DNA from: Longimicrobiales bacterium
GTDB taxonomy: Bacteria > Gemmatimonadota > Gemmatimonadetes > Longimicrobiales > Gaopeijiaceae
Direction of reading: 5' to 3'
Assembly (NCBI GenBank): GCA_965204735.1
Contig: OZ242008.1
Coordinates: forward strand, 576,001 to 640,000
Length of the DNA stretch: 64,000 nucleotides
Shown here piece after piece: positions 1 through 64,000 of this stretch (within the stretch, counting starts at the first letter, position 1; each line of letters opens with the position of its first letter). The position numbers and the translations under genes are program-made. The notes beneath the pieces were generated by a model. It worked only from the letters and a program-made list of their open reading frames with translations, did no database searches and was not told the DNA's origin.

Positions 1-43
1 GGCGACGGCCGCGGGACGAGGACGCAACGGGAGGGACGACGCC

Positions 44-2368
44 ATGAGAGGATTGGCCGGAGGTTGCGCCGCGCTGTGGCGCGCGGCGTCTGCCGCTGCG
101 GCGCTGGTTGTGATTGTGGGCCCCGGGTCCGCCGACGCCCAGGACTCCGCCGGCTCCAACGGCGGCGGCGGTTCGGCTTCCGTCTTGCAGGCGCACCTGC
201 TCCCGGACGCGGCGGAGATCGAACTGGACGGAGTGCTGGACGAGGCCGTCTGGCGACAGGCCGCCGCTGTCGCAGACTTCACCCAGCAGGAACCCGTCGA
301 AGGGGGCCGCCCCTCGGAAGAAACCGAGATCCGCATCGTCTTTGACGAGGACGACCTGTACATCGGCGCCGTCTTCTACGACGACCCGGACGGCGTCCTG
401 GCCTACCAGAGGCAGCGGGACGCCAGCTTGGGCACCGACGACCGCTTCATGTGGATACTGGACACGTTCCTGGACGGGCGCACCGGCTACTTCTTCGAGA
501 TCAATCCGGCCGGCTTGATGGGAGACGGGATCCTCACCGGCGGCGGTGGCGGAGGTGGGGGCGGGGGCGGCTTCGGTGGCGGAGGCGGGAAGGCGTGGGA
601 CGGCATCTGGGAAGCCCGAACCGCCATGCGCCCCGACGGCTGGTCCGCCGAGATCCGAATCCCCTTCAGGACCCTCAACTTCAACCCGGAGCTGGAGAGC
701 TGGGGGATCAACTTCCAGCGCACGATCCGCCGTCGCAACGAAGAGATCCTGTGGCGGGGACACCGTCGCAACGAAGGGCTCTTCCGCCCCGTCTACGCGG
801 GCCGTCTCACGGGCTTGCGCAACCTGTCCCAAGGTCTGGGACTGGAGGCGCGACCCTCGGCGATCGCCAGCTGGAGGAGCGTGCCCGACAACGCCGACCC
901 CACGACCTTCCCCCGCGACTTGAGCCTGGACGTGAACTACAGCGTCACATCCAGCCTGCGGGCGTCGGCCAGCATCAACACCGACTTTGCCGAAGTCGAG
1001 AGCGACCAGCGAAGGGTCAACCTGACCCGCTTCCCGCAACGCTTTCCCGAGCGTCGCGACTTCTTCCTGGAAGGGTCGGGAGTCTTCACCTTCGCGCCGC
1101 GAAGCGGTCCTTCGCCTTTCTTCTCCCGGCGGATCGGACTTCGGTCCGGGCAGCAGATCCCCATCCAGTACGGGACCAGGCTGACGGGACAGGCAGGCGG
1201 CTTCGAACTGGGCTTCTACCAGATCGGGACCGGCGCTCACGGGTGGTTCGACGAAGGGGACGCGGCCCAGGTCTCCGTGCCCGGAGAGAGCTTCACCGTG
1301 GCCCGCGCGAAGCGGCGGATACTGGAGCAGTCGGCCGTGGGGGCGATCTACACGCGCCGCGCCACCTCTCCCGACTCGACCGGACACGCTCCGGCGACGG
1401 GACACACGGCCGGGATCGACTTCGAGTTCGCCACGCGCCACTTCATGGGCGACAACCGCTTCGAGATGGAGGCGTTCGTGGTGTGGAACTCGAACCCGGA
1501 CCCGGCGGTGGAGCGCTCCTTCGGGGACCTGTCGGCCCGCGGCTTCCGGCTGAACTTTCCCAACGACGTGTGGTCGGGACACCTCTCGTACAGGGAGTTT
1601 GGCGACGACTACGCGCCGTCGCTTGGCTTCGTCACCCGCAACGGCTTCCGTCGCGTGGAGCCCCGGATCGGCTGGGCGCCCCGGCCCGAGAGCATCGATT
1701 GGCTGCGCCAGCTCGACTTCGCCGTCCAGTTCAGGAACCTGACCCAGCTGGGGACGGGGATCGTCGAGGAGCGCCAGTTGCAGCTGGACGTCCTGGAACT
1801 GGACTTCGAGAGCGGCGACAACGTGAGCCTGGAGGCGACGCGCACCACCGAGTACCTGGACTACTCCTTCGAGGTCAGCGACGGCGTCGACATCCTGCCC
1901 GGCCAGTACACCAGCTGGGAGTGGCAGGTGCGGGGCAGGACCACGGGCCGGCGTCGGGTGTCGGGCTTCGCCAGCATGGCGTGGGGCGGCTTCTGGGACG
2001 GGGACCGGACCCGGATCAACGCCCGCGCGACGTTCCGCCCGAACCCGGGGATCAGCGTGTCGGCCAGCTTGGAGCACAACGACGTGTCGCTGCCCCGGGG
2101 CGACTTCTCCGCCGACGTGTACGAGCTGGAAGGCCAGTGGAACGCGAACCAGTGGATCGGCGCGACCGGCCAGCTCCAGTACGACAACGACAGCGGCGTC
2201 CTTGGACTCTTCGCCCGCCTGCGCTGGATCGTCCGCCCCGGCAACGACGTCTTCCTCGTCTACACGCACAACTGGCGGAACCTGGGCATGGGCATCCTGG
2301 ACAACCGGGACCTGATCACCCTCTCCCGAGGCGCGTCGGTCAAGGTCAACTACACGTACCGGTTCTAG
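44..2368 (+). CDS. DUF5916 / carbohydrate-binding family 9-like outer-membrane protein
   Basis: Signal peptide; CBM9-like N-domain (IELDGVLDEAVW, GWSAEIRIPF, WGINF); NTDFAEVESD...NLTRF...FPERRDFFLEG and FFSRRIG motifs; C-terminal YTYRF barrel signature; poly-Gly loop at ~539-590. Confidence 0.8.
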   Translation: MRGLAGGCAALWRAASAAAALVVIVGPGSADAQDSAGSNGGGGSASVLQAHLLPDAAEIELDGVLDEAVWRQAAAVADFTQQEPVEGGRPSEETEIRIVFDEDDLYIGAVFYDDPDGVLAYQRQRDASLGTDDRFMWILDTFLDGRTGYFFEINPAGLMGDGILTGGGGGGGGGGGFGGGGGKAWDGIWEARTAMRPDGWSAEIRIPFRTLNFNPELESWGINFQRTIRRRNEEILWRGHRRNEGLFRPVYAGRLTGLRNLSQGLGLEARPSAIASWRSVPDNADPTTFPRDLSLDVNYSVTSSLRASASINTDFAEVESDQRRVNLTRFPQRFPERRDFFLEGSGVFTFAPRSGPSPFFSRRIGLRSGQQIPIQYGTRLTGQAGGFELGFYQIGTGAHGWFDEGDAAQVSVPGESFTVARAKRRILEQSAVGAIYTRRATSPDSTGHAPATGHTAGIDFEFATRHFMGDNRFEMEAFVVWNSNPDPAVERSFGDLSARGFRLNFPNDVWSGHLSYREFGDDYAPSLGFVTRNGFRRVEPRIGWAPRPESIDWLRQLDFAVQFRNLTQLGTGIVEERQLQLDVLELDFESGDNVSLEATRTTEYLDYSFEVSDGVDILPGQYTSWEWQVRGRTTGRRRVSGFASMAWGGFWDGDRTRINARATFRPNPGISVSASLEHNDVSLPRGDFSADVYELEGQWNANQWIGATGQLQYDNDSGVLGLFARLRWIVRPGNDVFLVYTHNWRNLGMGILDNRDLITLSRGASVKVNYTYRF

Positions 2369-2600
2369 TCGGCCCTCCAGGCGGGGCCTTCTGGCGGGTT
2401 TTCCGGGGTCTTCTGGCGGTTTTGCCAACCGCCTCTTGCGGGTCCCACGGCCTTCGGCGGGCCTTCCGGGGCGACGTGCGCGCGCCGGTCAAGGTTCGGC
2501 GGCTTCCTGCCGGGTAAGGTTCGGCGACTTCCTGCGTAGTACTTTCGACTCTCTCCCACCACTTTCGACTTTCTCCCCCACCAACAGACGAAATCCAACG
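2369..2600. repeat. Intergenic region built from several short tandem duplications upstream of lysW
   Basis: AAGGTTCGGCG(G/A)CTTCCTGC at 2491 and 2516; ACTTTCGACT(C/T)TCTCCC twice at ~2541-2580; degenerate GGCCTTC(T)GGCGGG..TTCCGGGG at 2385 and 2449. Confidence 0.7.
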
Positions 2601-2765
2601 ATGATCGCGTGTCCTGTATGCGACGCGGCAGTGCGGCTCTCCGAAGACCCTGTCGAAGGCGAGCTTCTGGAATGCCCCGACTGCGGGTGCGAGCTGGAGG
2701 TCCTCTCTCTCGACCCGGCGGTGCTGGGCGAAGCGCCCGACGCCGAGGAGGACTGGGGCGAGTAG
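2601..2765 (+). CDS. lysW: Amino-group carrier protein LysW
   Basis: 54 aa, acidic, two CxxC motifs (CPVC, CPDC), C-terminal EEDWGE; directly upstream of lysX. Confidence 0.95.
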   Translation: MIACPVCDAAVRLSEDPVEGELLECPDCGCELEVLSLDPAVLGEAPDAEEDWGE

Positions 2766-2798
2766 CGTCGCGCCCGGCCCAGCCAAGTCCCTGCTGCC

Positions 2799-3635
2799 AT
2801 GAGAGTCGGCTTCCTCCATTCCCTGATCCGCAGGGACGAAAAGCTGCTGATCCAGGAGCTGCGGCGCCGGCCCGGCGTCGAGCTGGCGCTGCTCGACGAC
2901 CGGCGGCTCGTGTTCGACCTTGACTCGGCGCCGGCCGTGGACGTGGCCCTGGAGCGCTGCATCAACCACTCCCGGGCAATGCACGCCCTGCGGCTCTTCG
3001 AGAGCGCTGGGGTGACGTGCGTCAACGCCTACGAAGTGGCCCGACGCTGCGGCGACAAGATCCTGACGGCCACGGCCCTGGCCGAGTCCGGCGTGCCCCA
3101 GCCCGCGACGCGGATCGCCTTCACCGAGGCGTCGGCGCTGGAGGCGGTCGAGGAGCTGGGCTATCCGGTCGTCCTCAAGCCTGCCGTGGGCTCGTGGGGG
3201 CGCCTGCTTTCCAAGATCAACGATCGGGAGGCCGCCGAGACGGTCCTGGAGCACAAGACGGTCCTGGGCACGTACCACCACTCGATCTTCTTCGTGCAGA
3301 AGTACGTCGAGAAGAACGGCAGAGACATCCGCAGCTTCGTGGTGGGCGACGAGTGCGTGGCCGCGATCTACCGGAGCTCGGACCACTGGATCACCAACAC
3401 GGCCCGGGGCGCTCGGGCGTCCAACTGCCCAGTGACGCCGGAGGTCGCCGACATCTCGCTCCGCGCCGCCGAGTCGGTGGGGGGCGGCGTGCTGGCTGTG
3501 GACTTGTTCGAGGCCGATGACGGACTTCTGGCCAACGAGGTCAACTACACGATGGAGTTCAAGAACAGCATTGACGTGACCGGGGTGGACATCCCCGAGC
3601 GGATCGTGTCCTACGTTCTGGAGGCGGCCCGATGA
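2799..3635 (+). CDS. lysX: LysW-alpha-aminoadipate ligase (RimK-type ATP-grasp)
   Basis: [31 protein letters not shown] motifs; lysW neighbour. Confidence 0.9.
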
Positions 3636-4684
3636 TCCGCGTCGCGGTGGTCGGCGGCTCGGGGTACGTCGGGGGCGAGCTGCTGCGGCTTCTGCTGGGA
3701 CACCCGGACGCGGAGGTCGCGCAGGTCACGTCGGAGCGGCTGGCGGGCAGGTTCGTGCACGCGGTCCATCCGAACTTGCGGAAGTCCACGCTGCTCCGCT
3801 TCTGCTCCGCGGCCGAGCTCTCGTCTTGCGACGTGCTCTTCCTTTGCCTGCCGCACGGCGAGTCGTCCGGTCGGATCGACGAGTTTCGGCGGATTGCCCC
3901 TCGCGTCGTCGACCTGAGCGCCGACTTTCGGCTGACCGACCCGGCCGCCTACGAGCGCTGGTACGGAAAGCCCCACCCCCGTCCCGACCTGCTGGGGCGG
4001 TTCGTGTGCGGGATTCCCGAAGTTCGTCGCGTCGAGCTGCGGGACGCGGAGCTGGTGGCGTGCGCAGGCTGCAACGCGACCGCGACGCTGCTGGCCCTCC
4101 GGCCCTTGTGGGAGGCAGGGCTGGCCGAGTCGGCGGTGGTCGATCTCAAGGTCGGATCGAGCGAGGCGGGAGCGACGCCCACCGAGGGCAGCCACCACCC
4201 GGAGCGGAGCGGGGCGATGCGGTCGTACAAGCCGACGAGACACAGGCACACGGGCGAAGTCGTGCAGGAGCTGGAGGCGTCCGCGCCCGCCCGCCCGTCC
4301 GCGCCCGTGGCGGTACACCTCTCCGCCACGGCGGTCGAGATGGTGCGGGGCGTCCTGGCCACATGCCACGTCTTCACCAAGGAGCCCGTGGACGACAAGA
4401 AGCTGTGGCGGCTCTACCGAAGCGCCTACGGCGTGGAACCCTTCGTGCGGATCGTCAAGGAGCGGCGCGGAGTTCACCGCTTTCCCGACCCCAAGCTCCT
4501 GGCCGGGACCAACTACTGCGACCTGGGGTTCGAGTGCGACCCGGAATCCAACCGAGTGGTCGTGCTCGGCGCACTCGACAACCTGATGAAGGGCGCGGCG
4601 GGCCAGGCCGTGCACGCCTTCAACGTCATGCACGACATCGTGGAGCAAAGGGGGTTGGAGTTCCAGGGGCTGCACCCGGCGTGA
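3632..4684 (+). CDS. lysY: LysW-aminoadipyl-phosphate reductase (LysY/ArgC family)
   Basis: [15 protein letters not shown](P)-binding start, DLSADFR, GCNAT catalytic Cys, [21 protein letters not shown] overlap with lysX. Confidence 0.85.
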
Positions 4685-4762
4685 CGGTGGGCGCGCGCGG
4701 GTCACGACGGCGGTTGCGTACGTCGCGGCCCCGTGCGGTCGGACGTCGGGCCGGGCGGCGCG

Positions 4763-7012
4763 TCACGAGGCCGGGCGGCGCGAGCTGATCATCAGCAGCG
4801 GCCGATCGGTGGCCCGGGCGATGCCCTGCACGACTTCGCCGAACGCCACTTCGCGACGACTCCGACGCTGAAGGCCTAGGACGACCAGGTCGGCGTCGGC
4901 GGCCCGTTCGGCGACCAGGGCCGCCACGTCGGCGCCGACAGCCACTTCGGCGTGGGCGGGTCCCGCGACCTCGTCCCAGGCCAGCCGTTGCAGGTCCCGC
5001 TCGGCTTTCCGCCTGGTTCCGGGGTCCGTGCCTTCGGGAAGCACGGCCATGAAGGTCACGTGGCGGCTCGCGGTGCGGCCCAGGCTTCCCAGCAGCCGCG
5101 CGCGCACCGGGCTATGGACCCGCCCGCCCCCGGAAGGGATCAGAATCCGCCGAACGTGGTCCGGCTTCCACTCGGCGGGCGCGCGCAGGATCACCACGTC
5201 GGCGTCCACTGCGCCCGCGAGCCGTTCCATGGGACCGGAGATCAGGGAGTCGTCGGAGCTGCCGATTCCCAGCAGGATGCTTTCGCACTTGGTGACGGCG
5301 GCCACCCTGGCGATCTCCTCCCATGGGTCGCTGCCGATCGTGATCCGCGCTTCGGGGCGGAGCGCGATCTCGAAGGCGGTGGCGAGCGCGTCGCCGAGCA
5401 CGTGCTGGGCGTCGATGATCTCCCTGGGCGTCGCGTGGGGGTCGTCCGGGTCGCGAGGGCCGGGCGGACCGACCACGGAAAGCAGCTGGACCCGGGAGAC
5501 CCGCCGCGGCGCCAGGGACTTGGCCATGGTCACCAGGGTCTCGGCGCTGGCCGGGTTCGCAATGGGAACGAGGACGATCGGACGGCGGCCTCGAAGCTTC
5601 ACGATCTGGGGGTCGAGGGCTTCCGAGGAGGCGTCCACCACGCGGGCGCGCGGCGCCAGGTAGAGGGCGTACAGGATCGCCCCGGCGGCAAGCCAGAGGG
5701 CCGCCAGGACGCCGGCCGAAGGCACCGCCACGGCCTGGTAGAGGCCGATCAGCAAGCAGGCGCCGCCGCCCACGACGGGCACCGCCGGGAACAGCGGAGC
5801 CCGGAAGCTTCGGGGCCGCCCGACTCGCTTGCGCGCCAAGTAGGCGATGGCGTGCGTCAGGGCGAAGCTGGCCAGGAAGATCAGGCTGGCGACCGCGCCC
5901 GCGGCTGCCACGTTGGGGACTGCCACCAGCAGGAACGCCACCACGACGGCCGTCAGCCGGGCTGCGCGCGTCGGGGTTCCGGTGCCCGGCGCCAAGGCCG
6001 CGTACCGCCGAGGAAGCGTTCGGTCGGAACCCATGGTGCGGGCGAAGCGGGAGGCGGCCAGCAAGTTGGCCTGCAACGCCGAGAGCATGGAGAGGAGGCC
6101 GGCCGCCAGGACCAGCCAATAGCCGGTTGGGCCAAGGAAGTTGCGGGCTGCCGCGGCCACCAGGATCTCGGGGTCTTCGCCCGCGAGCGCCGTCACCGGG
6201 CGTCCGGGCGAGCCCACGGCCACGATCAGGAAGAGGAGGGGCAGATAGATCGCCAGGGCCGTGCCCAGCGCCAGGAACATGGCCCGGGGAACGTTGCGTC
6301 GGCCCTTCTTGACCTCCCCGCCGACCGCCGCGATCAGGTCGAACCCCTGCAAGGCGATGAAGGTGTAGCCCATCGCTTGGGCGAGTCCCGCCGCTCCCTC
6401 GGCGAAGAAGGGTCGGAAGCGATCGGCCAGCGCGCCGGGCGGCGGCGCCTCGGCCGCCAGCACCCAGAACCCCGCCAGCAGGAGAACGCCGAACGCCACG
6501 ACCTTGCCTCCCGTCTCCCACTGGCCTCCCCCGGAGGCCGACCGGGTCAGCCGCCAAGTGTAGAAGCCGGTTGCGGCAAGGGCGTAGCCGACCAGCGCCA
6601 GACGCCCGCTCAGCCATTGCGGCGGCGCAACCCCCAGCGCCCGAAGCGGCTCCTCCAGGAACGGCACGAGAAAGACGGCGAACCCCATGGCGTAGAGCAC
6701 CGCCGCCACCACCGACGCGAACCAGACGATCCACCCCACGCCGAACGCCGCCTCTACCGACAGCACCCTGCGAGCGTACGTGTACGTCCCGCCCGAGTGC
6801 GGAAACCGCGCCGCAAGCTCCGCAAAGGAAAACACCGTCAGGAACGCGATGCACCCGTTGAGCGCGAACGCCAGGATCGCGCTCGGCCCCGTGGTCGCAA
6901 AGGCGACGCCCGCCAGCGCCAGTATCCCGCCGCCGACGATGGCGCCCACGCCGATCCCGGTCGCGCCGAGAAGGCCCAGGTGGGGGGGCTGGGAGGGGGC
7001 AGATGGGGACAT
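4763..7012 (-). CDS. APC-family amino acid permease with C-terminal universal-stress-protein-like domains
   Basis: GAIVGGGI, ELAARFPHSGGTYTY, about 12 hydrophobic segments, then ILVPIANP-type and ILIPSGGG USP-like domains; start approximate. Confidence 0.85.
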   Translation of the reverse strand: MSPSAPSQPPHLGLLGATGIGVGAIVGGGILALAGVAFATTGPSAILAFALNGCIAFLTVFSFAELAARFPHSGGTYTYARRVLSVEAAFGVGWIVWFASVVAAVLYAMGFAVFLVPFLEEPLRALGVAPPQWLSGRLALVGYALAATGFYTWRLTRSASGGGQWETGGKVVAFGVLLLAGFWVLAAEAPPPGALADRFRPFFAEGAAGLAQAMGYTFIALQGFDLIAAVGGEVKKGRRNVPRAMFLALGTALAIYLPLLFLIVAVGSPGRPVTALAGEDPEILVAAAARNFLGPTGYWLVLAAGLLSMLSALQANLLAASRFARTMGSDRTLPRRYAALAPGTGTPTRAARLTAVVVAFLLVAVPNVAAAGAVASLIFLASFALTHAIAYLARKRVGRPRSFRAPLFPAVPVVGGGACLLIGLYQAVAVPSAGVLAALWLAAGAILYALYLAPRARVVDASSEALDPQIVKLRGRRPIVLVPIANPASAETLVTMAKSLAPRRVSRVQLLSVVGPPGPRDPDDPHATPREIIDAQHVLGDALATAFEIALRPEARITIGSDPWEEIARVAAVTKCESILLGIGSSDDSLISGPMERLAGAVDADVVILRAPAEWKPDHVRRILIPSGGGRVHSPVRARLLGSLGRTASRHVTFMAVLPEGTDPGTRRKAERDLQRLAWDEVAGPAHAEVAVGADVAALVAERAADADLVVLGLQRRSRREVAFGEVVQGIARATDRPLLMISSRRPAS

Positions 7013-7099
7013 GACGACAATCTGGCGCCGATGGACGGCGTATGTCACTTGCTATCGGTGGAATCGTGGCTCCCAGGCTGGCTCCACTGTGAGCTTCCC

Positions 7100-7128
7100 T
7101 TGACACCGCCGCCAGGACGCTGTACGAT
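7100..7128 (+). promoter_or_regulatory. Near-consensus sigma70 promoter for the DUF262 gene
   Basis: TTGACA (7100-7105), 17 bp, TACGAT (7123-7128); GGAGA RBS precedes GTG at 7212. Confidence 0.7.
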
Positions 7129-7211
7129 CCCTGCGCCCGTGTTTCGACCGCTTCCAGCTGGCGGAACGTGGATCTCACGTTTGAGGATGATGACCAAGAG
7201 GGAGACGTAGC

Positions 7212-8966
7212 GTGGCATACCAGACAGGCCGCACCATCAAGGAGACCCTTGACGCGATTCACCGTAATGACTTGGTGCTGCCAGCCATTCAGCGAGAGTT
7301 CGTATGGAGTGGAATGCAGATATGCAGACTCTTCGACAGCTTGTTGCAGGGCTACCCGTTCGGGACGTTTCTGTACTGGAACATCCAGCCGGAGAATAGT
7401 GCGAACCACACGTATTTTGATTTTGTACGGCATTACCACCAGCGTGATGCGCCCTACTGTCCTCGCTTAGACCCTATGCCCAGTCAAAAACTCACTGCCG
7501 TGCTTGACGGTCAACAACGTTTGACAGCGCTGAACATAGGCTTTCGAGGCAGCGCGGCTTGGAAACTACCCAGGAAACACTGGAAGAGCCATGATGCCTT
7601 TCCAGTCCGGCATCTCTTCTTGGATCTATTGTGGGCGCCGGCCGAAGATGAACAGGGAAGAAAGTATCGATTTCGGTTTCTGACAGAAAATCAAGCTGGC
7701 AAGAACAACGATGAATGGTGGTTTCGAGTATCGGATATCTTGAACATGACCGAAATTGACGACATCATGGAGTGGGTGGAGAAACACAAGCTGACTCAAG
7801 GATCAACGGCCTTGGGACGGTTGTACAAGATTGCTCACGTGACTCCGGTCGTGGTCTGCTATCAGGAAGGGAGACAAGAGCTTGACAAAGTACTTCAGAT
7901 TTTCATCCGCATGAACAGCGGTGGAACGACATTGTCGCATTCAGATCTGTTGCTGTCTGTAGCAGTATCCGAGTGGACAAAGCGCGACGCACGCATGGAG
8001 ATACGGACCTTGGTACAAGAACTCAACCGTATCGGTGATGGATTCTCGTTCTCGAAGGATTTTGTGCTAAAGGCGGGCCTGATGCTGTGCGACATCCGTA
8101 GCGTCGCGTTCAAAGTAGACAACTTCAACGCCCAAAACATGAAGACTCTTGAGAACAGCTGGGAACACGTCAAGGAGTCTCTGTTGACAGCAGTTCAGCT
8201 GATTTCTGATTTTGGCTTTAGTGCCTCTACATTGCGTGCCGATAGCGCAGTGCTGCCGATAGCTTACTACGTCCATGGTCGTCGCCAAGATTACTCTCTG
8301 ACACAGGAGGATCGTGATGAGATTCGCAAATGGTTGTGTCACAGCATCCTCAAGGCGTCGGGGATATGGGGCAGCGGCTTGGACACGTTGCTCACGGCAC
8401 TCCGTCAAGTCATCAAGGTCAGCGGCAATTCTTTTCCCGCCGCTGAACTCCGAGCAGAAATGAACCGCCGTGGACGATCACTCTCCTTCATTGCCGAGGA
8501 AGTTGAGGACTTGGCAGACCTGAAATACGGTAACGCTCGTGTGTTTGCCTTGCTGTCACTGCTCTTTCCATCGGTCGACGTTACCAACAGCCATTTCCAC
8601 ATTGACCACATTTTTCCACGAGCGCGATTCGCTAAGGCCCGGTTGCAGAATGCAAATGTACCTGACTCCAAGCATGGCGACTATCTGGAACGCCGGGACA
8701 GGCTGGCCAACTTGCAACTTCTCGAAGGAAAGCAAAATAAAGCGAAGCAAGCGAAGCTTCCATCCCTCTGGCTTGACGAGATAGACTCAACAACACGGAC
8801 GGCCTATTGCGAACGCCATGTCCTGGGCGATGTACCCGATCAGATGGCGGGTTTCTTGTCGTTTTATGAAACTCGGCGGCACGCCTTGCGGGATAAGATA
8901 GCCACACTACTGGGCACACCGATGGACCAAGTCCGGGAGGAATCGCAGGCCGCTGACGGTCAGTGA
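7212..8966 (+). CDS. GmrSD-like restriction endonuclease (DUF262 plus C-terminal HNH/DUF1524)
   Basis: LPAIQREFVW, LDGQQRLT and FIRMNSGG DUF262 motifs; IDHIFP...LANLQLL...N..K HNH motif; visibly lower GC than the flanks. Confidence 0.85.
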   Translation: MAYQTGRTIKETLDAIHRNDLVLPAIQREFVWSGMQICRLFDSLLQGYPFGTFLYWNIQPENSANHTYFDFVRHYHQRDAPYCPRLDPMPSQKLTAVLDGQQRLTALNIGFRGSAAWKLPRKHWKSHDAFPVRHLFLDLLWAPAEDEQGRKYRFRFLTENQAGKNNDEWWFRVSDILNMTEIDDIMEWVEKHKLTQGSTALGRLYKIAHVTPVVVCYQEGRQELDKVLQIFIRMNSGGTTLSHSDLLLSVAVSEWTKRDARMEIRTLVQELNRIGDGFSFSKDFVLKAGLMLCDIRSVAFKVDNFNAQNMKTLENSWEHVKESLLTAVQLISDFGFSASTLRADSAVLPIAYYVHGRRQDYSLTQEDRDEIRKWLCHSILKASGIWGSGLDTLLTALRQVIKVSGNSFPAAELRAEMNRRGRSLSFIAEEVEDLADLKYGNARVFALLSLLFPSVDVTNSHFHIDHIFPRARFAKARLQNANVPDSKHGDYLERRDRLANLQLLEGKQNKAKQAKLPSLWLDEIDSTTRTAYCERHVLGDVPDQMAGFLSFYETRRHALRDKIATLLGTPMDQVREESQAADGQ

Positions 8967-9025
8967 CTGCAACCTATTATGGATGATAGCGAAACTCCAC
9001 GCCACAGGTGAGCCGAAGAAAGACC

Positions 9026-10066
9026 TCATTCGTTGCGGTACCGCCGGAGGCTGGTGTGCTTGGTGAGCCGATCAACCTGAGACATGGTGAACACAAGTCC
9101 GCGCGTGGCTAACAGCAACGCCTTCATGTCGGCCCTTCGCACTCCGAATCCCCGACCGGCAATGCAGGCAATGACCTCGAAGCCGGCCAGGCCGTCTCGT
9201 TCACGGCTGTTCCTCATCTCTGCAAGACGAATGACCCGCGCTATCTTGTCTCTCGCCGTGCCGTCGTCCTGGGTCATCTTGGCTTCGATGAGGGCGATCG
9301 GGTTCTCGCAATCCGGGCAGAAGAAGTCGGGATTCTGCTGCCATCCCTCCAACGCCTCGGCCTGCTTGGTTCGGAAATGCGGCACTTCTCCAGCAATCAA
9401 CTCCCGTTCAATCTTGTCTTCGAGGGCACCACCTACCAGTTCGCTGACCGAATCGCGATGCGAGGCAAAGGGTCGTCCCAGAAATCTCTCATACAGCAAG
9501 GATGGATAGTCCACGCCTCCCGATGCGACTCCGACAAGGCTTTCCTGCCCCAATGTCGTGTCCACCTTGTCCAGACGATGAATTCGATCGTCGTCGGTCA
9601 CTGGTACCGGTCTCGTCAGCAACTCGCAAGCCGTGCCTACAAGAGCACGAATCCTTTCTTCCTGCAGGGCCGTATGACCAATTATCGACTTCGGGTCCCT
9701 CCTGATGCCACGATCCAGACTTCGAGCAAAGCCTTGTCCAACAGTGACGCCGGAGATCAGCGTCGTGACATCGGACCATTCGGGCGGGGACAGACCAAGA
9801 ATGGTGCGGAGCACGACAAGCCCGATGGGAACACGGCACACCGTCTCGAACAGGGTGTCGGCGTCGATCCGCTCGAATCCCTCGGTAGCGGCGTAAATCG
9901 CTTCGTAACCCTCTACGAACGCGTCGAATACAACGAAGCCTTCGCCGCGCGGCATGACAAGGAAATCGCTCTCCAGGGCTCGAAAGACCCGGTCGACGTA
10001 CTCGTCCAAGTCACTACGCAAGCGATCTAATGAGACTTCGAACGAGAACGGTCCGTCAGTCGCCAC
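9026..10066 (-). CDS. Putative PD-(D/E)xK restriction endonuclease
   Basis: NPDFF...IEAK motif followed by DDGTARDK; overlaps the 3' end of the methylase gene. Confidence 0.6.
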   Translation of the reverse strand: MATDGPFSFEVSLDRLRSDLDEYVDRVFRALESDFLVMPRGEGFVVFDAFVEGYEAIYAATEGFERIDADTLFETVCRVPIGLVVLRTILGLSPPEWSDVTTLISGVTVGQGFARSLDRGIRRDPKSIIGHTALQEERIRALVGTACELLTRPVPVTDDDRIHRLDKVDTTLGQESLVGVASGGVDYPSLLYERFLGRPFASHRDSVSELVGGALEDKIERELIAGEVPHFRTKQAEALEGWQQNPDFFCPDCENPIALIEAKMTQDDGTARDKIARVIRLAEMRNSRERDGLAGFEVIACIAGRGFGVRRADMKALLLATRGLVFTMSQVDRLTKHTSLRRYRNE

Positions 10067-12239
10067 GGAAGTCCTCGAAGAAGCTGCGCTGCAAGTCTCT
10101 GCTGGTCGCGACGTCAGTCAATTCCAGCAACTCCAGGACCCCTTCGACGGTGGCCAGATCGTCCATGGCGCGGCGGACGCGGGCAAGCTTCGTGCTCGTG
10201 GCGACTTGGGGGTCCCAAGTCTCACGAAGTGCCCACACCGCCATTCGCGTAATGTGCCCCAGGGCGATGCAACGTGTGTCGCCGGCGCTCGGTCGCACGT
10301 CGCCGGTCCGAAGCTGGACCAGGTCGGCGGCCACGAGTTGCGAGACTTCCTCTGGGCCGAACGCCAAGGTGCCCTCTGAGACAGGCGCGTCCTTGCGACA
10401 AACGAACACGGTGTCCACGATCGACGAACGGGTGCCGTTGATGTGTATCGAACCGCTCATCTCGGCAGGGCAGGGCAGTGTTGCCGTTGCGACGAGCCCA
10501 GCGTCTAGGATCGCCACGGCGACGGGGCAGTATGCGCTTGCTCGGTTGTGGTGGTAGGTAAACGCAAGAGGCGCTCCGGGCTTCAGTGCGTCGACCATTC
10601 GACCGTAGACCTTCGCCAAGCCCTCGGTGAAGTGCTCCAGGCCGCGACCCTCGGTTTGATTGCCCGTCAGTTCGCTGCGGCTTCGAGTAGAAGTTGGACG
10701 GAATTCGCCGTTTTTCGTCTTGGCCAGTCGCCGAAGCCAGACGTAGCAGAAGTCCATCAGCTCGGCGTACTGGACGCTGTCGTAGTACGGCGGATCGGTA
10801 AGGACCGCGTCCAGGGAATTCGGCGCAAGCGACGCGTGGGTCGCGCTGTCGCAAGCAAGGAGCGCAACGCGGCCCCCGGAGTCGTCGGTACGATCGTTGC
10901 CACAGATTTCGGCCTCGATCCGTTCGCCCGTCGTGTACACGCGGGTCCGGGAGCCGGCGGCGACCTCGAAGGGCCTGTCGCAGTAGTGCTTGGCCGTCTT
11001 GTACTTGTCCAAGATGTTGACCCATCCGCCGCTGCCCACAGCCTTCCCGCTTCGGTGCCGCGTCCCAAGCAGGTTGACTTCGCATCGCACAAGTCCCGTG
11101 GGAAAGCCGTGGACCGAGAACAAATCCAGGGCCTTCAGCGTTCGGGTGTCGTAGCGCACGAGCAAATTGTTGTAGCGCAGGAGATCCGACAAGTTGGTGG
11201 CCAAGGCGCGGTGGATGGCTGGATCGGATTCCGCCGCGACCAGGCGACAGCTTGTTTCCAGGCCGAGCAGCTGGCGGTCGTTGAACATCTCGCGGTAACG
11301 GCGATAGCCCCAGCGGTGCAGCCTTGTCGATTCGTCGCCCGGCGGAATTGCGTCGCCGGGCACGTAGCGTGGATCGATGCGCTGCCAGCGATTCTTGGCT
11401 TCGTCGTAGTTGGCCAGGTCCCGTGCGCTAGGCGTCTTGAAGAAGCGACCCCTGTGTCCCGCCCGGCAGTCGTGGCAGTGATACTCGATCGCAAACATGC
11501 GATGTTCCAGGGGTCCCTCCGTTGCCGCCGGAAACGAGTTGGAGGCGCCGCAATGGTCGCACTGGACGAGGCCTCGCCTAGCCGGTCCCTCCGTACGCAA
11601 CGACGCAGCGCAATGGGGGCATGGGCCGGGCGAGTTGCGATCGGCCACTTCGGCGAGACGGCCGCATCCGGCGCAGAGCAGGACGTTGCGGGGATGCCGG
11701 GCGTTGGTCGCGACCACATAGCCGGGAAAGAGATCGATCGGCCGATGGCACTCGGCGCACGGCTGGGTCTTCACCCATAGGAAGTACTTGACCGGTGCCG
11801 GGCCCTCGCACCGGCTGCATTCAGTTTTGTACAAACTGCCGATCTGGGACCGCAGGTTGCCCAGGAGTGCCCGCCCGGCTTCTTCGTAGGCGGCTACGTT
11901 CAGGCGTTCCAGCTCGCGTCCCACGATCCACCACGCCATCGGGTTGATGTCCCAACCGGCTATGTCCGCGCCCAGGCGGTTGGCTTCGACCAGCGGCGTG
12001 CCGCCGCCCATGAATGGATCGGCTATCCGCTTGTGGCGCAGGCTGTGGGACCGGAAGTAGCTGTCGCGAAGCCGAGAGTCCACGAACTCGGAAAGCAGAA
12101 GACCGCGAAAGAGTGTGCCGGGGCGCCGAGCGAACCACTTGTGCACGGCGATCACGGGTCGGTAGTTCTGCTGAATCGCCTTCTCCCGCAACGCCATGGC
12201 GGCAACGAAAGGCACGTCGAAGCGGTGCTCGATGCTCAT
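10056..12239 (-). CDS. Adenine-specific DNA methyltransferase with Zn-ribbon inserts (DUF1156-like)
   Basis: HKWFARRPG, DPFMGGGT (motif I), several CxxC pairs, TDPPY (motif IV), FTYHH; ATG 12239 overlaps the upstream TGA. Confidence 0.85.
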   Translation of the reverse strand: MSIEHRFDVPFVAAMALREKAIQQNYRPVIAVHKWFARRPGTLFRGLLLSEFVDSRLRDSYFRSHSLRHKRIADPFMGGGTPLVEANRLGADIAGWDINPMAWWIVGRELERLNVAAYEEAGRALLGNLRSQIGSLYKTECSRCEGPAPVKYFLWVKTQPCAECHRPIDLFPGYVVATNARHPRNVLLCAGCGRLAEVADRNSPGPCPHCAASLRTEGPARRGLVQCDHCGASNSFPAATEGPLEHRMFAIEYHCHDCRAGHRGRFFKTPSARDLANYDEAKNRWQRIDPRYVPGDAIPPGDESTRLHRWGYRRYREMFNDRQLLGLETSCRLVAAESDPAIHRALATNLSDLLRYNNLLVRYDTRTLKALDLFSVHGFPTGLVRCEVNLLGTRHRSGKAVGSGGWVNILDKYKTAKHYCDRPFEVAAGSRTRVYTTGERIEAEICGNDRTDDSGGRVALLACDSATHASLAPNSLDAVLTDPPYYDSVQYAELMDFCYVWLRRLAKTKNGEFRPTSTRSRSELTGNQTEGRGLEHFTEGLAKVYGRMVDALKPGAPLAFTYHHNRASAYCPVAVAILDAGLVATATLPCPAEMSGSIHINGTRSSIVDTVFVCRKDAPVSEGTLAFGPEEVSQLVAADLVQLRTGDVRPSAGDTRCIALGHITRMAVWALRETWDPQVATSTKLARVRRAMDDLATVEGVLELLELTDVATSRDLQRSFFEDFRGD

Positions 12240-13402
12240 GTCGCGGCACTCAGCTGCTGCACGATGTCCGGCAACGTGATCGCCTCCACACCGTGCCGCA
12301 GCGGGAAGCTCTCGTCGCCGGCGTGAACGACGTACTTGCGTGTCGGCCGAAGGTCGTCGCATGCCGCATGGAAGCCGCGGGACACGGACGGGGCCGAGCT
12401 TCGCTTTACCTCGATCGCCCACAGCTTGCTCGCGCCCAGGTCGAGCGTGAGGTCGATCTCCGCGCCGCTTCGCGTGCGGTAATGGCCCCACTGGGCGTGT
12501 GCCGGGGCGGCGCCGAGTATGCTCTCCACGACGAACTCCTCCCAGCTTCCGCCGACGACGGGATGGCCCAAGAGGGAATCGTAGGACTCGATCCCCAGCA
12601 GGGCGTGGCAGACGCCGCTGTCCCGCAGGTAGGTCTTGGGGGCCTTGACTAGGTGCTTGCCGACGTTGCTGGACCACGAGGGAAGGCGGCGCATGAGCAG
12701 CAAGTCCACCATGAGGTCCAGATAGCGGCCGACCGTGACGCCCTTCACGCCAAGGCTGCGTGCCAGCTGGGCGGCGTTGAACGTTCGACCTTGGTTGTGG
12801 GCCAGCATCGTCCAGAAGCGGCGGAGCGTCTCGCTCGGTATGCGGGGGCCGAGGGCGGGGATGTCGCGCTCCAGATACGTCGCCACGAAGTCGAAGCGCC
12901 ACTCGAAGCTGGTGCGGTCGTCGTCGGCCAGGAAGCTCTCGGGCAGGCCGCCTCGCAGCCAGAGTTGGTCCCGCGCGTCTGGAGGAATCTCGCGGATGTT
13001 CAGCGGCCGAAGCTCGAAGTGGGCGACGCGGCCGGCCAGGGTCTCGCCCGACTGCCGGAGAAGGTCCAAGGACGCGGAGCCCAGGAACAGGAAGTGTCCC
13101 GTCGGTCGGCCCTCGCGTCTGCGTTCGTCGATGATGCTGCGCAATGGCTGGAAGAGCCCGGGCATCCTGTGGATCTCGTCGAAGACCACCAGCCGGTCGG
13201 CGTGGCGAGCGCAGTAGTCTTCGATGCTTGCGAGCTTTGCGGCGTCGCTGGGCCGCTCCAGGTCAAGGTAGGCCGCGTCCCGCTCCCGGGCGATTTCGAG
13301 GGCGAGGGTCGTCTTGCCCACCTGGCGGGTGCCCGTGAGCACGACGGCGGGCGCGCGGTCCAGCATTCCCTGGACGACCGCCTTGGCTTGGCGCGGGATC
13401 AT
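12236..13402 (-). CDS. AAA ATPase with DUF4143 domain and C-terminal nuclease-like motif
   Basis: GTRQVGKTT Walker A, VFDEIH Walker B, GETLAGR, PKTYLRDSG, EIDL...IEVK. Confidence 0.9.
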   Translation of the reverse strand: MIPRQAKAVVQGMLDRAPAVVLTGTRQVGKTTLALEIARERDAAYLDLERPSDAAKLASIEDYCARHADRLVVFDEIHRMPGLFQPLRSIIDERRREGRPTGHFLFLGSASLDLLRQSGETLAGRVAHFELRPLNIREIPPDARDQLWLRGGLPESFLADDDRTSFEWRFDFVATYLERDIPALGPRIPSETLRRFWTMLAHNQGRTFNAAQLARSLGVKGVTVGRYLDLMVDLLLMRRLPSWSSNVGKHLVKAPKTYLRDSGVCHALLGIESYDSLLGHPVVGGSWEEFVVESILGAAPAHAQWGHYRTRSGAEIDLTLDLGASKLWAIEVKRSSAPSVSRGFHAACDDLRPTRKYVVHAGDESFPLRHGVEAITLPDIVQQLSAAT

Positions 13403-13432
13403 GAACCCTCCTCCGAGGCTGGCTCGACAAGA

Positions 13433-13465
13433 AGGCAAATGTAACATGCCGTGTGCGATTTGCCT
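13433..13465. promoter_or_regulatory. Inverted repeat, candidate operator upstream of the AAA-DUF4143 operon
   Basis: AGGCAAAT (13433-13440), 17 bp, ATTTGCCT (13458-13465); overlaps a minus-strand TACATT -10-like hexamer. Confidence 0.45.
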
Positions 13466-13568
13466 GGTTCAGGTCTATTGCACGGCTTTCCGCCGACGCT
13501 CCTCCGGCCCCTCGCAACGCACAGCGTTCTGGCTGGCCGACGCGCTTCGCGACCGCGCCTCGCGATTA

Positions 13569-15068
13569 CTACGAGGACGGCGCGAGGTCCCTGAAGAAGA
13601 TCGCCGCGACCTCCTTCGGCGGCGGAGGCGTCGCCAAGCTCACCGACACCAGCAGGGCCAGCGAGACGAAGGGGCCGACCAGCGCCGGCCACAGCCCCCC
13701 GATCCAGTTGTCGAAGCTGCCGTGCTGCGCGTATCCGAGAGCATACCAGAGCACGCACGTCGCCGCGCCGCCGAGCATCGCCGCGATTCCGCCTTCCTTG
13801 GTCGCGCGGGGCCACCACACCCCCAGCAGGAGGGGGAAGGTGAAGGCGGAGGCCATCAGGCTGAACGACATCGTCACGATCCAGAGAATGGTGGCCGGCG
13901 GGTCGACGGCGACGAGGACGGCGACCAGCCCGATTCCCAGCGTCGTCAGGCGGGCCAGCTTCAGGCCCCGCTTCGGCGTCACCGTCCGCCTGGCGAGAGG
14001 GGCGTACAAGTTCTCGACGACCAACGAGCTGGCCAGCAGCAGGATCGAGTCGATTGTGGACATTGTGGCGCCCAGCACGGCGGCGACGATGATCCCGCCG
14101 AAGACGGGGTGCAGCAGCGCGCGCACCAAGGTGGGCAACGCCATGTCCGTCTGTTCCAGGGAAGGGAGAAGCACGCCCGACGATATCGCGATCAGCGTGG
14201 AAGTGGCGAAGATGAACGACGAGAAAGCGATGGAGAAGACCAAGGCGCGCTTCAGCGTGCGTTCGCTCTCGGGGATCAGGAACCGGGTGACGGCCGCCGG
14301 CGCGCCTCCGATCTGGAAGAACCCCCACGCCAGGAACGACGACACGACCCAGAGCGCGGGCATGCCGCCCAGAAAGGAAATGCTCTCGGGGTTCAGCTGC
14401 GCGTAGCGAAGGTGCATCTCGCCGAACCCGCCCGCGGCGCTCACCGCCATCGGCGCCAGGACCGCGAACCCGACGATCATGATCGTGCCCTGCAATAGAT
14501 CGGTGGCCGCGACGGCCCGCATTCCGCCGATCACGGTGTACAGGATCACGATGCCGCCGAAGACGACCAGGCCGATCAGGTACGGCAACTCCAGCAGCAC
14601 CTGAAAGAGGTTGGCGGCGGCCTTGAGCTGGGCTGCGATCAAGGGCACGAACGCCAGGAGCATGAGCGCCGTGGCGAGAGTCGCGACCGTCCGACCGTAG
14701 TACCGCGCCTGCAGCACGTCCACGATCGTCGTGCAGCGGATGCGAGACGCAACCCGCCGCAACCGTTCGCCCAGCAGGATGTACGTGAACCACGGCGCGG
14801 CGGCAGACGACACGCCTCCCGGCGCGAAGTTGTACCCCAGCACCCGCTCGGTCCCGACGGCGCCCATGTAGGAGCTTCCGCTCATCTGGGTGGCCGAGTA
14901 CGAGAAGCCCAGCGTGGCGGGTCCGAGCTCGCCCCGGGCCAGGAAGTACTGCTCCCGCGACCTGGTGCGTCGGTTGAACCAAAGCCCCAGTCCCATGAGC
15001 CCGGCGAAGTAGAGCGCCAGGATCGCCGTGTACAGGGTCGTCTCGGAGAACAGGGCCCCTTCGGACAT
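13569..15068 (-). CDS. Sodium:solute symporter (PutP/PanF-like)
   Basis: YFLARG, SATQMSGSSYMG, YTVIGGMRAVAATDLLQG, GATMSTIDS, about 13 TM segments. Confidence 0.9.
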   Translation of the reverse strand: MSEGALFSETTLYTAILALYFAGLMGLGLWFNRRTRSREQYFLARGELGPATLGFSYSATQMSGSSYMGAVGTERVLGYNFAPGGVSSAAAPWFTYILLGERLRRVASRIRCTTIVDVLQARYYGRTVATLATALMLLAFVPLIAAQLKAAANLFQVLLELPYLIGLVVFGGIVILYTVIGGMRAVAATDLLQGTIMIVGFAVLAPMAVSAAGGFGEMHLRYAQLNPESISFLGGMPALWVVSSFLAWGFFQIGGAPAAVTRFLIPESERTLKRALVFSIAFSSFIFATSTLIAISSGVLLPSLEQTDMALPTLVRALLHPVFGGIIVAAVLGATMSTIDSILLLASSLVVENLYAPLARRTVTPKRGLKLARLTTLGIGLVAVLVAVDPPATILWIVTMSFSLMASAFTFPLLLGVWWPRATKEGGIAAMLGGAATCVLWYALGYAQHGSFDNWIGGLWPALVGPFVSLALLVSVSLATPPPPKEVAAIFFRDLAPSS

Positions 15069-15091
15069 TGCCTTGCCCGCGCCGGACCCCG

Positions 15092-15352
15092 TCAGCGACC
15101 CGTTCGGGCGTGGAAGAGCGCGGCGGTGACCACGTACAGGTAGCCGCCGTACACGACGGTCCACACGCCCCAGTCCAGGTTCCCCGGCCCAGCCGGCCAC
15201 TCGACGACCAGGCCGACGCTCCCGCCGATCAGGAACACGCCCATGAGGACGAGGGAAACGACCGGGACGCGATAGCCCGCCCGCTGGCCGTCCAGGACCA
15301 GCTCGCCGTCGCCGTCCAGCTCGCCGTCGCCGCCTGCCGACCCGCCCGTCAC
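15092..15352 (-). CDS. Small 2-TM membrane protein, probable symporter accessory subunit
   Basis: 86 aa with two hydrophobic helices; GTG overlaps the dipeptidase TGA; lies just upstream of the symporter gene. Confidence 0.55.
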   Translation of the reverse strand: MTGGSAGGDGELDGDGELVLDGQRAGYRVPVVSLVLMGVFLIGGSVGLVVEWPAGPGNLDWGVWTVVYGGYLYVVTAALFHARTGR

Positions 15353-16572
15353 TGCCACACCTCGTCCAGCACGCGCAGGATGTTGCCGCCCAGCGCCTTC
15401 GCGATGTCCTCCTCGCCGTACCGGTGCTTCACCAGCCAGCGAAGGATGTTCTTCGACGCCTCGGTGGGGTTCTCGACGCCCCGCACGTACTCCACCGGCA
15501 CGTGTCGCGGGGACCCGTCGCCCGACCCGCCGCCCGCCTGCGTCTCGTCGATGGAGAGCGCCTCGGCGTAAACCTTGTGCAGCGCCACGTGGTCGCCGTA
15601 GAGCGTGTCCGGACCGAACGCCACGTGGTCGATCCCCACCAAGTCCTTCACGTACTCGAAGTGCTCCATGAACGACTCGATGTCGTGCCGAGGACGTCGC
15701 TCGGTCACGGTCGTGTGGGGCGCCGCCTCGATTCCGATCACGCCGCCATTCTCCGCCACCGCCTTGATCACGTCGTCGGGCGCGAGCCGCCGGATCTTCC
15801 ACAGCCCTCGGGCGCCGGTGTGGGTCAGGAAGATCGGGTGCCGGCTGGCTTCGGCCACGTCCAGCGTCGTCTGGTCGCTGGAGTGGGCGCAGTCGATCGC
15901 CATCCCGACCTCGTTCATCCGCGCGACCGCCTTTCGTCCGAACGAGGTCAGCCCCCCGTCCCGCGCTTCCTTGAGCCCGGTGCCCAGCGCGTTCGACTCG
16001 CTGTAGGTGATCCCAAGCACCCGCAACCCGATTCCGTAGAGGATCTCGATCCGGTCGAGTTCGTTCTCGACCATTGCCGCGCCCTCCTGCGCCGCAACCA
16101 GCGCGATCCGCCCCTCCCGGTGCGCGCGGTGGATGTCCGCCGTCGTCTCGCACTTGATCAGGAAGTCCTGGTGCGCCAGGTCGCAGAGGCGCATCCCCAT
16201 GTCGTAGATCACGTCGTCCCACTTCCAGCCGCTCTTCGACGTGATGCACGCCGCCCCGTCCAGGAAGTTGTCGAACACGCAGTCCCAGTAGGAGTCGGCC
16301 AGCGCCTCGTACGCGGTGTGGACGCGCCCCTCCGAGTCGTAGCGCCGAATCTGCCCCGGATCCGCCGGAAACAGGTGGGGATGCTCGTGAAGGGAGATCA
16401 TCACGAGCCGGTCGGCCAACTCCAGCACGCGCTCCTCTTCTTCCTGCGCAAGAGGGACCAGATGCGGCTCGAAGGGGGATTCGCCCTCGATCAGCTCGTA
16501 GTCGCCGAAGTCCCGCGTCTCCTTCAGGTAGTCGAACGAACGGTATCCCGAGTACTGCTTGTCGAGGCCCAT
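15349..16572 (-). CDS. Membrane dipeptidase family (peptidase M19)
   Basis: SLHEH, AQEG, ITYSESN, GGLTSFGRKAVARMNEVGMAIDCAH, THTG, GIDHVAFGPD. Confidence 0.88.
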   Translation of the reverse strand: MGLDKQYSGYRSFDYLKETRDFGDYELIEGESPFEPHLVPLAQEEEERVLELADRLVMISLHEHPHLFPADPGQIRRYDSEGRVHTAYEALADSYWDCVFDNFLDGAACITSKSGWKWDDVIYDMGMRLCDLAHQDFLIKCETTADIHRAHREGRIALVAAQEGAAMVENELDRIEILYGIGLRVLGITYSESNALGTGLKEARDGGLTSFGRKAVARMNEVGMAIDCAHSSDQTTLDVAEASRHPIFLTHTGARGLWKIRRLAPDDVIKAVAENGGVIGIEAAPHTTVTERRPRHDIESFMEHFEYVKDLVGIDHVAFGPDTLYGDHVALHKVYAEALSIDETQAGGGSGDGSPRHVPVEYVRGVENPTEASKNILRWLVKHRYGEEDIAKALGGNILRVLDEVWQ

Positions 16573-16783
16573 GGGGCGTCGGCTCCTTGCCGGGGGTGGA
16601 CGTTGGCGCTGGGGAGCGGATGTTGGGGATGTCGAGAACGTGGATCGACTCGACGCCGGAGCCGGGAACGGCGGAGACGGGCGCCGGCGTGTGCGAAGGG
16701 TCCAGGCAATAGATCGCTGGGACGTTCCCGCCACAACCCGCCGAGAGCCGGGACTACCCCTGGTCCCCGTCTGTTTCCGGGGC

Positions 16784-16873
16784 GTGCCCCCCAAGTGCTC
16801 GCGGGCGCGCCTCGGCATCGACGTGCCGTGGCCGGTCGTCTTGGGTGCCCCAGCAAGCGCTCGCGGGCGCGCC
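16784..16873. repeat. 28/29-bp direct repeat pair, 33-bp intervening sequence, 61-bp period
   Basis: GTGCCCCCCAAGTGCTCGCGGGCGCGCC (16784-16811) and GTGCCCCAGCAAGCGCTCGCGGGCGCGCC (16845-16873); partial third copy to 16886. Confidence 0.75.
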
Positions 16874-16899
16874 CCCCAAGCGCTCGTTAGCTTCCCGGA

Positions 16900-17808
16900 A
16901 TGACGGAAACCGCCCTCGCCTCCAACGCCGCCTTCCTCGCCGACAACGTCTTTGCCGCCAAGTCCGTCGTCGCGACGCTGGTCCTGGGGGTTCTTTGGCT
17001 GCTGGAAGGGCTCGTTCCCATGTTCGAGGGCCGTCGCGAGCGCGCCCGGCACGGCGCCGCCAACGTGGTGCTGGGCGTGGGCAACGCCGCCGTCGCGGCC
17101 TTGGTCTTCGCAGGCGCCACCCTGGTCGCGACCGAGTGGGCCCGGGCCGGCTCCTTCGGCGTCCTCCACTGGCTGGGCGTGGCCGGCGTCTGGGGCTACG
17201 CCGCCGGCTTCGTCCTGCTGGACCTCTGGCAGTACCTCTGGCACCGCCTGAACCACCGCGTCCCGTTCCTCTGGCGCTTCCACGCCGTGCATCATGCGGA
17301 CCGGGAGATGGACGCCACCTCCGGTCTCCGCTTCCACACCGGCGAGATCGTGTTGTCGTCCGCAGCCCGGCTGGCCGTCCTGCCCCTTCTGGGAATGACT
17401 GTCGCGCAAGTGCTGGTCTACGAGGCGGCGCTGCTTCCGGTCGTCTTCTTTCACCACAGCAACGTCCGACTTTCGGCGCACGCCGACCGTTCCCTGCGCT
17501 GGCTCGTAGTCACCCCCTGGATGCACTGGGTGCACCACTCCAACCATCAACCCGAAACCGACTCCAACTACTCCAGCGTGTTCTCGTTCTGGGACCGGCT
17601 CTTCGGCAGCTTCCGACTGGTCGGCGACCCCCGGCGGCTCACCCTGGGCCTGGACCACCCCGACCGCCGCGAGTGGGCCACGTTGCCCGGAATGCTGGCG
17701 ATGCCCTTCCGCAGGGGAGGACGCCGGCGGCCTGCTCAGCAAAGGAGAAGCGGCGAGCCGAGTCCGGAGCGGCCCTTGCGCGCAACCAGCAAGGCCGAAG
17801 AGCAGTGA
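16900..17808 (+). CDS. Sterol desaturase / fatty acid hydroxylase family membrane protein
   Basis: His boxes YLWHRLNH, FHAVHH, FHHSN, HWVHHS; NYSSVFSFWDRLFG. Confidence 0.88.
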   Translation: MTETALASNAAFLADNVFAAKSVVATLVLGVLWLLEGLVPMFEGRRERARHGAANVVLGVGNAAVAALVFAGATLVATEWARAGSFGVLHWLGVAGVWGYAAGFVLLDLWQYLWHRLNHRVPFLWRFHAVHHADREMDATSGLRFHTGEIVLSSAARLAVLPLLGMTVAQVLVYEAALLPVVFFHHSNVRLSAHADRSLRWLVVTPWMHWVHHSNHQPETDSNYSSVFSFWDRLFGSFRLVGDPRRLTLGLDHPDRREWATLPGMLAMPFRRGGRRRPAQQRRSGEPSPERPLRATSKAEEQ

Positions 17809-18908
17809 AGGAAGTCCGCGTCTTCGCGCCGGCCACCGTCTCCAACATCGGCTGCGGCTACGACGTCTTCGGCATGGCGCTGAAGGGACCGGGCGACGTG
17901 GTGTCGGCGCGCATTGCGGAAGGGAAGGGGGTCGTCTCGGTTTCGGTGTCCGGCGACGGCGGACGCGTGCCGGCGGACCCGGCTCGGAACTGCGCGGCGG
18001 TGGCGGCCCAGGCGGTGATGGACCGGCTCGCAGGTGGACGTGGGACGGCGCCGCCTTCCGCTCCGCCCGGCGCCCCCCGGGTCGGCGTGGCTCTGGAAGT
18101 GCGCAAGGGGCTTCCCCTGGCGTCGGGACTGGGCGGGAGCGCGGCCAGCGCAGTCGCCGGGGCCGTGGCGGCGGACGCGCTCCTGGGCGGTGGACTCGAC
18201 CGAACGGCCCTTCTCGAATGCGCCATGACCGGCGAGCGGCATGGCTCGGGGGCTACCCACGCCGACAACGTCGCGCCGGCGCTGGCCGGGGGGTTCGTCC
18301 TGGTGCCGCCCGGCGAGCCCCTTCGGATCGTCCAGCTGCCGACGCCGGCCGAACTCGTGGCCGCGGTCGTGCGTCCGCACATGGAAGTGGAGACGGCGAA
18401 GGCCCGTGCGCTGCTGGGCGACGCAATAGCCCTGTCGGCCGGCATCCGGCAGTGGGGGAACGCGGCGGGTCTCGTGGCCGGACTGTACGCGGAGGACTGG
18501 GAGCTGCTGGGCCGCTGCATCGAGGACGCGGTGGCGGAGCCTGCCAGGGCGCAGCTGGTTCCCGGATTCGAGACGGCGAAGCGACGCGCGCTGGAGGCCG
18601 GCGCGGTGGGCGCAGGTCTGTCTGGTTCCGGGCCTTCCGTATTCGCCTTCTGCAGGGGACGGTCGGCCGCCCGAAAAGCGGCTGGAGCCATGGCCGACGC
18701 CTTCCGCGACGAAGCAGGCGTCGACGCGGACGTGATCGTCTCGCCGCCGAGCCCGGTGGGTGCGAGGGTGCTGGGAACCGCCGCTCGCTCCGGCACCCTG
18801 TCCGGAGCCGCGCCGGCGGCCGGGGACGCATCCGCCGAGCTGCCGTCCGCCGGCGCCGCGAGCGCCGGGGCGCCGTCCGCCAGCGCGGGAGCGGTCGCAG
18901 GCGGGTGA
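17805..18908 (+). CDS. thrB: Homoserine kinase
   Basis: APATVSNIGCGYDVFG, PLASGLGGSAAS (GHMP motif), HADNVAP, LSGSGPS; low-complexity C-terminal tail. Confidence 0.92.
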   Translation: MKEVRVFAPATVSNIGCGYDVFGMALKGPGDVVSARIAEGKGVVSVSVSGDGGRVPADPARNCAAVAAQAVMDRLAGGRGTAPPSAPPGAPRVGVALEVRKGLPLASGLGGSAASAVAGAVAADALLGGGLDRTALLECAMTGERHGSGATHADNVAPALAGGFVLVPPGEPLRIVQLPTPAELVAAVVRPHMEVETAKARALLGDAIALSAGIRQWGNAAGLVAGLYAEDWELLGRCIEDAVAEPARAQLVPGFETAKRRALEAGAVGAGLSGSGPSVFAFCRGRSAARKAAGAMADAFRDEAGVDADVIVSPPSPVGARVLGTAARSGTLSGAAPAAGDASAELPSAGAASAGAPSASAGAVAGG

Positions 18909-20401
18909 GGCTGACCAGCACGGGCGCCCGGCTGCACCGGTCCGGCGCGAATCCTGCCGAAGCCGGCTCCGCCCCGCCACCTCGCGCGCGTGGACTTTCC
19001 CGTCGCCGGGCCGCGGCGGACCGGGCGTTTGGCCCCGCCACCTCGCGTGGGTGGACCTTCCAAGACGCGCTCTTCCTGGGCCAAGCTCCCGACGGCGGCC
19101 TGTTCGTTCCCGAGCAGCTGGCCCCGCTGCCGCGCGACCAGCTGCGCGCAATGGCCGGAAAGTCCTTCGCCGAGCGGTCGTTGGTCGTCGCCAGCCACCT
19201 CCTTGCCGACGAGATCGCCGAGAACGTCCTGCGCCAAGTCGTCCACGACGCCCTGGACTTTCCGGTTCCCCTGCGGCCCCTGGAACCCGGCGTCCACGTG
19301 CTGGAGCTCTTCCACGGCCCGACCTGCGCCTTCAAGGACGTGGGGGCCCGCTTCATGGCCCGCATGATGTCGGCGCTTCGCCCCGACGCCGACGCCCCGC
19401 TCACGGTCCTGGCCGCCACCTCCGGCGACACGGGCGGCGCCGTGGCCCACGCGTTCCACGGCTTGCCGGGCGCGCGCGTGGTCGTCCTCTACCCCCGGGG
19501 CAGGGTGAGTCCTCGCCAGGAGGCCCAGTTCGCCACCCTCGGCGGCAACGTCGCGGCGGTGGCCGTTCGAGGCGCCTTCGACGACTGCCAGCGACTTGCC
19601 CGGGAGGCCTTCGCCGACCGAACCCTTTGCGCGGCCCACGGACTGACTTCGGCCAACTCCATCAACGTCGGCCGCCTCCTGCCGCAGGTCTTCTACTACG
19701 TGCACGGCTGGGCGGAGCTGGCGACGGGCGAAGCAATGGCCGAACGGGAGCTGGTCGTCTCCGTCCCTTCCGGCAACTTCGGCAACTTGACCGCCGGAGT
19801 CGTGGCCCGGGCGCTGGGCGTGCCGATCTCGCGCTTCGTCGCCGCCACCAATGCCAACTCCGTGGTGCCCGACTACCTGGCGACCGGCGGCTTCCGGCCT
19901 CGCCCGTCCGTGGCCACCCTCTCGAACGCCATGGACGTGGGGGACCCAAGCAACTTCCGCCGCATCCGCCACGCCTTCGGCGGCAACCTGCACGCGATCC
20001 GGACCGTCCTCGCAGGCTCCGCGTGGACGGACGACCAGACCCGGGAGTGCATTCGGGAGCTGTGGCGCGACCAGGCGGTGGCGATCGACCCCCACACCGC
20101 CGTGGGCCTGCTGGGGCTGCGGCAGGAGCTGGCGCGACGCGAAGCGGCCCAGCGGGATGGGGTCCCGCCCGACCCGCCCGGAGCTTTGCCGGGGAGGCGT
20201 TCCAACTCGCGTGGCGCCGCGGGAATCGTTCTGAGCACCGCTCATCCCGCGAAGTTCGCCGAAGTCGTCGAGCCGTTGACGGGACAGCCGGTTCCGGTCC
20301 CGGCCGGGCTGGCGCGGGCGATGGAGCTGCCGCGCCGCTCGGTTGTCGTCGAGCCGAAGCTGGGCGCGCTGATCGAGGTGCTGGAGTCCAGCGGCCCGTA
20401 G
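18905..20401 (+). CDS. thrC: Threonine synthase
   Basis: APDGGLFVP, LELFHGPTCAFKD (PLP Lys), ATSGDTG, SANSINVGRL, PSGNFGN, TAHPAKF; carries two low-complexity insertions. Confidence 0.92.
   Translation: MRLTSTGARLHRSGANPAEAGSAPPPRARGLSRRRAAADRAFGPATSRGWTFQDALFLGQAPDGGLFVPEQLAPLPRDQLRAMAGKSFAERSLVVASHLLADEIAENVLRQVVHDALDFPVPLRPLEPGVHVLELFHGPTCAFKDVGARFMARMMSALRPDADAPLTVLAATSGDTGGAVAHAFHGLPGARVVVLYPRGRVSPRQEAQFATLGGNVAAVAVRGAFDDCQRLAREAFADRTLCAAHGLTSANSINVGRLLPQVFYYVHGWAELATGEAMAERELVVSVPSGNFGNLTAGVVARALGVPISRFVAATNANSVVPDYLATGGFRPRPSVATLSNAMDVGDPSNFRRIRHAFGGNLHAIRTVLAGSAWTDDQTRECIRELWRDQAVAIDPHTAVGLLGLRQELARREAAQRDGVPPDPPGALPGRRSNSRGAAGIVLSTAHPAKFAEVVEPLTGQPVPVPAGLARAMELPRRSVVVEPKLGALIEVLESSGP
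18971..19061. repeat. 30-bp direct repeat pair with 61-bp period inside the 5' end of thrC
   Basis: GCCCCGCCACCTCGCGCGCGTGGACTTTCC (18971-19000) and GCCCCGCCACCTCGCGTGGGTGGACCTTCC (19032-19061), 27/30 identical. Confidence 0.8.
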
Positions 20402-20531
20402 CCTCTTCCGGCAGCAGGCGGCTTCGCCAACCGGCGTCGAACGGCGTGCGCAGGGGTTGAACTCCGGCCCTGATTCGTGATCTTGCAAGCCCCCGAATCA
20501 CTCCCACGGCCCCCACAAGGAGTGTCCGAAA

Positions 20532-21584
20532 ATGGCAGAGTTCGCAGCGAACGTGGTCCGAGTCGGGATCGAGGAGCATCCCAACGCGGACGCCCTGGAG
20601 ATCGGCAAGGTCAACGAGGTGACCGTGATCGTCGCCAAGGGGAAGTACCGAACCGGCGACCTGGCCGCCTACATCCCCGAGGCGGCGATCGTCCCCGACG
20701 ACGTGCTCGAGCTGCTGGGTCTGGTCGGCAAGCTGGCGGGCAAGAAGAAGAACCGGGTCAAGGCGATCAAGCTGCGCGGCGTCGTGTCCGGCGGACTGCT
20801 TCACCCCCTCGGCGTCGGCCGGCTGGAGGGCGCGGAGCTGGCCGAGGGCGACGACGTGACGGAGCTCCTGGGCCTCGTCAAGTACGAGCCGCCGATCCCC
20901 GTGAGCATGGGCGGGCAGGTCTTCGCCGCCCACGGCGCGACGGTCAAGTACGACATCGACAGCGTCCTTCGCTACCCCGAGCTCCTTCCCCGCGAGACGC
21001 CGGTGGTCGTCACGGAGAAGCTCCACGGGACTTGGTGCTGCATGGGCTGGCACCCGGAGTTCGGCGAGATCGTGAGCTCGAAGGGGGTGAGCGCCCGCGG
21101 ACTGGCGTTCCGCCTCGCGGAGGAGAACGCCGGCAACCTGTACGTCCGCGCCTTCCGCGCCCACGAGGAGTGGCTGCTCTCCGTCCTGGGGCGCCACCGA
21201 GAGACGGGGACGCCGTACTACGTCTTGGGCGAGGTCTTCGGCCGCGGCGTGCAGGACCTCCACTACGGCCTGCCCAACCCGGGCTTCCGCGTCTTCGACG
21301 TGCGCGTCGGCCCCCGCTACCTGCCCTGGCCGGAGGTGGAGGCGCTGGCGACGGCCCACGACGGTCCCGGCGTAGTTCCCGTCTTGGGCGTCGTGGAGGA
21401 TTGGCCAGCGGCGGAGAAGCACGTGTCCGGCGCCACGACCTTCGGCGGCGCGCACATCCGAGAGGGCATCGTCATGCGTCCGCGGGACGCGTCCTGGAGC
21501 CTGGGCGACCCGGTGGAACGTCCCATCGCCAAGTGGGTCAGCGACGCCTACCGCGTGAGGAAGGGCGGCACCGACTTCAACTAA
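20532..21584 (+). CDS. ATP-dependent RNA ligase, DRB0094/Rnl5 family
   Basis: N-terminal OB-like domain (HPNADALE, YIPEAAIVP, KLRGVVSGGL); nucleotidyltransferase motifs TEKLHGT, GEVFG, FRVFDV, EGIV, AKWVS; AAGGAG RBS. Confidence 0.88.
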   Translation: MAEFAANVVRVGIEEHPNADALEIGKVNEVTVIVAKGKYRTGDLAAYIPEAAIVPDDVLELLGLVGKLAGKKKNRVKAIKLRGVVSGGLLHPLGVGRLEGAELAEGDDVTELLGLVKYEPPIPVSMGGQVFAAHGATVKYDIDSVLRYPELLPRETPVVVTEKLHGTWCCMGWHPEFGEIVSSKGVSARGLAFRLAEENAGNLYVRAFRAHEEWLLSVLGRHRETGTPYYVLGEVFGRGVQDLHYGLPNPGFRVFDVRVGPRYLPWPEVEALATAHDGPGVVPVLGVVEDWPAAEKHVSGATTFGGAHIREGIVMRPRDASWSLGDPVERPIAKWVSDAYRVRKGGTDFN

Positions 21585-21599
21585 CTTAGCTCAGCTCGG

Positions 21600-21616
21600 A
21601 CGGACGGGTTCCAGCC
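21600..21616 (+). repeat. Left copy of an exact 17-bp direct repeat flanking the giant surface-protein gene
   Basis: ACGGACGGGTTCCAGCC, identical at 35059-35075. Confidence 0.8.
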
Positions 21617-21715
21617 GGAGAGATTGTCCGGTGGTAGCGGTCAGCCAAAAGCAACAGTACTCTTCAAGGGCGAGAGTGCTCTGCAGGGGACGACAGCTGG
21701 GAGATCAGCGGGCGA

Positions 21716-24700
21716 GTGTTCCAGTCCAAGACGATGAGGGCAGCAGTCCCGGGTGTTCGGGACTCGGTGTGCGGTGGCAAGGCGTGGACTGGTGTCGTCA
21801 CCTTCGTATTGCTGGTGTTGATCGGCGCGGCGCCTTCGAGCCGAGCTGAAGCCCACTTCGACGGCGACGGTGTGAGCATTCCGGCGAACGGGCTGAAGCT
21901 GAACGGTGCGGCGGTCAAGGCGAGGAACGGCCCCGCGCTTGACGCGAACCCTGCCCACGGCGCGGCGGAGGGCGGCGCGTCGCGCAAGGTGGACGGCAGC
22001 GGGCACCGGCCGGATGCCGACGGGGACCCGGAGGCAGTGGACGCGGCAAGCAGCGAAACGCCGTCGATTGACGACGTTGGAGACTTTGACGCCGAGCGGG
22101 AAGTGCTTTCGGAAGACGCATCGGCGGTCTTGATGCATCAAGACGTTGATGCGGAGGGCGGCCTGGCAACGGAACCGGTGGTTGGCGCCCAGTCGTCGGC
22201 GCTGACGGTGCAGCGGTTCAACTTCCGCGGCTTGGCGGCCGGCGACAGCACGTACTATCGAGACGAAGTAGTGCGGGTGCGCGTGTTCTTCACGCAACAC
22301 GTCACGGTGAACACGTCGGGCGGCGAGCCGTACCTGGACCTGACGGTGGGCTCGACGACTCGGCGGGCCGACTACGGCTCCTCGCGGCAGAACTACCTGG
22401 ACTTCCGGTACCGGGTGCAGGCGGACGACTTCGACGGCGACGGTGTGAGCGTTCCGGCGAACGGGTTGAAGCTGAACGGCGCGACGGTGATCGCGAGGAA
22501 CAACCCAGCGGTGGTCGCGGACCCTGCGCACGGCGTGGCGGAGGGCGGCTTGTCGCGCAAGGTGGACGGCAGCCAGTTCCGGCCGCCGGGGCTGGCGGTG
22601 GATCGGATCGACTTCCGGAGTGCGCCGGAGGGCGACAGCACGTACTACCGGGACGAGATCGTGCGAGTGCGTGTGTTCTTCACGCAGCAGATCGCGGTGG
22701 ACGCGTCGGGCGGGCTGCCGTCGGTGGACCTGACGGTGGGCACGGAGACGCGGCGTGCGGTGATGGGTTCCAGGAGCTGGAACCAGCACCGGCTGGAGCT
22801 TCGGTACGTGGTACAGGCGGGCGATTTCGACGGCGACGGCGTGAGCGTTCAGGCGAACAGCTTGTCGCTGAACGGGGCGGTGGTGACGGCGCAGGGCGAC
22901 GCTTCGGTCGTGGCGGAGACGGGGCATGGGGCGGTGGAGGGGGGCGCGTCGCAGAAGGTGGACGGCAGCCAGTACCGGCCGCAGGGGCCGACGCTGTCGG
23001 GGGAGGGGGCGAGCGTGGCGGAGGGCGGAGCGGGCGCGGAGACGGACCTCGGGTTCGCTGTGCGTCTAGCGCCGGCGGCTGCGTCTCGAGTGACGGTGGA
23101 GTACGCCGATGCGGGGAGCGGGACGGCGACGTCGGGGGTGGACTACGCGGCGATCGAGGGGGGGACGCTGACGTTCGAGCCGGGCGACACGCTGAAGACG
23201 GTGTGGGTGAAGGTGCGGGGCGACGACGAGGTGGAGGGCGACGAGACGGTGGTGCTGTCGTTGAGCGGCGCGACCGGCGCGGAGCTGGCGACTTCGACGG
23301 TCAGGGGCACGATCGTGAACGACGACGAGGCGGCGCCGGTGCTGACGGTGCAGCGGTTCAACTTCCGCGGCCTGGGAGCCAGCGACAGCACGTACTATCT
23401 GAACGAAGTGGTGCGTGTGCGAGTGTTCTTTACGGAGCATGTGACGGTGGACACGTCGGGTGGCGAGCCGTACCTGGACCTGACGGTGGGCTCGACGACT
23501 CGGCGGGCCGCATACAACTCTTCGCGGCAGAACTACCTGGGCTTCAGCTACCGGGTTCAGGCGGACGACTTCGACGGCGACGGTGTGAGCGTTCCGGCGA
23601 ACGGGCTGAAGCTGAACGGCGCGACGGTGACGGCGAGGAACAACCCAGCGGTGGTCGCGGACCCTGCGCACGGGGTGGCGGAGGGCGGCTTGTCGCGCAA
23701 GGTGGACGGCAGCCAGCTCCGGCCGCAGGGGCCGACGCTCTCTGCGGGGGGGACGAGCGTGGTAGAAGGCGACTCGGGTGCGGAGACGGACCTCGAGTTC
23801 GCGGTGCGACTGGCGCCGCCGGCGGCGTCTCGTGTGACGGTCGACTACGCCGATGCGGGGAGCGGGACGGCGACGTCGGGCGTGGACTACGCGGCGATCG
23901 GGAGCGGGACGCTGACGTTCGAGCCGGGCGACACGCTGCAGACAGTGAGCGTGACGGTGCGGGGCGACGACGAGGTGGAGGACGACGAGACGGTGGTGCT
24001 GTCGTTGAGCGGCGCGACCGGCGCGGAGCTGGCGACTTCGACGGTCAGGGGCACGATCGTGGACGACGACGAGGCGGCGCCGGCGCTGACGGTGCAGCGG
24101 TTCAACTTCCGCGGCCTGGGGGCTGCTGACAGCACGTACTATCTGAACGAAGTGGTGCGTGTGCGCGTGTTCTTCACGGAGCATGTGACGGTGGACACGT
24201 CGGGCGGCGAGCCGTACCTGGACCTGACGGTGGGTTCGACGACTCGGCGGGCCGCATACAACTCCTCGCGGCAGAACTACCTGGGCTTCAGCTACCGGGT
24301 TCAGGCGGACGACTTCGACGGTGACGGCGTGAGCGTTCCGGCGAACGGGCTGAAGCTGAACGGCGCGACGGTGACGGCGAGGAACAACCCAGCGGTGGTC
24401 GCGGACCCTGCGCACGGGGTGGCGGAGGGCGGCTTGTCGCGCAAGGTGGACGGCAGCCAGCTCCGGCCGCAGGGGCCGACGCTCTCTGCGGGCGGGACGA
24501 GCGTGGTCGAGGGCGACTCGGGTGCGGAGACGGACCTCGAGTTCGCGGTGCGACTGGCGCCGGCGGCGGCGTCTCGTGTGACGGTCGACTACGCCGATGC
24601 GGGGAGCGGGACGGCGACATCGGGGGTGGACTACGCGGCGATCGGGAGCGGGACGCTGACGTTCGAGCCGGGCGACACGCTGAAGACGGTGAGCGTGACG

Positions 24701-27700
24701 GTGCGGGGCGACGACGAGGTGGAGGACGACGAGACGGTGGTGCTGTCGCTGAGCGGCGCGACCGGCGCGGAGCTGGCGACTTCGACGGTCAGGGGCACGA
24801 TCGTGGACGACGACGAGGCGGCGCCGGCGCTGACGGTTCAGCGGTTCAACTTCCGCGGCCTGGGGGCTGCTGACAGCACGTACTATCTGAACGAAGTGGT
24901 GCGTGTGCGCGTGTTCTTCACGGAGCATGTGACGGTGGACACGTCGGGCGGCGAGCCGTACCTGGACCTGACGGTGGGCTCGACGACTCGGCGGGCCGCA
25001 TACAACTCCTCGCGGCAGAACTACCTGGGCTTCAGCTACCGGGTTCAGGCGGACGACTTCGACGGTGACGGTGTGAGCGTTCCGGCGAACGGGCTGAAGC
25101 TGAACGGCGCGACGGTGACGGCGAGGAACAACCCAGCGGTGGTCGCGGACCCTGCGCACGGCGTGGCGGAGGGCGGCTTGTCGCGCAAGGTGGACGGCAG
25201 CCAGCTCCGGCCGCAGGGGCCGACGCTCTCTGCGGGGGGGACGAGCGTGGTCGAGGGCGACTCGGGCGCGGAGACGGACCTCGAGTTCGCTGTGCGCCTT
25301 GCGCCGCCGGCGACGGCACGTGTGACGGTGGCGTACGCGGACGCGGGGAGCGGGACGGCGACGTCGGGGGTGGACTACGCGGAGATCGGGAGCGGGACGC
25401 TGACGTTCGAGCCGGGCGACACGCTGCAGACAGTGAGCGTGACGGTGCGGGGCGACGACGAGGTGGAGGACGACGAGACGGTGGTGCTGTCGTTGAGCGG
25501 CGCGACTGGTGCTGAACTGGCGACTTCGACGGTCAGAGGCACGATCGTGGACGACGACGAGGCGGCGCCGGCGCTGACCGTTCAGCGGTTCAACTTCCGC
25601 GGCTTGGGAGCCAGCGACAGCACGTACTATCTGAACGAAGTGGTGCGTGTGCGAGTGTTCTTCACGGAGCACGTGACGGTGGACACGTCGGGCGGCGAGC
25701 CGTACCTGGACCTGACGGTGGGTGCGACGACTCGGCGGGCCGCATACAACTCTTCGCGGCAGAACTACTTGGGCTTCAGCTACCGGGTTCAGGCGGACGA
25801 CTTCGACGGCGACGGCGTGAGCGTTCCGGCGAACGGGTTGAAGCTGAACGGCGCGGCGGTGACGGCGAGGAGCAACCCGGCGGTGGTCGCGGACCCTGCG
25901 CACGGCGTGGCGGAGGGCGGCTTGTCGCGCAAGGTGGACGGCAGCCAGCTCCGGCCGCAGGGGCCGACGCTCTCTGCGGGCGGGACGAGCGTGGTCGAGG
26001 GCGGCTCGGGCGCGGAGACGGACCTCGAGTTCGCTGTGCGCCTTGCGCCGCCGGCGACGTCTCGTGTGACGGTCGCCTACGCCGATGCGGGGAGCGGGAC
26101 GGCGACGTCGGGGGTGGACTACGCGGCGATCGAGGCAGGCACGCTGACGTTCGAGCCGGGCGAGACGTTGAAGACGGTGTGGGTGAAGGTGCGGGGCGAC
26201 GACGAGGTGGAGGACGACGAGACGGTGGTGCTGTCGCTGAGCGGTGCGACCGGCGCGGAGCTGGCGACTTCGACGGTCAGAGGCACGATCGTGGACGACG
26301 ACGAGGCGGCGCCGGCGCTGACGGTGCAGCGGTTCAACTTCCGCGGCTTGGGGGCCAGCGACAGCACGTACTATCTGAACGAAGTGGTGCGTGTGCGCGT
26401 GTTCTTCACGGAGCACGTGACGGTGGACACGTCGGGCGGCGAGCCGTACCTGGACCTGACGGTGGGCTCGACGACTCGGCGGGCCGACTACGGCTCCTCG
26501 CGGCAGAACTACCTGGACTTCCGGTACCGGGTTCAGGCGGACGACTTCGACGGCGACGGCGTGAGCGTTCCGGCGAACGGGCTGAAGCTGAACGGCGCGA
26601 CAGTGACGGCGAGGGACAACCCAGCGGTGGTCGCGGACCCTGCGCACGGCGTGGCGGAGGGCGGCTTGTCGCGCAAGGTGGACGGCAGCCAGCTCCGGCC
26701 GCAGGGGCCGACGCTCTCTGCGGGCGGGACGAGCGTGGTCGAGGGCGACTCGGGTGCGGAGACGGACCTCGAGTTCGCGGTGCGCCTTGCGCCGCCGGCG
26801 ACGGCGCGTGTGACGGTCGACTACGCCGATGCGGGGAGTGGGACGGCGACGTCGGGGGTGGACTACGCGGCGATCGAGGGCGGGACGCTGACGTTCGAGC
26901 CGGGCGACACGCTGCAGACGGTGAGCGTGACGGTGCGGGGCGACGACGAGGTGGAGGGCGACGAGACGGTGGTGCTGTCGTTGAGCGGTGCGACCGGCGC
27001 GGAGCTGGCGACTTCGACGATCACGGGGACGATCGTGGACGACGACGGGCCCGAGCCCCGCGGTCCAACGGTGGAGCGGATCGTCTTCCGCGGCTTGGCG
27101 GCCGGCGACAGCACGTACTACCGGGACGAAGTAGTGAGGGTGCGCGTGCGCTTTTTACAGCACGTCACGGTCGACACGACGGGCGGTGAGCCGTACCTGG
27201 ACCTGACGGTGGGCTCGACGACTCGGCGGGCCGACTACGGCTCTTCAAGGCAGAACTACCTGGACTTCCGGTACAGGGTACAGGCGGGCGACTTCGACGG
27301 CGACGGTGTGAGCATTCCGGCGAACGGGCTGAAGCTGAACGGCGCGACGGTCAAGGCGAGGAACGGCCCCGCGCTTGACGCGAACCCTGCGCACGGCACG
27401 GCGGAGGGCGGCGCGTCGCGCAAGGTGGACGGCAGCGGGCACCGGCCGCAGGGGCCGACGCTCTCTGCGGGCGGGTCGAGCGCGGCGGAGGGCGGTTCGA
27501 ACACAGAGACGGATCTGGAGTTCGCGGTGTGGCTTGGCCCGCCGGCGGCGTCTCGTGTGACGGTGGCGTACGCGGACGCGGGGAGCGGCACGGCGACGTC
27601 GGGGGTGGACTATGCGGCGATCGAAGCAGATACGCTGACGTTCGAGCCGGGCGAGACGCTCAAGACGGTGAGCGTGACGGTGCGGGGCGACGACGAGGTC

Positions 27701-30700
27701 GAGGACGACGAGACGGTGGCTCTGTCGTTGAGCGGCGCGAGTGGCGCCGAGTTGGCCAGCAGGACCGTGACGGGCACGATCGTGGACGACGACGGGTCCA
27801 GGCCGACCGTGTCGATCGACTCGGCCACGGTCCGCGAACCTGGGCCCGGAGAGGCGGTCGCCCTCTCCTTCACGGTGTCGCTCAGCGCGCCGTCGGCCAG
27901 GCAAGTGACGGTCCGGTACGCGGACGCTGGCACGGGCACGGCGACGCCCGGCGGCGACTACGACGCGGTGACGCCCGGCACAGTGGTGTTCGCCGCGGGC
28001 GACACGGTCCAGACGGTGGAAGTGACGGTCAGGGGCGACGTGCTGGACGAGCCGGTCGAGACGATCGTGCTGGCGCTGGCCGGCCCGGTCAACGCGGACA
28101 TTCCGAACGGCGGCGCAAGGGGTGTGGGCACGATCGTGGACGACGACGACGCGCCGACCCTTTCGGCTGACTCGCCTTCGGTCGAAGAGGGCAAAGGCGA
28201 GGGCCGGCGCCTGACGTTCACGCTTGCGCTGGACCGCCCCAGCGGCCGCGGCTTGGCGCTGTACTACGCCGACGCTGGCACGGGCACGGCCACGTCGGGC
28301 GCCGACTATGAGGAAGTTGTGCCGGACACCCTCTTCTTCGAGCCGGGGGAGACGACGAAGTCGATCGACGTGATGGTGGTGGGGGACACGCTTCAGGAAC
28401 TTGACGAGACCGTGGTTCTGCGGCTGTCTGCCGCCGATTCTTCGCTGCTGGCGGTATCCAAGGCGCTGATCGCCGGCACGATCGTAGACGACGACGGCGA
28501 AGACTTGGCGCCTTCGTTCGGCGACGCGGTGGTTCCGGCGCAGCGCTGGGTCCGGGCCTGCGAGGTCCGGGCCGTGCAGCTGCCTGCGGCCGAGGGGGGC
28601 AACACGCCTCTGACGTACGGGCTGGCGCCCGCGCTGCCTCTGGGGCTGGCGTTCGATGCCGGACGTCGGACGATTGCCGGCACGCCCGAGCGGGAGCAGC
28701 CGGTCACCAACTACCGCTACACGGCGACGGACGCGGACGGGGATTCGGCGACGTTGAGCTTCACGGCCCAGGTCGAGTTGCTCGAATGCGGCTTGGAGGC
28801 CGACGGGCTGGATGCCGACGGGGAGCCGGAGGCAGCGGACGCGGCAAGCAGCGAAACGCCGTCGATTGGCGACGCTGGAGACTTTGACGCCGAGCAGGAA
28901 GCGTTTTCGGAGGACGCAACGGCGGTCTCGATGCATCAAGAAGACGATGCGGAGGGCGGTTTGGCAACCGATCCGGTGGTTGGTGCCCAGTCGTCGGCGC
29001 TGACGGTGCAGCGGATCGTCTTCCGCGGCTTGGCGGTGGGCGACAGCACGTACTATCTGAACGAAGTAGTGCGGGTGCGCGTGTTCTTCACGCAGCACGT
29101 CACATTGAACACGTCGGGTGGCAAGCCGTACCTGGACCTGACGGTGGGCACGACGACTCGGCGAGCCGAATTCGGCTCCAAGAGGCAGAACTACCTGGAC
29201 TTCCGGTACAGGGTTCAGGCGGACGACTTCGACGGCGACGGCGTGAGCGTTCCTGCGAGCGGCTTGAAGCTGAACGGCGCGCGGATCACTGCGCAGAACG
29301 ATACTTCGGCCCACGCAAACATCGCTCACGACTCGGCGGCGGGAGGCGCGTCGCGGAAGGTGGACGGCAGCAAGTACCGGCCGCCGAGGGTGCGCAGCGT
29401 GACGTTCACCAACTCGCCGGCCAGTGGCGGCACGTACGGCTACGGCGAGAAGATCGAGGCCACGGTCGCCTTTGACCGTCGCGTGTTGGTGAGCACGACG
29501 GGCGGAACGCCAAGCTTGACGTTGACGATCGGCGCGGGCGCCAGGCAAGCGACGCTGTCCGATCGGCCAGGGACGCGGACGCGGCTGACGTTCTCGTACA
29601 CAGTGCAGGCAGGCGACGTGGCTCCCGGCGGCGCGAGCATCGCGGCCAACGCCTTGCGCCTGAACGGCGGGACGATCACGAGCGACGCCGACAGCGCCAC
29701 CAATGCGGCCCTCGCCCACGGGGGCGTCAGGGCCGACACGACCCGCCGTGTGGACGGTCGGCGGGGACGGCCGCCGAAAGTCGGAGAGATCGCCTTCGGC
29801 GCACCGGCCCCGACGGACAGCGTCTACTACCGGGGCGACTCGATCACGGTGCGCGTGGCGTTCGACGACTCGGTCGCGGTGGACACGACGAGCGGCAAGC
29901 CGCAAGTGGCGTTGACGATCGGGACGGCGACGCGACAGGCGGCGCTTTCGGCGCGCGCGGGAAAGACGCTGGACTTCGTGTACGTCGTGCAGGCGACGGA
30001 CCGGGATTCGGACGGCGTGAGCATCGCGGCCAACGCGCTGGCGCTGAACGGCGCGACGATAAGGGGAACGGGGGCTGCGGCGGCCCGCAACGCCGACGTG
30101 ACGCATCCGCCAGTGGCGGCGAGCGCGGCGCGGACGGTCGACGGAAGCAAGGTGGGGGCGCCGAAGGTCAGCAGCGTGGCGTTCGCCGGCTTGCCGCCCG
30201 ACGGCGACACCTACCACTACGGCGACGAGGTTCGGGTCCAGGTCGTCTTTGACGGGAGGGTTGCGGTGGACACGGTCGGAGGGAAGCCGCAGCTCGCGCT
30301 GTCGATGGGGACGCGGCGACGGCAAGCGGTCTTTGCGCCTTCAGCGAGCACGGGCACGACTCTTGTGTTTGCGTACAGGGTGCAGTCGGCGGACGTGGAC
30401 AGCGACGGGGCGAGCATCGCGGCGAACGCGTTGGCGCTGAACGGCGGCTCGATCAAAGCCGAAGCGGACAGCGCGACGGCGGCGCTTGTGACGCACGATT
30501 CGCTGGCGGCCGACCCGGCGAGGAAGGTGGACGGCAGGCCACGGATCACGAGTCTGGAGTTCTACGATCCGCCTTCGAGCGTCCTGCCGTCGGCGGGCGT
30601 GTACGGATTCGGAGAGCGGATACGGATACTGGCGCGCTACGATCAGAAGTTGATTTTGGACGATAGGGCGTGGGTGTCGCTGGAAGTGGGGACGGACACG

Positions 30701-33700
30701 GTGCAGGTGCGGTCGAGCTGGAGGCTTCGGATGGGGGACCGTGCGCTTCTATTTACGTATGTGGTGGGGCAGGGGGCGATGGACTCGGACGGCGTGCGGG
30801 TGCCGAAGGGCGCGTTGAGCCTGAACGGCGGCATGCTGAAGGCGGACTCGGACGGCGTGACGCGGGCGAGGCTGGACCATGGGGGGATTCCGGCCGACAG
30901 CAGCCGCAGAGTGAACGGGAGCGTGAAGCCGGCTCCGCGACCCGTGGTCACGTTGGTCGACGATCCGCCGGCAAGCGGCAACACGTACACGTGGAACGAG
31001 CGCATAGAGGCGTCGGTCTACTTTAGCGTGGACGTGCGTGTGACGGGCAGGCCGCGGCTGACGATGAACGTGGGGACGGGTACGCGGCAGCTGGTCGCCG
31101 ACGAGTACGGAGGGCGAGGGCCGCTGACGTTCGAGTACGTCGTGCAGGCGGCGGACATGGACGCGGACGGCATCAGCTTTCCGGCGAACGCATTGTCGCT
31201 GCCGAGCGGGGCGACGATCCGGTCGGCGGCCGACACCAGCGTCCATGCAGTCCTGTCGCATGATTCGGTGCCGGCCGATCCGCAACGAAAGGTGGACGGG
31301 CAAAGCGTTCAGGCGCCGAAGGTGGTGCGGACCTTCATCGGCCCGCCCCCGTCGCGCGACAACACGTACACGCGAGGCGAGACGTTCTTCACGTCGATGG
31401 TCTTCGACCGGGACGTGGCGGTGGACGCGACGGGAGGCCGGCCCCGGGTCGCGCTGGAGATCGGGGATTCGACGCGGTATGCAACGTACTGGGGTCCCGC
31501 TCGTGGCAGACCTCAGGAGTTGCAGTTCGTTTACGTCGTGCAGGCTGGAGACCGGGACGCGGACGGCGTCAGCATCAAGGCGAACGGGTTGTCGGCGAAT
31601 GGCGGCTCGATCACCCTGCTGGGCGACACTACGCCCGCGGTGCTGTCGCACGGCAGGCTTCCGACGGGGTACAAGGTGGACGGCGGCCGCGTGGGCGCTC
31701 CGCACGCGCGATGGGCGGCGTTCAACGCTCCGGTGAAGGGGGACACGTACCTTCGAGGCGAGCGGATCGAGGTGACGATCAGCTTCGACCGTGTCGCGTC
31801 GGTGGACACGGCCGGGGGACGGCCGCGGATCGCGTTGCAGGTGGGGGACTCGACGCGGTACGCGACGTACCTGGGCCCTTCGCGCGCGCAAGCGCACATC
31901 GCACTTGGCTACGTGGTGCGGGCTGGGGACCGGGACGCGGACGGGCTGAGCATCGGGGCGAACGCCTTGGAGCTGAACGGCGGCACGATCACGGCGCCGG
32001 GCGACACGACGGCGGCTGTTCTGACGCGCGCCACGGTGCCGACGAGCGCGGCGCACAAGGTGGACGGGAGCCGAGCGGGAGTTGCAGAAGTGCAGTGGCT
32101 GGCCGTCGGTCCGCCTCCGTCGCGGGACAGCACGTACACGCGGGGCGAAGTGCTCTACGCGAGCGTGCACTTCGACCGAGCCGTTGCCGTGGACACGGCG
32201 GGAGGCCGGCCGCGGATCGCCCTCGAGATCGGGGACTCGACGCGGTACGCGACCTACTCGCATCAGTTCACCAATACGCCGGCGCGACAGGTGTTCAAGT
32301 ACGTGATGCAGGCGAGCGATCGGGACAGCGACGGGCTGAGCGTCGCGGCCAACGCATTGGAGCTGAACGGCGGTTCGATCACGGCGCCGGACGACACGGT
32401 GTCGGCGGACCTGTCGCACGCGCCGGTGGCGGCGGACTCGGCGTTCAAGGTGGACGGCAGTCGGACGGGCGCTCCACATGTGCGCTGGATGTGGTTCAAC
32501 GCCCCGGCGAGCGGCGACACGTACCTGCGCGGCGAGCACGTTGGGGTGATTGTGGCCTTCGACCGAGACGCTTCGTTGGACACGATCGGCGGGCGGCCGC
32601 GGATCGCCTTGCAGGTGGGGGATTCGACGCGGTACGCGACGTACCTCAGCACTCCGGGTACGCGGGCGAACTACGGCTTCACGTACGTGGTGCAGGCGGG
32701 CGACCGGGACGCGGACGGGCTGAGCATCGCGGCGAACGCCTTGGAGCTGAACGGCGGCACGATCACGGCGCCGGGCGACACGACGGCGGCCGCCGTTCTG
32801 ACGCACGACTCGGTGCCGACGAGCGCGGCGCACAAGGTGGACGGGAGCCGAACGGCCGGCGACGTCGCGGCGGAGGAGAATCGAGCGCCGGAAGTGGTGT
32901 CGGAGATCGCGCCGAAGACGATGGAGGTGGCGAGTCCGCCGGCCGTCGTCGCCCTGTCGGCGCACTTCCGCGATCCCGACGGCGACGAGCTCCGGTACTT
33001 GGCGGCCTCGGCGACGCCGCGGTCGGTGCGAGTGGACGAGGCGGGCGGCGTCTTGACGATCCATGCGGCGGCGGTGGGCCAGTCCACCGTGACGGTGAGG
33101 GCGGTCGATCCCGAGGGTGCGGAAGCGGAGCAGAGCTTCTTGGTGACGGTCGAGGCGTCGCGTGCGGACCGCGCCCGCATCCTGAAGCGCTCGCTGGCCG
33201 CCTTCGGTCGGAGCGTGGGCACGGAGACGGTGGAAGCGATCGGCGGACGGCTGGGCGCGGCGGACGATCCGACTGCAATGGGCGCGATGGGCGCGGCGCA
33301 TCTTCAAGTCGGCGGCCGGTCGCTTTCGTGCGTCGGCGCCGCGGAGCGCTGCGACCTGCAAGAGTTGGCCAGGCAGGCCGCCGGGCTGCTCGGCGTGCGG
33401 CCGTCGCACGGAGCGGGCAGCCTCGCGTCGGCGCTGCGGGCGGCTGCGAAGGGCGGCCACGACGCGGGCGCACTGCGCGGGCTGGCGGACGCCTTCGGGC
33501 GATCGGCCCAGATCGGCGCCGCCGGCAGCTTCGGCGCACAGGACGGCTTCGGCGCCGGCGGCTTGGGGACGGGCAGCTTCGGCGCACAGGACGGCTTCGG
33601 CGCCACGGGCGGCCGGGCCTCGGGCTTCGGCGCCACGGGCGCTGGCGGACGCGGCGACCGTCCCCGCTGGGGTCGGCTGGTCGCGATGGACCCCGTGACG

Positions 33701-34918
33701 CGCGACGAGCTGCTCACGCGGTCGTCGTTCCGGTTCTCGCCGGGCGCAGGCGCCGGCGGCGGCGCGCAGGCGGCGCCCGGCGGGTGGACGTTCTGGGGCC
33801 GAGCCAGCGCCGGCGGCTTCGAGGGCCGGCCCGAAGAGGACCTTGCGCTGGACGGCACGGTGCGCTCGGCGTACTTGGGCGCCGACTACCGGTTCGGAGC
33901 GGGGCCGCTGGTGGGCCTGGCGCTGTCGCGAACGACGAGCTTGATCGGCTTCGAGAGCGGGATCAACGGCACGGGCACGGTGGACGCGCGCCTGACGAGC
34001 TTGTACCCGTACGCGCAGTGGTCGCCGCGCGCGGGGTTGAGCGTGTGGGGGCTGGTCGGGGCGGGCCGGGGGACGGCGGCGCTGTCGGAGGACGCGACGC
34101 GCCGCCGGTACGAGACGGGCATGGGGATGGCGATGACGGCGGCGGGCGTGCGCCAGCGGCTGACGGGCGTGCTGGCCGTGAAGGCGGACGCTTTCGAGGT
34201 GCGCACCGATGCCGACGAGGCGGAGGGGTTGGCGGGCGTGGTGGCGAACGTGCGCCGGTTGCGCGTGGCGTCCGAGGTCGTGGGGCGCTGGGGGCTGTCG
34301 GGCGGGTCGTCGATTGCTTCGCAGGTGGAGGTGGCCGCGCGCTTCGACGGCGGGGACGCGGAGACGGGGGCGGGCGCGGAGGCGGGCGCGGGGCTCGGCT
34401 ACGTGCACGAGGGCATCGGGCTGAGCGTGGACGCGCGGGGCCGGGCGCTGGTGGCGCATCAGGCGTCGTCGTTCCGGGAGTGGGGCGCAAGCGTCGCGGT
34501 GCGTCTGCGGCCGAGTGGCGAGGCGGGCGGGTTGTCGTTCACTCTCGAGCCGAGCTGGGGCAATGCGGCGAGCGGCGTGGCGACGCTCTGGCGGGAGGGA
34601 TCGGCAGCGGGCGTGCCCGGCGTGCCGCTGGGCGGCTCCCCGTCGCCGGCGGGGGGCGTGCCGCTTGCGAGCGGGCGCGCGAGCGCCAGCCGGCTCCACA
34701 TGGAGGTGGACTACGCGATCGTGCTGGCGGACGGCGGGCGAGTGGCGCCGTTCGGGCGCTGGGCGGTCGAGGGCGGTTCGGGGCGTCGGCTGAACGTGGG
34801 GGTCCGGCTGTCGGTGCTGGAAGCGGCGACGCTCGACCTCTTCGGCGAGGAGGTGTCGGGCGGCGCCGAGCCCGCAGACCGCCGACTAGGCCTGCAGGGC
34901 GCAGTGCGGTTCAGGTGA
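21716..34918 (+). CDS. Giant (4400 aa) Calx-beta / Ig-like repeat surface protein with C-terminal autotransporter-like beta-barrel
   Basis: Signal-like hydrophobic stretch; nine Calx-beta domains (TATSGVDY...TLTFEPG...GDDEVEDDE...GTIVDDD); many DxDxDG..ANxLxLNG..KVDG Ig-like domains; He_PIG-like and FRDPDGD domains; LAAFGRSVG helix; barrel ending VRFR. Confidence 0.85.
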   Translation: MFQSKTMRAAVPGVRDSVCGGKAWTGVVTFVLLVLIGAAPSSRAEAHFDGDGVSIPANGLKLNGAAVKARNGPALDANPAHGAAEGGASRKVDGSGHRPDADGDPEAVDAASSETPSIDDVGDFDAEREVLSEDASAVLMHQDVDAEGGLATEPVVGAQSSALTVQRFNFRGLAAGDSTYYRDEVVRVRVFFTQHVTVNTSGGEPYLDLTVGSTTRRADYGSSRQNYLDFRYRVQADDFDGDGVSVPANGLKLNGATVIARNNPAVVADPAHGVAEGGLSRKVDGSQFRPPGLAVDRIDFRSAPEGDSTYYRDEIVRVRVFFTQQIAVDASGGLPSVDLTVGTETRRAVMGSRSWNQHRLELRYVVQAGDFDGDGVSVQANSLSLNGAVVTAQGDASVVAETGHGAVEGGASQKVDGSQYRPQGPTLSGEGASVAEGGAGAETDLGFAVRLAPAAASRVTVEYADAGSGTATSGVDYAAIEGGTLTFEPGDTLKTVWVKVRGDDEVEGDETVVLSLSGATGAELATSTVRGTIVNDDEAAPVLTVQRFNFRGLGASDSTYYLNEVVRVRVFFTEHVTVDTSGGEPYLDLTVGSTTRRAAYNSSRQNYLGFSYRVQADDFDGDGVSVPANGLKLNGATVTARNNPAVVADPAHGVAEGGLSRKVDGSQLRPQGPTLSAGGTSVVEGDSGAETDLEFAVRLAPPAASRVTVDYADAGSGTATSGVDYAAIGSGTLTFEPGDTLQTVSVTVRGDDEVEDDETVVLSLSGATGAELATSTVRGTIVDDDEAAPALTVQRFNFRGLGAADSTYYLNEVVRVRVFFTEHVTVDTSGGEPYLDLTVGSTTRRAAYNSSRQNYLGFSYRVQADDFDGDGVSVPANGLKLNGATVTARNNPAVVADPAHGVAEGGLSRKVDGSQLRPQGPTLSAGGTSVVEGDSGAETDLEFAVRLAPAAASRVTVDYADAGSGTATSGVDYAAIGSGTLTFEPGDTLKTVSVTVRGDDEVEDDETVVLSLSGATGAELATSTVRGTIVDDDEAAPALTVQRFNFRGLGAADSTYYLNEVVRVRVFFTEHVTVDTSGGEPYLDLTVGSTTRRAAYNSSRQNYLGFSYRVQADDFDGDGVSVPANGLKLNGATVTARNNPAVVADPAHGVAEGGLSRKVDGSQLRPQGPTLSAGGTSVVEGDSGAETDLEFAVRLAPPATARVTVAYADAGSGTATSGVDYAEIGSGTLTFEPGDTLQTVSVTVRGDDEVEDDETVVLSLSGATGAELATSTVRGTIVDDDEAAPALTVQRFNFRGLGASDSTYYLNEVVRVRVFFTEHVTVDTSGGEPYLDLTVGATTRRAAYNSSRQNYLGFSYRVQADDFDGDGVSVPANGLKLNGAAVTARSNPAVVADPAHGVAEGGLSRKVDGSQLRPQGPTLSAGGTSVVEGGSGAETDLEFAVRLAPPATSRVTVAYADAGSGTATSGVDYAAIEAGTLTFEPGETLKTVWVKVRGDDEVEDDETVVLSLSGATGAELATSTVRGTIVDDDEAAPALTVQRFNFRGLGASDSTYYLNEVVRVRVFFTEHVTVDTSGGEPYLDLTVGSTTRRADYGSSRQNYLDFRYRVQADDFDGDGVSVPANGLKLNGATVTARDNPAVVADPAHGVAEGGLSRKVDGSQLRPQGPTLSAGGTSVVEGDSGAETDLEFAVRLAPPATARVTVDYADAGSGTATSGVDYAAIEGGTLTFEPGDTLQTVSVTVRGDDEVEGDETVVLSLSGATGAELATSTITGTIVDDDGPEPRGPTVERIVFRGLAAGDSTYYRDEVVRVRVRFLQHVTVDTTGGEPYLDLTVGSTTRRADYGSSRQNYLDFRYRVQAGDFDGDGVSIPANGLKLNGATVKARNGPALDANPAHGTAEGGASRKVDGSGHRPQGPTLSAGGSSAAEGGSNTETDLEFAVWLGPPAASRVTVAYADAGSGTATSGVDYAAIEADTLTFEPGETLKTVSVTVRGDDEVEDDETVALSLSGASGAELASRTVTGTIVDDDGSRPTVSIDSATVREPGPGEAVALSFTVSLSAPSARQVTVRYADAGTGTATPGGDYDAVTPGTVVFAAGDTVQTVEVTVRGDVLDEPVETIVLALAGPVNADIPNGGARGVGTIVDDDDAPTLSADSPSVEEGKGEGRRLTFTLALDRPSGRGLALYYADAGTGTATSGADYEEVVPDTLFFEPGETTKSIDVMVVGDTLQELDETVVLRLSAADSSLLAVSKALIAGTIVDDDGEDLAPSFGDAVVPAQRWVRACEVRAVQLPAAEGGNTPLTYGLAPALPLGLAFDAGRRTIAGTPEREQPVTNYRYTATDADGDSATLSFTAQVELLECGLEADGLDADGEPEAADAASSETPSIGDAGDFDAEQEAFSEDATAVSMHQEDDAEGGLATDPVVGAQSSALTVQRIVFRGLAVGDSTYYLNEVVRVRVFFTQHVTLNTSGGKPYLDLTVGTTTRRAEFGSKRQNYLDFRYRVQADDFDGDGVSVPASGLKLNGARITAQNDTSAHANIAHDSAAGGASRKVDGSKYRPPRVRSVTFTNSPASGGTYGYGEKIEATVAFDRRVLVSTTGGTPSLTLTIGAGARQATLSDRPGTRTRLTFSYTVQAGDVAPGGASIAANALRLNGGTITSDADSATNAALAHGGVRADTTRRVDGRRGRPPKVGEIAFGAPAPTDSVYYRGDSITVRVAFDDSVAVDTTSGKPQVALTIGTATRQAALSARAGKTLDFVYVVQATDRDSDGVSIAANALALNGATIRGTGAAAARNADVTHPPVAASAARTVDGSKVGAPKVSSVAFAGLPPDGDTYHYGDEVRVQVVFDGRVAVDTVGGKPQLALSMGTRRRQAVFAPSASTGTTLVFAYRVQSADVDSDGASIAANALALNGGSIKAEADSATAALVTHDSLAADPARKVDGRPRITSLEFYDPPSSVLPSAGVYGFGERIRILARYDQKLILDDRAWVSLEVGTDTVQVRSSWRLRMGDRALLFTYVVGQGAMDSDGVRVPKGALSLNGGMLKADSDGVTRARLDHGGIPADSSRRVNGSVKPAPRPVVTLVDDPPASGNTYTWNERIEASVYFSVDVRVTGRPRLTMNVGTGTRQLVADEYGGRGPLTFEYVVQAADMDADGISFPANALSLPSGATIRSAADTSVHAVLSHDSVPADPQRKVDGQSVQAPKVVRTFIGPPPSRDNTYTRGETFFTSMVFDRDVAVDATGGRPRVALEIGDSTRYATYWGPARGRPQELQFVYVVQAGDRDADGVSIKANGLSANGGSITLLGDTTPAVLSHGRLPTGYKVDGGRVGAPHARWAAFNAPVKGDTYLRGERIEVTISFDRVASVDTAGGRPRIALQVGDSTRYATYLGPSRAQAHIALGYVVRAGDRDADGLSIGANALELNGGTITAPGDTTAAVLTRATVPTSAAHKVDGSRAGVAEVQWLAVGPPPSRDSTYTRGEVLYASVHFDRAVAVDTAGGRPRIALEIGDSTRYATYSHQFTNTPARQVFKYVMQASDRDSDGLSVAANALELNGGSITAPDDTVSADLSHAPVAADSAFKVDGSRTGAPHVRWMWFNAPASGDTYLRGEHVGVIVAFDRDASLDTIGGRPRIALQVGDSTRYATYLSTPGTRANYGFTYVVQAGDRDADGLSIAANALELNGGTITAPGDTTAAAVLTHDSVPTSAAHKVDGSRTAGDVAAEENRAPEVVSEIAPKTMEVASPPAVVALSAHFRDPDGDELRYLAASATPRSVRVDEAGGVLTIHAAAVGQSTVTVRAVDPEGAEAEQSFLVTVEASRADRARILKRSLAAFGRSVGTETVEAIGGRLGAADDPTAMGAMGAAHLQVGGRSLSCVGAAERCDLQELARQAAGLLGVRPSHGAGSLASALRAAAKGGHDAGALRGLADAFGRSAQIGAAGSFGAQDGFGAGGLGTGSFGAQDGFGATGGRASGFGATGAGGRGDRPRWGRLVAMDPVTRDELLTRSSFRFSPGAGAGGGAQAAPGGWTFWGRASAGGFEGRPEEDLALDGTVRSAYLGADYRFGAGPLVGLALSRTTSLIGFESGINGTGTVDARLTSLYPYAQWSPRAGLSVWGLVGAGRGTAALSEDATRRRYETGMGMAMTAAGVRQRLTGVLAVKADAFEVRTDADEAEGLAGVVANVRRLRVASEVVGRWGLSGGSSIASQVEVAARFDGGDAETGAGAEAGAGLGYVHEGIGLSVDARGRALVAHQASSFREWGASVAVRLRPSGEAGGLSFTLEPSWGNAASGVATLWREGSAAGVPGVPLGGSPSPAGGVPLASGRASASRLHMEVDYAIVLADGGRVAPFGRWAVEGGSGRRLNVGVRLSVLEAATLDLFGEEVSGGAEPADRRLGLQGAVRFR
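22950..27795 (+). repeat. 744-bp (248-aa) intragenic tandem repeat, about 5.5 near-identical units plus a diverged one
   Basis: GCTGAC...CAGCGGTTCAACTTCCGC anchor recurs at 23341, 24085, 24829, 25573 and 26317 (exact 744-bp steps). Confidence 0.95.
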
Positions 34919-35058
34919 TGATCCGCTGGTCATCCCCCTGATCGACCCACGGGAATCCTGATCGCGGCGAGAAGGCGGGACGCCTCGCCACGCTTCTTGG
35001 AACCACACGCCGCAAGTCTGCCGGGGTTAGGCTCCAGTCAAGCGGCAGTTGCCCGGCA

Positions 35059-35075
35059 ACGGACGGGTTCCAGCC
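35059..35075 (+). repeat. Right copy of the 17-bp direct repeat
   Basis: ACGGACGGGTTCCAGCC, identical to 21600-21616. Confidence 0.8.
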
Positions 35076-35160
35076 CATGGCGCGCGCAACCGCGTCCGAT
35101 TACGCTGACGGGCGTGCCTCCCGCTTCCTTGCCAACCACACAACTCCGAAAGTCTTCCGA

Positions 35161-36497
35161 ATGGCGCTGCAGGCGGCCAGCCCCGTAGTCCGGCGGGCGT
35201 CGGGCGATCCCAACAAGTTGCGGCCCAGCGACAGGGCCGTGCACGACTGGTATCGCTTCGTCCTGTCCTTTCCGCCGCATCTGGTCCGCGACTGCCTCTC
35301 GCGTCTTGACGTCGGTCCGGGGTCCATGGTCCTGGATCCGTTCTGCGGCACGGGCACGACTCTCGTCGAGTGCAAGAAGCTCGGACTTCGCAGCGCTGGA
35401 ATCGAGGCGAGCCCGATGGCCCACTTCGCCACTTCGGCGAAGGTGGATTGGCAAGTGGACGCCGGCGAACTCACGGACTACGCCGACGAAGTGGCGGCGT
35501 CGGCGTCGGCTCGCCTTCGCGGTCAAGGCATCAACGACTTGGCAAGACTCCCCCTCTTCGGCAACGACGGGAGCGGGCGTCCGTCGCTGGCGAGTCTCTC
35601 GCCGGAACGAACGGCCTTGCTGCTGAAGAACTCCATCAGCCCGATGCCCCTGCACAAGACCTTGGTTCTCCTGGACGAGGTCGACCGCTGCGGCCACCGT
35701 CGCTTGCGGTCCCTTGGGAGACTGGCTCTCGGCGCCGCCCTGGTCCGCGAGATCGGCAACCTGAAGTTCGGCCCGGAGGTTGGGGTCGGTCGAATCAAGG
35801 AAGACGCGCCCGTCGTCGATGCGTGGTTCAAGCGCGTAACGACCATGGCCGACGACCTGCAAGTCGTGTCCGATCGCGCGCCCTCGCAGTTGGTGCGCTC
35901 GGACGCCCGAACAGCGGGCGCGGCGCTGGAGGCGAACTCGGTCGATGCAGTAATCACGTCGCCTCCTTACCCCAACGAGAAGGACTACACGCGGACCACC
36001 CGTCTGGAGTCGTGATCCTTGGAATGATACGAAGCAAGGCCGACCTGCGAGCCCTCAAGCAGGACATGGTGAGGTCGAACACCCGAGGAGTCTACAAGGC
36101 CGACACCGACGATCGCGAGGTGGAAGGCAACGCCAACGTTCGATGCATCGCAGACGCGATTGAACGCAGGCGCATCGACCTCGGCAAGACCTCTGGATTC
36201 GAACGCATGTACTCGCGGGTCACGAAGCTGTACTTCGGCGGGATGACCCGGCACTTGGCGTCTCTCCGGTCGGCGCTCAAGCCAGGCGCCCGACTCGCGT
36301 ATGTCGTGGGCGACCAGGCGTCGTACCTCAGGGTCATGATCCGCACAGGACAACTCCTCGCCGAAGTGGCGGCGTCCCTGGGCTACGCGGTTGTCGGAAT
36401 CGACCTCTTCAGAACGCGACCCTCCACAGCAACCGGCGACCAGCTTCGAGAAGAAGTGGTGCTGTTGGAATGGCCGGGACAGGGAACGGCGAAGTGA
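35161..36497 (+). pseudogene. Orphan amino-DNA methyltransferase (SPPY, probably N4-cytosine) split by a 1-nt frameshift at ~36012
   Basis: HDWYRF, DPFCGTGTT, ITSPPY in the frame that stops at TGA 36013-36015; methylase-like sequence resumes in the -1 frame (VILGMIRSKADL...LKPGARLAYVVGDQ...REEVVLL) to 36497. Confidence 0.75.
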
Positions 36498-38749
36498 CTC
36501 CGTCGGGGCGCGCCTCGGCCCACCGCCGCCCGGGTTTCCTTGCCCCGGCCGTCGTCGTGGGCGCCGCCCTCGCCCTTGCCTGCAACGCCTCGCCCTGGCC
36601 GCCGCCGCCGGACACCGCCCGCAGACCCGTCGCGGACACCCTCCACGGCGTCGCCTTCACCGACGACTACCGGTGGCTGGAGGAGCAGGCGAGCCCCGAA
36701 ACCCGCGCATGGATCGCGGCGCAGAACGAGTACGCCGAGCAGGTCGTGGGGGACACGCCGCTGCGGGCGGCGCTGGAGGCCAGGCTCGCCGAGCTCATGG
36801 ACGTGCCCGGCGCCGTGTTTCCGCGAAGGAGCGGCGAATACGAGTACTTCTCGCTGCGCAAGCCCGGGCGAGAGGTCGCGGCGATCTACCGTCGCCCGGC
36901 GCCGGAAGAGCCGGAAGACGGACCGCTGGACACGAGCGCCGACTACGAAGTCGTCGTCGATCCGCTGGAAATCCGCTCGGACGGCACGACCAGCGTCGGC
37001 ATAAGGGACTTTGCGCCGGACGGGTCCCTCATGCTCTACGCGGTCCGCGACGGCGGGCAGGACGAGACGAGCATCCGCGTCCGCGACCTTGCCGCTGGCC
37101 AGGACTTGCCCGACCGGCTTCCCAACGCCCTCTACGGCGCCGTTTCGTTCGACGAGGACGGAGGCGGCTTCCACTACGTGCACAGGTCGCGGCAGACCGG
37201 CCCGCGCCTGCGCCACCACGTGCTGGGCACGCCGATCGACGAGGACGGCGTGGTGTTCGGAGACGGAACCGACGCCGGCGGGGAAGACGTGCCGGGGATC
37301 GGACCGGCGGGACTCGCGCCCACGAGCTTCCTTGGCTTCTCGAGAGCCGGGGACGACCGCTTCGTCTACACCGTCCAGCACGGGTGGGCGCGCACCGACG
37401 TGTACTTGCACGACGTGGGAGCCGGGGCGAAGCCGTCGCCCCTCGTGGTCGGCGCTCCCGCGCGGTTCAGCGTCCGCTGGGTGGACGGCGAGCTCTTCAT
37501 GCTCACCAACCTGGACGCGCCAAACAACCGAATCGTCGCCGTCGACCTCGACGCTCCCGACCAAGCCGACTGGCGCGAAGTGCTGCCCGAGACGGACGAC
37601 GCGCTCACCGGCTACCAGATCGTCGGCGACGACGTCTTCGCCAACTACGTGCACGACGCGAGCAGCCGGATCGTCCGCTACGACATGAACGGCGCCCGGA
37701 TCGGCGAACTCCCCGTTCCCGACCACCACGTCGCCACGCTCCGCAGCTGGCGCGACGGCTCCGCCCTCCTCTCGCTCACGTCGCTGGACGCGCCGCCCCA
37801 CGTCCGCAAGCTCGACCTGGCGACGTTGGAAACGGACGAGTGGCTTCCTTCCCGGACGCCCTTCGACGGGGACGAATACCAAGTCGAGCAAGTGTGGTAC
37901 ACGTCCAAGGACGGGACGCAGGCGCCCATGTACGTGGCCCACAAGCGGGGACTCGATCCCGCCGGCGGGGCGCCGACCCTCCTCTACGGCTACGGGGGCT
38001 TCAACGTCAGCCTCCTGCCGCGCTTCGACGCGCGCGCCGCCGTCTGGATGGAGATGGGCGGCGTCTACGCAATGGCGACGTTGCGCGGCGGCGGCGAGTT
38101 CGGCGAGCGCTGGCACCGCGCCGGGATGCTGCAGAACAAGCAGAACGTCTTCGACGACTTCATTGCGGCCGCCGAGTGGCTGGTGAACAACGGCTACGCC
38201 ACGCCGAAGAAACTGGCGGCTCGCGGCGTCAGCAACGGCGGTCTTCTCGTCGCCAGCGCCTTCACCCAGCGACCGGACCTCTTCCGCGCCGTCTTCTGCG
38301 GCTTTCCCGACCTGGACATGGTGCGCTTCTACCAGTTCACCGAGACCAACAACCTTCCCGCCCTGCTGGAGTACGGCAACGGCGCGGCGGCGGACGAGTT
38401 CCACGTGCTGCGCATCTTCTCGCCGTATCAGAACGTGCGGGAGGGCGTCCGCTACCCGGCGGTCATGTTCGCCCAGGGGGACTTGGACACCCGCGTCCCG
38501 CCCCTCCAGGCCCGCAAGATGACGGCCCGCCTGCAAGCCGCCACGGGCTCCGGGCTCCCGGTGATCCTCGACTACGACTCCAGGGCCGGCCACGCCGGAG
38601 GCCGATCGTTCAGCCGCAACGTCCGCAACGCCGCCATGGAGCTGGCCTTCCTGCTGGGCCAGCTGGGGACGGCGGAGGCGCCGGCGACGGACGAGCGGCA
38701 GCGGGACCCGCCCGTCATCCCCCCGGCCGGTCCGCTGGCACCCGCCTGA
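36494..38749 (+). CDS. Prolyl oligopeptidase (S9A), exported
   Basis: DDYRWLE, YGYGGFN, RGGGEFG, GVSNGG (catalytic Ser), DTRV, AGHAGG; signal with possible lipobox LALAC. Confidence 0.9.
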   Translation: MTPSGRASAHRRPGFLAPAVVVGAALALACNASPWPPPPDTARRPVADTLHGVAFTDDYRWLEEQASPETRAWIAAQNEYAEQVVGDTPLRAALEARLAELMDVPGAVFPRRSGEYEYFSLRKPGREVAAIYRRPAPEEPEDGPLDTSADYEVVVDPLEIRSDGTTSVGIRDFAPDGSLMLYAVRDGGQDETSIRVRDLAAGQDLPDRLPNALYGAVSFDEDGGGFHYVHRSRQTGPRLRHHVLGTPIDEDGVVFGDGTDAGGEDVPGIGPAGLAPTSFLGFSRAGDDRFVYTVQHGWARTDVYLHDVGAGAKPSPLVVGAPARFSVRWVDGELFMLTNLDAPNNRIVAVDLDAPDQADWREVLPETDDALTGYQIVGDDVFANYVHDASSRIVRYDMNGARIGELPVPDHHVATLRSWRDGSALLSLTSLDAPPHVRKLDLATLETDEWLPSRTPFDGDEYQVEQVWYTSKDGTQAPMYVAHKRGLDPAGGAPTLLYGYGGFNVSLLPRFDARAAVWMEMGGVYAMATLRGGGEFGERWHRAGMLQNKQNVFDDFIAAAEWLVNNGYATPKKLAARGVSNGGLLVASAFTQRPDLFRAVFCGFPDLDMVRFYQFTETNNLPALLEYGNGAAADEFHVLRIFSPYQNVREGVRYPAVMFAQGDLDTRVPPLQARKMTARLQAATGSGLPVILDYDSRAGHAGGRSFSRNVRNAAMELAFLLGQLGTAEAPATDERQRDPPVIPPAGPLAPA

Positions 38750-40052
38750 AGAGTCGGGCGAGGAGCAGCAGCGCCGTCACGTACATCAGCGCGCCCAGCA
38801 GGAAGGGGGCGCCCGGCAGCTGGAAGGGCGCCGCGGGCGACGTGAAGTAGCCGAAGAGCAGGCTCGTGAAGAGGATCGGCGCGACCACGGCGGTCAGGCT
38901 CATGAGCGACTGGATGCCGCCCTGGACCTTGCCCTGGTCCCGGGCCGTCACGGCGCCGGCCACCAAGCTCTGGATCGCCGGACCCGCGATGCCTCCGACC
39001 GACCCGAACACGATGAACACCAGCAGCATCCACCCTTCCGTGGCCAGTCCGTAGCCCAGAAAGGTCACGACGGCGACGGCCAGTCCGCCGACGATCGCCC
39101 GCCGTTCGCCCCAGCGTCGGATCACGGGCTGCACCAGCCCGCCCTGCACGACCGCTGCCATCACGCCCACCAGTCCCAGCGAGAGCCCGTTGGCGCGCTC
39201 GTCCCAGCCGAACTTGTGGCCGGTGTAAAGCACCCACGCCGTCTCCAGCCCCCGCTGGGCAAGTCCGATGAAGACGAACGACACCGAGAGCCCCGCCAGC
39301 AGACGGTTGGACCCGAGCACGAAGAGGCTGCCGACCGGGTTGGCCTTCAGCCAGCTGAAGCTGTCGCGCTTCTCCGGGGGCAGGGACTCGGGCAGGACGA
39401 AGAAGCCGTAGAGCCAGTTGACCAGGGCGAGGCCGGCGGCGGCGAAGAACGGCAGGCGCAGGTCGACGCCGCCCAGCAGTCCGCCCGCAACCGGTCCAAA
39501 GATGAAGCCCAGGCCGAAGGCGACGCCCACAAGGCCGAAGTTCCGCGCCCGCGTCTCGGGGGGCGACACGTCGGCGATGTAGGCGTGGGCGGTCGTGAAG
39601 CTGGCGCCCATGATCCCGGCGACCACCCGCCCTGCGAAGAGCCATCCGATCGTCGGCGCGAAGCCCATGATCAGGTAGTCGACGCCCAGGCCGAAGAGCG
39701 AGACGAGAATCACCGGCCGGCGGCCCACCCGGTCCGAGAGCGCGCCCAGCAGCGGGGCGAAGAGGAACTGGACCGCTGCGTACACCATTGCCAGGACGCC
39801 GAACCAGCGGGCCGCCTCCGACGTGCCCCCGCCGACGAACTCCTTGATCAGCTCCGGCAAGATGGGGATGATGATCCCGATCCCCAGCACGTCGATGAAC
39901 ACCGTGATCAAGATGAATATCACGGCGGCGGGCCGGCCCTGGCCGGTGGTCGGCTGCTCCGCGTCGGCGCTTGGCGCGTCGCCGGGCGCGAGCTCTCGCC
40001 GCCCGCCTCCCGGCGCGGGCTCCCGACCCGCCGTTTCGTCGCTTCCGGTCAC
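38715..40052 (-). CDS. MFS transporter, TCR/Tet (DHA1) family
   Basis: [25 protein letters not shown] (motif A), [10 protein letters not shown] (motif C), about 12 TM. Confidence 0.88.
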
Positions 40053-40132
40053 TCTACATTCCTTGGACGCGCGGGTGGACCGGAACCGTCGAGCCAAGGA
40101 GACGCGGCGACCGGAAGGCGGCCCGCAAATAT

Positions 40133-40222
40133 GGCGCGTCCGACCCAAGGGGGGAACGACTGCGCCCGGTCGACGCGGCGCGGCCCCCAGAACGGCGCGT
40201 CCGACCCAAGGGGGGAACGACT
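40133..40222. repeat. Exact 29-bp direct repeat pair, 32-bp intervening sequence, 61-bp period
   Basis: GGCGCGTCCGACCCAAGGGGGGAACGACT at 40133-40161 and 40194-40222; the second copy supplies the RBS of the next gene. Confidence 0.9.
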
Positions 40223-40224
40223 CC

Positions 40225-40968
40225 ATGACCTTCGACGCCTTCGAGGAAGAGGCTCGCCGGGCTTTCGACCGAATCCCCGAGCGCTACCGGGAGGGCGTGG
40301 ACGGCCTTGTCGTGGAGCGCGACCCGCAACCCCATCCCGACTTCCCCTACGTCTACACCCTGGGCCTGTGCGACACGGAGAGCTACCCGTCGGGCTGGGA
40401 CGGGCCGGACACCGTGCGGTCGCGGGTCGTCCTCTACTGGGGCTCGTTTCGGGCGCTGGCCAAGCTGGACCCGCGCTTCGACTGGGAGGAGGAGACCTGG
40501 GAGACCCTAACCCACGAACTGTACCATCACCTGGAGTCGCTGGCGGGCGAGGACGAGCTGTGCGGGGTGGACTACGCCATGGACCAAACGTTCCGGCGGG
40601 ACCACGAAGAGGAGTTCGATCGGGAGTACTACCGCAGCGGAGAACGGATCGGGCCGGGCGTCTACAACGTGGACGGCGACGTCTACATCGAGCAGGAGTG
40701 GGGACCGGACGAGCTTGCTCGGGCCGACGCGCTCCGGTTCGCGTGGGCGGGCCGCGAGTTCAGCGTGGAACCACCTGCCGTGCTGGGCGACGTGCACTTC
40801 GTTCGCATCGTGGACGGCGTGCCGGACGCGCCCCGACGCCTGGAGCTGGCGCTGGTGAGCAAGCCGTCGTGGCTCGAGCGGATTCGCGGCTTCCTGCGTG
40901 GACGGGAGCCCGAGATATGGGAGTCGGAAGCGCGCCCCAACCAGCCAGGGCAGCCCGGGGGGTCGTGA
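40225..40968 (+). CDS. Zincin-like metallopeptidase (DUF1025-like) with C-terminal extension
   Basis: MTFDAFEEEARRAFDRIP start, TLGL, LYWGSF, THELYHH (HExxH). Confidence 0.75.
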   Translation: MTFDAFEEEARRAFDRIPERYREGVDGLVVERDPQPHPDFPYVYTLGLCDTESYPSGWDGPDTVRSRVVLYWGSFRALAKLDPRFDWEEETWETLTHELYHHLESLAGEDELCGVDYAMDQTFRRDHEEEFDREYYRSGERIGPGVYNVDGDVYIEQEWGPDELARADALRFAWAGREFSVEPPAVLGDVHFVRIVDGVPDAPRRLELALVSKPSWLERIRGFLRGREPEIWESEARPNQPGQPGGS

Positions 40969-41035
40969 CGGATCGTGGACTGGTCGTGACGGATCGCGGA
41001 CTGGAGTTGACACGCCGCAAGATCTTAGCTACCAA
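40961..41035 (+). promoter_or_regulatory. 21-bp tandem duplication followed by a sigma70-like promoter
   Basis: GGTCGTGACGGATCG(T/C)GGACT twice (40961-41002); TTGACA 41007-41012, 17 bp, weak -10 TACCAA. Confidence 0.4.
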
Positions 41036-41123
41036 TCCGACCACACCGAGGATGCCGACGTTTCCAGCCGTGGTGGTGCCGAGCGGTGGCAAGCGTCCGC
41101 ATCTGCTGCGGAGGGGGGAAGCC

Positions 41124-41912
41124 ATGCGGAAGATCGGCAACCAACTCGTCCCGCTGTTCGTCGCCTTAGTAGTGGTGGTTCTGCCGTCCGCGTGCAGGGA
41201 CGCCACGGACCTGGCGGAAACCACCAGCCAAGACGCGGAAATGACCGCTGCCGAGCTCGAGGCCCTCGAGCTCGAGGCCCTGTGGCTGCAGATGCCCGGC
41301 AACGACCGCGAGTTCAACCGGCTGCTGGTGGAGGAGCTGCGGACCGGGGTCCCCATGGACTGGGACGAAGCTCTCCGCGCCCTGGAGGCGGACGGCCGGC
41401 GCTTCCCGCGGTTCAGGGTCGTGAACGACGACGACCTCGCGCCCGAGCAGATCGCCGAGGCGGACGCTGCCGAAGCAGAGACCCTGGCGATCATGGAGGA
41501 GTGGCTGCGGCTGCCCGGCAACGACCGCGAGTTCAACCGGCTGCTGGTGGAGGAGCTGCGGACCGGGGTCCCCATGGACTGGGACGAAGCTCTCCGCGCC
41601 CTGGAGGCGGATGGATGGCGCTTCCCGGCCATGACGCGCCTGACAGGCGCCCCGCTTCCGGCTAGCGTCGCATCTGCGTCGGACCGCGAGATGTACCGGG
41701 ACATCGTGCGCGACCCGGCCTACTACGGCAGCGAGCGATACTATCTGGATGCCGTGGTCGCGCTCTCGGTCCTTAGGGGGCAGCAGCGCGCGGCGTGCCA
41801 TGGCGTGCGGCAGGCCCGTACTCGAGTGGCCTGGAGAGACGACGACGGCCGCGAACGCGTGTCGCGGTACGAGTCTTGGGTGGGACGCAGCTGCCTGGAC
41901 CGAAGTTCCTAG
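41124..41912 (+). CDS. Hypothetical lipoprotein with internal duplication
   Basis: GGAGG RBS; MRK-hydrophobic-PSAC lipobox-like signal; PGNDREFNRLLVEELRTGVPMDWDEALRALEADG occurs twice. Confidence 0.6.
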   Translation: MRKIGNQLVPLFVALVVVVLPSACRDATDLAETTSQDAEMTAAELEALELEALWLQMPGNDREFNRLLVEELRTGVPMDWDEALRALEADGRRFPRFRVVNDDDLAPEQIAEADAAEAETLAIMEEWLRLPGNDREFNRLLVEELRTGVPMDWDEALRALEADGWRFPAMTRLTGAPLPASVASASDREMYRDIVRDPAYYGSERYYLDAVVALSVLRGQQRAACHGVRQARTRVAWRDDDGRERVSRYESWVGRSCLDRSS

Positions 41913-41966
41913 AAACGAAGCGTCGGGAAGAGGTCGGCTGGTAGACAGCCCAGCCGGGGAGTCGAG

Positions 41967-42587
41967 ATGGGACCAGGGAAGAAGCGCGTCGCCCGCAGTG
42001 CGTTCCGTGACCGCCGAAGCGCGGTCCTGCTGGTTCCGGCCACCCTGCTCCCCGTGTGGTGGGGATGCGCGTCGGGCGGGTCCGGCGGCGGCGAGGACGC
42101 GACGCCGACACCGGCGCAGGTGCGAAGCGTCGTGCGGGTCGAAGGCTACGCGCCGGTGGAGATCTTCAACGAACCCGGCGTCGGCGTCCGCACCATCGCC
42201 GTCGAGACCAGGACGGCGTGGCGGGCCCTGGGAGGGGTCTACGAGCAGATGGGCATCCCCGTCACGCAGTCGGATCCCCGGTCGATGCAGCTCGGCAACC
42301 CCGGCTACTTGGCGCGACGGGTGGACGGCGACCGCATGAACAGCTTCATCGACTGCGGCTCCGACTTCTCGGGCCCGCTCGCGAACCAGTACGACATCAC
42401 CTTGTCGGTGGTCACCAGGCTGACCTCCAAGGGGCCCGAGAGCACGGAAGTGCTGACGATGATGGACGCCTACGGCAAGCCCCGGGCGGTCAGCGGCAAC
42501 TCGATCCACTGCCAGTCCCGGGGCGTGCTGGAGATGAGGGTCGCCCAGAAGGTGGCGGATGCCTTGGAGAAGGGCCCGCAGCGGTAG
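41967..42587 (+). CDS. Hypothetical exported lipoprotein
   Basis: Hydrophobic leader ending WGC; globular-looking body with a Cys pair (IDCG ... CQSRGVLE); GC3-rich codons. Confidence 0.6.
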   Translation: MGPGKKRVARSAFRDRRSAVLLVPATLLPVWWGCASGGSGGGEDATPTPAQVRSVVRVEGYAPVEIFNEPGVGVRTIAVETRTAWRALGGVYEQMGIPVTQSDPRSMQLGNPGYLARRVDGDRMNSFIDCGSDFSGPLANQYDITLSVVTRLTSKGPESTEVLTMMDAYGKPRAVSGNSIHCQSRGVLEMRVAQKVADALEKGPQR

Positions 42588-42602
42588 GCGCCGGTTGTAA
42601 CT

Positions 42603-42692
42603 CGGCCGCCCGCGGGACCACGGGTCGCCGGCGGCCTTGATGCTCCGGACCCACTGCGTGGCGCGGCCGCCCGCGGGACCACGGGCCGCCGG
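42603..42692. repeat. 29-bp palindromic direct repeat pair, 32-bp intervening sequence, 61-bp period, between convergent genes
   Basis: CGGCCGCCCGCGGGACCACGGG(T/C)CGCCGG at 42603-42631 and 42664-42692 (28/29 identical). Confidence 0.9.
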
Positions 42693-42693
42693 T

Positions 42694-44916
42694 TCAGCAG
42701 GAGAGGCAGCGGTGATTGTTCCGAGAGCCCAGCTTCTCCAGCAGGACGACCGTCGCCGGGAAGGGCTGCTGGCGCTGGATCGGACCGTTCGCCATGTCGG
42801 CGACCGTTTGGCCGGCGCGGCTCACGGCGCCAACCTCGGCGCCCCGCCCGACCAAGTACAGCACGAGTTCCAGGTCTCCCCGGGCGGCGGCGTGGTGGAG
42901 CGGCGTGTATCCGTTGGCGTCGCGGGCGTTCACGTCGGCGCCGCACTCCTCCACGAGGAAGCGGACCGCTGCCGTCCAGCCGTCCGGGACGTGACGATGG
43001 GCATTGCCGGCGAAGGACTGGCCGTAGCCAACGCCGGAGGCCGCGTGGATGGGGTGGATCGCGGGGCCGCCCACGGGCGCCGGCGGCAGGCCCGACGGGT
43101 CGGGCTCGGATTCTTCCGCGGCCTCTTCCTCGGCGGCGGCCCGCCGACGGCGGTGCTCCGGGGGCTTGGCGGTCGGCGTCGTCGGGTCGGCGCCGTGCTC
43201 CTTGAGGAGGCGCATCGCTTCCATGTCCAGCGCGTAGGCGGCTCGCCAGAACGGCGTCGCGCCCCCTAGGTCGATCCCGCTTCCCCGCAGCACGCCAAAG
43301 GTGTATTCCATGTACCACAAGTGGCGACGAAGGCGGACGTTCGGGTCGGCGCCCGCCTCCAGAAGCGCCTTGAGCACATCCATGTAGGTGGCGCGCTGCC
43401 GCTCGTGCTCGACCGGGTGGGAGTACGAAGCTCGGGGCGCCCAGCGCCGCTCGAGCACGGCGAAGAGCGGGACCGTGCCGGCGTCGCTGGCGGCGTTCGG
43501 GTCGGCGCCGCGCTCGATCAGCTCCAGAGCCAAGTCGAACTGGCCGTTGATCGCCGCCATCAGGAGAGGCGCGGTGGCGTCGCCCGCCGAGGGCTGGTCG
43601 ATCTCGGCGCCCTCGTCCAACAGGGCCGCGACCGTCTCGGCGTGGCCCTGCCGCACCGCGTGGAGCAGGGGAGTGAGCCCACCCCATGCGCCCACCAGCT
43701 GGGCGTAGGAGAGGGGGCGCGGTTCCCCGTCGTCGGCGCTGTCGGGCTCGGCGTGGAGGTCGGTTTCGGCGTCCTCGGGGGAGGAGGCGCTGTCGGCGGC
43801 CGATTCCGCGCTGTCGGCGGTGTCCGGTTTGTCGGCGGCGCCCACGCTGTCGGTGGCTTCCACCCTGTCGGCGGCCGATTCCGCGCTGTCGGTGGTTTCC
43901 ACGCTGTCGGCGGCCGATTCCGCGCTGTCGGTGGCTTCCACGCTGTCGGCGGCAGCTTCCGCGCTGTCGGTGGTGTCCGCGCTGTCGGCCCCGGCCGCCG
44001 CGGTCGAGTCCGCCTCGGCGCCGGTCGCCGCCGGCGCCTCGCCGCCCTCGCTGTCCTGGGCCCGCTGGTCGTCGTCTTCCGGCTTGGGCACGTCGGGCCA
44101 CTTGCGCTGAATCCGGCGCGCGGCCTCGATCGCGGCCTGGACTTGGCTGGGCGAAGGCTGCCAGTTCGGCCCGCCGCCCTCCTTCTCCTTGAAGGCCGCC
44201 AGGAACTCGGAGAGCCGCCGATTGGCGGCTCGGTCCGCCGCCGCCCTCTCCACCACGTCCACGGGGCGAGCCGCCAGCGACGGGTCCGCGCCCGCGGCCA
44301 GCAGAGCCCGAACCACAGCCGTTCGTCCGGCCGAAGCCGCGAAGATCAGCGGGGTTTGGCCCCAAGCCGACTCCAGGGCGTCCACTTCCGCGCCGGCGTC
44401 CAAGAGCGCCGCGACCGCCGCTGGTTCGCCCGACGCGGCGGCCAAGTGGAGCGGCGTCGCGCCCGAGTTGGTGGTGCGCGCGTCCGGGTCGGCGCCGGCT
44501 TCCACCAGCAGGGCGATCATCCCGGCGCGGCCGCCTCGGGCGGCCAAGTGGAGCGGCGTGTAGCGTCCGATGCGCGTGCCCGCGCTCGTCCTGGCGCCGG
44601 CGACGAGCAGCGTCGCGCCCATCTCCGCGTCGCCCCGCTGCGCCGCCCAGTGCAGCGCCGTCATGCCGTCGCCCATGGGAGCGTTCACGTCCGCGCCCTC
44701 TCGGAGCAGCAGGCGAACTTCCTCCAGGTCGCCCCGACGGGCTGCGTCGGCGACGGGGGCGTCGGGACCGCCAAGGGCGCCGGGCCGGGCGTCGGCCGGC
44801 ACGACCAGCAGCGCGGCCGCGAGCACGGCCGCGCCGGTCCGCCGCCGCCCGCCGCCGACTTCGGCACGCACAGCCTTCACGACGCGCACGGCCGCGCGCC
44901 AAGCTCCGGCACGCAC
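42694..44916 (-). CDS. Exported ankyrin-repeat protein
   Basis: Multiple G.TPLH.AA..G ankyrin repeats; signal-like stretch; acidic repeat insert; ends CLSC. Start is GTG 44916 or 44880; the rest of the 2847-aa ORF is an off-frame shadow. Confidence 0.85.
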   Translation of the reverse strand: MRAGAWRAAVRVVKAVRAEVGGGRRRTGAAVLAAALLVVPADARPGALGGPDAPVADAARRGDLEEVRLLLREGADVNAPMGDGMTALHWAAQRGDAEMGATLLVAGARTSAGTRIGRYTPLHLAARGGRAGMIALLVEAGADPDARTTNSGATPLHLAAASGEPAAVAALLDAGAEVDALESAWGQTPLIFAASAGRTAVVRALLAAGADPSLAARPVDVVERAAADRAANRRLSEFLAAFKEKEGGGPNWQPSPSQVQAAIEAARRIQRKWPDVPKPEDDDQRAQDSEGGEAPAATGAEADSTAAAGADSADTTDSAEAAADSVEATDSAESAADSVETTDSAESAADRVEATDSVGAADKPDTADSAESAADSASSPEDAETDLHAEPDSADDGEPRPLSYAQLVGAWGGLTPLLHAVRQGHAETVAALLDEGAEIDQPSAGDATAPLLMAAINGQFDLALELIERGADPNAASDAGTVPLFAVLERRWAPRASYSHPVEHERQRATYMDVLKALLEAGADPNVRLRRHLWYMEYTFGVLRGSGIDLGGATPFWRAAYALDMEAMRLLKEHGADPTTPTAKPPEHRRRRAAAEEEAAEESEPDPSGLPPAPVGGPAIHPIHAASGVGYGQSFAGNAHRHVPDGWTAAVRFLVEECGADVNARDANGYTPLHHAAARGDLELVLYLVGRGAEVGAVSRAGQTVADMANGPIQRQQPFPATVVLLEKLGSRNNHRCLSC
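43787..43988 (-). repeat. About 39-bp coding tandem repeat (DSAESAADSVETT-like) in the ankyrin gene
   Basis: GCTGTCGGCGGCCGATTCCGCGCTGTCGGTGG unit repeated 4-5 times with variation. Confidence 0.85.
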
Positions 44917-44921
44917 CGCCT

Positions 44922-46310
44922 TCAGCTCTCCAGCGAGAACTCGCCCGTGCTGTCGCCGAACCGGTCCAGGTCGTCGTGGCCCAGCTTGTGCAGCAGCGTC
45001 GTGAAGACGTTGGCCATCGGCGTGCCGTCGGGCGCCTTGAGGTGAAGGTTTCCTTCCAGCCGACCGTTGGCGCCGCCCAACAAGACCAGCGGGCAGCGAC
45101 GGTGGTTGTGCAGGTTGGCGTCGCCCATGGGCGAGCCCCACAGGATCATCGACTGATCCAGCAGGCTGGAACCGCCGTCGTCGGTCTCCGCCAGCCGCTT
45201 CAGGAAGTAGGCGAGCTGGCCCGTCCGATACCGGCAGATCCGGTTGAACTCCATGATCGCCTCTTCGCGGCCGCCGTGATGCGAGGCAGGGTGAAACGCC
45301 TTGTCGGAACCGCTCTCCGGGAAGGTGCGGTTGGAGGCGTCGCGGCCCGTCTTGAACGACGTGATCCGGGTCGTGTCGGTCTGGAACGCGAGCACTTGCA
45401 GGTCGAACATCAAGCGCATGTGCTCCGAGAACGAGTCGGGCACCCCAGGGGGCGCTTCGGGCAGCTCCCGAGGCTCGCCGTCCGTGTTGCGCCTCTCGAC
45501 GCGCTCGATCCGCCGCTCGAGCTCGCGAACGCTCTCCAGGTATCGGTCCACCCTGCGACGGTCCTCGGGGCCCAGCTCCCGCTTCATCGCCGCGACTTCG
45601 CCGGCCACCCAGTCCAGAATGCTCTTGTGCAGCCGCCGTCGCGCCGCCCGCTCGTCCGGCGTTCCGCCTGCCCCGAAGAGCATGTCGAACGCAGTGCGAG
45701 GGCTGCGGATCATCGGCAGGGGGTCGGTGGGAGACGCCCAGCTGATGGAGTCGGTGTAGGAGCACGAGTAGTTGTAGTCGCAACCGCCTCCCTTGTCGGT
45801 GCTTTCGATGCACAGCTGGAGCGACGGCAGCACGGTGTCCTGTCCGAACCGGCGGGCGTGCAGCTGATCCAGGGAAGTGCCGCAGAAGATGTCCGACCCC
45901 TGGGTCTGCTTCGGGTGCGACTGGGTGAGGAAGACGGCGCTGGACCGAAAGTGGTCGCCGCCGACTTCCTGGGGCTCGAACGCCTCCGCCATCCGCGCGT
46001 CGGTGTTGCTGACGATCGTCATGTGCTTCCGCCACGGCTCCAGCGCCTTCAGGACGTTGTCGTCGGCGAGCCGGAACTCCGTGCCCGCGGTCGCCGGCGC
46101 GAAGAGGTGCTGCGTCGCGCCCCATTCGTTGCACCCGGGCACGCCGTGGACCTCCTCGATGCACACCAGACGGATGGGCCGCTTGGCGGCGGTCCCGCCC
46201 CGGAGGCGTCCGGCCGGCAGCATCGCGTCCAGGAAGGGAAGCGCGACGGCGGCGCCGGTTCCCCGAAGGAAGGTCCGGCGCGGCACGGATTTCCCGGTCA
46301 GAACGTGCAT
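44922..46310 (-). CDS. DUF1552 domain protein
   Basis: RRTFLRGTGAAVALPFLDAM Tat-like start, SLDQ, LPSLQL, CDYNYSCSY..SISW, TTRITSF, HPASHH, GSPMGDANLH. Confidence 0.88.
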   Translation of the reverse strand: MHVLTGKSVPRRTFLRGTGAAVALPFLDAMLPAGRLRGGTAAKRPIRLVCIEEVHGVPGCNEWGATQHLFAPATAGTEFRLADDNVLKALEPWRKHMTIVSNTDARMAEAFEPQEVGGDHFRSSAVFLTQSHPKQTQGSDIFCGTSLDQLHARRFGQDTVLPSLQLCIESTDKGGGCDYNYSCSYTDSISWASPTDPLPMIRSPRTAFDMLFGAGGTPDERAARRRLHKSILDWVAGEVAAMKRELGPEDRRRVDRYLESVRELERRIERVERRNTDGEPRELPEAPPGVPDSFSEHMRLMFDLQVLAFQTDTTRITSFKTGRDASNRTFPESGSDKAFHPASHHGGREEAIMEFNRICRYRTGQLAYFLKRLAETDDGGSSLLDQSMILWGSPMGDANLHNHRRCPLVLLGGANGRLEGNLHLKAPDGTPMANVFTTLLHKLGHDDLDRFGDSTGEFSLES

Positions 46311-46343
46311 GGTCGTTTCCCGGCTGGTCGTTTCCCGATCGTC

Positions 46344-49300
46344 CTACTTGAAACCGATCCGTCCCTGAAGAGTCATGCGGCGCTCCGGCTGCCGGCCGCC
46401 GGCGACGACCTGCTCGCCGAACAGGTCCACCTCCAGCCGCAGGCCCCGCAAGCCGCCGTGCCCCCCGGTCGCCCCGGCTGCGAAACCCGTGTTGAGGACG
46501 CCGCCGTCGGAGAGCGCTCCGTGGCGGCGACCGGAGCGCTCGCCAAGGATCGTCCAGCGTGTTCCCACGTTGAGCCGGTGACCGTCGGCGCCCTCCCGGC
46601 TCCATCGACCGAACGGAACGACCTGCCCGCCGCCCGGGAGCAGCACGCCCCATCCCAGCTCCATGGCGACCCGGCCCGGAACCCAGCCCAAGTCGTCGGC
46701 TGCAAGACCGCCGGCTGCCGACTCGGAGGAGCCTGCGAAGGCGGCGGCGCCGCCCTGCCAGAGCGTTCCCGCGCCGCTCGTCGTGTTCCCCCAGGTGGGC
46801 GCCACCATGACGGAGAGCCCGCCCTGGTCGCCGCCGGGCTGAAGCCGCAAGGCGAGGCCGGCGCCCCAGTCCCGGTAGCCCTCGGCTTGGTGCGCCAGCA
46901 GCGTCCGGCCCCGCACGTCCACCGCGAAGCCCGTGGAGTGGTGGGCGAGACCGAACTCGGCCCCCGCCTCGGCGCCCGCGCCCGTCTGGGCGTCGCCGCC
47001 GTCGAACCGCGCCCCGGCCTCGACCCTGGCGCGCATCGACACACCTTCGCCCACCGACCAGCTCCGGCTCAGCTCCGGGGCCAACCGCAGCCGCCGAGCG
47101 CTGGTGGTCACGCCGGCCAAGTCGGCCGCCCGATCGGAAGTGATGCGCACCGCAAACGCGTCCGCCTTCAGCGCAAAGCCGCCGTGCACTTCCTGGCGCA
47201 CGCCCAGTGCCGCCATCCGCATGGCCAAGTCCGTGCCGAACCGGCCCCCGGCGCTCTCCTCGATCTCGGCGTCGCCCCGGCCCGCGCCCGCCAGCCCCCA
47301 CAACCCCAGCCCCCGCCGGGGCGACCAGTGGACGTACGGGTACGCGCTGGTCAGGCGAGCGTCCACCGAGCCCGCGCCGTTGATCCGGCTCTCGAAGTCG
47401 GATGCCGTCGTGTTGCGGGCGCCGGCCACTCCGACGAGCAGCCCGGAGGCGAACCGGTAGTCGATCCCCAAATGGGCCGAGCGGGTGGCGCCGTCCAGGG
47501 TGAAGCCGTCCTGATGCCGGCCCTCGAAGCCGCCGGCGCCGGCCCGGCCCCACACGGTCCAGCCGGAACCGAGCCCCGGCCCCGCGTCCTGACCGCCGCT
47601 GTTCCCGCCGCCGAACTCCAGCTGGAAGGAGCTCTCGGAGCCGATGCGCTCCCACGAGACGGGATCGAACGAAACGGACGGTCCCTCGTCGCCGCTCGGC
47701 GACAGCGCTCCGGCAACCAGGGCGCCCATGCCGTAGCCGCCGGCCGCCGGCCATGCGCCCGCTTGCGCCGCCGGGTGCGACAGCCGCGCGCCCAGCAGCC
47801 TCGACGCGCTTCCGGCCAGCGCCGCCAAGCCGCACCCCTCGCCCCTCGCGCCGGCCCACGGGACGCAGCCGACGGCCCTGCCGCCCAGCTGCACGTGGGA
47901 GCGTCCCAGCGCGCCCGACGACTCCATCCCCAGCCGTCCCCCGACCGCCTCCACCGCCTCGGCGCCCACCGAGCGCCCGAACGCGGCCAGCGCCAGCTTC
48001 AGCGCCCTCGCCCGCTCCGAACTCGACGCCTCCACCGAGACCGCGACCTGCTGGACGGCGGACAGCCCGCCGGCGTCCGCGGCCGTCACCGTCACGGTGG
48101 CCGAGCCGATCGCCTGCGGCCGAACCGACAACCGACCGTCGCTCGTCACGCTCGCCATCGCCACCCCGGCCGACGACGACTCGGCGACGTAGGTCAGCGG
48201 ATCGCCGTCCGGGTCCCGGAAGTACTGGCCCAGCTCCTCTTCCTGCCCGGCCCCGAAGGCCTCGAGCGTCATCGGCGCCATCGCGCCCACGGCCTCCGGC
48301 CCCTCGTTCACGTTCAGCACGGTCACCGCAACGACCGCCTCGGCGCCGAGCCCGCCGCCGTCCGTTGCGCGCACCACGAGCGTGCGGGACGGCGGGCCGT
48401 CCTCGTAGTCCTCGCCGGCGCCCACGTACCGCACCCGGCCCGTGCCCGAATCGACCTCGAACCGCGCGCCGTCGCCCGACGCCAAGCTGTACGCCAGCAC
48501 GTCGCCGGCGTCCACGTCCGACGCCTCGACCTGCCCCAGGGCCAGGGGTCCTGCCGCGTTCTCCGACATCTCGAAGGCGTAGGTCGAGTCCGCGAACACG
48601 GGCGCCTCGTTCACGTTCAGCACGCGCACGGTCACCGACGCCCGGTCCGTCAAGCCGTCCCTGTCCCGAACCACGGCGCCGAACTCGTAGGCGTCCGGAC
48701 CCGCTTCCGCGTCCTCGCCTCCGCCGACGTAGCGCACCGCGCCGCTCGCCGCGTCCACCTCGAAACGGGCCGCGTCCTCGCCGGTCAAGGCGTAGGACAG
48801 CGTGTCGGACCGATCGGAGTCCACCGCCTCCACGACGCCCAGCTCCTGCGGGCCCGGCGCGTTCTCGGCCACCTCGAACTCCCAGCTCGCTTCCCGGAAA
48901 GCCGGCGCCTCGTTCAAGTCCACCACGGCCACCGTCACCCGCGCCGTCGCCCGGAGACCTCCTTGGTCCGTGGCAGTCACCAAGAGCACGTGGCTCTCCG
49001 GGCCCGTCTCGGCGTCCTCGCCCTTGCCCACGTACCGCACGACGCCGCTTCCCGCGTCCACCAGGAACCGGGCGCCGTCGCCTTCGGCGAGAGCGTAGGT
49101 CGGCGGGTCGCCCCGGTCCGGGTCCGTCGCCCCGACCGACCCCAGCGCCAGCGGCCCCGCCACGTTCTCCGCGATCTCGAAGGCGTAGGTCGAGTCCGCG
49201 AACGCAGGCGCCTCGTTCACGTCGGCGACCGCCACGACCACCTGCGTCGTCGCGCTCAGCCCGGCAAGGTCCGTCGCCGACACCTCGAACGTCCACGGCC

Positions 49301-51188
49301 CGGCGTCCGCCTCGTAGTCCTCGCCGGCGCCCACGTACCTCACTTCGCCGGTGCCAGCGTCCACCTCGAACCGAGCGGCCGCGGCCGGGTCGATCCCGTT
49401 CTGCGCCACCTGGTAGGCGAGCGAGTCTCCTTCGTCCAGGTCCACCCCCTCCACCGCCCCCAGCGTCAGCGGCCCGGCGACGTTCTCCGCCACCTCGAAG
49501 GCGTAGCGCTCCGCAGCGAACGCCGGCCGCTCGTTCACGTTCAGCACCCGCACGGTCACGCGGGCCTCCACCGTGTCGCCACCCTCCGAAGCGCGCGCGA
49601 CCATCACGTACCGCGACCGCAGCTCGGCGTCCTCGCCCTCGCCCACATAGCTCACCTCGCCGCTCGAGGCGCCGACCTCGAACAACCCCTCGGCGCCCTC
49701 GGTCAGCACGTACTGCACCGGTCCTCCGCCGGGGCGGCCGGCGCTGATGCGGCCGAGCGCCAACGGTCCTGCCGTGTTCTCCACCAGGTCGAACTCGTAC
49801 TCCGAAGCGCCGAACCCCAGTTCGCCGTCCTCGCCTTCCTCTTCCTCCTCCTCTTCTTCTTCTTCCTCTTCTTCCTCCGGCGGCTGTTCGACGAGGGAGC
49901 CGTCGACCGCGTGGCCGGTCACGTTCGACAGGGCATGGCTCCCCAGGTCCAGGTCGGCGGCAGGCTCCACCTGCGGCTGTTCCCCCGGGGGCACGGAGCT
50001 GGCCAACCTGATCGTCCCGCCGTTCAGGTTCACCGAGTCCGCGGAGCTGATCCCGTCCGAGTCCATGTCCGTCGGCTGCACGGCGTATTCGAAGACCAAG
50101 ACGGCGGCGCCGGAACCCGACACGTAGTTCGCCAGCCGCGCCACGCTCCCGATCTGCAGCTCCAGCTGGGGCGTGCCGGTCACGACGACCAGCAGGTTGA
50201 AGCTGACGTGCACTCTGATCCGAGCGCCCTGCCCGTACACGCCGCCGCTGTCCGGGTTGCTGGCGACCGACACGCCGCTCACGACCGGCGTAGTCCGATG
50301 GGAGCCGTCCACTCTGTGGGAGGAGTTGTTGGAGATCGCGGCGGTGCCCAGGCCGAGGGTGGCGGCCGTGCCGCCGACGCGCGCGTCGTTGATCGTGCCG
50401 CCGTTGAGCGTCAGCGCGGCCGCGGCGACGCTGATCCCGTTGTTGTCGATGTCTGCCGCCTGGACTCTGTAGCGGAAGGTCAGCGTCTTGGTGCCGGCGC
50501 CGCCGACGTAGTTGGCTTGCCGGGTCGCCGCCCCGATCGTGAGCGCCAGCTGGGGCGTCCCCGTCACCGCCACGGCCCGACCGAAGCTCACCTGCACCTC
50601 GATCTGCTCCACCTGCCCGTAGGTCGTGCTGGTGAGCGGCGTGCTGGTGATCGACGCCCCGGTGACCGTCACCGCGCTGAAGGCGCTGCCGCTCACCTTG
50701 TGGCCCGTGCTGTTGGAGACCGCCGCGCTCCCCAGTCCCAGCGTGGCTGCGCCCCCGGCGCCGGAGATCGATCCGCCGTTGAGGGTCAGCGCGCTGGCGC
50801 CGATGCTGATCCCGTCGGAGTCCGCGTCCGAAGACTGCACGACGTACCGGAAGACCAGTCCGTTGCCGACGGTGCGCCGATACGCGGCCTGCCGCGTCGT
50901 GCTTCCGATCGTCAGCGCCAGCTGCGGCGAGCCCGTCACTGCGACGGTCGCGCTGAAGGTGACGGTGACGAAGATCCCTTCGCCCCGCTCGAAGGTGTCG
51001 CCGATGTCGGGCGAGCCGATCGAGACGCTGGACACGGTGGCGGCGGTCTGCGACCGCAACTCTCCTGCCGGCGCGCCGGCCCCGACGAGCGTCGAGACGA
51101 GAAGGGCGGCCAGCCACCGTGCGTCGGGCTGGGTTCTGCGAGCAGCGTGGGCTCTGCGAGCAGCGTGGGGAGCGCGAAGAGTGGTCAT
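46344..51188 (-). CDS. Cadherin-repeat surface protein with Ig-like domains and autotransporter-like C-terminal barrel
   Basis: Signal peptide; three DxDxxG..L.LNGG Ig-like domains; poly-Glu linker; five cadherin repeats (YAFEVAEN, ATDPD, NVNEAP); FRDPDGD domain; LAAFGRSVG helix; barrel ending IGFK. Confidence 0.85.
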   Translation of the reverse strand: MTTLRAPHAARRAHAARRTQPDARWLAALLVSTLVGAGAPAGELRSQTAATVSSVSIGSPDIGDTFERGEGIFVTVTFSATVAVTGSPQLALTIGSTTRQAAYRRTVGNGLVFRYVVQSSDADSDGISIGASALTLNGGSISGAGGAATLGLGSAAVSNSTGHKVSGSAFSAVTVTGASITSTPLTSTTYGQVEQIEVQVSFGRAVAVTGTPQLALTIGAATRQANYVGGAGTKTLTFRYRVQAADIDNNGISVAAAALTLNGGTINDARVGGTAATLGLGTAAISNNSSHRVDGSHRTTPVVSGVSVASNPDSGGVYGQGARIRVHVSFNLLVVVTGTPQLELQIGSVARLANYVSGSGAAVLVFEYAVQPTDMDSDGISSADSVNLNGGTIRLASSVPPGEQPQVEPAADLDLGSHALSNVTGHAVDGSLVEQPPEEEEEEEEEEEEEEGEDGELGFGASEYEFDLVENTAGPLALGRISAGRPGGGPVQYVLTEGAEGLFEVGASSGEVSYVGEGEDAELRSRYVMVARASEGGDTVEARVTVRVLNVNERPAFAAERYAFEVAENVAGPLTLGAVEGVDLDEGDSLAYQVAQNGIDPAAAARFEVDAGTGEVRYVGAGEDYEADAGPWTFEVSATDLAGLSATTQVVVAVADVNEAPAFADSTYAFEIAENVAGPLALGSVGATDPDRGDPPTYALAEGDGARFLVDAGSGVVRYVGKGEDAETGPESHVLLVTATDQGGLRATARVTVAVVDLNEAPAFREASWEFEVAENAPGPQELGVVEAVDSDRSDTLSYALTGEDAARFEVDAASGAVRYVGGGEDAEAGPDAYEFGAVVRDRDGLTDRASVTVRVLNVNEAPVFADSTYAFEMSENAAGPLALGQVEASDVDAGDVLAYSLASGDGARFEVDSGTGRVRYVGAGEDYEDGPPSRTLVVRATDGGGLGAEAVVAVTVLNVNEGPEAVGAMAPMTLEAFGAGQEEELGQYFRDPDGDPLTYVAESSSAGVAMASVTSDGRLSVRPQAIGSATVTVTAADAGGLSAVQQVAVSVEASSSERARALKLALAAFGRSVGAEAVEAVGGRLGMESSGALGRSHVQLGGRAVGCVPWAGARGEGCGLAALAGSASRLLGARLSHPAAQAGAWPAAGGYGMGALVAGALSPSGDEGPSVSFDPVSWERIGSESSFQLEFGGGNSGGQDAGPGLGSGWTVWGRAGAGGFEGRHQDGFTLDGATRSAHLGIDYRFASGLLVGVAGARNTTASDFESRINGAGSVDARLTSAYPYVHWSPRRGLGLWGLAGAGRGDAEIEESAGGRFGTDLAMRMAALGVRQEVHGGFALKADAFAVRITSDRAADLAGVTTSARRLRLAPELSRSWSVGEGVSMRARVEAGARFDGGDAQTGAGAEAGAEFGLAHHSTGFAVDVRGRTLLAHQAEGYRDWGAGLALRLQPGGDQGGLSVMVAPTWGNTTSGAGTLWQGGAAAFAGSSESAAGGLAADDLGWVPGRVAMELGWGVLLPGGGQVVPFGRWSREGADGHRLNVGTRWTILGERSGRRHGALSDGGVLNTGFAAGATGGHGGLRGLRLEVDLFGEQVVAGGRQPERRMTLQGRIGFK

Positions 51189-51258
51189 GCGGGGCCTGCA
51201 CCTGCATAGGGGTCGGCGGAAGGGAAGAACAGCACAAGAGGGCAGAACAGCATCAAGC

Positions 51259-51275
51259 ATTATAGTACCATGGTA
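51259..51275 (-). promoter_or_regulatory. Perfect -10 (TATAAT) with adjacent palindrome upstream of the cadherin gene
   Basis: Minus-strand TATAAT at 51264-51259; TACCATGGTA palindrome at 51266-51275; no good -35. Confidence 0.45.
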
Positions 51276-51318
51276 TCGAGGGGACGGGGACCGGCGCCGT
51301 GCATCCCAGCCGAGCCCG

Positions 51319-53811
51319 TCACCGCGAACTTGCCGGGGGCGCGGGCTCGTGGTCCGCCGTCCCTCTTGCGGAAGCCTGCTTCATGCGAAAGGCGGCGCTC
51401 CTCGCCGTGCCGAGGACGAAAGACGACATCCGGTAGTCGTTCTGCGCCGCCTGGGCGACCACGGCCCGCACCGCCGGCTGGTCCCGGTAGTCGATCCGCC
51501 GTCCGAGGGCGTACGCCATCAGCTTCTCGGCGAAGTGCCGGGCAAGGGGGACGGGCCGCTTCAGGAGGACCCGGGCCAGATCGGACGGGCCTTCGATCTC
51601 GGTGCCGTCGTAGTAGACGCCCCGCGTGTCCAGGGGCGCGCCGGATTCGCGGATGCGCCACTTGCCGGTCACGTCGAAGTTGTCGAGGGCGAGGCCGATG
51701 GGGTCGACGAGGTTGTGGCACGAAGAGCAGGCGGGGTTCCTCCGGTGCGCCTCCAGGCGCTCGCGAGTGGTCAGCTTCCGACCGTCCCGGGCGTCTTCGG
51801 TCTCCTCCAGCTCGGGTATCCCCGGCGGAGGCGGCGGAGGCGGCGTTCCCAGCAGCACTTCCATCACCCACTTGCCTCGGAGCACCGGCGACGTCCGGTT
51901 GCCCAAGGAAGTCTGCACCAGAACGCTGCCGTGGCCCAGCACGCCCCGTCGCCGGTCGTCGGGGTACTCCACGCGCCGAAAGTCGTCGCCGTGGACGCCG
52001 GGGATCCCGTAGTGGCGGGCCAGCCGTTCGTTGAGGAAGGTGTGGTTGGCGCCGTAGAGCTCCAGCAGGCTCCGGTCTCCCTGCACGAGGTCGTGAAAGA
52101 AGAGCTCGGTCTCCCGCCGCATCGACTCGGCGAGCTGGCGGCTGTAGTTGGGAAAGCGCAGCGCGTCCGGGCTTACGCGGTCCAGGTCCTGAAGGCGCAG
52201 CCACAACGCCGCGAAGCGCGTCGCCAGGGCTTCCGAGCGGGGGTCCGCCAGGAGCCGGCGGGCGTGGACCTCCAGCCCGTCGGGGTCGGCCAGCTCCCCG
52301 GCCTTCGCGGCGGCCAGCAGTCGGCGGTCCGGGTTTGTTCCCCAGAGGAAGAAAGACAGGCGAGCGGCCAGGTCTTCTCCCGAAAGCAGGTACGCCTCGC
52401 CGGGTCGGACGCCGTCGGGCTCCTGCTCCATCCGGAAGAGGAAGTGGGGGCTGGCAAGGATCGCCTCCACGGCCGCGCGGACTCCTGTCTCGAACCCGCC
52501 TTCTCCCGCTCCCAGCTCGTAGAACGCCAGCAGGGCGTCCGCCTCGTCCTCGCCCACCTCCCGGCCGTACGCGGCCTCGGCCAGGCGCGACACGATTGCT
52601 CGGGCGCAGGGAAGCGCCTCCGCGCCGGAGGTGGGCCGGCAGGAGAAGACGCGGCGCCGGGCCTCGAAGTCGGACACGCCGGTGACGTTGTACGGTCCCT
52701 CGACGGTCAGGCTGGCCAAGTGGGGCGGCGACGTGGTGCCGTAGCTGGTTTCCGTGCCCGAGAGGGACCAGTCGTTGGGGCGGATCAGGTCCTCGTAGGG
52801 ACCGTCCATGCGCCGCACGAACGCCGCCGTCACCCGTCGCTCCCCGGCCCGCGCGAACACCGGCTCCGTGCGCACGGGGAACTCCTTGCGGCCCTGGAAG
52901 TCGATCTCGCCGCCGTACCGCACCAGAGCGACCCGCTCGCCGTCCACGGAGACGTCCACGTCGTGGAATCGCTCGCCCCAGCCCGACATGAAGCTCATCG
53001 AGAAGACGTACTCGCCGTCGGCGGGGAAGGAGTGGAGGACGCTGATCCCGCCCCGGGTGCCGTAGGGCGCGCCCTCCGCCCGCTCCCACTCGTGCTGGGA
53101 GACCGAGGGAGGGTTCGCGTACGCGACCGCCGCCGGGACCGCATCGGCGTTGCCGACCGCCCGTCGCGCCACCTCCGAAGCGGCGGTCAGGTAGGCGTCC
53201 ATGACCGTGGGCGAAAGGCTCTGGGCGTCGGCCACGTTGTCGAAGCCGTCGCTGATGCGGTCTTCGGGCAGCCACTCCGCGGGATCCACCTCCAGCCCGA
53301 ACACGTCCCGCACGACGCGCGCGTACTCGGCCCGGTTCAGGCGCTGGAAGGGGCGCGAGCCCGGACGGGGGCGAGCGGCGGCCGCCTCGTCGATCGTCTC
53401 CTCCATGAACCGGGCGAGCGCCTCGAGGGTGTCTCCGGCGGGTCTTCGGGCGCCGGGCGGAGGCATCATCCCGGCCCGCAGCTTGCGGATCATCCGCTCC
53501 GCCGTCTGGGCCGCGACGGGCGCGTCGCCGGTCTTGAACCCTTCCAGCGACAAGTTGCCCACAAGCCTTCGGTTGTTGTGGCAGCGCACGCAGTAGCGCG
53601 CCACCACGTCGTCGTGCGCGTCGGACGGCCGGGCGACCGGTCCAGCGGTCGGCAGTCCGCCGCCGACGGCACGGCTGATCGGTCGGGCGCCGGCCCCCCG
53701 GTCCGAGCGGCCTCCGTCCGGCCCGTCGAGGGAGCCTCTCGGGCTGCCGTTCCATCCGGCCGCGACGAACACGCTTGCCACCACGACGCCGGCGGCGATT
53801 CCCTTCGTCAT
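51319..53811 (-). CDS. DUF1592 (PSD1-5/PSCyt) multi-domain protein with two CxxCH motifs
   Basis: CVRCH, RAGMMPP, RLNRAEY, GFDN, SPHFLFR, LSFFLW, TSPVLRGKWV, CSSCH, LMAYALGR. Confidence 0.88.
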   Translation of the reverse strand: MTKGIAAGVVVASVFVAAGWNGSPRGSLDGPDGGRSDRGAGARPISRAVGGGLPTAGPVARPSDAHDDVVARYCVRCHNNRRLVGNLSLEGFKTGDAPVAAQTAERMIRKLRAGMMPPPGARRPAGDTLEALARFMEETIDEAAAARPRPGSRPFQRLNRAEYARVVRDVFGLEVDPAEWLPEDRISDGFDNVADAQSLSPTVMDAYLTAASEVARRAVGNADAVPAAVAYANPPSVSQHEWERAEGAPYGTRGGISVLHSFPADGEYVFSMSFMSGWGERFHDVDVSVDGERVALVRYGGEIDFQGRKEFPVRTEPVFARAGERRVTAAFVRRMDGPYEDLIRPNDWSLSGTETSYGTTSPPHLASLTVEGPYNVTGVSDFEARRRVFSCRPTSGAEALPCARAIVSRLAEAAYGREVGEDEADALLAFYELGAGEGGFETGVRAAVEAILASPHFLFRMEQEPDGVRPGEAYLLSGEDLAARLSFFLWGTNPDRRLLAAAKAGELADPDGLEVHARRLLADPRSEALATRFAALWLRLQDLDRVSPDALRFPNYSRQLAESMRRETELFFHDLVQGDRSLLELYGANHTFLNERLARHYGIPGVHGDDFRRVEYPDDRRRGVLGHGSVLVQTSLGNRTSPVLRGKWVMEVLLGTPPPPPPPGIPELEETEDARDGRKLTTRERLEAHRRNPACSSCHNLVDPIGLALDNFDVTGKWRIRESGAPLDTRGVYYDGTEIEGPSDLARVLLKRPVPLARHFAEKLMAYALGRRIDYRDQPAVRAVVAQAAQNDYRMSSFVLGTARSAAFRMKQASARGTADHEPAPPASSR

Positions 53812-53925
53812 CCTTGCAGTTTCCGCCCGTCGCGGGGAGGCGCGCAAGTCGAGCCCCGGTCGCGCGGACCGGCCTCGTGGGCGCCCCGCCGAAGATCGTC
53901 GCCAGCGGTCATCGAGCCAGCGCGG

Positions 53926-56900
53926 TCACCGAGCCAGCGCCAAGACCCGTGCCAGCAGCCGCCCCTCGAAGCCGTCGAACAGCTCGCCGTGGCCGCGCAC
54001 GATGCGGGCGACCGCATCGGCGGGTCCGACGTCCGGGTCCATCAACTCCCTTGCAAGGGCCTGGACGGCGCGAGCAGCGGTCGAGCCGTGGAGTTCCGCC
54101 GCGTCGGCAAGCGCTTCCAGCGCGGTGTTCCGGCCCGAAGCCCGCGCCGCCAGCGCCACCAGCAGGTCGGCGCGATCGGGCTCGCGGTCCGCCGTCGCCG
54201 TCGCCGCGACGACTTCGAAAGCTCGACGGGCGGCGCGCTCGTCTCCGGCCGCTTCGCCGACCACTCCCTGCAGGTAGCGGACGAGGCGCTCGTCCGGATC
54301 GTAGGGCCGCCCCTGTCCAAGGGACTCGGGCCACCGCAAGGCGGCCACCAGGTGCTCGCGGGCCGCCCGGTGGTCGGCGGCCTCGACTTCGGCGACGGCC
54401 GAAGCGGCGTGGGCCAGCTCGTAAAGGCGGTGGCTCTCCCGCGAGTTCTCCGACGGAAGGACCTGCACCCGATCCATGATCTCCGCCGCTTCCAGAGGCC
54501 GGTCCACGGCGAGGAGCGAGCGCGCGTGGAGCAACGCCAAGTCGAAGTCGCCGGGGAAGGCTTGGCGCGCCCGCGACGACGCCTCCAGCGCCGCTTCCCA
54601 CTCGCCCGATTCCTGGGCGTGGCGGACCAGGACGATCCGCAGGGGCCGGCTCTCCGGGTCCAGCTCCACGGACCGCGCCAAGTCCGCCGCCGGATCGCGG
54701 CCCTCGACGGCCTGGAGGAGGCGCCCCCGGGCGACGTAGGCCGGGCCGTACTCCGGCGTGTCCCCAAGGGAAGCCATGATCGGCCCGGCTTCCTCGTCCC
54801 GGTCGAGAGCCCACAAGTTCAGCGCCAGCAGGTAGGTCCACAGCCAGTGGTCGCTGCTGTCCGCGGCCCAGCGAAGCACGGGCAGGGTCTCGGGCCGGTA
54901 GGGGAAGGCGAAGGCGGGGTCGCCGGCGTCGGCGAGCAACGTCGGGTCCTCGGCAAGGAAGGCTCGCCAGGCGGCGGCGACCGGGCCGCCGTGACGAGGG
55001 GCGCGGCCGGCCAGCTCCAGCAGCGCGGCGGCGTCTTCGGGGAGCCCTCGCGCGGCGTAGCTCGCAGCCAGCTCCAAGAGCGACTGGTCGGGGTACTCGC
55101 CCCGAAGCGCGTCCAGCAGCCGCTGCCCGCCGGGCGGCGTCGGGCCGGGGGCTTCCGGCGCCGCCGCCGGCTCCTGCGGGGCGCCCGTCTCTTCCGGCTC
55201 CTTTGCCGCGCCCGCCTCCGCCGCCGCCAGCTCGGCCAAGTGCTCCTCGGCCAGCGCGAAGTGGTGAAGCGGGTCGATCTCCAGCAGCGCGGCTCGGGCT
55301 CGCCGGGCGGCGCCGCGGTCCGACGCGCGCCGGCCGGCGATCGCCAGCAGCTGGAGCGCGGGAATGCTGCGACGGTCGAAGTCCATGGCCAGCTCGGCGT
55401 AGCGGGCGGCCTCGTCCCAATCTCCTTCGACGGCCATGACCTCGGCCAGCCGGACGTAGGACGCCGAACGATACGCCGTCGATCTGGCCGACCAACCAAA
55501 GGAATCGCGCGCGTCGGCGATCCGGCCGAGGGCCAGGTGCAGGTTGCCCGCCAGAAAGTTCGCCTTGGCGTCGTAGGTGTTCAGCTGAAGCGCCCGGAAG
55601 ACGCGCGTCAGCCCCTCTTCGTAGCGGGCCGAGCGCAGGGCCAGCTCGGCGAGCCCCAGGAGCGCCTCCCGGTTCCAGGGCTCACTCTCCAGCGCCGACT
55701 CGAAGAGGCGACGGGCCTCCCGGTAGCGACGCGCCCGCGCCAGCTCCCGCGCCTCGAACGCCAGCCGGTCCGCCTCCGGAAGAGCCTCCCAGGCGTCCGG
55801 CGGGGTCGTGAAGGGGCGCGAGAGGAGGCGCCCGTCCCGGTCCGACCCGTGCTCCAGGTCCAGCGCCTCGAGCCGCACCCGGTAGGGCTGATCCGCCGGC
55901 ACGTCGAACTCGGCAGTGTGGGCGACCAGGGCCGAGAGCCGGACCGGCGCCTCGTGAATGCGGCGCTCGCCCGACCACACCTGCAACGTGTCCTCCACGT
56001 CGCCGAAGGCGTTGACGGTCACCGAAAGCCGATTCCCCGCCCGCTCGACGTGCATGGCGCCTTCCCGGGAAGCGTCGGTCAGGCCCCCGGTCCCCTCCAG
56101 CGGAAACCACGTCTCGGTCCAGCGGCTGGCCGACAGCGGATCGAAGCCGGCCTGCGCGACGGGGTTGACGTGGTCGGCGGGCGAGTACTGCACGAAGAGG
56201 CGCCCCGCCTGGAACTCCACGTACTGGCCGTCCGCGTCGGTCAGCAGCTCTTCCCACACGCCGCCCTCCCTGGACAGCGCCCAGAGCCACATCTTCTGGC
56301 CCGGCATCTCCTCGTACCGCGCCCAGTGTCCCCAGCCCCATCCCTCGTCGTGGTAGTAGCCGCCGAAGAAGTCGTTCAGCTCCCCGACGACGTGGTACGA
56401 CTTGTGGCCTCCGAAGGCGTTGTTCCTGTACAGCGGCAAGTAGCGGCCCGATTCGTCGATCGGCCACGGCCGCTCCCGGCCCGAGTGCTCCAGGTACGAC
56501 CGACCGGGCACGAAGAGTTCCAGGTCGTCGCGCGCGAACGCCGCCGCCGTCATCCAGCTGTAGTAGGGCTGCTCCAGCGGCGTCGGGTTGTACCACAGGA
56601 CGCGGGTCTCGAAGTAGGCCCGGTCCGGCGGAAGACGCACCTCGACCCGCCAGTGCGTTCGCGAAGGCAGGTCCATCGCTCCCACGAAGACGCTGGCGCT
56701 GCCGTCGTCGTTCTCCCGAGTCGTCCACTCCACGGGGGTCGCGGTCGCAGGCGTGTGGCCGATGACGCCGAAGTTGAACTCGATCCCGCCCGACGTCCAC
56801 GGGCCCCGGAGCGCGATGTTGCGGAACTTCATCACCTCGTTGCGGTAGACGAACTCCCGCCCGGTCTCCTTGACCACCGCGCCCCACACCTTCCCGCCCG

Positions 56901-57189
56901 CCTCGGGCAGGACGAAGACCCGGATCAGGTCGTTCTCGAGCGTCGCCACGCGCCACTGCCTGGGCTCCGAGGACGATGCGTACCCGTCGAAGGCGTGGTA
57001 GGGGTAGAGCCGTCGGTCCCGGACGAGCATGGGCACAGGGTCCGGGTCCGAGAAGGGGTAGGTGTCGAGCGTCCTCATTTCCTCGAACACGAGAGTTCTC
57101 CGCCGGTCTTGCGAGCGGGCGTCCGCGGCCGTCGCGCATGCGGCGGCAACGGCGAAGAGCGCGAACGCCGGACGGCGCCACGACGTCAT
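53926..57189 (-). CDS. DUF5107 / TPR-repeat exported protein
   Basis: YPFSDPDPVP, LENDLIRVFVLPEAGGK, GPWTSGGIEFNFG, YVEFQAG; helical TPR-like C-terminal half. Confidence 0.82.
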   Translation of the reverse strand: MTSWRRPAFALFAVAAACATAADARSQDRRRTLVFEEMRTLDTYPFSDPDPVPMLVRDRRLYPYHAFDGYASSSEPRQWRVATLENDLIRVFVLPEAGGKVWGAVVKETGREFVYRNEVMKFRNIALRGPWTSGGIEFNFGVIGHTPATATPVEWTTRENDDGSASVFVGAMDLPSRTHWRVEVRLPPDRAYFETRVLWYNPTPLEQPYYSWMTAAAFARDDLELFVPGRSYLEHSGRERPWPIDESGRYLPLYRNNAFGGHKSYHVVGELNDFFGGYYHDEGWGWGHWARYEEMPGQKMWLWALSREGGVWEELLTDADGQYVEFQAGRLFVQYSPADHVNPVAQAGFDPLSASRWTETWFPLEGTGGLTDASREGAMHVERAGNRLSVTVNAFGDVEDTLQVWSGERRIHEAPVRLSALVAHTAEFDVPADQPYRVRLEALDLEHGSDRDGRLLSRPFTTPPDAWEALPEADRLAFEARELARARRYREARRLFESALESEPWNREALLGLAELALRSARYEEGLTRVFRALQLNTYDAKANFLAGNLHLALGRIADARDSFGWSARSTAYRSASYVRLAEVMAVEGDWDEAARYAELAMDFDRRSIPALQLLAIAGRRASDRGAARRARAALLEIDPLHHFALAEEHLAELAAAEAGAAKEPEETGAPQEPAAAPEAPGPTPPGGQRLLDALRGEYPDQSLLELAASYAARGLPEDAAALLELAGRAPRHGGPVAAAWRAFLAEDPTLLADAGDPAFAFPYRPETLPVLRWAADSSDHWLWTYLLALNLWALDRDEEAGPIMASLGDTPEYGPAYVARGRLLQAVEGRDPAADLARSVELDPESRPLRIVLVRHAQESGEWEAALEASSRARQAFPGDFDLALLHARSLLAVDRPLEAAEIMDRVQVLPSENSRESHRLYELAHAASAVAEVEAADHRAAREHLVAALRWPESLGQGRPYDPDERLVRYLQGVVGEAAGDERAARRAFEVVAATATADREPDRADLLVALAARASGRNTALEALADAAELHGSTAARAVQALARELMDPDVGPADAVARIVRGHGELFDGFEGRLLARVLALAR

Positions 57190-57361
57190 GTCGACCCTCC
57201 ATGATCGGACGAGCGGCGGCGGGACCCTCTCTGGCCCACGTCGCCAAGCTAGGCTTACGTTGGCCCCGGTCCCGGAGCAAGCGCGGTTGCCGACCATCCG
57301 CCCGCGCAGCGCGCGCAGACAGACCCACGGAGGTTCCCGCAAGCGTGAGCCCGACACCCTC

Positions 57362-58294
57362 TTGAGACCGGAGACCGTCCAGCTTCAGCGGGCGATGCGG
57401 GGGCTGGACTACGTGGCCGAGCCGTCGATCGTCACCGCCGTCTACTTGGCCCGGGCGATGGAGAAGCCCCTGCTGGTGGAGGGCGACGCGGGGGTCGGCA
57501 AGACGGAGATCGCCAAGGTCATGGCCGGCGTTCTCGACACCGAGCTGATCCGGCTGCAGTGCTACGAGGGGCTCGACGCCAACGCCGCCCTCTACGAGTG
57601 GAACTACCAGAAGCAGCTGCTGCGCCTGCGCATCGCCTCCGACGGCGAAGCGGCCGCCACCGGCGACGGACTGGAGGACCTGATCTTCAGCCGGCGCTAC
57701 CTGCTGGAGCGGCCGCTGCTCCGCGCCATCACCAGCAAGGCGAAGGCGCCGGTCCTCCTGGTCGACGAGATCGACCGCGCCGACGGCGGCTTCGAGGCGT
57801 TCCTGCTGGAAGTGCTCTCCGACTTCCAGGTCACGATCCCCGAACTCGGCACGATCCGCGCCGCGCGACGGCCCCTGGTCGTGCTCACTTCCAACCGGAC
57901 GCGGGAGCTGGGAGACGCCCTTCGCCGGCGCTGCCTCTACCTGTACATCGAGCATCCGACGCTGGAGAAGGAAACCGAGATCATTCGCGCGAAGGTGCCT
58001 GGGGTCGGGGAGCGGCTGGCGGAGCAGATCGCCCGCTTCGCCGGGGAGCTCCGGGCCCTCCGGCTCGCGAAGCCGCCGGGCGTGGCCGAAACGCTGGACT
58101 GGGCCGCCGCGCTGGTGATGCTGCACAAGGACGGGCTGGACGCCGACACGGTGAACGACACCCTGGGCTGCCTGGTCAAGGACCGGGAAGACGCGCGGCG
58201 CCTCGATTCCGGCCAGGTGGGGGCCTTGGTCGGGAAGGCGGGCGGCGCGGCTGCCGAGCCCGGGCCGGCGGGGTCGGACGGGTGCGCCGAGTGA
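57362..58294 (+). CDS. coxD: MoxR-type AAA+ chaperone of CO dehydrogenase
   Basis: GDAGVGKT, RLQCYEGLD, YEWNYQKQ, DEIDRAD, DALRRRC, KPPGVAETLDW; start uncertain (TTG 57362 or ATG 57395). Confidence 0.85.
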   Translation: MRPETVQLQRAMRGLDYVAEPSIVTAVYLARAMEKPLLVEGDAGVGKTEIAKVMAGVLDTELIRLQCYEGLDANAALYEWNYQKQLLRLRIASDGEAAATGDGLEDLIFSRRYLLERPLLRAITSKAKAPVLLVDEIDRADGGFEAFLLEVLSDFQVTIPELGTIRAARRPLVVLTSNRTRELGDALRRRCLYLYIEHPTLEKETEIIRAKVPGVGERLAEQIARFAGELRALRLAKPPGVAETLDWAAALVMLHKDGLDADTVNDTLGCLVKDREDARRLDSGQVGALVGKAGGAAAEPGPAGSDGCAE

Positions 58295-59517
58295 CCGGGG
58301 ACCGGGGGCCGAGGGAGAAGAAGCGCGCTCCGCTCTGCCGGCCGCCGCCCGCGCGGCCCGATTCGCCGCCGCCCGACGACCTGATCGTCCACTTGGCGCG
58401 CTTCGGCGAGGAGCTTCGCCGCTCCGGCGTGGCCGTGGGCCTCAAGGACGAGATCGACGCGGCGCGCGCCCTGCCGTTGGTGGACATCGGCGACCACCGG
58501 GAGGTGCGGCTGGCGCTGCGCTGCGCCCTGAAGGTTCCCTACCGCCACTGGCCCATCTTCGATCGCCTCTTCTTCGAGATGTGGAGAACGGGGCGCCGGT
58601 CCCCGGGACGTTCCGCGCAGCGCTCCAGGGCGGGCGAGCCGCCACGGCCGTGGCCGGGCCGCCCCAATCCAATGGAGGACTTGCGCCGCAAGCTGGCCCG
58701 GGCCGACGCCCGCCCCGAGGGTCCGGCCCCGGACCCGGAGGCGCAGCGTCTCGGCTGGAGTCCCCGAGCCGTCCTTCGCCGCAAGTCCTTCGAGCGCTGC
58801 ACGGACGACGACCTGGCCGAGCTGGAGCGGATCTTCGAGCGGCTCGCGCGCCGGCTCGCCACCCGTCGCAGCCGCAAGATGGTTCCCCGCCCCCGGGGAC
58901 CGGCGGTGGACGTCCGGCGCAGCTTCCGCCATTCCCTGGCCCGGGGCGGGGAGCTCGTCGTGCTGGCGCGACGCGACCGCGCCGTCGAGAGGCCCCACGT
59001 CGTCGTCCTCTGCGACACCAGCGGTTCGATGGACCCCTATGCCCGCTTCTTCCTGGCGTTCGTGACGGCGCTGAAGAAGGTGGTTCCCGGCGTGGAGGCC
59101 TTCGCCTTCGACACCAGCCTCAAGCGGATCACCCCCTGGATCGCCGGGGGCGACGTCGCCGCCACGCTGAGGCGCCTCGACCGAAGCGCGGGCGACTGGT
59201 CCGGCGGCACCCGCATCGGCGAATGCCTGGCCCGCTTCGCGGCCGAGCACTTGCGGAACACCGTCTCGGCCGATACATCGGTCCTGATCTTCAGCGACGG
59301 TCTGGACCGCGGCGACACGGAGGCGTTGGAGGGGGCCTTGACGGCGATCCGCAGGCGCGCCCGCCGGGTCGTGTGGCTCAACCCGCTGATGGGGTACTCG
59401 GAGTACCGGCCCGAGGCGAGGGGGATGAAGGCCGCGCTGCCCCACGTGGACGCTCTGGTTCCTGCCCACGACCTTCACTCCCTGGAATCCCTGCTGACGA
59501 CCTTGGAGCGCAGATGA
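58291..59517 (+). CDS. coxE: vWA-domain CO dehydrogenase maturation protein
   Basis: LCDTSGSM MIDAS, WSGGTRIG, FSDGLDRG, WLNPL, follows coxD. Confidence 0.85.
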   Translation: MTGDRGPREKKRAPLCRPPPARPDSPPPDDLIVHLARFGEELRRSGVAVGLKDEIDAARALPLVDIGDHREVRLALRCALKVPYRHWPIFDRLFFEMWRTGRRSPGRSAQRSRAGEPPRPWPGRPNPMEDLRRKLARADARPEGPAPDPEAQRLGWSPRAVLRRKSFERCTDDDLAELERIFERLARRLATRRSRKMVPRPRGPAVDVRRSFRHSLARGGELVVLARRDRAVERPHVVVLCDTSGSMDPYARFFLAFVTALKKVVPGVEAFAFDTSLKRITPWIAGGDVAATLRRLDRSAGDWSGGTRIGECLARFAAEHLRNTVSADTSVLIFSDGLDRGDTEALEGALTAIRRRARRVVWLNPLMGYSEYRPEARGMKAALPHVDALVPAHDLHSLESLLTTLERR

Positions 59518-60002
59518 GAATCGACGAGACGGTGGAGATCGCGGCGCCGGCGGACTCGGTTTGGGCGTTCCTGGCCGACCCGGAGCGGGTCGCGGCGGCG
59601 TTGCCGGGCGCGGAGATCGCCGAAAGGGTTGGCGAGAACGCCTACAAGGGCGGCATGTCGGTGAGCGTCGGACCGCTGGCGGCCTCGTACACGGGGACCG
59701 TGTCGTTCGACCTGAACGAGGCCGAGCGCTCCGCGGTCGTCCGCGCGCGGGGGCAAGGCAAGGCCGGCATGGGCACCGCGGAGATGACGATGAGCAGCAC
59801 CGTCGAGGCCCTGGCCCACGACCGGACGCGCGTCGCCGTGTCGGCGAAGCTCGTGGTGACCGGCATCCTGGCCCAGCTGGGACGCGGCATGATCCAGCAC
59901 GTGTCCAAGAAGATGATCAAGGACTTCGCGCAGATCGTCGCCGGCCAGGTCGCGGGGGACGAGCGCGTCGCACGGGACGAAGCCGCAAAGGAGGCGTCAT
60001 GA
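59514..60002 (+). CDS. coxG: CoxG (SRPBCC fold) accessory protein
   Basis: VWAFLADPERVAAALPGA, VGP...Y.G, G.LAQLGRGMI. Confidence 0.85.
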   Translation: MRIDETVEIAAPADSVWAFLADPERVAAALPGAEIAERVGENAYKGGMSVSVGPLAASYTGTVSFDLNEAERSAVVRARGQGKAGMGTAEMTMSSTVEALAHDRTRVAVSAKLVVTGILAQLGRGMIQHVSKKMIKDFAQIVAGQVAGDERVARDEAAKEAS

Positions 60003-60883
60003 TCCCGCCGCACTTCGACTACCACGCCCCCGGCAGCCTCGACGAGGCGTTCGCGCTGCTGGGGCGCCTCCCCGACGCCAAGGTCATGTCGGGCGGGCAA
60101 AGCCTCCTGCCGATGCTCAAGCTCCGGCTGGCGTCGCCGGCCCACGTCGTGGACATCGGTCGCGTGCCGGGGCTGGATCGCATCGTCGAATCGGACGGCT
60201 TCCTGCGCATCGGCGCGCTGGCCACGGAGGCGCAGCTGGAGCGGGACCCCGCGGTTGCCGCCCGCTGGCCGATCCTGACCGACACGGCCAAGGTCGTGGC
60301 CGACCCGCTGGTGCGGAACCGGGCCACGATCGGCGGCAACCTGGCCCACGGAGACCCGGCCAACGACCACCCGGCCACGATGCTGGCGGTCAGGGCGCAG
60401 GTCGTGGTCCAGGGCGCGGCCGGCGAGCGCGCGATCGGGATCGACGACTTCTTCCACGGCCTCTTCATCACGGCGCTGGAGCCCCGCGAAGTCCTTACCG
60501 AGATCCGCGTGCCGATCCCGGAGAGCGGTCCCGGCGGCGCTCGGCGCAGCGGCGGCGCCTACCTCAAGCTGGAGCGCAAGGTGGGGGACTACGCCGTGGC
60601 CGGCGTGGCCGTGCAGCTCTCGCTGGAGGAGGACGGCACGGTGGCCCGGGCCGGCGTCGGCCTGACCAACCTGGGCTTCGCGCCCCTCCGCGCCGAGGAA
60701 GCGGAAGCGGCGCTCGTGGGCCAGGTTCCCGGGGACCGGTCCATAGCCGAAGCCGCCGAAGCCGCGTCGGAAGCCGCCGACCCGGTGGCCGACCGCCGGG
60801 GCTCGGTCGAGTACAAGAAGAACATGGCCCGCGTGCTGGCGGGGCGGGCCGTCCGCAAGGCGCTTGCGCGCGCGGGAGCGTAG
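59999..60883 (+). CDS. coxM: Aerobic CO dehydrogenase FAD subunit
   Basis: [54 protein letters not shown]. Confidence 0.92.
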
Positions 60884-60887
60884 AACG

Positions 60888-61394
60888 ATGGCCAAGCACG
60901 GAATCACCGTCACCGTCAACGGCGAGAAGCACGAGCGCGAAGTCGAGTCGCGGCTGCTTCTCGTCCACCTGATCCGCGACGACCTCCGCCTTACCGGCAC
61001 CCACGTCGGCTGCGACACGACGCACTGCGGCGCGTGCACCGTCCTGGTGGACGGCGTGCCCGTCAAGTCGTGCACGGTGCTGGCCGTCCAGGCCGCGGGC
61101 GCGGAGATCCGCACCGTCGAGGGACTGGCCGGCAGCGACGGCCTGCACCCGCTTCAGGAGGGCTTCCAGGAGGAGCACGGCCTTCAGTGCGGCTTCTGCA
61201 CGCCGGGAATGCTGATGACCGGCGTCGCCCTGCTGGAGGCGAACCCCGACCCCAGCGAGGCGGAGATACGCGAGGCGATCTCGGGCAACCTCTGCCGCTG
61301 CACGGGCTACGTGAACATCGTCAAGGCGGTGCGTCGCGCCGCGGAAAACACGGCTGCGAGCAACGTCGCGACCGAGACCGAGGAGGCCGCATGA
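60888..61394 (+). CDS. coxS: Aerobic CO dehydrogenase 2Fe-2S subunit
   Basis: [28 protein letters not shown]. Confidence 0.93.
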
Positions 61395-63760
61395 CCACGC
61401 CCAGGACTTCCGCCAAGATCTGCGGCATGGGCCACTCCATGAAGCGCAAGGAGGACCCGCGCTTCCTCCAGGGCAAGGGCGCCTACATCGACGACCACGT
61501 CCTGCCGGGGATGCTCTGGCTGGACATCGTCCGAAGCCCCGTCGCCCACGGGAAGATCAAGAAGATCGACACGGCCAAGGCGCTGGAGACGCCCGGCGTG
61601 CTGGCCGTCCTGACCGGCAAGGACCTGGAGGCGTACAACCTGCACTGGATGCCGACCCTGATGTCGGACACCCAGATGGTGCTGCCCACGGACACGGTCA
61701 TGTACCAGTCCCAGGAGGTGGCCGGCGTGATCGCAACCAGCCGGTACGCCGCCGCCGACGGCGTGGCCGCCGTGGAAGTCGAGTACGAGCCGATGACGCC
61801 CGTGGTCGATCCGTTCAGGGCGCTCGATCCGGACGCGCCCGTGCTGCGAACCGACAAGGAGGGCCAGACGGACAACCGAATCTGGCACTGGGAGGACGGC
61901 GACAGGGAGGCCACGGATCGGGTCTTCCGAGAGGCGGACGTGGTGGTGCGCGAGAAGATGCACATCCCGCGCATCCACGTGGCGTCGATCGAGACGTGCG
62001 GCTGCCTGGCGGACTTCAACCCCGTCGAGGGACACCTGACCGTCTACATGACCACGCAGGCGCCCCACGCCATCCGAACCGTGCTGGCGCTGGTGGCCGG
62101 CCACGTGGGCCTGTCGGAGGAGAAGATTCGCGTCGTGTCGCCGGACATCGGCGGCGGCTTCGGCGGAAAGGTGCCGGTCTACCCCGGCTACGTGATCGCC
62201 ATTGCCGCGTCGGTGGTGCTGGGCAAGCCCGTCAAGTGGATCGAGGACCGGATGGAGAACCTCCAGGCCGACTCCTTCGCCCGCGACTACCACATGGACG
62301 CCGAGCTGGCCGCCGACGCCGACGGCCGCATCCGCGGGCTGCGCATCAAGACGCTGGCCGACCACGGCTACTCCGACGCCCAGGCGTCGCCGTCCAAGTT
62401 CCCGGCCGGACTCTTCTCGATCTGCACGGGCTCCTACGACATGGAGCAGGCGTTCGCAGAGGTGGACGCGGTCTACACGAACAAGCCGCCGGGGGGCGTG
62501 GCGTACCGCTGCTCGTTCCGGGTCACGGAGGCCGTCCACTGCATCGAGCGGATGGTGGACGTGCTGGCTCAGGAAGTGGGCAAGGACCCGGCCCAGCTGC
62601 GGGCCGAGAACTTCATCGCCAAGGACGCGTTCCCCTACAAGTCGCCGTTGGGCTGGGAGTACGACAGCGGCGACTACCACGCCGCGCTGGAGAAGGCCAA
62701 GGAGATCGTCGGCTACGACGACTTGCGCAGGGAGCAGGCCGAGAAGCGCGCCCGGGGCGAGTTCATGGGGATCGGCATCTCCAGCTTCACCGAGATCGTG
62801 GGCGCGGGGCCGGCGGAGCAGTTCGACATCCTGGGCATCAAGATGTTCGACTCGGCCGAAGTGAGGGTGCACCCGACGGGCAAGGCGATTGCCCGCTTCG
62901 GCACCAAGTCGCAGGGGCAGGGGCACGAGACCACCTACGCCCAGATCCTGGCCGAGGAGCTGGGGCTGCCCGCCGCCCACATCCAGATCGAGGAGGGCGA
63001 CACCGACACCGCGCCCTACGGCTTGGGCACTTACGCCAGCCGCTCCACGCCCACCGCCGGTGCGGCCGCGGCGATCGCGGCGCGGAAGATCAGGAAGAAG
63101 GCCGCCAAGATCGCCTCGCACCTGCTGGAGGTCGGCGAGGCGGACTTGGAGTGGGAGCCCGGCAAGTTCTCGGTCAAGGGCGCGCCCCAGAAGTCGGTGA
63201 CGATCCAGGACGTGGCGTTCGCGGCGTACACCAACCCGCCGCCGGGAACGGAGCCGGGGCTGGAAGCGGTCAACTACTACGACCCGCCCAACCTGACCTT
63301 CCCCTTCGGCAGCTACATCTGCGTCGTGGAGATCGACCGGGGCACCGGCGAGGTGAAGGTGCGGCGCTTCGTGGCCGTGGACGACTGCGGCAACATCATC
63401 AACCCGATGATCGTGCAGGGGCAGGTCCACGGCGGGCTGACGCAAGGGCTGGGGCCGGCGCTGTACGAGGAGATCCCCTACGACGAGGACGGGAACAACC
63501 TGGCCGGCTCGTTCATGGACTACCTGGTGCCCACCGCCGTCGAGACGCCCGCCTGGGAGACGGCCCACACGGTCACGCCGTCGCCGCACCATCCGCTGGG
63601 CGCCAAGGGCGTGGGCGAGTCGGCCACCGTGGGCGCTCCGCCGGCGATCGCCAACGCAGTCGTGGACGCCCTGGCCCACCTGGGCGTTCGCCACGTCGAG
63701 ATCCCGATCACCCCCGACCGCGTGTGGGCGATCCTCAAGGAGAAGGGAGCGGCGGAGTAG
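61391..63760 (+). CDS. coxL: Aerobic CO dehydrogenase large subunit, form I
   Basis: Active-site AYRCSFR (62501-62521); AGGAGG RBS; coxMSL order. Confidence 0.95.
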
Positions 63761-63840
63761 GGCGGGAGCCGCGGGCCGGCGCGCCGGGCGTACGGACGAG
63801 CCCAAGGCCGGGGCGCCCCGAGCACGACCCCGTCGCCGCG

Positions 63841-64000
63841 CTGTTGCGCCGGAACCGACGATGGGCCGATTCGGTCGCCCGCGCTCGCCCGTCGCGCTTC
63901 GCCGCCTTGGCCGCGGGCCAGTCGCCGGCGCTGATGTGGATCGGCTGCTGCGATTCCCGGGTGGTCCCGACCGAGCTCCTCGACCTGGACCTGGGCGACG
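63841..64000 (+). CDS. Beta-class carbonic anhydrase, truncated by the window end (absent from the supplied ORF track)
   Basis: Own translation from 63841: LLRRNRRWA...[34 protein letters not shown], matching the Q.P..LWIGCxDSRV zinc motif; start codon unclear (TTG 63844 or GTG 63724). Confidence 0.8.

Follow-up and report, generated by a model that had tools for sequence, protein, structure and literature searches.

The four repeat-insert-repeat units found in the window (the whole stretch of 64,000 nucleotides analysed here) are likely, with a probability of approximately 0.88, to be scars of the genome's own type I-E Cas1-Cas2, forming part of a genome-wide set of approximately 34 units, while approximately 73 larger units would derive from the type I-G Cas4/Cas1-Cas2 of the same genome. 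As some 100 insertions share the sizes of both CRISPR arrays, the enzymes which write CRISPR memory have likely been mutating the chromosome. Cas1-Cas2 joins the two ends of a spacer to opposite strands at points separated by the length of one repeat, and the target is duplicated when the gaps are filled. The type I-E enzyme would thus insert a 33-bp spacer at an ordinary chromosomal site and duplicate a target of approximately 28 bp, with the type I-G enzyme as the putative maker of the larger units. Off-target integration is very probably the origin of the 61-bp class, and type I-G off-target integration is probably that of the 72-75-bp class.

The sequence-only reading had described four direct repeat pairs with an exact 61-bp spacing; this spacing is clean at 18971, 40133 and 42603, while the pair at 16784 carries a 1-base indel. 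Unit 1 (16784..16873, unstranded like the other three; repeats 16784-16811 and 16845-16873, insert 16812-16844) combines a 28-bp copy, a 33-bp insert and a 29-bp second copy with one extra base (26 matches), measures 61 bp start-to-start but 62 bp end-to-end and, due to the indel between its copies, does not appear in our ungapped catalogue. It is intergenic and lies directly upstream of the ATG at 16900 of a 302-amino-acid open reading frame (16900..17808, + strand) weakly matching a lipid hydroxylase (NF052566; 72.8 bits, under the cut-off of 475). Unit 2 (18971..19061; repeats 18971-19000 and 19032-19061, insert 19001-19031) shows 27/30 matches across a 31-bp gap, equivalent to 28 + 33 in register, and sits within the 5′ end of the threonine synthase gene thrC (18905..20401, + strand; TIGR00260, 265 bits, cut-off 167.1). 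The thrC reading frame stays open across the unit, and its product exceeds the protein of the relative G001 by 30 residues ahead of a conserved WTF motif. The copies of unit 3 (40133..40222; repeats 40133-40161 and 40194-40222, insert 40162-40193) are identical (29/29) and separated by 32 bp, and the duplicated stretch contains the purine-rich region just ahead of the ATG at 40225, where a 247-amino-acid open reading frame without an NCBIfam family begins (40225..40968, + strand). Unit 4 (42603..42692; repeats 42603-42631 and 42664-42692, insert 42632-42663; 28/29 matches, 32-bp gap) separates the stop codon at 42587 from the end of an open reading frame in the opposite orientation.

A type I-E locus with a 61-bp array, which the sequence-only reading had proposed to look for, is present in the genome under study (G000). 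The array starts at C1:2075981, has a 28-bp repeat and shows a period of 61 in 53/54 spacer intervals, while a type I-G array displays periods of 70-79. Profile comparisons identified Cas2e (TIGR01873), Cas7e (TIGR01869), Cas3, Cas7g and Cas4g/Cas1g (NF049935, 764 bits), and the type I-E Cas1 (C1:2074825-2075493) was recognized by a Pfam match; the Cas1 frames of both systems are open. The likeness of the window repeats to the type I-E repeat through a C-run followed by a G-run, also put forward in that reading, holds at the level of the class and fails for the individual sites. Individually, the window repeats agree with the resident type I-E repeat at 13-14/28 positions (random DNA: 12.5 ± 1.5), and with only this many bases in common the repeats do not resemble a functional CRISPR array. 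They fold at -7.6 to -18.6 kcal/mol on the better strand (type I-E repeat: -14.8 kcal/mol).

The predicted genome-wide excess near lag 61 was likewise observed. From 319 raw pairs, 165 with internal periodicity were removed, and the lag spectrum was taken from 154 clean pairs at lags 40-130. Outside the arrays, 35 isolated units occur at periods 59-62 (E-class; repeat mode 28 bp) and 80 at periods 71-77 (G-class; repeat mode 37 bp), over a background of 38 units across 79 other lags, while a 1.5-Mb block-shuffled control yielded 0 units at lags 55-80. Against the background rate of 0.007 units per lag per 64 kb, three units at a single lag have a probability of approximately 6e-6 over 91 lags, and the three 61-bp units of the window are therefore above chance. 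Curation removed 8 of the 115 catalogue entries, namely the protein repeats at C1:701748, 702260, 2982009, 3405041, 3631633 and 3189705 and the tandem stretches at C1:76062 and 2106837, and also excluded the final unit of the type I-G array. The resulting 107 units comprise about 34 of the E-class (periods 59:4, 60:13, 61:15, 62:2; median repeat 28) and about 73 of the G-class (periods 71-77; median repeat 37), with some short entries (19-22 bp) retained that are possibly background. Two adjacent units occur together at four sites. The 59-62 peak coincides in size with the type I-E array and the 71-77 peak with the type I-G array, although 13/29 E-class units outside genes have periods of 59-60, which are absent from the type I-E array. 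The larger class, which fits the type I-G array, had not featured in the sequence-only reading.

The distribution of the units bears the mark of selection. Based on a rough, purpose-made gene caller (2785 genes), 25/107 units lie within predicted genes, compared to a random expectation of 77%, and 24/25 of these have lengths that are multiples of three, versus 34/82 outside genes (p = 4.5e-7). Depletion from genes together with in-frame survival constitutes a selection signature.

Clean one-unit differences between sister genomes, a further expectation of the sequence-only reading, were found at several sites. The conspecific run X4 skips exactly 61 bases at unit 3 (40132 to 40194), while runs X1, X12 and X13 carry the unit and the relatives G001 and G003 have a single copy. 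At C1:3130388, X4 and X13 skip 60 bases where X1 has the unit, and at C1:3392779 the relative G002 differs from G000 by exactly 60. X4 furthermore holds an additional 34 + 27 = 61-bp unit (L074:11804-11837) that is missing from G000, and the match to its source contig ends at both ends of the insert. Strains of the species differ in the insertions they carry. An empty allele can also come from deletion between the repeats. Elsewhere, G001 has a single copy and a 63-base gap at unit 2; unit 4 is present in all four runs compared, and its region is 104 bases shorter in G001 and 13 bases shorter in G003, both of which align poorly there, while a related record (L175) is approximately 78 bp shorter at unit 1, where the alignment is also poor. 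No conspecific empty allele was seen for the G-class at the one site compared, which is filled in 3/3 spanning runs and gapped in X6. Congener differences for this class, in approximate alignments, are 68, 69, 78 and 93 for period-72 units and -2 for one period-73 unit, and as G000 is the longer genome in most intergenic regions, these noisy differences are not counted as support. Taken with the lag excess and the type I-E locus, the one-unit empty alleles support the original proposal that the window units are natural off-target Cas1-Cas2 scars.

Ten of the 107 inserts have a chromosomal source at 85% identity or above whose flanks do not match (4/34 E-class, 6/73 G-class), compared to 4/1500 random 35-mers (p = 9e-10) and 0/90 array spacers (p = 0.002). 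The remaining 97 have no source elsewhere in the genome, including all four window inserts, for which the sequence-only reading had hoped to find protospacers, and 0/54 type I-E array spacers match G000. No PAM emerged beside the traced sources: the four of the E-class fit an A-purine dinucleotide only once orientation or register is chosen. The type I-G PAM is TTN, and this trinucleotide lies beside 1-2/6 G-class sources, near chance given the freedom of register. The DNA of relatives yielded 11 protospacer matches at 80% or above, against 5 for reversed controls, with nothing usable for a PAM. A metagenome scan returned six distant loci. The idea of deamination in the gap was rejected, given that no strand-asymmetric damage was found between copies (transitions 11 vs 18 and 54 vs 44).

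The two classes part at the level of target sequence. In the 23 E-class targets of 26-30 bp, C occupies positions 7-9 and G occupies positions 20-22, a pattern that sits at positions matching the palindrome of the type I-E repeat. Their C-left/G-right skew of 3.35 (expectation 0 ± 0.84) was matched by 0/2000 random sets, and their best match to the type I-E repeat is 14.3, versus 12.5 at random (p = 2e-11). The type I-E enzyme may thus read the inner C/G palindrome. No target motif was detected in the 37-bp class (information 8.61; controls 8.29-8.85), whose likeness to the type I-G repeat does not exceed expectation (15.8 vs 15.5, p = 0.054), and the type I-G enzyme would act as a nearly sequence-blind ruler. 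Because its targets are unlike the type I-G repeat, the G-class is assigned by geometry, as a set that works like type I-G integration rather than as a proven member.

This leaves room for an unlikely alternative in which the 61-bp class is due to type I-E off-target integration and the 72-75-bp class to another sequence-blind capture process, either an integrase or the repair of staggered breaks that fills in a fragment, with only a coincidental resemblance to the type I-G size. Along with the missing motif and PAM, the periods of the larger class run about 1 bp under those of the array (73.2 vs 74.4 outside genes, p = 0.003), one source has 5-6 bases in common with the repeat end, and the 2.04 Mb of G001 (92% complete), in which no Cas4g/Cas1g was found, contain four non-LRR pairs at 72-74, including a perfect 38 + 36 unit. 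However, the repeat mode of 37 and inserts of about 35-38 agree with the type I-G array, hardly any units occur at lags 63-70 and 78-130, 6/73 inserts have sharply bounded sources, and no third cas1 was found in G000.

Far less probable still is a derivation of the units from decayed tandem duplications or protein repeats, supplemented by chance pairs in DNA of 69% GC. G000 does contain 96 short tandem duplication loci per Mb, the eight entries removed from the catalogue were protein repeats or tandem stretches, three of which G001 retains in their entire length, and unit 1 itself overlies a tandem duplication of roughly 24 bp, as seen in its sequence. Yet the inserts resemble the DNA one period away no more than random sequence does (0.28 and 0.31 vs 0.28; 1/107 above 0.6). 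The similarity at 40133 that was earlier thought to reach into the spacer disappears on alignment in register (0.34 identical to the DNA one period upstream, random 0.28). Furthermore, a period of 61 is not divisible by three, and G003, with 169 tandem duplications per Mb, has 0 units in 360 kb. The exact one-unit empty alleles and the captured inserts largely refute this explanation. Casposases are homologues of Cas1 that duplicate their target, and the units could be footprints of a casposon or other transposon that duplicated its target and left a small fragment behind; this is highly improbable since no solo cas1 was found, both cas1 genes being CRISPR-linked, the inserts are only about 33-38 bp where a casposon is a large element with terminal inverted repeats, and those compared form no recurring family, the ten traced inserts deriving from ten different loci. 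An assembly artefact of a single genome is equally improbable: the runs that match best possibly come from the sample behind the assembly, but contigs of X1 and X13, which stem from other studies and from strains differing at many positions, read through units 3 and 4, refuting an artefact for these two.

If the resident CRISPR systems made the scars, the load of this species calls for a cause, which was sought in approximately 2.0 of the 3.1 Mb of G001 and in approximately 0.4 Mb from each of the relatives G002 and G003, the family-level genomes G008, G012 and G038 lying outside the sample. In 2.04 Mb of G001, whose type I-E system is near-identical, no unit with a period of 59-62 lies outside the cas locus, so possession of the enzyme is not sufficient. 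General insertion tolerance does not explain the load either, as G003 is richer in tandem duplications but lacks units, and the event rate itself may be raised in this species. A missing host factor was considered and rejected, as G000 and 4/4 relatives tested all possess HU/IHF-family genes, mutS and recA, and a Pfam scan of 75 of the 97 relatives' proteins that are weak or missing in G000 revealed no core repair or nucleoid gene. The Cas1e and Cas4g/Cas1g of G000 look ordinary beside their G001 and G003 orthologues. No cause was found among host factors, Cas1 proteins or insertion tolerance.

Overexpression in E. coli and in vitro work had already revealed the mechanism; the novelty lies in its scale, in the presence of two rulers and in the evidence from populations. 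Off-target integration and neo-CRISPR arrays have been described for the type I-E system of E. coli (Nivala, Shipman and Church 2018, 10.1038/s41564-017-0097-z; via 10.1101/148544, PMC7054753, PMC6698737), where, in the accessible portions of these sources, a spacer-sized insert and duplicated repeat-like target outside the array follow the same type I-E geometry and can seed new arrays. The enzymes were overproduced in that study, its natural cases are circumstantial and come from two other species, and the natural frequency is called unclear in the available text (10.1101/148544). G000 differs in holding some 100 natural units that are either fixed or polymorphic; they fall into two geometries, bear a signature of selection and have empty alleles among strains. 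We found no literature report of a natural genome-wide load, although the supplements of the 2018 paper may list natural examples. With Pyrococcus furiosus Cas1-Cas2 in vitro, non-CRISPR plasmid sites share repeat features and receive cuts spaced by the length of a repeat (PMC6698737, as far as accessible), whereas the 37-bp class of G000 lacks any repeat-like features. In Thermotoga profunda, the type III-A Cas1-Cas2 integrates promiscuously without the DNA-bending host factor HU (PMC13769266, available portion), which offers a candidate cause, but G000 retains two HU/IHF-family genes, like the four relatives. The type I-G Cas4/1-Cas2, which processes the PAM and integrates directionally at the array, belongs to the same enzyme family as that of G000, with lengths of repeat and spacer that suit the larger class; no passage on chromosomal off-target events was found in the accessible text of that report (PMC10274657). 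Ectopic spacer acquisition away from the leader in Streptococcus thermophilus occurs, in the portions available, within the array at true repeats (PMC7999890, PMC5338259), not at unrelated chromosomal sites as here.

Most scars would be inert as guides, and self-derived spacers may for this reason survive in scars rather than in arrays. Tentatively, and with the odds somewhat against the full proposal, CRISPR adaptation could be a standing and still-active mutator with two rulers, having made in-frame insertions of 20-25 residues in about two dozen proteins, rescued thrC from a frameshift (unit 2) and seeded multi-spacer arrays with new repeats, while the scars, escaping autoimmune purging, would keep an unfiltered prespacer pool with at least approximately 9% self DNA. 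With some 100 natural events and empty alleles in living strains, the in vivo target preferences of two integrases can be tested together, and the fitness cost of adaptation and the first steps in the birth of new arrays become directly testable, as does the proportion of captured spacers that stem from self DNA, prior to their removal by autoimmunity (10/107 scars vs 0/90 array spacers). A lag spectrum that peaks at the period of the array is moreover a simple genome signature that can be screened for across prokaryotes. The bacterium itself was found in sponge samples.

The four direct-repeat pairs described in the sequence-only reading are present in the window (C1:576001-640000 of the source genome, G000, a single contig of 4.14 Mb with 69% GC), forming repeat-insert-repeat units that begin at 16784, 18971, 40133 and 42603. 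A period of 61 bp is exact and ungapped in units 2, 3 and 4 (identities of 27/30, 29/29 and 28/29, respectively), while in unit 1 it is 61 bp when counted by starts and 62 bp by ends (copies of 28 and 29 bp; insert of 33 bp). The observation is confirmed as a whole, and its interpretation as candidate scars of off-target Cas1-Cas2 integration is both supported and extended here. As read from the sequence, unit 3 duplicates a purine-rich stretch preceding a start codon, with the second copy keeping the stretch intact. The nearest relatives of the ThrC encoded in the window bear Longimicrobiales/Gemmatimonadota labels, and sponge metagenomes are among the sequencing runs containing the window stretch. 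Run X4 departs from the window by 219 bases across an in-gene tandem-repeat stretch (41292-41512), and very long open frames of up to 4,400 and 2,847 amino acids, with strands overlapping, occur at 21716-34918 and 42694-51260.

Direct-repeat pairs at lags of 40-130 were catalogued across G000, with both CRISPR arrays excluded. From 319 raw pairs, 165 were discarded for internal periodicity, and the predicted genome-wide excess is evident among the 154 kept, 35 of which lie at lags 59-62 (repeat mode 28). A further 81, one of them the final unit of the I-G array, lie at lags 71-77 (repeat mode 37), and the remaining 79 lags hold 38 pairs in total, only 11 at non-multiples of three. Removal of eight protein-repeat or tandem entries left 107 units, namely 34 of period 59-62 (E-class) and 73 of period 71-77 (G-class). 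In the E- and G-classes, respectively, the two copies share a median identity of 0.96 and 0.93, and 10 and 12 pairs are perfect, suggesting that the units are of mixed ages. Two adjacent units occur at C1:1622700-1622880, 2906578-2906760, 3057375-3057515 and 3122381-3122560; these four sites are candidate nascent arrays with novel repeats, which would be a first step toward new arrays.

The type I-E cas locus with a 61-bp array that the sequence-only reading called for is encoded in G000 (Cas3, Cas7e, Cas1 and Cas2e), followed by an array in which the repeat is 28 bp long and 53/54 intervals have a period of 61. A second array, with periods of 70-79 and a repeat of 36-37 bp, follows a type I-G locus (Cas7g, Cas4g/Cas1g and Cas2). 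No cas1 gene was found in G000 beyond those of the I-E and I-G loci, and the genome holds exactly two rulers, with the sizes of the two unit classes. The two distinct Cas7g genes (L005:4777-5730 and L005:10145-11392) represent two type I-G interference modules, preceding a single cas4g/cas1g-cas2 and a single array. Near its trailer end, the I-E array is interrupted by approximately 170 bp of unrelated sequence (C1:2079340-2079510), which opens with a short direct repeat and resembles an insertion-element remnant, and a unit of I-G geometry, perfect at 37+37 bp, lies approximately 100 bp past the array end (C1:2079716). The I-E leader, from cas2 to the first repeat (C1:2075924-2075981), measures no more than about 55 bp, compared to about 65 in the congener G001, and inspection by eye gave no obvious IHF site in G000.

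Comparison with sister sequences revealed clean one-unit indels. When contigs of four runs (X1, X4, X12 and X13) were placed on window positions 39500-43500, that of X4, an approximately 99% identical strain, skipped exactly 61 bases at unit 3 (40132 to 40194, with 29 ambiguous letters). Unit 3 is present in the other three runs and unit 4 in all four. Across C1:3121500-3131500, exactly 60 bases are skipped at the C1:3130388 unit in X4 and X13, while X1 carries it. Conversely, X4 harbors a unit absent from G000 (L074:11804-11837; 34 repeated and 27 new letters, totalling 61), the target of which is a C-run followed by a G-run. The congeners G001 and G003 both have a single copy at the unit 3 site, as does G001 at that of unit 2, and these single copies fix the direction of change. 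At C1:3392779, G000 and the congener G002 differ by exactly 60. Units 1 and 4 yielded no clean alignment because the related sequence is too diverged. Many G-class congener alignments are loose, with length differences of 68, 69, 78 and 93 for period-72 units and -2 for one of period 73. The only G-class site checked in strains (C1:3122381) is filled, with a further 73-bp copy in X1 and X13.

That the inserts are decayed copies of neighbouring DNA was ruled out by insert-versus-neighbour comparison. Ten of the 107 inserts match another chromosomal locus at ≥85%, the match stopping at the insert borders, compared to 4/1500 random 35-mers with a bounded match (166/1500 with any second copy); array spacers had no genome match (0/90). 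For the C1:3130388 unit, the X4 contig of the source locus ceases to match at both insert ends. The protospacers envisaged for the window inserts were not recovered from the genome (0/4), and no PAM could be fixed beside the traced insert sources.

Among 23 E-class targets of 26-30 bp, compared without alignment freedom, positions 7-9 favour C and positions 20-22 favour G, the place of the inner palindrome in the I-E repeat. The C-left/G-right skew is 3.35 against 0 ± 0.84, reached in 0/2000 random sets. Individual sites, including the window's four, match the I-E repeat at only 13-14/28 positions. G-class targets show no motif and scant resemblance to the I-G repeat.

By a rough gene model, 25/107 units lie within genes, compared to 77% of random sites, and 24 of these 25 are multiples of three, against 34/82 elsewhere. 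Units that broke genes would have been lost. The sole exception is window unit 2 (18971-19061) in thrC, the reading frame of which is nevertheless open. Its net change is 63, since each repeat copy is two bases longer than the single copy of G001. The insertion may have brought back a frame already lost through a 2-base slip, or additional indels upstream may have provided the compensation, in whichever order; unit 2 may have acted as a suppressor of a thrC frameshift.

Cas1-Cas2 strikes each of the two strands, at points separated by one repeat length, and repair then leaves the target duplicated. Each integrase would have acted likewise at ordinary chromosomal sites, presumably with spacer length held constant and target length slipping by 1-2 bases, as in the C1:3130388 unit (27+33). 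Guides are probably not made from the scars, which would let self-derived spacers persist. Non-canonical integration in E. coli (2018) is described as overexpression-based, with circumstantial natural evidence from two species (10.1101/148544, PMC7054753, PMC6698737), off-target events are suppressed by HU in vitro (PMC13769266), and I-G Cas4/1 is treated (PMC10274657). No report of a natural genome-wide case was found in the literature searched.

Although the I-E system of G001 is near-identical, the 2.04 Mb sampled of that genome hold 0 units at 59-62 beyond the cas locus and four non-LRR pairs at 72-74. None occur in G003 (360 kb) or in 20 other Gemmatimonadota loci (367 kb), and G002 (340 kb) has two outside the array, at lags of 70 and 63, where the density of G000 predicts 8-9 units in each of these three small samples. 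General tolerance of insertions is insufficient as a cause, given that G003 exceeds G000 in tandem duplications per Mb. Loss of HU/IHF, MutS or RecA was not found in G000, nor was any repair gene missing among 75 candidates scanned; raised or induced cas expression is our guess for the high load. Two further structures were observed in G001: a perfect 38+36+38 unit of I-G geometry (L115:5138), in a genome where no Cas4g/Cas1g was found, and a degenerate single-spacer mini-array in the type I-E cas locus, approximately 10 kb before the main array (L047:8140).
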